39,770 nucleotides of DNA from Verrucomicrobiota bacterium (GCA_038209745.1 JBBQXJ010000041.1:1-39770); one strand, 5' to 3'. Counted from the first letter of the stretch, positions 1-39,770 are shown. The notes: generated from the letters alone by a model not told the origin. Made by a program: numbers and translations.

Positions 1-500
1 GAGAACACGGACACGATCCGGAAGGCGAAGGAGGCATTGCCGTCCACCCCCGGAACGGCGCTCAGATCGTAGTAGTTGTGGGTGACGCTGTTCTGTGGCG
101 CCAGCGCTCCGCCGTTGTTGTCGAACGTGACCCACACGGGCACGACGGCAGTCCGGTCCAGCGTGTATTGCATCTCGGACCAGCGGGACGCCTGGCCCGA
201 GGCCAGATGATCGTAGGACACGGTGATCAGATCGTAGCCCACGGTGCTGACGTCGAACTCCACGCCCGCCGTGCCGTTGGCCGTTCCCTGGGCGGGATAA
301 GTGGCCGTGTTCCAGCCGGTTCCACTGGTGTTGCTGTCCGCAAAACTGGCGGTGGTCCCGCCGATCAGAGAAGCGGTGCCCGCTCCGGTGGAAGGCGTGG
401 ACACACCTCCCTCGAAAGTCCATTTCGTGATGGTCTGGGCAGCGGAGGCGGAGCAGACCGCTCCGAGAGCAATAAGACAGACACTAGCGGATGTTTTCAT
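1..500 (-). CDS. Secreted Ser/Thr/Gly-rich protein, probably PEP-CTERM-type (partial; 3' end outside window)
   Basis: Not in the ORF track because it runs off the edge. Manual translation from the ATG at 500 is open to base 1: MKTSASVCLIALGAVCSASA (signal peptide) AQTITKWTFEGG...TASLIGGTTASF...GWNTATYPAQGTANGTAGVEFDVSTVGY...SRWSEMQYTLD...FAFRIVSVF. The C-terminal sorting signal is not visible. Confidence 0.8.
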   Translation of the reverse strand, partial: MKTSASVCLIALGAVCSASAAQTITKWTFEGGVSTPSTGAGTASLIGGTTASFADSNTSGTGWNTATYPAQGTANGTAGVEFDVSTVGYDLITVSYDHLASGQASRWSEMQYTLDRTAVVPVWVTFDNNGGALAPQNSVTHNYYDLSAVPGVDGNASFAFRIVSVF

Positions 501-608
501 GGGGTGTTGGATTTAAGAACGTTGCTTGGGTAGGCGGGTTCTCGGGCTGGCGGGGCATCAATGATGAACCTATGTTCAAACCCTAGATAAAATAGCCCCT
601 CCGACGAT

Positions 609-626
609 ATGGGGTGTTCTCCCAAT
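609..626 (-). promoter_or_regulatory. 18-bp upstream motif, copy A (ATTGGGAGAACACCCCAT on - strand)
   Basis: Matches the shared motif; 108 nt upstream of the minus-strand ATG at 500, same orientation as that gene. Confidence 0.6.
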
Positions 627-667
627 GCTATCCATAAAGCTAACCAGTAACGAGGCACTTTGGACTT

Positions 668-809
668 GGGAGCGCGCCCCTGGGCGAAGTGGACCGTGCC
701 CGAACGATTGATCGGAGATCCAGGAAGCGATTCACGGCGTGGTGTTTCCGGCCAATCCCGTATCCCGCGCGGGGCGCTCCGGACTACAGCCGGGGCGGCT
801 TCTATCCCC
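668..809 (+). repeat. Decayed ~143-bp intergenic REP/MITE-like element, copy 1
   Basis: Core 721-751 is 26/31 identical to 1670-1700; shared GGGAGCGCG start and TCCnGCGCGGGGC block at the same offset from the core. Confidence 0.7.
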
Positions 810-838
810 GTTTATTTCCGCTGCATCGTCCCGGCTTA

Positions 839-856
839 GTTCGGGTAACACCCCAT
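839..856 (+). promoter_or_regulatory. 18-bp upstream motif, copy B (GTTCGGGTAACACCCCAT)
   Basis: 90 nt upstream of the ATG at 947; -10-like TAAATT 21 nt downstream (878-883). Confidence 0.6.
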
Positions 857-946
857 AGAATCCTGCCCCACCCTCGCTAAATTTTGTAGCTCCAACGCCG
901 TGGAAACGACTCCACACTGGGAAACCATCAGAAGGAAAGAAGCGCT

Positions 947-1471
947 ATGAAGAACGAAACCAGGACCGTGAAACCGAGCACCAAAGGCACCGACTCCAAC
1001 CCGGATCCCATCACCGGCGCGCCCGGAGCCCATCCCGTCGGAACCGGGGTGGGCGCCACCGGCGGGGCCGTCGCCGGGGCCGCCGTCGGCGCCGTGGCCG
1101 GACCCATTGGGGCCGGGATCGGATTGGTGGCGGGCGCCATCGTCGGCGGATTGGCGGGCAAAGGAGTCGCCGAAAAAATGGACCCAACCGTCGAGAATGC
1201 CTATTGGAAGGCAAACTACTCCAAGCAGAAGTATGTGGATGCGGGCACGAAATTCGATGTCTTCCAGCCGGCCTACCGCGCCGGCTACGAGGGCCGAAAC
1301 AACTACCCTGGAAAGTCATACGAAGAGGTGGAAACCCTGCTCCAGCGCGACTACGAGAAGTCAAATGCGAACGTCGTTCTGCGTTGGGACAAGGCCAAAA
1401 AGGCGGCGCGCGACGCTTGGAACCGGGGAGAGAAGGCGGGCGAAAAGCGGGTCTTGTCGGCCACCACTTGA
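947..1471 (+). CDS. Glycine-zipper-containing conserved hypothetical protein
   Basis: 174 aa; NPDPITGAPGAHPVGTGVG, then GxxxG repeats (GGAVAGAAVGAVAGPIGAGIG...GGLAGKGVAE), then a DPTVENAYW...PAYRAGY...WDKAKKAARDAW domain; purine-rich leader. Confidence 0.85.
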   Translation: MKNETRTVKPSTKGTDSNPDPITGAPGAHPVGTGVGATGGAVAGAAVGAVAGPIGAGIGLVAGAIVGGLAGKGVAEKMDPTVENAYWKANYSKQKYVDAGTKFDVFQPAYRAGYEGRNNYPGKSYEEVETLLQRDYEKSNANVVLRWDKAKKAARDAWNRGEKAGEKRVLSATT

Positions 1472-1526
1472 ACGGCCGCAGTCCGCCCGTTGCCATGAGC
1501 CGCTCGAATGCCGAGGCTTCTTGATG

Positions 1527-1557
1527 GAGGCGGCGCCGACAGGTCGGCGCCGCTTTC
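1527..1557 (+). terminator. Strong hairpin (possible intrinsic terminator or REP-like palindrome)
   Basis: Perfect 11-bp inverted repeat GCGGCGCCGAC-AG-GTCGGCGCCGC (1530-1553) followed by TTT, about 60 nt after the stop at 1471. The U-tract is short. Confidence 0.4.
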
Positions 1558-1613
1558 ATCGTGGCAAGGATGCTGCGCGCCTCCGGTTCGCCGGAACGAC
1601 GCAGCTGGGATGG

Positions 1614-1757
1614 GGGAGCGCGACCGCTCCGGGAGCCGTGGGTCGCACCCTCACGGTCCCCGGCAGCCGCAGGAAACGATTCACCGCCTGGTGCATCCGG
1701 ACGCGTCCGGGTCCGGCGCGGGGCCACTGGCCGCAAGCCAGAGCGGGTGCGACACCC
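1614..1757 (+). repeat. Decayed ~144-bp intergenic REP/MITE-like element, copy 2
   Basis: Direct-orientation homolog of 668-809 with imperfect inverted termini (5' GGGAGCGCGACCGCTCCGG; reverse complement of the 3' end GGGTGTCGCACCCGCTCTGG). Confidence 0.7.
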
Positions 1758-1930
1758 GTTCATTTCCACCACATGATTGAGGCTGAGACGTGCCGCTCAA
1801 TAGGGACGTTTCGATTCCCCGGATAAGGGCATCTCCTCGTCACCAACCGAACGCCTCCTTCGCGGAAACGACACCGGCGGACAAGGCCCGGCCGTCGGAA
1901 GAAGACCGATCCTCTCTCCGCCGACGAGAC

Positions 1931-1948
1931 ATGGGGAAAAGACCGTAT
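1931..1948 (+). promoter_or_regulatory. 18-bp upstream motif, copy F (ATGGGGAAAAGACCGTAT)
   Basis: 104 nt upstream of the ATG at 2053; -10-like TAAGAT 21 nt downstream (1970-1975), the same spacing as copy B. Confidence 0.5.
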
Positions 1949-2052
1949 TTCGCCCCGCTCATTATGGCATAAGATAAAAATGGGATGAGCGGTTGCAAAA
2001 GGAACCCCGGGAACTGCAATCGGTCAAACTGAACAAACTTCTAATAACACCC

Positions 2053-2799
2053 ATGACAACCCTACTCAGAATTTCGGGACGGTCGGCCGCGATTCCAGCT
2101 GCGGCGGCCCTCTTGATCGGAGTGTTCGCGACCCAAGCCACGGTCGTGTCGACCCCGCCCCAAGTGTTCCACTTTGGACCGGCCGCCGACAATTTCATGG
2201 CATCTGCTTATCTGGCGGCGTTCGACCAGGCGGGCACCCTGCTCAGTGTGCATCTCGAACTCTCGGGCGAGGCGGCCTTCGTCATGACGGCCAGCTCGGG
2301 CGCCAATCCAGGCACGGTGTCGAGCATGACGGAGAAGTCGCTTTTTTCCCTGACGGGACTCCCATTTGCCACGCCGCTCGGGTCCGCATCTCCCACCTTC
2401 TCGGTGGCACCGTTCGCCTTGGCCCCCAACTCGTCTCGATCGATCAGCGGAACGGTCCTGGCTCCGCTGGTCTCATCCGACCTGACGGTGTTTCCCGATC
2501 TCAACGCCTACGATGTGTCCAAAGGCGCTCCGGCCCATCTCCCATTTCTTTTCAACAGTCTGGAGGAATTCTCCTTCAGCAAGACGGGCAGCGGCCTGTT
2601 TGGCGGTTCCGATGTCCTTGGACTTGGGACGGTCACGGCTTGGTATACCTACGAAAACTCCACCCATCTCGTCCCTCCGCCGCCTCCGACGGTCGTTCCC
2701 GAGATGAGCTCCGCCGTCTTTGCCAGTGCCTTCGCGTTGGTCGGGATAGTTCGGCTGGTGCGGGGCCGAATGAACCACGAGCCGCAATGCGAACGATGA
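2053..2799 (+). CDS. PEP-CTERM-type surface protein, choice-of-anchor E-like domain
   Basis: Signal peptide MTTLLRISGRSAAIPAAAALLIGVFATQA; LAAFDQAGTLLSVHLEL near the N-terminus; GTVTAWYTY, poly-Pro linker, then VPEMSS + hydrophobic helix + RLVRGR basic tail. ATG 2053 preferred over TTG 1993. Confidence 0.8.
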   Translation: MTTLLRISGRSAAIPAAAALLIGVFATQATVVSTPPQVFHFGPAADNFMASAYLAAFDQAGTLLSVHLELSGEAAFVMTASSGANPGTVSSMTEKSLFSLTGLPFATPLGSASPTFSVAPFALAPNSSRSISGTVLAPLVSSDLTVFPDLNAYDVSKGAPAHLPFLFNSLEEFSFSKTGSGLFGGSDVLGLGTVTAWYTYENSTHLVPPPPPTVVPEMSSAVFASAFALVGIVRLVRGRMNHEPQCER

Positions 2800-3203
2800 A
2801 GCAGCTGATTCGAATCCTTCTTGCGGATGACGATGGCCCGATCCGCCGGATCATCAGCTGGGGTCTCCGGAGAGAAGGCTACCAAGTGGAGACCGCCGAA
2901 GACGGGGCCGACGCATGGGTCGCCCTGAAAGATCGGGAGTTCGACCTGCTCGTCACCGACAACCACATGCCGAAAATGTCGGGTATCCAACTGCTGCGGT
3001 TGATCAGGACGGCCCGGATGGTGATCCCGGTGGTCATGATCACGGGCTATTTTTCCCCGGATCAGTTCGGCCGCGACCCCGCGCTCCTTCCGACAGCCGT
3101 GCTCCAGAAGCCGTTCGAGATCACCGAACTGTTGGCGACGATCAGAAGCATCGAAGACTCGATCTCCGAGGGCCGCCCGAAAACCGCATTGCCTCAATTC
3201 TAA
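2796..3203 (+). CDS. Single-domain response regulator (CheY-like receiver)
   Basis: ILLADDD, DLLVTDNHMP (phosphoacceptor Asp), MITG, LQKPF; ATGA overlap with the upstream stop; no output domain. Confidence 0.9.
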   Translation: MKQLIRILLADDDGPIRRIISWGLRREGYQVETAEDGADAWVALKDREFDLLVTDNHMPKMSGIQLLRLIRTARMVIPVVMITGYFSPDQFGRDPALLPTAVLQKPFEITELLATIRSIEDSISEGRPKTALPQF

Positions 3204-3249
3204 TCGGATTCCCCAAAGATCCACACACCCGTCGAACGGGGGTCGAATC

Positions 3250-5604
3250 ATGAACGCCAACCATAAAAACTGGCAACGGCACAATGGGCAGGCCCTCATG
3301 AAGGAGTCGCTGAGCCAGTCGGAACTGACCTACCGTCGGCTGTTCGAGGCGGCCCAGGACGGAATCCTGATCTTGGACGCGACCAAAGGACGCATCACGG
3401 ACGTAAACCCGTTCATGGAAAAGATGCTGGGGTTTTCCCATGAAGAGATGGTCGGCAAGACGGTCGGCGAACTGAGCCCGTTCAAGGACATCGTGTCCAA
3501 CCAGGAGATGCTGGAGCGCCTCCAAGCAGACGGCTACGTCCGCTATGACGATCTTCCCTTGGAAACGAGGGATGGCCGCCATATCGCCGTCGAGTTCGTC
3601 AGCAACGTCTATCAGGCGGGGAACCAACGGGTGATCCAGTGCAACATCCGCGACATCACCCGACGGAAAAAGACCGAGGAGCGGCTGTCTCTGCTCCATA
3701 CCTGCATGGCCAATCTGAATGAAATCGTTCTGATCACCGAGGCACGACCATTGGACGAGCCCGGACCCAAGATCGTTTTCGTCAACAATGCGTTCGAGCG
3801 GATCACGGGGTTTTCTTCGGACGAGGCCCTCGGGCGGAGTCCCCGGTTTCTCGAAGGCCGGGATACCGATCCGACAGTGCTCGCCGAGATTCGCGAAGCC
3901 ATGAGCCGGCATCGACCGATCCGAAGGCAGGTCCTCAACTACAGGAAAGACGAGGGCGAATACTGGCTGGACGTCGACATTGCCCCCATCCACAACGCGA
4001 AGGGAATATGCACCCACTTTGTGGCGATCGAGCGCGACATCACCGAGGAGAAGAACAACGCGGAACAGCTCCTCTGGAAAAGCGCCCTTCTGGAATCGCA
4101 GCTGGAGTCCTCGATCGACGGTATCCTGATCGTGGACAACTCGGGCCAACAGGTCGTCCAGAACCGAAGGATGGCCACGCTGTGGCATATTCCTCCTACG
4201 TTGGCCGAAACCAAAGACCAGGTCCTACAGCTCGAGTTCGTGAAGAACCGGGCCAAAGACCCGGCGGCGTTCATTGCAAAGGTGAACCATCTCTACGCCC
4301 ATCCAGAGGAGGTGGCCCAGGATGAGATCGAGCTGATCGACGGCACAATTTTGGATCGATACTCGGCCCCGATCCACGACAAGGCCGGAAAGCGCTACGG
4401 CCGGATCTGGTCCTTCCGGGACATCACCGAGCGTCGCAAGCTGGAGGCGAGGTTCCTCACGGCACAGAAGATGGAGTCGATCGGTCGACTGGCCGGGGGC
4501 ATCGCCCATGATTTCAACAACATCCTGACCGCCCTCATCGGCAACCTCGATCTTGCCTCCATGGAAGCCACGGGAAACACGCCTCGGATAAACCACTTGG
4601 CCGAGGCGTCGAAAGCCGCCAAACGAGCCACGGATCTGGTCAAGCAGATCCTGACCTTCAGCCGGGTTAATCCTCCCGACCGTGAGGCCGTCGTACTCAA
4701 CGACGTCGTTCTCGAGGCTCTCAGCCTTCTGCGGGCCAGCCTCCCAGCGGCCATCCGGATCCAGACCCAGTTTACGGCGACCCCGCCAGTATTGGCGCAT
4801 CCCACCGCGATCCATCAGGTGATCATGAACCTGGGCACCAACGGTTGGCATGCCATTGGCGAAAAGCCGGGCACGCTGAAGGTGGAGATAGGCGTCGTCC
4901 AAGTGGACGCCGATCTCGTCAAACAGCTTCCCGGGCTGGGGCTGGGCCCCCATGTCCGGCTCTCGGTGAGCGATACCGGATGCGGCATGGACAAGGCGAC
5001 GATGGACCGGATCTTCGAGCCGTTCTTCACCACCAAAGGCATCGGCCGAGGCACCGGTTTGGGACTGGCAGTGGTGCATGGGATCATGAAGAGCCACAAC
5101 GGCACCATCTCGGTCTACAGCCGCCCGAACGAAGGAACCACTTTCCGCCTTTATTTTCCGGCACTGGAAGGAATGACCGCCGTCAGCGAAGCCGAAGCGG
5201 GCCCGATCCCGCAGGGACACGGGGAACGCATCCTATTTGTCGACGACGACACCATCCTGGCCTCTCTCGGGAAAATGATCCTCGAACGCCTTGGCTATTC
5301 GGTGACCGTGACGACCACCGCACCGGAAGCCCTCGAAGCCGTTCAGATGGAGCCGAGCGCGTTCGATCTGGTCATCACCGATCTACACATGCCCGTGATG
5401 AATGGAACAACCCTGGCCGCCAGCCTCTTGAAGCTCCAGCCCAAGCTCCGGATCATCCTGACCACCGGAAAGAACGGCAGCATGCCACCCGAGGAAATCG
5501 AGAGCCTTGGCATCTGCGAGACGCTGGACAAGCCCTGCTCCATTCGAACAATGGCCGAGGCAGTCCACCGCGCACTTTCCTTCGGAACGGCCAAAGCCGC
5601 CTAA
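3250..5604 (+). CDS. Soluble 3xPAS hybrid sensor histidine kinase with C-terminal receiver
   Basis: Three PAS/PAC units each ending RDIT; H-box [12 protein letters not shown] boxes (MNLGTNG, VSDTGCG, FFTTKG, GTGLGL); receiver ILFVDDD...VITDLHMP...KP; no transmembrane segment seen. Confidence 0.95.
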
Positions 5605-5687
5605 TCGGCTCCGGCCGTGTCGGAGAAATTCGCGCCAGAGAAACCCTCTGGGGCGCAGCACGACACTGGGCCTGCCAAAAGGGAACA

Positions 5688-5705
5688 GTGGGGAGAACAC
5701 CTTAT
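5688..5705 (+). promoter_or_regulatory. 18-bp upstream motif, copy C (GTGGGGAGAACACCTTAT)
   Basis: 14/18 identical to copy A; 71 nt upstream of the ATG at 5777. Confidence 0.55.
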
Positions 5706-5776
5706 GGTCTTCCGGCGCCGTTCCTCGACAAGGTGGCCTATAACAGTTCCTAAACCACTCCACCCCCAAAACTACC

Positions 5777-5974
5777 ATGTCTCTCACGTCCGTCGTAATA
5801 ACCTTGATCGTCGTCGGTGTGCTCCTCTGGCTGGTGAACACCTACATCCCGATGGACGCGAAGATCAAAAAAATCCTCAACGTGGTGGTCGTGATCTGTG
5901 TCGTCATCTGGCTGCTCTCCGCGTTTGGCGTCATCGGTCGCTCGGGAGACATCCGTATTCCCCAAGTCCGTTGA
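5777..5974 (+). CDS. Small two-helix membrane protein, Thivi_2564 family-like
   Basis: 65 aa: VVITLIVVGVLLWLVNTYIPMDAKIKKILNVVVVICVVIWLLSAFG matches the pattern I recall for this family. Confidence 0.85.
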   Translation: MSLTSVVITLIVVGVLLWLVNTYIPMDAKIKKILNVVVVICVVIWLLSAFGVIGRSGDIRIPQVR

Positions 5975-6237
5975 CCTGGAAAACGGAACAAAGCCCGGCA
6001 ATCTCATCTCCGATATGAGGTCCCTACATCCCCGCTGCGCCGCCGCGACCGCGAAAAAAAAGGGTCGTCCTGGGGCATTTCTTCGTTGCCTCCTTTCGCT
6101 GGAGCATCCAAGCCCCCATCCTGTCCGAAACCGCCCTCGCGATGAACCGGTTCGGGCAGAGACAAGTCTCACGGAGTGACGCCGATGGACGAGGCTCTCC
6201 TGCGAGCCCATGCTGCGAATATCGGAAACCAACGAAC

Positions 6238-6450
6238 ATGATGACACCTCCGCCCAAAGGGCTGCCCGGCGCAGTCGCGAGATTTAAAACTGCACTCGGC
6301 GGCCTGTTCGGAGGGGTCGGTCGTCTCTTTCATTCCAAACAGGAAAACGTAGACCGGACCGCCGGAATTCTAGGAGCCCGAAAGCTGCAGGCCATGGAGG
6401 CCGAACGGCTCGACCGTCTGCGAAACCCGGGAAACTACCGGGGCAAGTAG
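6238..6450 (+). CDS. Small hypothetical protein (C-terminal EAERLDRLRNPxxYRGK)
   Basis: 70 aa from ATG 6238 after an A/C-rich leader; amphipathic N-part and charged C-terminal motif. Start is uncertain. Confidence 0.55.
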   Translation: MMTPPPKGLPGAVARFKTALGGLFGGVGRLFHSKQENVDRTAGILGARKLQAMEAERLDRLRNPGNYRGK

Positions 6451-6589
6451 CTCCCAGAAGACGCGTCGATGCGCAGTCACGAAACCGGCCTGCCTCGTTC
6501 CGGAAGCCATTGACCGGTTTTCACCCGTTGCGACCGGGTTTGCAGGAATCGCCTCGACGGCGAGGCGCTCCGAGGAATCTATCCGACGC

Positions 6590-7918
6590 CTACAGGCCTT
6601 TTGTTTCCCAGCCCTTGCGGTAGGTCCGCCGCACATGTCGGTTGGCTTCGGCGACGTTGGTGAACTTCAGGTTCCGTGCGTCCCAATCCAGCGTCGTCTT
6701 CGGGTAGTAGGTCGCCACGCTGCCCAGCAGCACCGATTCGGTGAGAGGGCCGGCGTAGTCGAAGTTCGCCGAGGTCTTGCCGATGCCGCGGACCGCATCC
6801 ACGAACTGGTGCCAGTGGTCGGCGCCTTCGACGGCGGGGACCGCGAAGTCCTTGAACTTCGCATCCGGCAGCAGGATGGGCGGGGCGATGTGCGGGATGA
6901 CCATGACGCCATCGGTGCCGATGAGGATGGAGCCTTGATCGGGCAGCTCCCGGCCGGCGAGCAGGGCCGTGATCTCGGCGGGCGGACGCTGGTGGCCGTC
7001 ATACCATGTCACCTGGATCGGGCCGGGCACGGTGAACGGCGTGGCGGGAAAGACGTAGTGGATCACCGCGTTGGTCGCCCACGAATGGGCGTTCGGCGGC
7101 GCGCCTTCGCTCCGGACCGAAACGGGAGCGGTCAGCGCGAGCGCCTTGAAGACAGGGTCGAAGATGTGGCAGCCCATGTCGCCGAAGGTGCCGGTGCCGA
7201 AGTCGAGCCGTTTGCGCCAGTTCCCGGGATGGTACCAGCCGTCGCCGATGAACGGCCGGTCGGCGCAGACGCCCAGCCAAAGGTCCCAGTTGAAGTTGCC
7301 CGGCACGGGGTCGTGGCGTTCCGGCATGGCGCCGTTGTCGCCCCATTCCTTGCTGCTCCACGTGTGGACCTCCTTCACCTTGCCGATGGCGCCGCTCTGC
7401 ACGAGCTGGACGGCGAGCCGATATTCCCTGGCCGAATGGATCTGGATGCCCATCTGGGTCACGAGCTTCTTCTCGCGGGCGAACTCGGTCAGCCGGCGGG
7501 TCTCGTAGATGTCGTGGGTCAGCGGCTTCTGCCCGTAGACGTTGATGCCGCGCTGCATCGCCGCCATCGCGATGGACGCGTGCATGTGGTCGGGCGTGGA
7601 GACGTTCACCGAGTCGGGCTTCTCCTTTTCGAGCAGCACCCGGTAGTCGGAATACACCCGCGCGTCCGGGAACTTCTTGCGGAACTCCAGAGCCCGGTCC
7701 GCGTCCACCTCGGCGACCGCAACGATCTTCACCGCCTTGTGCGACGCGATGGAAGTCAGGTCGGCCCAGGCCATCCCCGACGCGCCAAAGCTGGCGTGCA
7801 GGACCTGGCCGGACGGCGGGTTCGCGAGGAGATTCCGCGTGATGAACGGCATGGCGAACGCGCTGGCGGCGCCGAATTTGAGGAACGATCTTCGTGAAAA
7901 GCGGTTCGGATTCTTCAT
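6590..7918 (-). CDS. Tat-exported Gfo/Idh/MocA family oxidoreductase
   Basis: SRRSFLK twin-arginine signal; VSTPDHMH, YGQKPL, QMGIQ, WDLWLG, GTGTFGDMGCH motifs. Confidence 0.92.
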   Translation of the reverse strand: MKNPNRFSRRSFLKFGAASAFAMPFITRNLLANPPSGQVLHASFGASGMAWADLTSIASHKAVKIVAVAEVDADRALEFRKKFPDARVYSDYRVLLEKEKPDSVNVSTPDHMHASIAMAAMQRGINVYGQKPLTHDIYETRRLTEFAREKKLVTQMGIQIHSAREYRLAVQLVQSGAIGKVKEVHTWSSKEWGDNGAMPERHDPVPGNFNWDLWLGVCADRPFIGDGWYHPGNWRKRLDFGTGTFGDMGCHIFDPVFKALALTAPVSVRSEGAPPNAHSWATNAVIHYVFPATPFTVPGPIQVTWYDGHQRPPAEITALLAGRELPDQGSILIGTDGVMVIPHIAPPILLPDAKFKDFAVPAVEGADHWHQFVDAVRGIGKTSANFDYAGPLTESVLLGSVATYYPKTTLDWDARNLKFTNVAEANRHVRRTYRKGWETKGL

Positions 7919-8354
7919 GGTGATGTGGGTGGAAGTCGGTCAGGAGACGAAGAGGAAGGCCTCGCTCTTCAGCGGCGCCCGGCAAAAGAACGGGAGATTC
8001 TTCGCCCGGATCAATCGGGCTGCGGCCAAAGCCTCGTCGGCCCACGGGAGCGGCCGGACGCGACCTGGATGCGGGGATTGCACGGCGGGAAATTGGCCGT
8101 CGCCGCCGTCGATGGCACGCGAAATCTAAGGGGCCCATCTTGGTCGGCCGGCACGACACCATTGCTTCCCGAAGAAGCAACGCGGCGACAAGCCACCCGG
8201 CCCCGAGCGACCTTTTGCCGGAAACCCAGGCCGCAGGGAGTTGGATCGAATCCGCATGGACGGCGCGGCAAGCCCGAAAACACCGGGGCCGAGAACGGAG
8301 CGAGGAATTCTGCTGCCGGCTGCTGGAGAGCCAGTCGCAAAGCGGCGCCAGGAG

Positions 8355-9866
8355 CTACCGCGGCTCGCGGGTCGGAATTTCGTTCAACCAATAGTAGGCC
8401 TCGGGGTGGAGGAGCGGTTTCCCTTGGGCCGACTTCACCCCGGGCAGTTTCAGTTCGTGGATGTGTCCGGGGGTGAGCTTGACCTTGAGCCGGACGCTCC
8501 TGCCGTCCGCGCCGACGGTGGCGGATTCAATGGGCGGTTTCTCGCGGTCGACTTCCGGGGAACCGTAGCTCGCCTGGTAGATGTAGGTGTAGTTCTCGAA
8601 CGTGTAGGCCGCCACGTCGCCGGCGGTCCCCGGGTCCACGGGTTCGGTGAAGGTCAGCTCGAAGCCGTCGGGTTCGGCGTGCATCTCGTGGATCTCGAAC
8701 GGCGTCCGGCCGCTCCAGACGATGCGCTGGAGGGCAAAGGGTTTGCCGCCTCGTGCGCCCCAACCACGGTCGGTGCCGCCCGCGAAGAGCGAACCGTCCG
8801 CGGCAAACTCCAGGCTCAGCGTGCCGGAGTCCAGTCCCTCACGGAAAGGGAAGCACGCGCCTTGATAGACGCCGTTCACCTTCTCCAGGTAGACGCGCAT
8901 CACGGTGCTCCAGGTCTGGTCGCCGACGAAGAGCTGGTTGGCGAACGGGCCGAACTTGCCGCCCGAGAAATCGTTCGCGATGCCCGAGGCGCTCTGGCCC
9001 ATTTTGTTGTAGGGAAAACCGATCGCCGGGGGGACGAACTCCTTCATCTTGGCGCGCTCGGCGGCGATGCGGCTGTTGCTGGACGGCTCCTTCGGGGCCG
9101 GACCGAGATTCGTCGCGAGCGAATACCATTTGAAGCCCGACGGGTTGCCGTTGAAGCCGCCCGGCACCAGCGGCTTGAGCCAACAGGTGCCGTTCCACGG
9201 ACCCTGGTTGTCGGTGTAGAACATGTCGCCCAGATGGTTCGTGGCGATGCCGCCGGGTGACCGGATCCCGCTGGCCGAGGGGATGACCTTGCCTTCCGGC
9301 GTCACGCGCAGGGCCCAGCCGCGGAACTCGTTTTCGCTGGTGAACGATCCGGTCAGACAGAGCACGACCCAGATGTTGCCGTCGCGATCGGGCTTCGAGC
9401 CGAAGGCGTATTCGTGGTAGTCGCCGCCGATGCCCCAGCCGTCGGCGAACGTCTCGAACTCATCCGCCCGACCGTCGCCGTCCGTGTCCCTGAGCCGGGT
9501 GATCTCGCCCCGCTGGGTGGCGTAGAACCAACCGTCCTTGCCCTGGAACAAGCCCAGCACCTCGTGAAGCCCGGAGGCGAACCGGGTGAACTTCGCCTTG
9601 GCCGGCGGGTTCTGAAACGCCCCGTCGACGAAGTAGATGTCACCGAGCCGCGTCGAGACGGCGAGCCGTTGGTTCGGCAGGGCGGCGATGGCGCCGGCTT
9701 CCAGCACGATGCCCTCGGGAATCGGCACCGTGATCAGCGGATAGAACTCGGCTTCGCGCTCGGCCGTGGACGCGCCCAAGGCGCCGAACGACCCCCATCC
9801 GAGGGCCAAGAACCAGACCGAGCAGACAACGGTCGAGGACCGGCGAATGAAGTGGGGGAGTTTCAT
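8355..9866 (-). CDS. Secreted beta-propeller protein (sorbosone/glucose dehydrogenase-like, PVC cytochrome partner)
   Basis: Signal peptide from [57 protein letters not shown] blocks. Confidence 0.75.
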
Positions 9867-9924
9867 CGTATGAGGAGAAAAAGTTGAGGATGGGACTTCG
9901 GTCATCGGTCTTGGGTCGTTCCGT

Positions 9925-12681
9925 TTACCACGTCATCTCCACGGTGAATTCACCCGGCGCGGTGACCGGCACCCGGAGTTCATGGCCCACGATCCGGGGT
10001 TCGCCCGCACCGCGAAACCTGATCCGGAGTTTGCCGTCCACCTCGAAGGCTCCGTCCCCGACATCCTTGATCTCCCCGGCGGCGGCCCGGAACCAGAGCG
10101 AGCCGCTGCCGTTCAGCTTGAAGGAGCGAACGAGCGTCATGTCCACTTCACCGGCCCGGGCGCGGGGGAAGTCCTCGATGGTCACGGCGCCGACCCGGTA
10201 ACGGAAGGTGGGCTGCCGCTTGGCATCCAGCCGGTAACCGAGGAAGCGGTTGATGCCGGCCAGACGATTGGGAGCCGGAGGCCAAGGGGCGTCCGCGTCG
10301 GCCAGCTCGGCGAAGGCGGCGCCGGCCGGAAGCTTGAGGACGTGGTCGCCCAAGGGCGGTTCATAGCCCGTGCCGCGGTCGGTGCTGTGCCGGGACATGT
10401 CGATGAAGCTGCCCTGCCAGAGGAGGGCCAGCCTCAGATCATTGGCGTCGAAGGCGAGGTTCGCATGTTCCGGATAGCCGACGCCGATGGCGCGCGAACC
10501 GGCGCCTTCCAAAAAGTTCCGGTAAATGACCGCCTCGTTTCCGACCATGATCTCCTTGCGCCCCCGCACGAGTCCGGAGGGAACTTCGGCCTTCGCCCCG
10601 TCGTTGAGCCAGGCCCAGATCGCCTTGATCTGCGCTTCGGTCCGGCCACCGAGGATCGCCGTGTTCACCGCCGTTCCCTCGGGCCAGAAGGTCGGCATCC
10701 GCGTGCCCGGACGGAGCACGGCGGGCGCGGGAAGGTAGCGGCGGAACCAATCCCACTGGATGCGTTCGGCCATCCGGTCGAGTCCGAGAGCGGGAATGCC
10801 CGTGGATCCATGGGTGGTGAACGTGTGGCAGGCGATGCAGCTGAGACCGTCGCGGCCGACGAGCTTCCAGCCGAACTTCGCGTCACGGTCGGTGAGGATC
10901 GGCTCGGGCTCGGCGTCGGCCTGCCGGTCGGCCGCCGCCAGATCGGCTGCCACCGTGGCCGCCAAGACCGCGCCGAAATGCGGCATCCGGGTGGCCATGT
11001 AGGGGCGCACCTTCGGCCCCTCGGCCACGACTTTCGCCAGCCAGGCCGGTTTGAGTTTCATCCCGACCCGGCCCAGGTGCGGCGGCACCCTGCCTTCGTC
11101 GCCGAGATCGACCTCGCCGTTGACCTTGAACCAATCGGACCGGCCGCTTTCGAACGGGCCGCCCACGCCGTCGCGCGCATGGCAGGCGTAGCAGTTGAAC
11201 CGGGCCATCGTCTGGGCGACCCGCAGTCCGGGAGCGACGGGTTCGTCCAGTTTGGCGACGGCCGCGATGGTCTTGCGGAGGGCGGCGCGCTGCGCGGCGG
11301 TCAGGTCGAACTTCGCCGCTCCCGCCGGCACCGTATCCGCCAGACAACCGGCCGAACTGAGGCCGGCCAGTTCCCTCAATGGCTTGCCGGGCTTGGCGGT
11401 GAGCCCGGGCAACGGATGGCAGGCGGCGCAATTCAAGGAGCTGAAGAGCGCGCGCCCCTTGACGGCCTTGGCCGGGTCCACGGTGAAATCGGCGTGGCCG
11501 ACCGGAAGCATCGGTTGGGCGTAGTGCTTGAAAGCCTCCGCAGGAACCGGCCCGCGGGTCGTCTGCGGACCGGCCCATTGCAGACCGAGTTCCAGTTCAC
11601 CGCCGCCCTGGAAGTAGAGCAGGGCGAAGCTATGGGGCCCGGCCTTCAGCGCGGCCTTCCCGGATTTCTCCGTGGCCGGATGGACGCCGTCGTTGTCGAT
11701 CAGGCGCTGGCCATCGAGGAGGAGCTGGGAGCCGTCGTCCGAATCCAGCCAGAAGGTGTATTCCCCCTCGACCGGGACCTCGAGCACGCCGCTGAAGCGC
11801 AGCCCAAGATTGTTCCCGCGCTTCGCCATCTTCGCATTGATGGTGTCGGTGACGCCCGAAAAGGCCGGCGTCTTCTTTTCAAGATCGCTGCAGCTCCCGA
11901 TGTCTCCCTCGAAGTAGTCGAACCCGAGTCCGTTGACCGCCGCCGTCCGCCCTGGGCTGGCTCCCGCCATCTGGTCGCGCAACAGGTAGGTGGCGATGCT
12001 GACCGCTTCGGCTTCGCTCAAACCGGACGAGGGCATGCGACCGCCGGGGCGATACGTCCTGGGATCGAGGAGAAAGCGGACCAGTTCGCCGGCAGGGTAT
12101 TTCGCGGCGAGATCGCCAAGCGGCACGGCGTTCGTCCGGGCGCGGGCGAAGACGTCGTCCGTCACGTCCGAGCCGCGTTCCACGGGGGAGTGGCACGCGA
12201 CGCAACCGACCGTGTGAAAGAGAACGTTGCCCGCTTGCGCACGGGCCGGATCGGCACTGATGCCACCGGCGGGACCGGACGGCCCTATGGAAACCAGAAA
12301 GTGGGCGAGGTCGTCCGCAGCCCCGGCGCGTTGGGCCGGGGCCAAGCCGTCCAGAACGTGGGGCATGCCTGTGCCTGGTTTCGTGGCGGCGGGGTCTTCA
12401 AGCCAGCGGGCGAGCCATTGGGGAGCGAGGCGCAAGCCCCCTTCGCCGAGCGTGGGCGCCCCGCGCGGGCTGAGGAGCTGGCGCACTTCGACGGATGCCG
12501 TGTGGCAGGCGGTGCAGTTCAGTTCACCGAGGAGGATCTCACCTTCATCGACCGCGACGGCGTGGGGTGCCGGAAGAAGGAAACCTTCGGCCTGCGCGGC
12601 GAAGGCCAACGCGACTCCGGCCAAAACGGACAGCGGCAAGGCACGGGTCCAGGACATGACCTGGCATGGACGATGTGGCAT
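9925..12681 (-). CDS. Multiheme c-type cytochrome with PA14 domain
   Basis: Five CxxCH sites (CTACH, CVACH, CAACH, CYACH, CIACH) with downstream MP ligand motifs; PA14 signature [15 protein letters not shown]...IDNDGVH...YFQGGG; signal peptide. Alternative start at 12657. Confidence 0.9.
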
Positions 12682-12981
12682 GGGCCGACTGTTCTATCGA
12701 GTCGGGCACCCGTGCAACCTTTGGAGGGCTCCGGCCGAAAGATTCTGCACGTCGGGCCGGCATAGACCGGCCGTCGGGGCCACCCCAGCGGTCAGGCGAA
12801 GCACGCGGCGTCCAGCACGGTCAGAACCCCGGGAGATTTCCTCCGCCCCTTCCGGACTGGCCAGCGGTGCCCGGTTCGCGACAAAACCGGGGAGTGCCTC
12901 CAAACCCAAAAACCGGATGGGTAGCGTGCGAGAAGAGAACGCTCAAATACGGGTAAGGAATGAAGACGGAACACGGCCGGA

Positions 12982-14379
12982 CTAGCTGATGATCTCCATG
13001 ATCGGACCGTCCCCGTCTTCGACCAGGCGAGACACCGGGCCGAGGGCCGGGAGTTCCATCTTAGTGTGGTCGATGCCGAGCTGGTGCAGAATCGTGGCGT
13101 GGAGGTCGCTGTAGTAGTGCCGGTTCTCCACGGCCTGGTAGCCGACCTCATCGGTGGCGCCATGAACGAGGCCACCCTTGATCCCACCGCCGGCCATCCA
13201 AGCAGTGTATCCCTTCGGGTTGTGGTCGCGGCCGGTGGTGTTTTGCGACCACGGAGTGCGGCCGAATTCGCTGGTCCAGACCACCAGCGTTTCGTCGAGC
13301 ATGCCGCGTTGTTTCAGATCCTTGATGAGGCCGGCGATCGGCTTGTCCGTGGCCCGGCAGAGCGGCTCGTGGGTTTTCATGTCACCGTGGGAATCCCAAC
13401 CCCCGTTGCCACCTCCGGCGTGGCAAACCTGGATGAAGCGAACCCCTCTTTCAGCAAGCCGGCGGGCGACAAGAAGCTGTTTCCCGAACTCCCCGGTGTG
13501 CGTTTCGTCGATCCCATACAGGGATCTGATGGGAGCGGATTCGCCCGACAAATCGACGGCTTCGGGCGCCGACATCTGCATGCTGGCCGCCAGTTCATAA
13601 GCCTTGGTCCGGGCCTGGATGTCCAAGTTGATCGCGTAGCGGTGGCGGAACTCCCCGTTCATGGTTTCCAACAACTGCATCTGCCGATCGCGTTCGGCGC
13701 CCGATCCGCCCTTGGGCGGGGCGAGGTTCGGGATGGGCGTCTCACCGGCCTGAAAGGGCGTGGCCGAAACGGATGCGCCGAGGTAGCCGCCGGTGAGCTG
13801 CACCGGCGAGGACGGCCGCCCAATGTTCACGAACGTCGGGAGATTCTTGTTGGCCGCGCCGAGCGCATAGGAAACCCAACTCCCGAAGGAGGGATGATCG
13901 AACGCCCGGCCACGATGCCCGGTGCACGTTTCAATCACTGCGGGAAAGTGGTTGCCTTCATGGCACCACATCGACCGAACGACCGCGATGTCGTCGACGA
14001 CGCTTCCGACGTTCGGAAACCAGTCGGAAACGGGCGTGCCGGACTGGCCGTATCGCGTGAAGGTGCGCAGACAGGGGATGACCGGGCGTTTCATCTCGGC
14101 CTGGTTGTCGCCGAAGCCGATCGCGTCGATGAATTTGCCGGCGTGCTTGTTGTCTTTCGGATCGAAGGTGTCGATATGGCTGACGCCCCCGCACATGAAG
14201 AGGAAGATGACCGACTTCGCCCGGGGCTTGAAATGCGGACCCAGAATCGCGTTTTCGATCTCGCCCGCCTCGGACAAAAGGCCGCCCAAAGCCGCTCCCA
14301 AAAATCCACCTCCGGCCCGGAACAGGAAGCTGCGCCGCGAGAGTTCTCCGAGTCGAAGTTGTTCTGCGTTACCTGACAT
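12982..14379 (-). CDS. DUF1501 domain protein (Tat signal)
   Basis: SRRSFL; AKSVIFLFMCGGVSHIDTFDPK; ARRLAERGVRFIQ; WDSH; SEFGRTP; GRDHNP; DLHATILHQLG; start overlaps the upstream stop. Confidence 0.92.
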   Translation of the reverse strand: MSGNAEQLRLGELSRRSFLFRAGGGFLGAALGGLLSEAGEIENAILGPHFKPRAKSVIFLFMCGGVSHIDTFDPKDNKHAGKFIDAIGFGDNQAEMKRPVIPCLRTFTRYGQSGTPVSDWFPNVGSVVDDIAVVRSMWCHEGNHFPAVIETCTGHRGRAFDHPSFGSWVSYALGAANKNLPTFVNIGRPSSPVQLTGGYLGASVSATPFQAGETPIPNLAPPKGGSGAERDRQMQLLETMNGEFRHRYAINLDIQARTKAYELAASMQMSAPEAVDLSGESAPIRSLYGIDETHTGEFGKQLLVARRLAERGVRFIQVCHAGGGNGGWDSHGDMKTHEPLCRATDKPIAGLIKDLKQRGMLDETLVVWTSEFGRTPWSQNTTGRDHNPKGYTAWMAGGGIKGGLVHGATDEVGYQAVENRHYYSDLHATILHQLGIDHTKMELPALGPVSRLVEDGDGPIMEIIS

Positions 14380-16591
14380 AGATGAACTCATCGAGGTTGA
14401 AGATCAGCCAAGAAAGCTGTTTGAGGCGGTCGCCGTCCTCGTGGAGATAGGCGATCGCGAAATCCTTTTCCGCAGGGGTGGGAGGCCGCGCCACTGTGAG
14501 CCGATAGGCCAGTCCCACCGCTGCTCGCAAATCACCTTTGGCTTCGGTCTGTAGGCGGGCCGCCAGGTCGGAAGAGGCGCTTTCGATCTCTGGACTGTTC
14601 ATCAAAAACAATGCCTGCGGTGCGGTGACCGTTCGCGTTCGCACGGGGCAGGGCGCGCGTCCGTCGTCGACATCAAAGGTCTGGAGAAAGTTTGGGGTCG
14701 CGTCTCGGCTCGTGGCAAAGCCCCGCGTCATATATGCGCCCCGCCTTTTCGCGTCCTTTTCTTTCGACGGACCCGCCGTCGCTTCGCCGCCTCGACGACG
14801 ATTCCTCGCTCCTTCTTCGGGATCGAACGATGGACCTCCAACCTGAAGATCGAGATTGCCGGCGGCCGCGTGGATGGAATCCCAGATGGGTTCCGCTTCC
14901 AAACGTTGCAGGCGGAAATGCCAGAGATAGGTGTCGTCTGGATCGATCTTCCGGTCCGAGGCGAATTCGGCTCCGGCCTCCGACGCCATCTTGTAGGTCC
15001 GGGATGTCACCATGAGCCGGTGCATCTGTTTCATGCTGTAGTCTCGCCGCACGAATTCGGACGCCAGCCAGTCGAGCAACGCCGGGTGCAGCGGCTTGCC
15101 GCTCTGTTCCCCAAAGTCGCTCGGGAATTTGTGCAGCCCTTCCCCGAAATGCCATTGCCACAACCGGTTCACGGCGACGCGCGCGAAGAGCGGATTCTCG
15201 GGAGCGGTCAACCAGTCGGCAAAGGCCTCGATCCGGCCTTCCCGAAAATCGTAGTCCCCCTTCGCGAACGGCCAGCCCGGGTGCACCTCATGCTTCTTTT
15301 CGGGCCGGGTCGGATCACCGCTGGTCAGAACAAAGCTCTTCTCCTTCTCGCGAACGGGATCCACTTCCACCGTGTAGAAAGCGGGGATCGTCGGGGCACC
15401 CCGCCGTCTCGGATCGGCGTCCACCGCTGCTAGTTGCTTCTCCAGTTCACGTGATCTTTTCCGGACCTCCTCGGGGAGGATCTCGTTCACCTTGTCGCCG
15501 TCGATCCGCAGGATTGGGAAATAATCGTCGGCGATCTTCTGCTCCTCGCCGGTGCGTTGTTTTTCGGCCTTTCGGATGACGGTCCGCACGTCGGGCGGCA
15601 GCATCTCGACCCGTTCTTCGTAGAGACGCTTCTTGTAGGGATCGAGCAGCTCGGTCCGCGCACGTTCGATGGGCTCGCGCTTTTTTTCCGTCTCGGCCAT
15701 GGCCTTCCCGGCCTCCACCAGCTCCGCCGCGCTCGCGAGAGTGACCTTGCGGAGAACCAAAGGATCGAACAGCGCCTTCATCGAATAATAATCAACCTTC
15801 GAGATGGGATCGAACTTGTGATCGTGGCATTTCGCGCAACCGACGGTCATTCCCATGAACGCGGTTGAAACAGTGTCCACGGCGTTGATCGCGAGCTCCT
15901 GCGGGTTCTCTCCGGTGCCGCGGGCCAGAAAACCGAGTGCAAACATATCTCCCGGCCGCGGCTCCTTCGGTGACCGGAAGCCTGTCGCCGACATCCGGGT
16001 TCGCTCGTCGGCACGACGACCGGTCAATTGAATCTGGACGAACTGATCGTAGGGGAGGTCGTCATGCAATGCGTTGATGACCCAGTCCCGCCAAAGGTAG
16101 ATGCCCGGCGCCGCGGTCATGTGATCGTCCGCATCGGCGTAGCGCAACACATCAAGCCAGTGGCGCGCGTAGCGGACGGCGTGTTGCTCGCTGTTGAGCA
16201 AACGATCCACGACCCGTTCATAGGCATCGGGTGAAACGTCGGCCATGAACGCATCCTGTTCGGCCGGGGACGGCGGAAGACCGACCAGATCCAGATGGAC
16301 TCGGCGCAACAAGGTCAGCTTGTCCGCAGGGCCAACCGCCTTGAGATCCTTGGCGCGAAGCTCCGCACTGATGAACAGGTCGATCGGGTTGACCCCGGGG
16401 GCATCTCCTTCGGGCAATGAAGGTCGGGAAACAGGCTGCAAAGACCACCACGGCCCAAGCGACACCGTGTTGGTCGTCGCCTCCGAGGAAACGACGCCCA
16501 GCAGCAAAGCCACAGTGATTGAAACCATCCAACTATGGACCCATCGATGAAGCGCTTCTGGCAGTGGGCCGTTCTGAAACTTCGCCTTCAT
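14369..16591 (-). CDS. DUF1549/DUF1553 domain protein
   Basis: WWSLQP, NPIDLFI, LLRRVHLDLVGLPP, RHWLDVLRYAD, CAKCHDHKFDPI, ARVAVNRLWQWHFG, HPALLDWLA, PQALFLMN, NLDEFIY. Start placed at ATG 16591 ahead of the signal-like segment, not at TTG 16978. Confidence 0.9.
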   Translation of the reverse strand: MKAKFQNGPLPEALHRWVHSWMVSITVALLLGVVSSEATTNTVSLGPWWSLQPVSRPSLPEGDAPGVNPIDLFISAELRAKDLKAVGPADKLTLLRRVHLDLVGLPPSPAEQDAFMADVSPDAYERVVDRLLNSEQHAVRYARHWLDVLRYADADDHMTAAPGIYLWRDWVINALHDDLPYDQFVQIQLTGRRADERTRMSATGFRSPKEPRPGDMFALGFLARGTGENPQELAINAVDTVSTAFMGMTVGCAKCHDHKFDPISKVDYYSMKALFDPLVLRKVTLASAAELVEAGKAMAETEKKREPIERARTELLDPYKKRLYEERVEMLPPDVRTVIRKAEKQRTGEEQKIADDYFPILRIDGDKVNEILPEEVRKRSRELEKQLAAVDADPRRRGAPTIPAFYTVEVDPVREKEKSFVLTSGDPTRPEKKHEVHPGWPFAKGDYDFREGRIEAFADWLTAPENPLFARVAVNRLWQWHFGEGLHKFPSDFGEQSGKPLHPALLDWLASEFVRRDYSMKQMHRLMVTSRTYKMASEAGAEFASDRKIDPDDTYLWHFRLQRLEAEPIWDSIHAAAGNLDLQVGGPSFDPEEGARNRRRGGEATAGPSKEKDAKRRGAYMTRGFATSRDATPNFLQTFDVDDGRAPCPVRTRTVTAPQALFLMNSPEIESASSDLAARLQTEAKGDLRAAVGLAYRLTVARPPTPAEKDFAIAYLHEDGDRLKQLSWLIFNLDEFIYVR

Positions 16592-17107
16592 AGGTGGATT
16601 CTTTGATAGCTCTACAGAGAATTGCCTCAAGAATCCTCTCTTTAATCGACAAAAACTTTCAGGATCCAGCCGATTGCTTTCTTTGTAGTCCACACGGCGA
16701 CTTGATTCCCACACATCGAACTCCTCTTTCGCGCGCTCGTCGTCCGACTTGTCGTCCGTTTGGCTGCTAGGAAGAGCCTTCAAAGCTTTGGAGAGCTTGG
16801 CCATGAGGACGAGTTGGAGAACCGGGAGCTCGCGACGGCGCAGAGGCCTGGATGCCGAGGTCGCGCCGGCGAGGAGTGGAGCGCGGGGAGCGTCCAGCGG
16901 GTCTCCTCCCTCCCGCTCCAATAGCCGGTCGATGTCCCACAGCAGAGTTCTTTCCCGGTCGTCGATGGAATCGGTCAAAGACGCACTTCGGGGCGTTCAC
17001 CCGTTGGGCGGAGGCCGTCCAACCCTTCGGATTCGTGGTCCCAATTGACAACCCGCCGGGCTCTCCCGGACCACCCTTCTGGCTGGTTCTGCTCTCAAGG
17101 ACCGTGA

Positions 17108-17125
17108 GTCAGGAAAACACCCCAT
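17108..17125 (+). promoter_or_regulatory. 18-bp upstream motif, copy D (GTCAGGAAAACACCCCAT)
   Basis: Shares the exact 11-mer AACACCCCATA with copies A and B; 160 nt upstream of the first gene of the long plus-strand operon. Confidence 0.6.
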
Positions 17126-17285
17126 ACCCGCGACGGCGAAACTCGTGGAATATTGCCTAGTTAACTCGGGACACGGGCAACGGCGGAAGTCCAAAAGCAG
17201 GCCCAAGCGGGTTCAGAGTCGGCTGGGCCCCGGAATAGACGGATCCAGTGCCGGCGAGTGAAGCAAGCCCGGCGAGAACACGACA

Positions 17286-17990
17286 ATGACACGCAGCATC
17301 AAGCATCTGTTTGGAAACAAACTCGGAGCGTCGGACGGTGAAATCGGACATGTGAAGGACTTCTATTTCGACGACCAGAACTGGGCGATTCGCTATCTGG
17401 TCGCGAACACCGGATCGTGGCTACCGGGGCGCCAGATCCTCCTTTCACCGCATTCCTTCATCCGACCCGAGCAGGACGCAGGCAAGGTCTTTCGGGTGGC
17501 TCTGACGAAGCAGCAGATCGAGAACAGTCCGTCGTTCGATTTCCACAAGCCGGTGTCGCGGCAGTCCGAGGAAGAGTATTACACCTACTACGGCTGGCCG
17601 TTCTATTGGCAAGGCGGCGGACTGTGGGGCATGAGCGGCTTGCCCGTCCTGGGGCCCGTCACAAAGTCGCCGCCCGCCAGGGACAACACCGCGAAAGCCC
17701 AAGGATCGTCTGGCGACGAGATCCACCTTCGCAGCGCCCAGGCGGTGACCGGATATCATCTCCAGGCCGTCGACGGAATCATCGGACACGTCAGCGACTT
17801 CATGGTCGACGACAGGAGCTGGGCGATCGAGCACCTGGTCATCAAGACCGGCCACCGGATCTCCGGAAACGAGGTCCAAATTCCGACCGGCTCCGTCACC
17901 AAAATCAGTTGGGACGACTCGACCGTGTTCGTCGGCCTGACCATGGATGCCGTGTCAAAGGGACCTGCGCCGCAACCAACGCCGGCCTGA
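17286..17990 (+). CDS. Tandem PRC-barrel domain protein
   Basis: Two repeats: ASDGEIGHVKDFYFDDQNWAIRYLVANTG and AVDGIIGHVSDFMVDDRSWAIEHLVIKTG, separated by PVSRQ...YYGWPFYW. Confidence 0.88.
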   Translation: MTRSIKHLFGNKLGASDGEIGHVKDFYFDDQNWAIRYLVANTGSWLPGRQILLSPHSFIRPEQDAGKVFRVALTKQQIENSPSFDFHKPVSRQSEEEYYTYYGWPFYWQGGGLWGMSGLPVLGPVTKSPPARDNTAKAQGSSGDEIHLRSAQAVTGYHLQAVDGIIGHVSDFMVDDRSWAIEHLVIKTGHRISGNEVQIPTGSVTKISWDDSTVFVGLTMDAVSKGPAPQPTPA

Positions 17991-18033
17991 GCCGGGTTCT
18001 AAATTTTTCGATCCTATCCTACGACCCATTTAC

Positions 18034-18555
18034 ATGAAAAAATCAAAAACCACCCCGCCCGAGGCCCCAACCCTTTATCCCACCGAGAACGACCTCCCGC
18101 CCGATCGCCGCGCAGAACTGAACGCGCTCATGAACCTGCGGCTCGCCTCCGCAGTGGATCTCCAGTCGCAGATGAAACAGGCGCACTGGAACGTCAAGGG
18201 GCCGAGCTTCATCGGCCTGCACGAGCTCTTCGACAAAGTCGACGAGGCGGTGGAGTCGTACGTGGACATGATCGCGGAACGAATCGTCCAGCTCGGCGGG
18301 ATCGCCGAAGGCACGGTGCGCGTGGCGGCAGGAAGGAGCCGGCTCGCGGAATATCCGCTCTCGATCGCCAAGGGCATGGACCACGTCGCAGCGGTGTCCC
18401 TCGCGCTCTCCACCTTCGGACAGGAAGCCCGTACCACGATCGAAGAGGCGAACGCGCTGGACGACGCCGACACGGCCGATCTCTTCACCGAAGTCTCACG
18501 CGGCATCGACAAGTGGCTCTGGTTTGTCGAAGCCCATTCCCAAGCCCCGACTTGA
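18034..18555 (+). CDS. dps: DNA starvation/stationary phase protection protein Dps
   Basis: KQAHWNVKGPSFIGLHELFD and DMIAERIVQLGG ferroxidase motifs; DTADLFTEVSRGIDKWLWFVEAH; Lys-rich N-terminus. Confidence 0.95.
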   Translation: MKKSKTTPPEAPTLYPTENDLPPDRRAELNALMNLRLASAVDLQSQMKQAHWNVKGPSFIGLHELFDKVDEAVESYVDMIAERIVQLGGIAEGTVRVAAGRSRLAEYPLSIAKGMDHVAAVSLALSTFGQEARTTIEEANALDDADTADLFTEVSRGIDKWLWFVEAHSQAPT

Positions 18556-18574
18556 CCCTTCCCTTTCGACCACC

Positions 18575-18763
18575 ATGAAAAATCCGAACCCCGTCTCCAA
18601 GCGTTTGAAGAACGCATCGCCATCGCCTGCCATCTCCGAGGCCGACTCAAAGACACCGAAGAAGAGCACTCCTTCATCCCAGTCGAACGACCGACGCGAG
18701 GACCGCGGGACGCGTGAGATAAAGACGTCGCACAATCCCCAGACCTTTCGCCATCTGCCTTGA
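18575..18763 (+). CDS. Small hydrophilic hypothetical protein
   Basis: 62-aa ORF filling the gap between dps (19 nt) and the next gene (10 nt), with a CACC-ATG leader; no recognisable domain. Confidence 0.45.
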   Translation: MKNPNPVSKRLKNASPSPAISEADSKTPKKSTPSSQSNDRREDRGTREIKTSHNPQTFRHLP

Positions 18764-18773
18764 ACCCTGCCCT

Positions 18774-19184
18774 ATGACACCCAACCCATTGAAAGAAGGC
18801 GCCCTGACCGAAAACTCCGTCGGCTTGGGCACGATAACCCGCAAGATGGTCCGCGAACGGGCGATCGAACTGGCCGTCATAAACGGACGTTCGGCGCAGG
18901 AAGCCACGAAGGACGATTGGGATGAGGCCAAGCGACAGTTGACGGGCGATTCTCAATTGGAGCCACACGATGCGGCTCTCGATGGAGCCCCTGAATCCGA
19001 ACGATGGGATCCGTTGCCCGGCTCGACCGGGAACAAGGTGGCGGTGGCTCCCGGCGAAGACGAAGACGAGGAAGGACGGAGCGACAACACCCGGCTCGTG
19101 GACGAGGGAATCGGCAGCGCCGAGCACGATCAACGCCGCCAATCCGCACAGGCTGCCAGCGAAAAGGATAAAGGCGTCGTCTAG
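18774..19184 (+). CDS. Acidic hypothetical protein with DUF2934-like helix pair
   Basis: MVRERAIELAVINGR...DDWDEAKRQL resembles the DUF2934 pattern; acidic tail ending LVDEGIGSAEHDQ; operon spacing. Confidence 0.7.
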   Translation: MTPNPLKEGALTENSVGLGTITRKMVRERAIELAVINGRSAQEATKDDWDEAKRQLTGDSQLEPHDAALDGAPESERWDPLPGSTGNKVAVAPGEDEDEEGRSDNTRLVDEGIGSAEHDQRRQSAQAASEKDKGVV

Positions 19185-19190
19185 CATAAA

Positions 19191-20216
19191 ATGCAAACCA
19201 CCGTCTCCGCGCTTCTCGCTCCCGGCAGGGGCATCCTGGCCGCCGATGAGAGCTTCTCGACCATCGGAAAGCGCTTCGCCGCGCTGGACATCCCATCCAC
19301 CGAAGACAACCGCCGCGCCTACCGCGAGCTGTTGTTCACCACGGCGGGGTTGGGGGAGTTCATCAGCGGAGCGATCCTTTTCGACGAGACGATCCATCAA
19401 ACCGCGACGACCGGGGCTTCGATGTCAGAAGTGCTCGGTCGCCAATCGATCCTCCCCGGCATCAAGGTCGACGCGGGCAAGGCAGCCCTGCCCGGCTCCG
19501 ACGAGGAGATGTTCACCCTGGGTCTCGACGGGCTCCGGGAAAGGCTCGCGGCGTATCGCAAAAGCGGCGCCCGCTTCACCAAGTGGCGGGCGGTGATCTC
19601 CATCGGTGAAGGACGCCCGACCCGGACCTGCATCGAATCCAACGCAGCCTCGCTCGCCCTGTTTGCCGCGCTGAGCCAAGAAGCCAACCTGGTTCCGATC
19701 GTGGAGCCGGAGGTCCTGATGGAAGGATTCCACACCCTCGCGCTCTGCGAAGAGGTCACCGGCACTGTCTTGCGGGCCGTCTTCGCCGCGCTCTCCGAAC
19801 ACCGCGTGTCGCTGGAATCCATGCTGCTGAAATCCGGGATGGTTCTTTCGGGCAAGGACTGCACCCAACAGGCCGACGATGCCCAGGTGGCCGAGGCCAC
19901 GCTTCGATGCTTCCGCAGAACGGTGCCGGCAGCCGTCCCGGGGATCGTCTTTCTCTCCGGCGGCCAAAACGAGGTCGAGGCGACGCAGCGGTTGAACGCG
20001 GTCTGTCGGATCGGCGGCGCACCGTGGGCCTTGAGTTTCTCGTTCGGCCGGGCGTTGCAGAACGAAGCGCTGAAAACCTGGAAAGGTTCCCCCGCCAACG
20101 TCCCGGCGGCGCAAGCCGCCCTCCTCAAGCGAGCGCATTGCAACAGCCTCGCACTCCGGGGCAAGTATTCCCCCCACGCGGAAAGCGGTGCGCCCGACCA
20201 GAAGGCTCCGGTGTGA
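19191..20216 (+). CDS. fba: Fructose-bisphosphate aldolase class I (eukaryote-type)
   Basis: GILAADES, KWRAV, VPIVEPEVL, LLKSGMV (Schiff-base Lys), FLSGGQ, SFSFGRALQ. Confidence 0.95.
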   Translation: MQTTVSALLAPGRGILAADESFSTIGKRFAALDIPSTEDNRRAYRELLFTTAGLGEFISGAILFDETIHQTATTGASMSEVLGRQSILPGIKVDAGKAALPGSDEEMFTLGLDGLRERLAAYRKSGARFTKWRAVISIGEGRPTRTCIESNAASLALFAALSQEANLVPIVEPEVLMEGFHTLALCEEVTGTVLRAVFAALSEHRVSLESMLLKSGMVLSGKDCTQQADDAQVAEATLRCFRRTVPAAVPGIVFLSGGQNEVEATQRLNAVCRIGGAPWALSFSFGRALQNEALKTWKGSPANVPAAQAALLKRAHCNSLALRGKYSPHAESGAPDQKAPV

Positions 20217-21952
20217 TGTCGAGTCCTTTGGCGGGAAAGGTTGCTCCACCCGAACTGCTGGTCGATGTCCCCCGGCTCGTCGCCGCCTACTTCGCCGACG
20301 CGCCCGATCCTTCCGTGCCGGCCCAGCGGGTGTCTTTCGGCACTTCCGGACATCGCGGTTCCTCGTTCAAACGCAGCTTCAACGAAGCGCACGTCCTCGC
20401 GATCACGCAGGCGATCTGCCTCCATCGACTAAGGCGAAACATCACCGGCCCTCTTTTCGTCGGCATCGACACCCACGCGCTTTCGGCCCCGGCCAGTGCC
20501 ACTGCGCTGGAGGTGCTCGCGGCGAACGGAGTCCACGTGGTCATTGCCGAGGGGGATGAATTCACCCCGACCCCGGTGGTCTCCCACGCGATCCTGGCCT
20601 ACAACCGGGGCCGAATCGCAGGACTGGCCGACGGCATCATTCTCACCCCGTCGCACAATCCCCCCCACGACGGCGGCTACAAATACAACCCGCCGAACGG
20701 AGGTCCGGCGGACAACGAAACCACCTCCTGGATCGGCACCAAGGCAAACGCGCTGCTCGAAGCACAGCTTCAAGCGGTGAAGCGGATTCCCTACGAGCGC
20801 GCCTTGCACGCTTCGACGACCCAACGGCGCGACTATCTCGCGCCCTACATCGACGACCTCGCCAATGTGATCGACATGGAACTCGTCCGGGGAGCCAAGC
20901 TGCACCTCGGCGTCGATCCGCTCGGCGGAGCCGGTGTCCACTACTGGGGCCGCATCGCCGAACGGCATGGCCTCGACCTCACGGTGGTCAGCGAGGTGGT
21001 GGACCCGACGTTCCGTTTCATGACCGTGGATTGGGACGGGCAGATCCGCATGGACCCTTCGTCCCCCGACGCGATGCAGCGCCTCATCGGGATCAAGGAT
21101 CGTTTCGACCTGTCGTTCGCCTGCGACACCGACCACGACCGGCACGGGATCGTCACGCGGCGCGACGGGCTGCTGCCGCCCAACCATTCTCTCTCGGTGG
21201 CCATTTCCGAGCTCTTCCCGAATCGACCCGGATGGAGCACCACGGCGGCGGTTGGCAAGACGGCCGTCAGCAGCGCGATGATCGACCGGGTGACCGCCCG
21301 ATTGGGCCGTCATCTGTGCGAAGTGCCGGTCGGCTTCAAATGGTTCGTGGACGGATTGGTCAACGGCTCGCTCGGATTTGCCGGTGAAGAAAGCGCCGGA
21401 GCCACGTTCCTCAGGAGAGACGGCACCGTGTGGACCACGGACAAGGACGGCTTCATCCCCTGCCTGCTCGCGGCAGAGACCACCGCGCGCACAGGCAACG
21501 ATCCGGGAGAGCTCTACCGGAAACTCTGCGTCGAATTTGGCGAATCGTTCTACGACCGCGTCGAGGCTCCCGCGAGCCCCGGCCAACGAGCGATTTTGGC
21601 CAGGCTTTCCCCAACCGACGTCTCTCTCACCGAACTCGCCGGAGAGGCTGTTCTGTCCGTGACCTCCGAGGCCGCGGGAAACCACGCCCCGCTCGGTGGC
21701 GTGAAATTGACGACGAAGAACGGTTGGTTCGCCGTTCGTCCCTCCGGCACCGAAGACATCTACAAAATCTACGCCGAGAGCTTCCGGAACGAGACCCACC
21801 TGCGCCGGATCCTCGATGAGGCCCGAGCGTTTGTCCGGGACTCTTTCGCAGAGACCGCTCCGGCGGAAACAGGCCCAGAACCACAGCCTCCCCATCCACA
21901 GACGGAGAAGGAAGCCGTGGAGGCGTGGCAGAACGAAGGGGACCCCAATTGA
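20216..21952 (+). CDS. pgm: Phosphoglucomutase (alpha-D-glucose-1,6-bisphosphate dependent)
   Basis: FGTSGHRGSS, TPSHNPP (phospho-Ser), CDTDHDRHG (metal), GEESAG, RPSGTEDIYKIYAES; TGATG overlap with fba. Confidence 0.96.
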   Translation: MSSPLAGKVAPPELLVDVPRLVAAYFADAPDPSVPAQRVSFGTSGHRGSSFKRSFNEAHVLAITQAICLHRLRRNITGPLFVGIDTHALSAPASATALEVLAANGVHVVIAEGDEFTPTPVVSHAILAYNRGRIAGLADGIILTPSHNPPHDGGYKYNPPNGGPADNETTSWIGTKANALLEAQLQAVKRIPYERALHASTTQRRDYLAPYIDDLANVIDMELVRGAKLHLGVDPLGGAGVHYWGRIAERHGLDLTVVSEVVDPTFRFMTVDWDGQIRMDPSSPDAMQRLIGIKDRFDLSFACDTDHDRHGIVTRRDGLLPPNHSLSVAISELFPNRPGWSTTAAVGKTAVSSAMIDRVTARLGRHLCEVPVGFKWFVDGLVNGSLGFAGEESAGATFLRRDGTVWTTDKDGFIPCLLAAETTARTGNDPGELYRKLCVEFGESFYDRVEAPASPGQRAILARLSPTDVSLTELAGEAVLSVTSEAAGNHAPLGGVKLTTKNGWFAVRPSGTEDIYKIYAESFRNETHLRRILDEARAFVRDSFAETAPAETGPEPQPPHPQTEKEAVEAWQNEGDPN

Positions 21953-22056
21953 TCTTCCCCGGCTTTCCAGATCCTCGCCCATGGCCCGCAAACCGGTCGT
22001 TCGCGTTCCGGCGGATGAAGCGCACCACGGTCAACCCGCCGTCGGCCTGAAAATCC

Positions 22057-25000
22057 ATGTCGTCCAGGATAGGCTTAAAATTGGCACAGACCTTCCTGCA
22101 TCCATTCTCCCGATGGTTCGCCGAGAATGTCTGGAAACGCCCGCTCTCGCCGAGCCAGCCTCTCCGGGCCGAGCTCTTCAGCGAGGAGCAACTGGCCCGC
22201 CACGCGAAGAGTCTGGCGGAATCACATCGGGTGACCGTGCACCGGGGAAAAGACCACCTCCTGTCCCGGCTCGACCACAACGAATCCGTGTTTCGATCCT
22301 TCAACCGCGCCGCCTTGGCGTCCGACCCCGGCCGTCGCGTGGTGCCCGCCGCCGAATGGCTGTTCGACAATTTCTATCTGGTCGAAGAGCACATCCAAAT
22401 AGGCCGGCGTCATCTGCCCAAGGGCTACAGCCAGGAACTGCCCCGCTTGGTGGACGGCCCATCGGCCGGCCTGCCGCGCGTCTACGAAATCGTGCTCGAG
22501 TATATCTCGCACGTGGATGCCCAGATCGACGGAGCCCCGCTCCGCTCCTTCGTCGCCGCCTACCAGTCCATCACTCCGTTGAAGCTCGGCGAGCTTTGGG
22601 CCATTCCCATCATGCTGCGCCTCGGCCTGATCGAGAACCTCCGGCGGGTGACCGACCTGCTGGCCATCGCCCGCGATGAACGGGATCTCGCCAACCATTG
22701 GGTGGACCGTCTGCAGGCCGTCGCGGAGACGAACGCGTCGCGCCTGGTCATCGTGGTGGCCGACATGGCCAAGGCCGAACTCCCCGTCTCCAGCGCGTTC
22801 GTGGCGGAATTCTGTCAACGCCTGGCCCGCCAAAGCCCCGTCATGCACCTGGCCAGAAGCTGGCTGGAGCGGCGGCTGGTCGAACACGGGCTGACCATCG
22901 AACAACTGGTCCATCAGGAGGGCCAACTTCAGGCGGCCGACCAGGTTTCGGTCAGCCACAGCATCACGAGCCTGCGCGGGTTGAGCTCGCTGGACTGGAA
23001 GGAATTCGTCGAGGGCCAGAGCGTGGTCGAAGCGGCCTTGCGCACGGATCCGGGCGAAGTCTATCGGACGATGGATTTCGCCACGCGCGATCGATACAGG
23101 CATGCGGTCGAACATTTGGCCAGGCATGGGCCCTGCACGGAGGCGGAGGTGGCGATGGAGGCCATAGGCCTTGCCGGCGAAGCCGGCCGACTGAACGGAA
23201 CCGACGACCGCACCGCCCATGTCGGGTTCTACCTGGTCGATGCGGGACACGTTCAACTGGGCCGTCGCGTCCGGGTGCGTTGGCCTTGGCGAAATGGGAT
23301 CGAGCGAACGATCCGGCGGTTCCCGATGGCGTTCTACGGGGGCGGCATCGGAGGACTCGCTATGATCGCCACGGTTGGATTCGTCCGCCTGGTGGACCTG
23401 TCGGAACCGTCCTCCGAGGCTCTCGTCTTGCTCACGCTCGCAGTCCTTCTTCCCGCCAGCCAACTCGCGGTCGGGCTGATGAACTGGCTTGCCACCTTGC
23501 TGGTCAAACCGCGCCTGCTGCCGCGTCTGGACTTCTCCGAGGGAATCTCCTCCGACTGTCGAAGCATCGTCGTGGTGCCGACCCTGCTCACGGGCTCTGA
23601 GAACGTGGACCATCTGATCGAGGTGCTGGAGATCCATTATCTGTCGAACCGGGACGCGAACCTGCATTTCGCGTTGCTGACTGATTTCTGCGACGCACCG
23701 GCCGAAGCCCTCCCTTCCGACACACCGCTCCTACAACGGGCGCAAAGCGGCATCGAGATGCTCAACCAAAAGTATCCTCCCGGGAAACACGGCGGATTCT
23801 TTCTGCTTCACCGGCCGCGCCGTTGGAATGCCGGGGAAGGTGTCTGGATGGGCTACGAGCGGAAACGCGGCAAACTTGCGGCCTTCAACGGGCTGCTGCG
23901 CGGTGGTTCCGCCGACTGTTTTTCATTGGTGGTCGGCGACACGTCCGTTCTCCGCGGCCTCCAGTATGTCATCACGCTGGACACCGACACGCAGCTGCCG
24001 CGCGACTCCGCCCGGCTGCTGGTCGGCACCATGGCCCATCGGTTGAACCGGCCCGTCTTCGACGGGACAAGCGGCATCGTCACCGCCGGCCATGGCATCC
24101 TCCAGCCCCGCGTGGGCGCGAGCCTGCCGACGGCACGCCGTTCGTGGTTTGTCCGGTTGTATGCCGGCGATGTGGGCATCGATCCCTACACCCGGGAAGT
24201 GTCCGACGTGTACCAGGACCTCTTCCACGAAGGATCGTTCATCGGCAAGGGCATCTACGACGTGGACGCCTTCGAGCGGGCCATGTCGGGGCGATTCCCG
24301 GAGAACACCGTGCTCAGCCACGATCTGCTGGAAGGCTGCCACGCGCGCGCCGCGCTGGTCAGCGACATCGAGCTCTATGAACCGTTTCCCTCGCGCTACA
24401 GCGTGGACGCCGGCCGGCGGCACCGGTGGATCCGGGGCGACTGGCAGATCGCGCCGTGGCTCGGAGCGCGAGTTCCCAGCACCGCCGGACCACGCCTGCC
24501 CACTCCGCTCTCGGCGATCTCCCAGTGGAAGCTTTTCGACAACTTCCGGCGAAGTCTGGTGCCGGCGTCGATGCTGCTGTTCCTCCTCGGTTGCTGGCTG
24601 CTGTTGCCGGCGGGAGCCATGCTCGGAACGCTGGCGGTGCTCGGGATCATCGCTTTGCCGGGCCTGCTGGCGAACACCCTTGCCGCTCTGAACAAGCCGG
24701 CCGACCTGCCCTGGCTCCTGCATCTGCACGGCGTGGCGGAGTCCGGGGAAAGGCAGCTCGGCCAGGTCCTCCTGACGATCACGCTTCTTCCCTACGACGT
24801 CTTTCTCAGCCTGGACGCCATCGTCCGGACCCTCGCGCGGATGGCGGTCACGCATCGGCATCTGATGGAATGGAAAACTTCCGGAGAAGCCGAACGCCAA
24901 GCGCTCTCTGGTCCGGTGGGGTTCTACGGCAAGATGTGGATCGCCCCTGCGGTGGGTGTCGGGACGGGCGGGCTGATGGTCCTCCTTCATCCCGCTGAAG

Positions 25001-28000
25001 TCCCCGCGGTGCTTCCGATCATCGGACTCTGGTTGGCGGCGCCGTGGGTCGCGTGGTGGATCAGCCGGCCATTGGTGGGCGCCCCTCCGAAGCTGTCGCC
25101 GAAGCAACTCGCGTTTCTGCACAGAACCGCCCGCAAGACGTGGCACTACTTCGAGGCCTTCGTCACCGAGCGGGAGAACTGGCTGCCGCCGGACAACTTC
25201 CAGGAAGTGCCCGCTCCGGTGATCGCTTCCCGGACGTCGCCCACCAATATCGGTCTGGCCCTGCTCGCCAATCTCGGCGCGCACGATCTGGGATACCTCT
25301 CGACGGGGGGTCTGATCCGCCGCACCCAAAACACCTTTGCCACTCTCAGCTGCCTGGAGCGATACCGGGGACACTTCTACAACTGGTATGACACCCACCG
25401 GCTCCAACCGATGCTCCCGCTCTATGTTTCGAGCGTGGACAGCGGCAATCTCGCCGGCCATCTGCTGACGCTTGGAGCGGGCCTCAGGGAACTGGCGGAC
25501 CAGCCCGTCTATTCCCCGCGCATCTTTACCGGATCGCGGGACACCGCGCAGGTGCTGGAGGGACTGCTGGGTGCGAGCCAATCGCTGGAACAACTGATCG
25601 TCTCCCTGGCCCAGTCGCCGTCCAACCTGCGGACCGCCCACGCCCTGTTGGTTCGAGCCGTCAGCGAGTCGTCCACGGTGCGGGAGTCCACTTCAAAGCT
25701 TTCCGCCGACGCCCAGGACTGGGCCGACACGTTGCTGCAAAACTGCACCGATCACCTCGAGGAACTCGAGTTCCTCGCGCCCTGGCTCGCCCTGGACCCT
25801 TCCGGGGACGACGCGCGTTTCGACGCCGGCATTGCCCATCTCAGCCGGATGCCGACCCTGCGGGAACTGGCCAGCCCGGCACCGTCGACCGCCCTGGCCG
25901 AGAGTGCGCCTGCACCGTCCCAGTGTCTCCGCGACGCGGGCGCCCGGGCGCGGGAGCGTCTGGTCACGATCGAATCCTTCGCGCGCCGATGCGACGAGAT
26001 GGCGGCGATGGACTTCACCTTCCTGGTCGATCCCACCCGGGAGCTCTTCGTCACCGGGTTCAACGTTGCCGAGCGACGCTGCGACACCGGATTCTACGAC
26101 CTGCTCGCTTCTGAAGCGCGTCTGGCCAGCTACGTCGCCATCGCCCTTGGGCAGGTGCCGCAGGACCAATGGTTCTCGATGGGGCGCCTGCTGGTCGCGA
26201 CCCGGGGCGAGCCCGTGCTGGTCTCGTGGAGCGGCTCGATGTTCGAGTATCTGATGCCGATGCTGGTCATGCCCACCTACGAGAACACGCTGCTGGACCA
26301 TACCTGCCGCGCGGCGGTGGGCCGGCAGATCTCCTACGGAAAGCTGCGCGGGGTTCCGTGGGGCATTTCCGAGTCGGGCTACAACCTGACCGACGCCCGA
26401 TCAAACTACCAATACCGGGCGTTCGGCGTACCCGGCCTGGGCTTGAAACGGGGTCTGGCGGAGGATCTCGTGATCGCGCCCTACGCCTCCGCGTTGGCCC
26501 TCCTGGTGGCGCCGGTCGCCGCCTGCGAAAACCTCCAACGACTGGCCGCCGAGGGCCGCGAAGGCGCCTACGGATTCTACGAGGCCGTGGATTACACGCC
26601 GTCCCGCCAGCCACCGGGAGAATCGAGCGTCACCATCCGGTCGTTCATGGTCCACCACCAGGGAATGAGCCTGGTCGCGCTCGTCAACATCCTGCGGGAC
26701 GACCCGATGCCGAGGCGGTTCCTGGCCTGCCCCATGTTGAAGGCGACCGAGCTGTTGTTGCAGGAGCGGCTGCCGAAGGTCGCCGCTTCCATGTTCGCCG
26801 CAGACCTGAACCTGGACACCACGCCCTTGATCGAAGCAGAAGGAGGCAGCGTGATGCGGATTTTCAAGAACCCGGGCCCGCCGGTCCCCGAGGTGCACCT
26901 GCTCTCCAACGGACGCTACCACGTGGTGGTCACCAGCGCCGGCGGCGGCTACAGCCGTTGGCGAGATCTCGCGATCACCCGCTGGCGCGAAGACGCCACC
27001 CGGGACTGCTGGGGGACCTTCGTCTATCTGCGCGACGTGGCGACGGGGGAAATCTGGTCCGCAGCACACCAGCCGACCCTGCGCGGATCGACGGGCAGCG
27101 AAGCCATCTTCACCCAGTCCCGCGCGGAGTTCCGGCAGGTCCAGGCCGACTTCCAGATCCACACCGAGATCAGCGTCTCGCCGGAAGACGACGTGGAGCT
27201 GCGCCGCATCACCATCACCAACACGCTGCCGGTCGCCCGCAACATCGAGCTCACCAGCTACGCCGAAGTGGTGCTGGCGGCCCAGTCGGCGGACATGGCC
27301 CATCCCGCCTTCAGCAATCTTTTCGTCCAGACGGAGTTTCTCCCGCAGTCGTCCGCCGTGCTCTGCACCCGACGGGCCCGTGCACCCGAGGAAAAGCCCC
27401 CCTGGCTGATGCATTTGATGAAGGGGCCGACCGGCAACTCGGGCGAGACTTCCTGCGAAACGGACCGGTCGCGCTTTGTCGGCCGGGGCCGTGGGCTCGC
27501 GAGTCCGGCCGCGATGCAAAGCCTCGGTCCGTTGTCCAACACGGTCGGCTCCGTGCTCGACCCCATCGTGTCGCTGCGCCGGACGATCTCTCTCCGCGCC
27601 CACGAAACGGTGACCGTCGACCTGGTGTTCGGCGCGGCCGACAACCGCGAAGCCGCGCTTGCCCAGGTGGAGAAATACCATGGTCCCCGCATGGTGGACC
27701 GCGCTTTCGACCTGGCCTGGACCCACAACCAGGTGACGCTGCGCCACCTCAATGTGACCGAGGCGGAAGCCCAGCTCTACGGACGACTCGCAGGGGCGTT
27801 GGTCTTTGCCGATCCCGCGCGCCGGTCGGACCCCGGGGTCTTGCGGAACAATCGGCGCGGTCAGAGCGGGCTGTGGAGTTTCGGAATTTCCGGCGACCTG
27901 CCGATCATTCTGCTTCGCATCAGCGACGCCCGGAAGATGGACATCGTCCAGCAGCTGGTCCAAGCGCACTCCTATTGGCGCCTCAAGGGATTGCCCGTCG

Positions 28001-30783
28001 AGCTGGTGATCGTGAACGAGGACGTCTCCGTCTATCGCCAATCGCTGCACGACCAGATCACGGGCCTGATCGCCTCGCGGAACGAGGCGGGGATGCTCGA
28101 CAAACCCGGCGGCATCTTTGTCCGCCGCTTGGAACAGGTCCAACACGTGGATCTCGTGCTGCTGCAGTCCGTGGCGCGGATCGTCTTGGACGACGAACGC
28201 GGCACCCTGGCCCTACAGATCGCGCACAGGAGCGTCCTGGATCCGGTGGTTCCAGCTTTTGTTCCCACCCGTCCGCCCACGACCGATCCGACGCAGCCGG
28301 CGGCGCAACGTGAGCTGGTCTTCCCGAATGGACTGGGCGGTTTTACCCGCGACGGCCACGAGTATGTCATCAGTCTGAATCCCGGTCAGACGACCCCTGC
28401 CCCCTGGGTCAACGTGCTGGCCAATCCGACGTTCGGCACCGTCGTTTCGGAGAGCGGCAGCGCCTACACCTGGGTGGAGAATTCCCATGAATTCCGCCTG
28501 ACACCGTGGAGCAACGATCCCGTTCAGGACACTTCCGGAGAAGCGGTCTACCTGCGCGACGAACAGACCGGGCAGTATTGGTCCCCCACCCCGCTGCCGG
28601 CCCGTGGTGCGACGCCCTACGTCGTCCGCCACGGCTTTGGCTATACCGTCTTCGAGCACACCGAGCACGGGATCGCGTCCGAGCTCTGGGTCTACGTGGC
28701 GATGGATGCGCCGGTGAAGTTCACCGTGCTCAAGCTCCGCAACATTTCGGGCCGGCCGCGCAGAGTATCCGTCACCGGCTACTGGGAATGGGTCCTCGGC
28801 GATCTCCGGTCCAAGAGCCTGTTGCACGTCCAGACCGAAGTGGACCTGAAGTCGGGCGCACTGCTTGCCCGGAATTTCTACAACACCGAATTCCCCGAAC
28901 GCATCGCCTTCATCGACGTGAACGACGGCAACCGGACCGTCACGGGTGACCGGAAGGAATTCATCGGCCGCAACGGCACCCTCGCGCAGCCCGCCGCGCT
29001 CAGCCGGGCGCGGCTTTCCGGATGCGTCGGCGCCGGGCTCGATCCCTGCGGTGCGGTCCAGGTCACGTTCGATCTGGCCGAAGGTCAGGAGCGGGAAACC
29101 AGCTTTCGCCTCGGAGTCGGTCGCAATCCGGCCGACGTGGAAAGCCTGATCCAGCGCTTCCGCCGCCAAGATGCCGGCAGATCCGCGCTGGAAGGCGTTT
29201 GGAGCTACTGGAACCGCACCTTGGGCACGGTGAACGTGGACACGCCCGACCCGGCGGTGAACGTCATGGCCAATGGCTGGCTGCTCTACCAGACCCTGAG
29301 CGCGCGACTCTGGGGCCGCACCGGCTTCTACCAATCCGGCGGCGCCTACGGGTTCCGCGACCAGTTGCAGGACGTGATGGCCCTGGTCCATGCCGAGCCC
29401 GCCCTGGCCCGCGAGCATCTGCTCAGGGCCGCCGAGCATCAGTTCCGCGAAGGCGATGTGCAGCATTGGTGGCATCCGCCGACCGGGCGCGGCGTCCGCA
29501 CCCACTTCTCGGACGACTACCTGTGGTTGCCCTACGTCACCTGCCGCTACGTCGCAACGGTCGCGGATACGGGGGTGTTGGACGAGAAGATCGGATTCCT
29601 CGAAGCCCGTCCGGTCAAACCAAAGGAAGAGGCCTACTACGACCTGCCCAACCGCGCCGAAGAGTCCGCCAGCCTCTACCAGCACTGTGTCCGCGCCATC
29701 GAGCACGGCCTCAATTTCGGCGCCCACGGCCTGCCGCTGATGGGCTGTGGCGATTGGAACGACGGCATGAACCGCGTCGGCAACGAGGGCCGGGGCGAAA
29801 GCGTCTGGCTGGCGTTTTTCCTCTACGACGTGCTCACCCAGTTCTCCGCAGTGGCCCGGAAGCGCGGGGACCAAACCTTCGCCGATCGTTGCGTCGCCCA
29901 GGCACAGCAACTTAAAGAGAACATCGAGCGCCACGCGTGGGACGGCCAATGGTATCGCCGGGCTTGGTTCGACAACGGCGAGCCGCTCGGTTCCCGGACC
30001 AATGCGGAATGCCAGATCGATTCCCTGCCGCAGAGCTGGTCGATCCTCAGCGGGGCCGGCCAATCGGACCGTTCGCGCGAAGCGATGGAGTCCGTCGACC
30101 AACGGCTCGTTCGTCGCAACGCCGGACTGATCCAGCTGTTCGATCCGCCTTTCGACAAATCCGCCCTCAATCCCGGCTACATCAAGGGCTACATCCCGGG
30201 CGTGCGCGAGAACGGCGGCCAATACACCCATGGCGCGATCTGGACGGCCATGGCCTTCGCCATGATGGGCGAGAGCGAACATGCCTGGGAACTCTTCGCG
30301 ATGCTCAATCCCGTCCGTCACGGGGCGACCGCCCGGAAGATCGCCACCTACAAGGTCGAGCCCTACGTCGTGGCGGCGGATGTCTACGCGCTGCCGCCCC
30401 ACACAGGCCGAGGCGGCTGGACGTGGTATACCGGATCGGCCGGATGGATGTACCGGCTGCTCGTGGAAACCTTGCTCGGGGTGAACCGTGAAGGCGATCA
30501 ACTGCGGCTGGAGCCGCGCATGCCCCAGGCTTGGACCCGCTACAAGATCCACTACCGCTACGGCCAGACGGTCTACCACATCACGATCACCCGGCTTCCC
30601 GCCGATGCCCCCGAGACCGCGCAATTGTCCCTGGATGGAACGGAAATCCCGGGGCCGCTGCTTCCTCTGCGCGATGACGGTCAGGATCACACTGTGGAAT
30701 TCAAAACACGCCGATCGATGGATTCCACCCCGCCCTCCAACGGAGCTCCGGAGCCACTGGCTCCAAAGCAAGTCCTGCGCTAG
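22057..30783 (+). CDS. ndvB: Cyclic beta-1,2-glucan synthase (Cgs/NdvB/ChvB type): GT84 synthase, cyclisation domain and GH94 phosphorylase
   Basis: 2908 aa; GYERKRGKL, ITLDTDT, SHDLLEG, RRHRWIRGDWQ; membrane helices; PPDNFQE, RTSPTNIG, YDLLASEARL, SWSGSMFEYLMP, PWGISES; two GH94 N-domains and a catalytic domain with GAYGFRDQLQD, GDWNDG, RENGGQYTH, WYTGSAGW. Confidence 0.93.
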   Translation: MSSRIGLKLAQTFLHPFSRWFAENVWKRPLSPSQPLRAELFSEEQLARHAKSLAESHRVTVHRGKDHLLSRLDHNESVFRSFNRAALASDPGRRVVPAAEWLFDNFYLVEEHIQIGRRHLPKGYSQELPRLVDGPSAGLPRVYEIVLEYISHVDAQIDGAPLRSFVAAYQSITPLKLGELWAIPIMLRLGLIENLRRVTDLLAIARDERDLANHWVDRLQAVAETNASRLVIVVADMAKAELPVSSAFVAEFCQRLARQSPVMHLARSWLERRLVEHGLTIEQLVHQEGQLQAADQVSVSHSITSLRGLSSLDWKEFVEGQSVVEAALRTDPGEVYRTMDFATRDRYRHAVEHLARHGPCTEAEVAMEAIGLAGEAGRLNGTDDRTAHVGFYLVDAGHVQLGRRVRVRWPWRNGIERTIRRFPMAFYGGGIGGLAMIATVGFVRLVDLSEPSSEALVLLTLAVLLPASQLAVGLMNWLATLLVKPRLLPRLDFSEGISSDCRSIVVVPTLLTGSENVDHLIEVLEIHYLSNRDANLHFALLTDFCDAPAEALPSDTPLLQRAQSGIEMLNQKYPPGKHGGFFLLHRPRRWNAGEGVWMGYERKRGKLAAFNGLLRGGSADCFSLVVGDTSVLRGLQYVITLDTDTQLPRDSARLLVGTMAHRLNRPVFDGTSGIVTAGHGILQPRVGASLPTARRSWFVRLYAGDVGIDPYTREVSDVYQDLFHEGSFIGKGIYDVDAFERAMSGRFPENTVLSHDLLEGCHARAALVSDIELYEPFPSRYSVDAGRRHRWIRGDWQIAPWLGARVPSTAGPRLPTPLSAISQWKLFDNFRRSLVPASMLLFLLGCWLLLPAGAMLGTLAVLGIIALPGLLANTLAALNKPADLPWLLHLHGVAESGERQLGQVLLTITLLPYDVFLSLDAIVRTLARMAVTHRHLMEWKTSGEAERQALSGPVGFYGKMWIAPAVGVGTGGLMVLLHPAEVPAVLPIIGLWLAAPWVAWWISRPLVGAPPKLSPKQLAFLHRTARKTWHYFEAFVTERENWLPPDNFQEVPAPVIASRTSPTNIGLALLANLGAHDLGYLSTGGLIRRTQNTFATLSCLERYRGHFYNWYDTHRLQPMLPLYVSSVDSGNLAGHLLTLGAGLRELADQPVYSPRIFTGSRDTAQVLEGLLGASQSLEQLIVSLAQSPSNLRTAHALLVRAVSESSTVRESTSKLSADAQDWADTLLQNCTDHLEELEFLAPWLALDPSGDDARFDAGIAHLSRMPTLRELASPAPSTALAESAPAPSQCLRDAGARARERLVTIESFARRCDEMAAMDFTFLVDPTRELFVTGFNVAERRCDTGFYDLLASEARLASYVAIALGQVPQDQWFSMGRLLVATRGEPVLVSWSGSMFEYLMPMLVMPTYENTLLDHTCRAAVGRQISYGKLRGVPWGISESGYNLTDARSNYQYRAFGVPGLGLKRGLAEDLVIAPYASALALLVAPVAACENLQRLAAEGREGAYGFYEAVDYTPSRQPPGESSVTIRSFMVHHQGMSLVALVNILRDDPMPRRFLACPMLKATELLLQERLPKVAASMFAADLNLDTTPLIEAEGGSVMRIFKNPGPPVPEVHLLSNGRYHVVVTSAGGGYSRWRDLAITRWREDATRDCWGTFVYLRDVATGEIWSAAHQPTLRGSTGSEAIFTQSRAEFRQVQADFQIHTEISVSPEDDVELRRITITNTLPVARNIELTSYAEVVLAAQSADMAHPAFSNLFVQTEFLPQSSAVLCTRRARAPEEKPPWLMHLMKGPTGNSGETSCETDRSRFVGRGRGLASPAAMQSLGPLSNTVGSVLDPIVSLRRTISLRAHETVTVDLVFGAADNREAALAQVEKYHGPRMVDRAFDLAWTHNQVTLRHLNVTEAEAQLYGRLAGALVFADPARRSDPGVLRNNRRGQSGLWSFGISGDLPIILLRISDARKMDIVQQLVQAHSYWRLKGLPVELVIVNEDVSVYRQSLHDQITGLIASRNEAGMLDKPGGIFVRRLEQVQHVDLVLLQSVARIVLDDERGTLALQIAHRSVLDPVVPAFVPTRPPTTDPTQPAAQRELVFPNGLGGFTRDGHEYVISLNPGQTTPAPWVNVLANPTFGTVVSESGSAYTWVENSHEFRLTPWSNDPVQDTSGEAVYLRDEQTGQYWSPTPLPARGATPYVVRHGFGYTVFEHTEHGIASELWVYVAMDAPVKFTVLKLRNISGRPRRVSVTGYWEWVLGDLRSKSLLHVQTEVDLKSGALLARNFYNTEFPERIAFIDVNDGNRTVTGDRKEFIGRNGTLAQPAALSRARLSGCVGAGLDPCGAVQVTFDLAEGQERETSFRLGVGRNPADVESLIQRFRRQDAGRSALEGVWSYWNRTLGTVNVDTPDPAVNVMANGWLLYQTLSARLWGRTGFYQSGGAYGFRDQLQDVMALVHAEPALAREHLLRAAEHQFREGDVQHWWHPPTGRGVRTHFSDDYLWLPYVTCRYVATVADTGVLDEKIGFLEARPVKPKEEAYYDLPNRAEESASLYQHCVRAIEHGLNFGAHGLPLMGCGDWNDGMNRVGNEGRGESVWLAFFLYDVLTQFSAVARKRGDQTFADRCVAQAQQLKENIERHAWDGQWYRRAWFDNGEPLGSRTNAECQIDSLPQSWSILSGAGQSDRSREAMESVDQRLVRRNAGLIQLFDPPFDKSALNPGYIKGYIPGVRENGGQYTHGAIWTAMAFAMMGESEHAWELFAMLNPVRHGATARKIATYKVEPYVVAADVYALPPHTGRGGWTWYTGSAGWMYRLLVETLLGVNREGDQLRLEPRMPQAWTRYKIHYRYGQTVYHITITRLPADAPETAQLSLDGTEIPGPLLPLRDDGQDHTVEFKTRRSMDSTPPSNGAPEPLAPKQVLR

Positions 30784-30813
30784 AGGTGGATGGAATCTGA
30801 CAACAGTGAAATC

Positions 30814-31848
30814 ATGAAAAAGAAAAACACCCGCCAGCTTGGAATGATCGGTTTGGGTCGCATGGGCGGCGCGATGGTCCGTCGCCTGATCAAGGATGGT
30901 CACAGATGCGTGGTCTTCGACCGCTCATCCAAACCGGTCAAAGCGTTGGAAAAATTCAAGGCCACTGGCGCCTCCTCTCTCGCGGACCTCGTGAAGAAGC
31001 TCAAGGCGCCGCGAGCGATCTGGCTGATGGTTCCCGCCGCCGCCGTCGACGCGGCCATCGCGGACCTCCTGCCGCTGCTCGATCGCGGGGACATCCTGAT
31101 CGACGGGGGAAACTCCTACTACGTGGACGACCTCCGCCGGGCCAAGGAACTTGCCGAGAAGGGAGTCCACTATGTCGACGTCGGCACGAGCGGCGGTGTC
31201 TGGGGAGAGGAGCGCGGCTATTGCCAGATGATCGGCGGCGAACCGGCGATCGTGGAGCACCTCGATCCCATCTTCGCGACGCTGGCACCGGGACGCGGCG
31301 ACATTCCGCGAACGAAGGGCCGCGCGAAACGGAGTGGCACTGCGGAAGAAGGCTACCTGCATTGCGGGCCGAACGGAGCGGGGCACTTCGTCAAGATGGT
31401 CCACAACGGCATCGAATACGGCCTGATGGCGGCCTACGCCGAAGGCCTCGCCGTTCTGCGCGCCGCCAACGTCGGCCACCAAACGACCGCCGCCAACGCC
31501 GAGACCACGCCGCTGCGGCATCCTGCGAACTATCAGTTCGATCTCCCGCTCGGCGACATCGCCGAAGTCTGGCGCCGCGGCAGCGTGATCGCTTCCTGGT
31601 TGCTCGACCTGACGGCCAACGCCCTCGCGGGCGATCCGCAACTCGCCCAGTTCGAGGGCCGCGTCTCCGACTCGGGCGAAGGCCGCTGGACCGTCAAGGC
31701 GGCCATCGACGAGGGCGTTCCGGTGCCCGTGCTGAGCGCGGCGCTCTATGCCCGGTTCAGTTCCCGGGGACAGGCGGATTATCAGGACAAGGTTCTTTCC
31801 GCCCTGCGCTACCAGTTCGGCGGTCACGCCGAGGAACCCATCCACTGA
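30814..31848 (+). CDS. gnd: Decarboxylating 6-phosphogluconate dehydrogenase (short YqeC/GntZ-like form)
   Basis: [51 protein letters not shown]. Alternative start at 30790. Confidence 0.95.
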
Positions 31849-31858
31849 GGCAACCAAC

Positions 31859-32356
31859 ATGCGCGTCGGCATCGCGGCGGATCATGGAGGTTTCGGCCTC
31901 AAACAGGAAATCGCGGCCCGTCTCCGCGAAGCAGGCCATGACGTCACGGATTTCGGGGCCCACCACCTCAACCCCGATGACGACTATCCCGACTACGTGA
32001 ATCCGCTCGCCCAAGCCGTGGCCACCGGGACGGTGGACCGGGGCGTGGCCGTTTGCGGCAGCGGAGTCGGCGCGTCGATCTGCGCCAACCAGTTCTCCGG
32101 TGTCCGAGCCTGTTTGATCCACGACACTTTTTCAGCGCGGCAAGGCACGGAGGACGACCACATGAATGTGATCTGCCTCGGTGGCAGGACGGAGGGTCCG
32201 GCCGTGGCCTGGGAACTTGTGCAAACCTTCCTGGCCGCCGTCTTCAGCCAGGCACCGCGCCACCTTCGGCGAATCCGGCAAGTGGAGATGATCCGCCGCC
32301 CAAGCAACGTCGCCGCCCCCGCAGTCAGCCCCCTTCCTTCAGGAGTCAACCGATGA
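31859..32356 (+). CDS. rpiB: Ribose-5-phosphate isomerase B (RpiB/LacA/LacB family)
   Basis: [36 protein letters not shown]. Confidence 0.9.
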
Positions 32357-33915
32357 GCCCACCGAAACCATCCGATCAACTTGAACCCACCCTGTTCGCC
32401 ATCTTCGGCGGTGCGGGGGATTTGGCGTGGCGAAAACTCGTGCCCGCTCTTTTCGACCTCTCGCAGGATCGGAGCCTGCCCGAGAAGTTTGCCATCATCG
32501 CGATCGACCGCATGAAGCTCGGCGACGCCGCGCTCAGGAAGCGGCTGCAAGACGGAGTCGTCCGTTTCTCCCGGTTTGGAAGACCGAAGCCGGCGGCGTG
32601 GGATCAGTTCGCCCAACACATCTCCTATCTGCCGGGCGACTTCAAAGAGACCGCCACCTACGCGGCGCTCGGCGCTCGTTGCGCGAAACTGGAGAAGACC
32701 TGGGGAACCAAGGCGCATCGGATCTTCTACATGGCGACGCCGCCGTCCATGTTCGGCGAAATTCCGAAGTACCTCGGCAAGGCCGGCCTCGCGCACGACC
32801 GGAAACGGGCCCGCATCGTGGTGGAGAAGCCGATCGGCTACGACCTGTCCTCGGCGCTCGCCCTCAATGCCGTGCTCGGGGCCAGCTTCGCCGAATCCCA
32901 GATCTTCCGCATCGACCACTATCTCGGAAAGGAAACGGTGCAGAACATCCTGGCGTTTCGTTTTGCGAATCCCCTGTTCGAGCCTCTCTGGAACCGCCGC
33001 TATGTGGAGCACGTGACGATCACGGTGGCCGAGGCGGTGGGCGTCGAGCATCGCGGCGGCTACTACGACCATGCCGGTGCGCTGCGGGACATGGTGCAGA
33101 ACCACCTCATGCAGTTGCTCTGCCTCGTGGCCATGGAGCCGATGGTGTCGTTCGAGGCCGACGAGATCCGGAACAAGAAGGTCGATGTCCTCCACGCCGT
33201 CCGTCCGATCCATCACGATCAGGTCCGCGAGGTGGCCGTGCGCGGCCAGTATGGTCCGGGGCTTTTCGCCGGAAAAAAGGCGGCCGGCTATCGCGAGGAA
33301 GAGGGCGTGTCCGCCGATTCACGAACCGAGACGTTTGCCGCGCTGAAGCTGAACATCGACAACTGGCGCTGGCAGGGCGTGCCGTTCTATCTGCGCACCG
33401 GCAAACGGATGCCAAGTCAGGTGTCGGAAGTCGCGATCCAATTCCGGGCCGTGCCTCACCAGGCGTTCCCGCCCGATGCCTCCCTCGGCTGGCAGCCCTC
33501 GCGTCTCATCATGTCGATCCAACCCGACGAGGGCATCGTGCTGGGCTTTCAGGCGAAATACCCCGGGGCCAAGATGCAGCTGCGTCCGGTGGACATGCGT
33601 TTCAACTACCGCGACAGCTTCGCCGTCCCCTCGCCGGACGCCTACGAGACGCTGCTCTGGGACGTGATGAAGAACGACGCCACCCTCTTCATGCGGGCGG
33701 ACCAGATCGAGGCGGCGTGGGGGTTGCTGACGCCCGTGCTCGACGTGTGGACGGCCACCCCGCCGAGCGACTTCCCCAATTACGCCGCCGGCACGTGGGG
33801 ACCGGAAGCCACCCAGGATCTACTGGAGCCCGGACATCATTGGTCGGCTCCGACGGAACTCAGAAAGCCCATCGCGAAAGCCTGTCGGGTGCCGGCCAAA
33901 AAAGCGCGCCGATGA
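32353..33915 (+). CDS. zwf: Glucose-6-phosphate dehydrogenase
   Basis: [55 protein letters not shown] overlap with rpiB. Confidence 0.97.
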
Positions 33916-34556
33916 AAAAGCCGACGCCGATCAAAGCCCTCTTCGTGGATATCGGCGGCGTTCTCCTGACGAACGGCTGGGACCATCTTGCACGCCGGGA
34001 GGCGGCCGCGCAGTTCCACCTGGATTGGCCGGGAACGGAGGAGCGGCACCGCTTGAACTTCGCCACGTTCGAGGAAGGCAAGCTCACGCTGGAGGACTAC
34101 CTGACCCGGGTCGTTTTCCACGAGCCAAGAGCGTTCACCCGCGCCCGGTTTCGTCGCTTCATGTTCGCGCAATCGAAGCCCTTCCCGGAGACGATCGATC
34201 TGGTTCGCCGGCTCAAAGCCCGCCACGGACTCAAGATCATCGTGGTGAGCAACGAAGGCCGGGAACTCAACGAGCATCGGATTCGCACCTTCAAACTCGC
34301 CGGGCTCGTGGATGCCTTTGTCTCGTCCTGCTTCGTCCATCTGCGCAAACCCGACGCGGAAATTTTCCGGCTGGCACTCGATCTTGCGCAGACCCCGCCC
34401 GCGCAGATCGTCTTTCTCGACAACACCGCGCTCTTCGTCCAAGTAGCGGCGGAGCTCGGCATTCGCGGCATCGTGCACACCGACGTCGAAGACACCGGGA
34501 AAAAGCTGGCCGCACTGGGATTGAACTGTCCGGGACCAGTGGGAGGTCGACGATGA
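33912..34556 (+). CDS. HAD-superfamily phosphatase (YihX/glucose-1-phosphatase-like)
   Basis: FVDIGGVL (motif I), VVSN (motif II), RKPDAEIF and FLDN (motifs III/IV); ATGA overlaps on both sides. Confidence 0.88.
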
Positions 34557-35755
34557 AAGGCCCCGTTCCGAGCGTGCTGACGGTCAACGGCGGCTCATCG
34601 AGCATCAAATTCGCGCTGTTCGAGGTGGGCACGGCTGCCGAGCGGATCTTCGCCGGAAAGATCGAGGGTATCGGCCAGCCCCAAGGGCGAATGACCGTGA
34701 AGGGCTCGGACGATGACGACACCTTCTCACGACCGCTGGCCGTGTCCGATCATCCGGGGGCGGTCGGCGTGTTGATGGATTGGCTGCAGCCGCGAATCGA
34801 TCGCGGCGCTTTGGCCGCCATCGGGCATCGGGTGGTGCATGGTGGGCCGAAGCACTGGGAGCCGACCCGCATCACCCCGGAACTCGTGGAGGAACTGCGC
34901 GGGATCATCCCCTTCGATCCTGAACACTTGCCGGAGGAGATATTACTGACCGAGGCGTTTCACCGCCGCTTTCCGAAGCTGCCCCAGATTGCCTGTTTCG
35001 ACACCGCGTTTCATCACGACCTGCCCCGCGTGGCGCAGCTCCTACCGATCCCGCGCCGCTATGAAGCGCAGGGAGTGCGGCGCTATGGGTTCCATGGATT
35101 GTCCTACGCCTACCTGCTGCAGGAACTGGAGCGCTTAGCGGGAAAGCAGGCCGCCGAAGGGCGCGTGATCCTCGCCCATCTGGGCAACGGCGCGAGCATG
35201 GCGGCGGTCCGGGGCGGACGTTGCGTGGACACTTCCATGGCGTTTACGCCGGCCTCCGGGCTGGTAATGGGAACACGATCGGGCGACATGGATCCGGGAC
35301 TCGCTTCGTTTCTCGCCCGGAGCGAGCAAATGACCCCGGAGCAATTCGACCGGATGATGAATCATCGATCGGGCCTCCTCGGCGTCTCGGAAACCAGCTC
35401 CGACATGCGCAACCTGCTCGACCGCGAATCGCACGACGCGCGGGCTGCAGAAGCCGTGGCTTTGTTCTGTTACCAGGCGAAGAAGTGGATCGGTGCCTAC
35501 ACCGCCGCGCTCGGAGGGCTCGACACCTTGGTTTTCGCTGGAGGCATCGGAGAGAACGCCCCTCCCGTCCGAAACCGCATTTGCGGAGGACTGGACTTCC
35601 TCGGACTCGAACTCGACGAGTCGCGCAATGCGAAAACTGCCGCGGTGATCTCCACCGATGCCAGCCGCGTCACGGTTCGGGTCATCCGCACCGACGAAGA
35701 GCTGATGATTGCGCGGTCGGTGTGTCGCGTGCTCGGACTCGACCCTGCCGCTTGA
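34553..35755 (+). CDS. ackA: Acetate/propionate kinase
   Basis: NGGSSSIKF, GHRVVHGG, FDTAFH, RRYGFHGLSY, HLGNGASM, GTRSGD, FAGGIGENA, TDEE. Confidence 0.93.
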   Translation: MKGPVPSVLTVNGGSSSIKFALFEVGTAAERIFAGKIEGIGQPQGRMTVKGSDDDDTFSRPLAVSDHPGAVGVLMDWLQPRIDRGALAAIGHRVVHGGPKHWEPTRITPELVEELRGIIPFDPEHLPEEILLTEAFHRRFPKLPQIACFDTAFHHDLPRVAQLLPIPRRYEAQGVRRYGFHGLSYAYLLQELERLAGKQAAEGRVILAHLGNGASMAAVRGGRCVDTSMAFTPASGLVMGTRSGDMDPGLASFLARSEQMTPEQFDRMMNHRSGLLGVSETSSDMRNLLDRESHDARAAEAVALFCYQAKKWIGAYTAALGGLDTLVFAGGIGENAPPVRNRICGGLDFLGLELDESRNAKTAAVISTDASRVTVRVIRTDEELMIARSVCRVLGLDPAA

Positions 35756-35800
35756 AAACAATGCGCGCCGACGCGACAGGCTTTGGGAAACATCAACGCC

Positions 35801-36994
35801 ATGAATTTTATCGCCCTTAAAATGCTGTTCGGTGACCGCACCAAATACGCGGGGCTGCTCTTCGGCATCACGTTCACCTCGTTTCTCGTCACGTTCGCGG
35901 CTTCCTACTTCGGCGGAATGATGACCCGCAGCTTCGCTCTTATTGCCGAGAACCCGAGGGCCGACGTGTGGGTCATGGATGCGGCCATGGTGGCGGTGGA
36001 TCGCCCGATCAACCTGCCCGCGTCGGCCCTCGACCGCGTGCGCAGCGTGGCGGGCGTGCAATCCGCCGTGCCGCTGGCGCTGGCCCAGGCGGACGCCCGT
36101 TTTCCGAACGGACGGTTCCAATCGTTCCAGGTGATCGGGGTGGACGATGCGACGCTCACGGGCGTGCCCGAGATGAAAGGCGGGGCGACGGCTGCCGTGC
36201 TTCGAGCTCCCGACGCCGTGATCGTTGATCCAGGCGGCACCAGCGGAAAACTCGCGACGCCATTGCTGAAGGCCGACCAATGGCCTCGCGGCCGGCCGCA
36301 CTTGGAAGTGCCGATGCGCCCCCTGATCGTGGGCGACGAACTTCTGATCAACGACAACCGCGTCCGGGTGGCGGGGCAATCGCAAGCTCTGCCCCGATTT
36401 CCGCCGCGGCCACTACTGTTCACGACCTACTCCACCGCCGAACGCATCTTGTTGCCGGAGCGGCGGCGGTTGACGTTTGTGCTCGCGACCGCCGCGCCCG
36501 GGGTGGATGCGCACATGCTCGCCGACCGCATTGAAGCGGCCACGGATCTTCGCGCCCGGTCTTCGGACGATTTCGAGTCGGACACGGTCCATTGGATGAT
36601 CGCCAACTCCGAAGACGTGGGCGACGCGGTAACGATGCTTTCCATCGCCATGCTCGTCGGCTTCGGCGTCACCGGCGTGATGATGTTCATGTTCACCACG
36701 GAAAACCTGAAGTATTACGCGGTGCTCAATGCCATGGGGGCGAGCACGCGAACGTTGCTGATCATGATCTGTGTGCAGTCCGCGCTTTGCGCGCTGTTGG
36801 GGACGGGATTGGGCCTGGGCCTATGTGCTCTCGCCGGCCGGGTATTTGTGAGCTTTGACTTTCCTTATCGTATGATGTGGTTCGCGCCAGTGGTGGGAGG
36901 CTCGGCGGTCGTGCTCGTCAGCATTGGGGCGGCGGCATTCAGCGTGAGGCCCATATTGAAGATGCAACCAGCCTCGTTTTTGGCCGGAAGGTAG
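35801..36994 (+). CDS. ABC exporter permease (FtsX/MacB/DevC-like)
   Basis: N-terminal TM helix, ADVWV...RVRSVAGV periplasmic domain, YAVLNAMGAS and three C-terminal TM helices. Confidence 0.9.
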   Translation: MNFIALKMLFGDRTKYAGLLFGITFTSFLVTFAASYFGGMMTRSFALIAENPRADVWVMDAAMVAVDRPINLPASALDRVRSVAGVQSAVPLALAQADARFPNGRFQSFQVIGVDDATLTGVPEMKGGATAAVLRAPDAVIVDPGGTSGKLATPLLKADQWPRGRPHLEVPMRPLIVGDELLINDNRVRVAGQSQALPRFPPRPLLFTTYSTAERILLPERRRLTFVLATAAPGVDAHMLADRIEAATDLRARSSDDFESDTVHWMIANSEDVGDAVTMLSIAMLVGFGVTGVMMFMFTTENLKYYAVLNAMGASTRTLLIMICVQSALCALLGTGLGLGLCALAGRVFVSFDFPYRMMWFAPVVGGSAVVLVSIGAAAFSVRPILKMQPASFLAGR

Positions 36995-37009
36995 GCGCGA
37001 AACGCCGTC

Positions 37010-37771
37010 ATGTTCATCACCATGGAAACGCCTGCTGAACCAACCATAAAAAAGACCGCTGTGAGCTGTCGCGGCGTGACCAAGACGTACGGTCAAGGCA
37101 ACGCCGCCGTGCAGGCGCTCCGGGGTGTGGACCTGGAAGTTCGCTTGGGCGAGTTGTTGATGCTGGTCGGCCCATCAGGCTGCGGGAAGACGACGCTGCT
37201 TTCCGTGCTGGCCGGCCTGTTGCAACGTGACGGCGGTGATTGCTCCGTCCTCGACCACGACTACAAGCAGACATCCGGCAAAGAAACGACACGGTTTCGT
37301 GGGCGGAACATCGGCTTCGTCTTTCAAGCGTTCAACCTGATTCCCACGCTCACTGCGGCCGAAAACGTGGCCACGCCCCTCCTGATCAACGGCGCGAAGC
37401 GGCGCGCGGCGCTGGAGCAGGCGGGGGCCGTGCTGACCAAGGTGGGATTTGACGAACGTATGGTCCGCTCCTTGCCCGCAGATCTGTCCGGTGGCCAGCA
37501 GCAGCGTGTGGCCGTCGCCCGCGCAATGGTCCACGAACCGCGAATGTTCGTCTGTGATGAGCCGACCAGCGCGCTCGACAGCGAGAGCGGCCACATGGTT
37601 ATGACTTTGATGCGGCAATTCGCGCTGGGCACGGACCGCGTGCTGGTGGTGGTCACGCATGACGCCCGCATCTTCGAATTCGCCGATCGCATCGCCCGCA
37701 TGGAGGATGGCCGGATCACCCGGATTGAAAATCCACCAGGCCGCCGGAATGAACCGCCGCAGAATCCATAG
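37010..37771 (+). CDS. ABC transporter ATP-binding protein (LolD/DevA-like)
   Basis: Walker A GPSGCGKT, Q-loop GFVFQ, LSGGQQQR, CDEPTSALD, VVTHD. Confidence 0.95.
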   Translation: MFITMETPAEPTIKKTAVSCRGVTKTYGQGNAAVQALRGVDLEVRLGELLMLVGPSGCGKTTLLSVLAGLLQRDGGDCSVLDHDYKQTSGKETTRFRGRNIGFVFQAFNLIPTLTAAENVATPLLINGAKRRAALEQAGAVLTKVGFDERMVRSLPADLSGGQQQRVAVARAMVHEPRMFVCDEPTSALDSESGHMVMTLMRQFALGTDRVLVVVTHDARIFEFADRIARMEDGRITRIENPPGRRNEPPQNP

Positions 37772-37779
37772 GACCACTC

Positions 37780-38700
37780 ATGTTTCGCAAATACATCATC
37801 CCCCTGGTTGCGCTGGCTGGTGTTGCCCTCGCCATATTTACCGTCGTTCGGGGTGGTCGCAAACCGCCGTCAGTGCCGCCGTTTTCAGAAGCGCCGCAAT
37901 CGCCCTATCAATCGTCGGTGACCGGATCCGGCATCCTCGAAGCCAACACGGAGAATATTTCCATCGGCACCCAGATCGCCGGCATCGTGGCCAAGATTTT
38001 CGTCCAGATCGGCAGCGACGTAAAGGCGGGCGATCCGCTGTTCAAAATAGATGATCGGTCACAGCGGGCTGAAGTGGAGATTCGGCAGGCGACGGTCCAG
38101 ATTGCGGAGGCACAACTGGCCGACGCCCAATACGAACTTGAACTCGCCCGATCGCTCGCAGCCGACCGCATCACGAGCGTCGAGGCGAGAGACCAAAAGC
38201 GTTTTGCCGCCCAAAAAGCCTTGGCGCAACTGGCGGAAGCGCGAGCGGAGCTGAAGTCCAGCGAAACAGATTTGGAGCGGTTGACCGTTCATGCACCCGT
38301 GGACGGCCGGGTGCTACAACTCAAAGTTCACCTTGGGGAATTTGCGCCGGTTGCGGCCACGGCCGCGGGAGAGCCACCGTTGATCCTTCTTGGCAGTGTC
38401 ACACCGCTGCATGTGCGCGTCGACGTGGACGAAAACGATGCGTGGCGCGTGCGGGCCGGCGCGACTGCGATCGCCTTCCTCCGTGGCAACAAGCATATCA
38501 AGACGCCACTGGCCTTTGTGCGGTTTGAACCCTACGTGGTGCCGAAGAAATCGCTTACGGGAGACAGTGCCGAACGGGTTGATACCAGGGTGCTGCAGGT
38601 GATCTTCAGTTTTGAACGCGGCGATCTGCCAGTCTTCGTCGGCCAGCAAATGGACGTGTTCATCAACACCCCGGACGCCGCAGACAATAAAAGCCAATAA
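37780..38700 (+). CDS. HlyD/DevB-like periplasmic adaptor (membrane fusion protein)
   Basis: N-terminal TM; lipoyl-like halves GIVAKIFVQIGSDVKAGDPLF and VHAPVDGRVL around a coiled coil; ERVDTRVLQV. Confidence 0.9.
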   Translation: MFRKYIIPLVALAGVALAIFTVVRGGRKPPSVPPFSEAPQSPYQSSVTGSGILEANTENISIGTQIAGIVAKIFVQIGSDVKAGDPLFKIDDRSQRAEVEIRQATVQIAEAQLADAQYELELARSLAADRITSVEARDQKRFAAQKALAQLAEARAELKSSETDLERLTVHAPVDGRVLQLKVHLGEFAPVAATAAGEPPLILLGSVTPLHVRVDVDENDAWRVRAGATAIAFLRGNKHIKTPLAFVRFEPYVVPKKSLTGDSAERVDTRVLQVIFSFERGDLPVFVGQQMDVFINTPDAADNKSQ

Positions 38701-38820
38701 GGCTGACAAAGGTCGAGGACACGATTGAGGACACCACCCAAGGCAGGCCCCCCCGTGATTCCTACAGGCCTTCAGACAGAATAGACACTCGGGCTTCAAA
38801 GTGGGATCAGCCTGTTTCAA

Positions 38821-38838
38821 GGTAGGGTTTCACCCAAT
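38821..38838 (+). promoter_or_regulatory. 18-bp upstream motif, copy E (GGTAGGGTTTCACCCAAT), divergent
   Basis: Keeps the invariant GG, ACC and AT positions; 119 nt upstream of the ATG at 38958; CAAATT 22 nt downstream. Confidence 0.4.
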
Positions 38839-38957
38839 AGCGCCGCCGGTTCCAACGGCGCAAATTAAGGCCGAAGTTTCGGAAGAATCGCGGGCCGAGC
38901 GACTTCTAAAACACGGCATCGAAGCCCACAAGCAGAAGAAAACGAACGCAAAAGCAC

Positions 38958-39458
38958 ATGAACACCCAAACGAATACAGCTCTAGTCATCCGTTCAAGCC
39001 TCGCAATCGCGTTGGCCGTGGCCATCTGGGCTCCAACCAATGCCCGGTCCGCCGAGCCTGCAAAAAGTAAAATGAAGATGGACGGGAAGATGATGATGGG
39101 CGCCCAAACGATGACGGAGACCGACATGATTCAACGCTGCCAAGCGATGAAGGCACAAAAGGACAAGATGGCGGCAGACCTAAAATCGCAGGACGCTGAA
39201 CTCACCGCGCAGGTCGCCAAGATGAACAAGGCAACGGAAACCAAGAAGTTGGACATGATGGCCAATGTCGTCAGCCAGATGGTGGAGCAGCGGATCGCCA
39301 TGGATGCGCGAAAGACAAAGATGGAGGAGGAGATGATGCAGCACATGATGCAGCACATGCAGATGGGTAAGGAATCCATGGCGCAGTGCCCGATGATGAA
39401 GGACATGGACGACAAATCGGCCAATGCACCCACGAAACATCACGCAGAAGAGAAGTGA
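38958..39458 (+). CDS. Secreted methionine-rich helical protein (putative periplasmic metal binder)
   Basis: Signal peptide ending ARSA; 26 Met in 166 aa by manual count; MMQHMMQHMQM and CPMM. Confidence 0.8.
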   Translation: MNTQTNTALVIRSSLAIALAVAIWAPTNARSAEPAKSKMKMDGKMMMGAQTMTETDMIQRCQAMKAQKDKMAADLKSQDAELTAQVAKMNKATETKKLDMMANVVSQMVEQRIAMDARKTKMEEEMMQHMMQHMQMGKESMAQCPMMKDMDDKSANAPTKHHAEEK

Positions 39459-39632
39459 TGCCTCAGCGCCCCCTTGTCGGGTCACCTTACTATTGACCTG
39501 TCCCTTTGTATTCCTCCCTTTGAATTCCAAAGCGTAGCCGGCCTTTTCTCATTTCGTCTGGATCTGAATCGGGCGCGCCCGCCATGTCGCGCAATCCACC
39601 CCGTTTCAGACAAAAGGCTCACACTGCTCAAG

Positions 39633-39770
39633 CATCGGCGTCCGAAGGCGGGTGTCATGATGCGGCGTAGAGGGAGGCGAGGCGTGGCACGGCGAGGGCT
39701 TCCGTGAGCCGGTCGCGCAGGGCGTGGCGGAGCCAGCGGAGGAACTTCACGCTGCGCTGGGTGGCCCGCC
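39633..39770 (-). mobile_element. Probable end of an insertion sequence (IS4-family-like), truncated by the window edge
   Basis: Transposase-like C-terminus followed by a 22-nt tail ending GGACGCCGATG (CATCGGCGTCC on +), resembling a CAT-starting terminal inverted repeat; GC rises abruptly at about 39633. The other end is not visible. Confidence 0.55.
39655..39770 (-). CDS. C-terminal fragment of a probable transposase (partial)
   Basis: Manual translation: RATQRSVKFLRWLRHALRDRLTEALAVPRLASLYAAS*. QRSVKFxRWLR is recalled from IS4-type transposase C-termini. Confidence 0.55.
   Translation of the reverse strand, partial: RATQRSVKFLRWLRHALRDRLTEALAVPRLASLYAAS

Follow-up and report, generated by a model that had tools for sequence, protein, structure and literature searches.

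The window, a stretch of 39,770 nucleotides from a Verrucomicrobiota bacterium (genome G000), carries an 18-bp motif in a fixed orientation upstream of six transcription units, which a preliminary description took for the site of a dimeric activator of stress genes. Does the motif mark a promoter class shared with related genomes, and what kind of protein would bind it?

Copies of the box in the window

All six 18-mers were recovered in place and on the described strands, and the reported box-to-start distances of 71-160 nt proved correct on reading the sequence. The skeleton GGNNNNNACCNNAT occurs 11 times in the window against a shuffle mean of 4.72 (sd 2.11, largest 10), and none of 100 shuffles reached 11. 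The word AACACCCCAT, described as common to three copies, is present in all three; a fourth copy at 499-508(-), however, overlaps a start codon, and 8 of 100 shuffles reached four. With only 8 copies genome-wide, this 10-mer is weak evidence by itself.

The window was rescored with a 21-nt matrix built solely from sites of other genomes. Five of the six 18-mers scored 17.5-27.1 bits, whereas the site at 1931 proved weak. The features, with gene families assigned from Pfam matches for copy 3 and for the run behind copy 5, are as follows.

606..626, minus strand: box copy 1, ATTGGGAGAACACCCCATATC, 27.1 bits, ahead of a secreted protein gene at 3-500(-)
839..859, plus strand: box copy 2, GTTCGGGTAACACCCCATAGA, 26.8 bits, ahead of a glycine-zipper protein gene at 947-1471
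1931..1951, plus strand: weak candidate copy 3, only 9.0 bits, with TAAGAT at 1970-1975, exactly 21 nt on
2053-2799, 2796-3203 and 3250-5604: genes behind copy 3, encoding a protein of no family, a receiver-only regulator and a hybrid PAS kinase
5688..5708, plus strand: box copy 4, GTGGGGAGAACACCTTATGGT, 17.5 bits, ahead of a 65-aa membrane protein gene at 5777-5974
17108..17128, plus strand: box copy 5, GTCAGGAAAACACCCCATACC, 22.6 bits, ahead of a PRC-barrel gene at 17286-17990 and its co-directional run
17286..35755, plus strand: co-directional gene run behind copy 5
38821..38841, plus strand: box copy 6, GGTAGGGTTTCACCCAATAGC, 20.0 bits, ahead of a Met-rich secreted protein gene at 38958-39458

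The three -10-like hexamers reported at 21-22 nt are present, namely TAAATT behind copy 2 (878-883, 21 nt), TAAGAT behind copy 3 and CAAATT behind copy 6 (38861-38866, 22 nt); copy 5 is followed by AATATT at 17149-17154, 23 nt on. At copy 1 the spacing is off, the sole good -10-like hexamer, TATTTT (594-589), lying at 14 nt and outside the 21-23 register. At copy 4 the -10 is poor, with CAAGGT at 5729-5734 (23 nt) and TATAAC at 5739-5744 (33 nt). A weaker reverse copy that had been proposed at 1823-1840 scored -19.2 bits with the relatives' matrix and was rejected as a site. The minus-strand genes between 6590 and 16978, a region where the motif had been reported missing, indeed have no upstream copy of at least 8 bits; the sole match there, of 9.2 bits, lies inside coding sequence.

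The run behind copy 5 opens with PRC-barrel, Dps-like ferritin, DUF2934, class I aldolase and phosphoglucomutase genes, continues with a 2908-aa GH94/cyclic glucan synthase-like protein, and ends with 6-phosphogluconate dehydrogenase, RpiB, G6PD, HAD hydrolase and acetate kinase genes. Transcription from copy 5 may extend along this run; in the islands of relatives, genes for phosphoglucomutase, 6-phosphogluconate dehydrogenase, RpiB and ferritin are found repeatedly. The small membrane protein family of copy 4 also stands behind the box in relatives (a cluster of 4), and receiver-only regulators, as found in the copy 3 operon (described as PEP-CTERM-like/REC/kinase), are repeated box targets there.

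Boxes occur at 60 of 80 PRC-barrel ortholog loci, a count obtained with a matrix trained on the same loci, and the ortholog of gene 38958-39458 has an upstream box in both same-genus genomes that possess the gene. In contrast, the ortholog of the glycine-zipper gene (947-1471, itself a weak Gly-zipper_Omp match in Pfam) in genome G001 has no box of at least 8 bits within 1.5 kb upstream.

A conserved 21-bp box ahead of stress-protection genes

Across the whole genome of G000, the relatives' matrix gave 11 matches of at least 16 bits, 10 of them noncoding and five of these in the window, compared with a mean of 1.4 matches (0.4 noncoding, at most 2 noncoding) for 20 column-shuffled matrices. 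All 10 noncoding boxes face a downstream co-directional gene, as read from the match list. The proposed stress-type target set is borne out: the targets in G000 are PRC-barrel/Dps, glycine-zipper/YflT, BON, DUF892 and small membrane proteins together with receiver-only regulators, and those in G000 and its relatives also include DUF2934 and sugar/pentose-phosphate genes.

The box is a 21-bp promoter element common to stress-protection genes of G000 and many uncultured relatives, and it is kept throughout the order, that of Limisphaerales/Pedosphaerales-type Verrucomicrobiota. Around 80 PRC-barrel loci there are 105 unique sites of at least 16 bits; the consensus is GGTAGGGTAACACCCCATRGC, or as a palindrome ATGGGGTGAACACCCCAT, with the layout ATGGGGTG-NN-CACCCCAT. 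The length of 18 bp given earlier has to be revised to 21 nt, as positions 19-21 are conserved as R (0.96), G (0.92) and C (0.89), even though the search matrix did not include them.

The dyad expected of a dimer site is also upheld. When sites were anchored only on the right half, CACCCCATRGC, the left half remained conserved (G5 1.00, G6 0.96; 97 sites), and near-perfect 8+8 palindromes, i.e., inverted repeats within the ~16-20 bp range, make up 23 of the 97. The less symmetric form accounts for 36 of the 97, namely GGTAGGGTWA, and the commonest form, beginning GGTAGGGTAAC, is a poor palindrome whose left half is off by 1 bp. The orientation of the box relative to the downstream gene is strictly kept.

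Promoter register and the missing -35

A TAnnnT hexamer stands 21-23 nt past the box at 72 of the 105 sites, and the relaxed form nAnnnT does so at 101, compared with 0-6 in five out-of-register control windows. At 50 sites a frame-opening ATG follows the hexamer by 4-9 nt (mostly 6). These leaderless ATGs fix the transcription start and therefore put the centre of the box at about -42.5 to -44.5 and its end on the -35 hexamer. Since the -10 hexamer and the ATG stand at fixed distances, the box is a promoter element centred near -43 that replaces the -35, its most conserved part, AACACCCCATRGC, lying over the -35 position.

In G000, whose ordinary promoters carry TTGACA at that place, this word (at most 1 mismatch) precedes TAnnnT by 16-18 nt in 75 of 1304 cases, compared with 10-22 at other spacings. 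Box promoters have no TTGACA at -35, positions 19-24 of the box region reading RGCnnn or RGCnCC; of a canonical primary-sigma promoter they possess the -10 half and lack a TTGACA-like -35 half. A position near -41.5/-42.5, a weak or absent -35 and a fixed distance to a primary-type -10 are what a class II activator site displays, and the earlier proposal of such a site is supported in this respect.

Strict orientation and a conserved core over the -35 would also suit the -35-side element of an alternative sigma factor (ECF or stress sigma), with promoters that are sigma-specific rather than activator-dependent. The word GTAAC/TGAAC inside the box, which we take to resemble ECF -35 words, speaks for this possibility, as do 38 Sigma70_r2 matches in G000, one of them 4.3 kb from the box on contig C32 and one 5.5 kb from the box on contig C16. 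ECF promoters, however, combine a -35 'AAC' word with a CGT-type -10 at a spacing of 16-17 nt, whereas here the -10 is the primary-sigma-like TAnnnT, no conserved block lies 16-17 nt past AAC, and many sites are palindromic out to about -53. The combination of AAC, a CGT-type -10 and a linked sigma gene preceded by the motif was not found. Moreover, the order holds no close ortholog of the C32 ECF factor (43% identity at best), its 29 homolog loci have no box (0/29), and a tblastn search with it against the PRC-barrel loci gave no match, a search that covers one of the 38 sigma factors. We therefore consider a sigma-specific element unlikely.

A NarL/LuxR-type regulator linked to the box

The preliminary description had named NarL/LuxR-type proteins as candidates, and a response regulator of this type adjoins boxes in G000. 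It is encoded on contig C121 (461-1141, minus strand) with REC and GerE domains (Pfam), and a PAS/HisKA_3 kinase and three box copies lie beside it. The solved structures nearest to it are those of VraR (3.1e-37), NarL (5.9e-32), DesR and DevR; for the C-terminal domain alone, EsrB, EL222 and VraR are closest. A box of at least 14 bits occurs within 1.5 kb of the regulator at 19 of 29 ortholog loci (best locus per other genome, 63-76% identity) and is absent from that interval at 10, as compared with none of the 29 ECF control loci. In 17 of the 19 boxed loci it shares the regulator's strand and lies 7-614 nt behind the regulator stop codon; in one it precedes the kinase gene. The regulator operon of G000 itself has no clear, correctly oriented box (best 8.1 bits).

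Regulator homologs at E <= 1e-77 were found in 18 of 19 genomes with at least four exact copies of WACACCCCATRGC and in 33 of 132 others, the genomes being related rather than independent, so that Fisher values overstate the association. Genome G099 has four close copies of the regulator, three with an exact box copy within ~300 nt. Among the 32 identified recurrent island families (15 of the 45 listed were unscanned), no DNA-binding family apart from the regulator was seen; the lack of any sigma family among them tells further against a sigma-specific element, and that of a second DNA-binding family against a different transcription factor. Still, the linkage might reflect no more than the position of the regulator gene inside a stress island controlled by another factor.

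A repressor operator would also account for a dyad overlapping the -35 position: the C121 regulator, or another dimeric protein, would block the -35 until stress releases it, and linkage as such carries no sign of regulation. However, box promoters lack the TTGACA of ordinary promoters and therefore should be weak without help, and class II activators such as LuxR and TraR typically have their site centred near -42.5 to -44.5, which makes repression improbable. Least probable is binding by a factor of another family encoded elsewhere, the NarL-type regulator being a mere island member: this reading draws on the 10 of 29 regulator loci without a nearby box, on 33 genomes with a close regulator homolog and few exact boxes, and on a cNMP-binding protein recurring in 4 loci, but the latter has no detected DNA-binding domain, and few exact 13-mers do not mean no boxes, because G000 has 0 exact copies and 10 matrix matches.

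Proposed mechanism and significance

Together, these results suggest, with a probability of about 0.62, that the box serves as operator in a class of promoters driving a general stress regulon of Limisphaerales/Pedosphaerales and that the NarL/LuxR-type regulator activates it. The best reading of the sequence evidence is a predicted class II activator site of the C121 regulator, and the main proposals of the preliminary description appear computationally supported. In this mechanism the NarL/LuxR(FixJ)-type regulator (the C121:461-1141(-) ortholog) would be phosphorylated by the adjacent HisKA_3 kinase and would dock as a dimer on the 18-21 bp dyad, whose centre would lie ~43 nt before the transcription start and whose promoter-proximal half, AACACCCCATRGC, would cover the -35 position. 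Bound in this way, the regulator would recruit RNA polymerase with a primary-type sigma factor to TAnnnT promoters devoid of TTGACA, i.e., by class II activation. What the sequences show is the box itself, its conservation, its constant distance to a -10 hexamer and to leaderless starts, the families of its targets and its genomic linkage to the regulator; binding by the C121 regulator, activation rather than repression, and the signal sensed are inferred, the regulon being presumably of the stationary-phase, osmotic or desiccation type.

In Firmicutes, Proteobacteria and Alphaproteobacteria, an alternative sigma factor governs the general stress response. For the present order, made up of soil and peat Verrucomicrobiota that are mostly uncultured, we see an even chance that one NarL/FixJ-type two-component regulator runs it through the 21-bp box instead. 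The box would then stand in for the -35 at some 10-20 promoters in each genome, of which about half would give leaderless mRNAs, and the regulator would have been multiplied in some genomes. If true, this would be a stress or dormancy programme that has not been described before, carried on islands and equipped with feedback of its own through receiver-only regulators.

Comparison with known systems

The candidate resembles NarL/NarP and the NarL/FixJ family, which have a GerE-type helix-turn-helix, in pairing a REC + GerE regulator with a neighbouring HisKA_3 kinase and, as predicted here, in an inverted-repeat site bound as a dimer. The NarL site is a heptamer pair, 7-2-7 of TACYYMT; the present box differs from it, the G-rich cores pointing the opposite way, and the targets are stress proteins rather than respiration genes.

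DosR/DevR, a NarL-family regulator whose targets are clustered in islands, acts through a palindromic GGG...CCC box that lies directly before the -10 of many stress or dormancy genes. The likeness to DosR noted earlier holds at the level of the family: here too, a regulator of this family goes together with a G/C palindromic box before the -10 of stress or dormancy genes and with target islands. The box and the regulator, however, differ. The DosR box is a 20-bp GGGACT-WW-AGTCCC palindrome with G and C runs 8 nt apart, whereas here they are 6 nt apart with different flanks, so the element is not a DosR box. Nor is the regulator a DosR ortholog, since DevR (3c3w) is a mid-rank match (5.9e-25) behind VraR, NarL and DesR, and it is missing from the 12 matches that the DNA-binding domain gives at E <= 1e-6. 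Unlike among DosR targets, no USP or Acr genes were seen among the box targets and island families.

LuxR and TraR bind, as GerE-type dimers, an 18-20 bp palindrome (lux box, tra box) centred near -42.5 that overlaps a missing -35, an arrangement matched by the box centre here. They sense acyl-homoserine lactones via an autoinducer domain, whereas the present candidate is a receiver protein that would be controlled by phosphorylation.

Finally, the targets overlap those of Bacillus SigB and alphaproteobacterial EcfG (Dps, PRC-barrel, the general stress protein YflT, glycine-zipper, BON and small membrane proteins), and the circuit likewise includes receiver-only regulators and PAS kinases. Unlike in SigB and EcfG systems, the promoters combine a dyad box with a primary-type -10, and they are linked to a DNA-binding regulator of the two-component type, not to a sigma factor.

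Box copies in the window and in the source genome

The source genome is a 4.58-Mb draft of 140 contigs with 63% G+C, and the window covers its contig (C41) in full. The loci closest to it belong to Limisphaerales/Pedosphaera-type Verrucomicrobiota, nearly all of them metagenome bins. Genes were mapped from Pfam matches.

Gene map of the window
3-500, minus: secreted protein
947-1471: glycine-zipper protein
2053-2799, 2796-3203 and 3250-5604: operon of a protein without family, a receiver-only regulator and a hybrid PAS kinase
5777-5974: 65-aa membrane protein
6590-16978, minus: block of oxidoreductase, cytochrome c, DUF1501 and PSCyt2/PSD1 genes
From 17286, plus: long run with PRC-barrel, Dps-like ferritin, DUF2934, class I aldolase and phosphoglucomutase first, continuing with a 2908-aa GH94 glucan synthase-like protein, 6PGD, RpiB, G6PD, HAD and acetate kinase
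Listed between this run and the last gene: ABC/MacB/HlyD gene set
38958-39458: Met-rich secreted protein

In the 2908-aa protein (22057-30783), GT2-like and glucoamylase-like regions occur together with GH94 domains, an arrangement typical of cyclic beta-1,2-glucan synthases; its gene lies downstream of the PRC/Dps pair, surrounded by genes of the pentose-phosphate and glycolytic pathways.

All six 18-mers of the preliminary description were confirmed in place, one on the minus strand (within 606-626) and five on the plus strand (from 839, 1931, 5688, 17108 and 38821). Their skeleton GGNNNNNACCNNAT has 11 copies in the window against 4.72 expected, a count reached in 0 of 100 shuffles. The word AACACCCCAT, shared by several copies, occurs four times in the window, but 8 of 100 shuffles also reach four; with eight copies in the genome, near the roughly six of a hand estimate from base composition, it was rejected as an over-represented word. 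As it is uninformative alone, position matrices were used instead. The fourth exact copy (499-508, minus) lies over the start codon ATG of gene 3-500 in the context ..CACCCCATGAAA.., lacks the left half of the box and shows no match of at least 5 bits in the matrix scan; it is probably due to chance.

Leave-one-out scoring found five of the six sites coherent (14.7-21.1 bits) and the one at 38821 an outlier (7.5 bits). With a 21-nt matrix built only from sites in other genomes (the relatives' matrix), the site at 1931 scores only 9.0 bits but keeps a well-registered TAAGAT at 21 nt, and the supposed weaker reverse copy at 1823-1840 falls away at -19.2 bits. Scanning the whole source genome with this matrix returned 11 matches of at least 16 bits, of which 10 are noncoding. 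With its columns shuffled, twenty versions of the matrix averaged 1.4 matches, 0.4 of them noncoding (maximum 2 noncoding). According to the scan output, all 10 noncoding copies face a co-directional gene.

Noncoding box copies in the source genome (relatives' matrix, at least 16 bits) and targets outside the window
Window: 606 (minus), 839, 5688, 17108, 38821
C121:6306 and C121:7894: targets on this contig are a small protein, a receiver-only regulator, a lipoprotein and a DUF7354-like secreted protein
C63:25408: 27-aa membrane peptide
C32:342: 531-aa protein with two PRC-barrels and BON, then YflT-like glycine-zipper and DUF892 (YciF-like) proteins (C32:395-3285, locus L003)
C16:57257: ice-binding-like secreted protein

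The genes at C32:395-3285 form a second stress operon behind a box in this genome.

An Rfam scan of the entire window gave no family match; the box regions therefore do not belong to a known RNA element. Copies of a dispersed intergenic repeat, about 170 nt long and likewise without Rfam match, lie at 655-835 and 1596-1790 (80% mean column identity when aligned); the first, used as a BLAST query, yielded 35 matches across the genome at 66-88% identity, and one copy stops directly at the box at 839. The repeat may be a MITE, a REP-like element or an RNA.

Conservation and distribution of the box

A search with the matrix from the six window sites covered 80 loci of other genomes (475,035 bases), each surrounding a PRC-barrel ortholog, and gave 182 matches of at least 12 bits and 105 unique sites of at least 16 bits. 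The consensus in these relatives is GGTAGGGTAACACCCCATRGC; a perfect palindrome, ATGGGGTGAACACCCCAT, is also common. Positions 19-21 are conserved (R 0.96, G 0.92, C 0.89) though they lie outside the search matrix. Circularity in the left half was removed by anchoring on CACCCCATRGC only; in the resulting 97 unique sites the left half is still conserved (G5 1.00, G6 0.96, A10 0.94), with 23 near-perfect 8+8 palindromes and 36 sites reading GGTAGGGTWA. The box is conserved across the order.

Orthologous promoters, named beforehand as a place to look for conservation, were compared within the genus. About 170-190 nt upstream of the ortholog of the gene at 38958-39458 stands a palindromic box, in both genomes that hold this gene, and in the same-genus genome G005 a box lies 144 nt upstream of a PRC-barrel ortholog. 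The glycine-zipper ortholog has no box of at least 8 bits within 1.5 kb upstream in G001; in G002 the ortholog is truncated by a contig end.

Across 151 genomes of the order, the exact 13-mer WACACCCCATRGC has 236 matches in 66 genomes, with at least four copies in 19 genomes and up to 18 in one, while its back-to-front control pattern never exceeds two in any genome. Outside the order, in about 200 genomes of the class and phylum, counts stay at or below three each, with any match in 38 of 201. The copies cluster in islands, for example seven within 45 kb on contig C15 of G100. As a presence/absence marker the exact 13-mer proved too strict: the source genome has no exact copy but 10 matrix matches, so zero counts are no proof of absence.

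Promoter architecture

A hexamer TAnnnT begins 21, 22 or 23 nt past box position 18 at 72 of the 105 relatives' sites, and nAnnnT at 101; five other downstream windows gave 0-6. In the window, the -10 register is good at 839 (TAAATT, 21 nt), 1931 (21 nt), 17108 (AATATT, 23 nt) and 38821 (CAAATT, 22 nt), poor at 5688 and off at 606-626 (minus), where TATTTT lies at 14 nt. The box is a promoter element.

A frame-opening ATG follows 4-9 nt (mostly exactly 6) past the -10 hexamer at 50 of the 105 sites, which come from loci L016-L095 (e.g., L027:2202 and L058:2225). From this layout, about half of the box promoters are predicted to give leaderless mRNAs that would begin with the A of that codon; for one regulon this proportion is notable. 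Box, hexamer and ATG at 6/7 nt also recur, judged by eye, at four of the 10 noncoding sites of the source genome (C63:25408, C32:342, C121:7894 and C16:57257). The predicted leaderless starts fix the geometry, placing the box at about -53 to -34 with its centre at -42.5 to -44.5; the RGC triplet of the box falls within the -35 hexamer position. Ordinary promoters of the source genome appear canonical, with a TTGACA-like -35: TTGACA, with one mismatch allowed, precedes TAnnnT by 16-18 nt in 75 of 1304 cases; five other spacings gave 10-22. Box promoters are without a canonical -35 and should depend on a helper.

A candidate response regulator

The candidate helper is a NarL/LuxR-type response regulator with REC and GerE domains (C121:461-1141, minus), encoded in a three-gene operon with a CheB/CheR/PAS protein and a PAS-PAS-HisKA_3 kinase. 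This operon is divergent from two box copies, with a third nearby. The best ortholog locus was taken, with 1.5-kb flanks, from each of 29 further genomes (63-76% identity); 19 of these loci hold a box of at least 14 bits (26 boxes in 99,760 bases); in 17 it lies 7-614 nt past the regulator stop codon on the same strand, and in locus L121 it stands 107 nt ahead of the operon's kinase gene. In L054, L087, L082 and L023, regulator orthologs of at least 60% identity also occur no more than 3 kb from the PRC-barrel gene, and L022 and L062 gave partial matches. A homolog at E <= 1e-77 is present in 18 of the 19 genomes with at least four exact boxes versus 33 of 132 others; these genomes are related and not independent, so the P value of the co-occurrence was given no weight.

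G099, a genome of the order, has four closely similar regulator copies (65-69% identity) on contigs C73, C151 and C153. Three of them have an exact box at most about 300 nt away, and for the fourth (C153) the distance is about 2.5 kb; this suggests duplication of a regulator-plus-box module. In the relatives, the HisKA_3 kinase beside the regulator (L118:2250-3377, minus; a 38-member cluster) begins with a weakly RsbU_N-like domain (25.2 bits, cut-off 25.5), a hint that an RsbT/stressosome-like partner may provide input; the kinase of the source genome has two PAS domains instead.

Taken together, we put the probability that the box is a class II activator site for this type of regulator at about 0.6. 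An alternative sigma factor reading the box directly seems unlikely. Sigma-32-like and SigB-like readings, with CCCCAT or GGGTAT as the -10, were dropped since by eye no conserved -35 stands at the needed spacing upstream, and the GG/GC spacing is unsuited to sigma-54. The ECF sigma factor encoded near the C32 box was rejected as reader: none of 29 loci around its homologs, taken in the same way as those of the regulator, holds a box (95,428 bases), and it has no match in the PRC-barrel loci; its best match in the order reaches only 43% identity, i.e., it has no close ortholog. We also clustered 781 ORFs from 109 loci and listed 45 recurrent families, of which 32 were identified (29 scanned representatives plus PRC-barrel, regulator and Dps) and 15 were never scanned. 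No sigma family was seen among these 32, and the regulator is their sole DNA-binding family, 15 of the 45 listed being unscanned. A repressor operator is similarly improbable for an element at promoters that should depend on a helper, and binding by a different transcription factor is slightly less probable still, given the recurrent families identified.

Predicted regulon content and comparison with known systems

Regulon families in the relatives comprise PRC-barrel, a CBM48/AMPK-type glycogen-binding protein, a 150-aa lipoprotein, DUF2934, Dps/ferritin, YflT/glycine-zipper, receiver-only regulators, PAS kinases, MlaA, transglutaminase-like proteins, PGM, 6PGD and RpiB, together with the small membrane protein family of 5777-5974, in agreement with the gene set of the window. 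This set suggests a programme for general stress, storage or osmoprotection.

Most subdivision-3 Verrucomicrobia, a group abundant in soil and peat, are represented only by metagenome bins. To our knowledge, their transcription control is almost wholly unstudied. The analysis adds a promoter architecture (box, -10 hexamer and predicted leaderless start), a stress gene set and a candidate regulator with its kinase, and the box offers a sequence tag for regulon prediction in hundreds of genomes and for reading metatranscriptomes. Box and regulon appear undescribed: a full-text search of openly available main texts gave no relevant match, and matches to the letter string were primers.

The kind of system is already known, namely a two-component regulon with a dyad box. 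The nearest solved relatives of the regulator are VraR, NarL, DesR and DevR, and its DNA-binding domain, taken alone, has its closest matches in EsrB, EL222 and VraR. If our reading is true, a two-component regulator would play here the part that falls to alternative sigma factors when model bacteria mount a general stress response.
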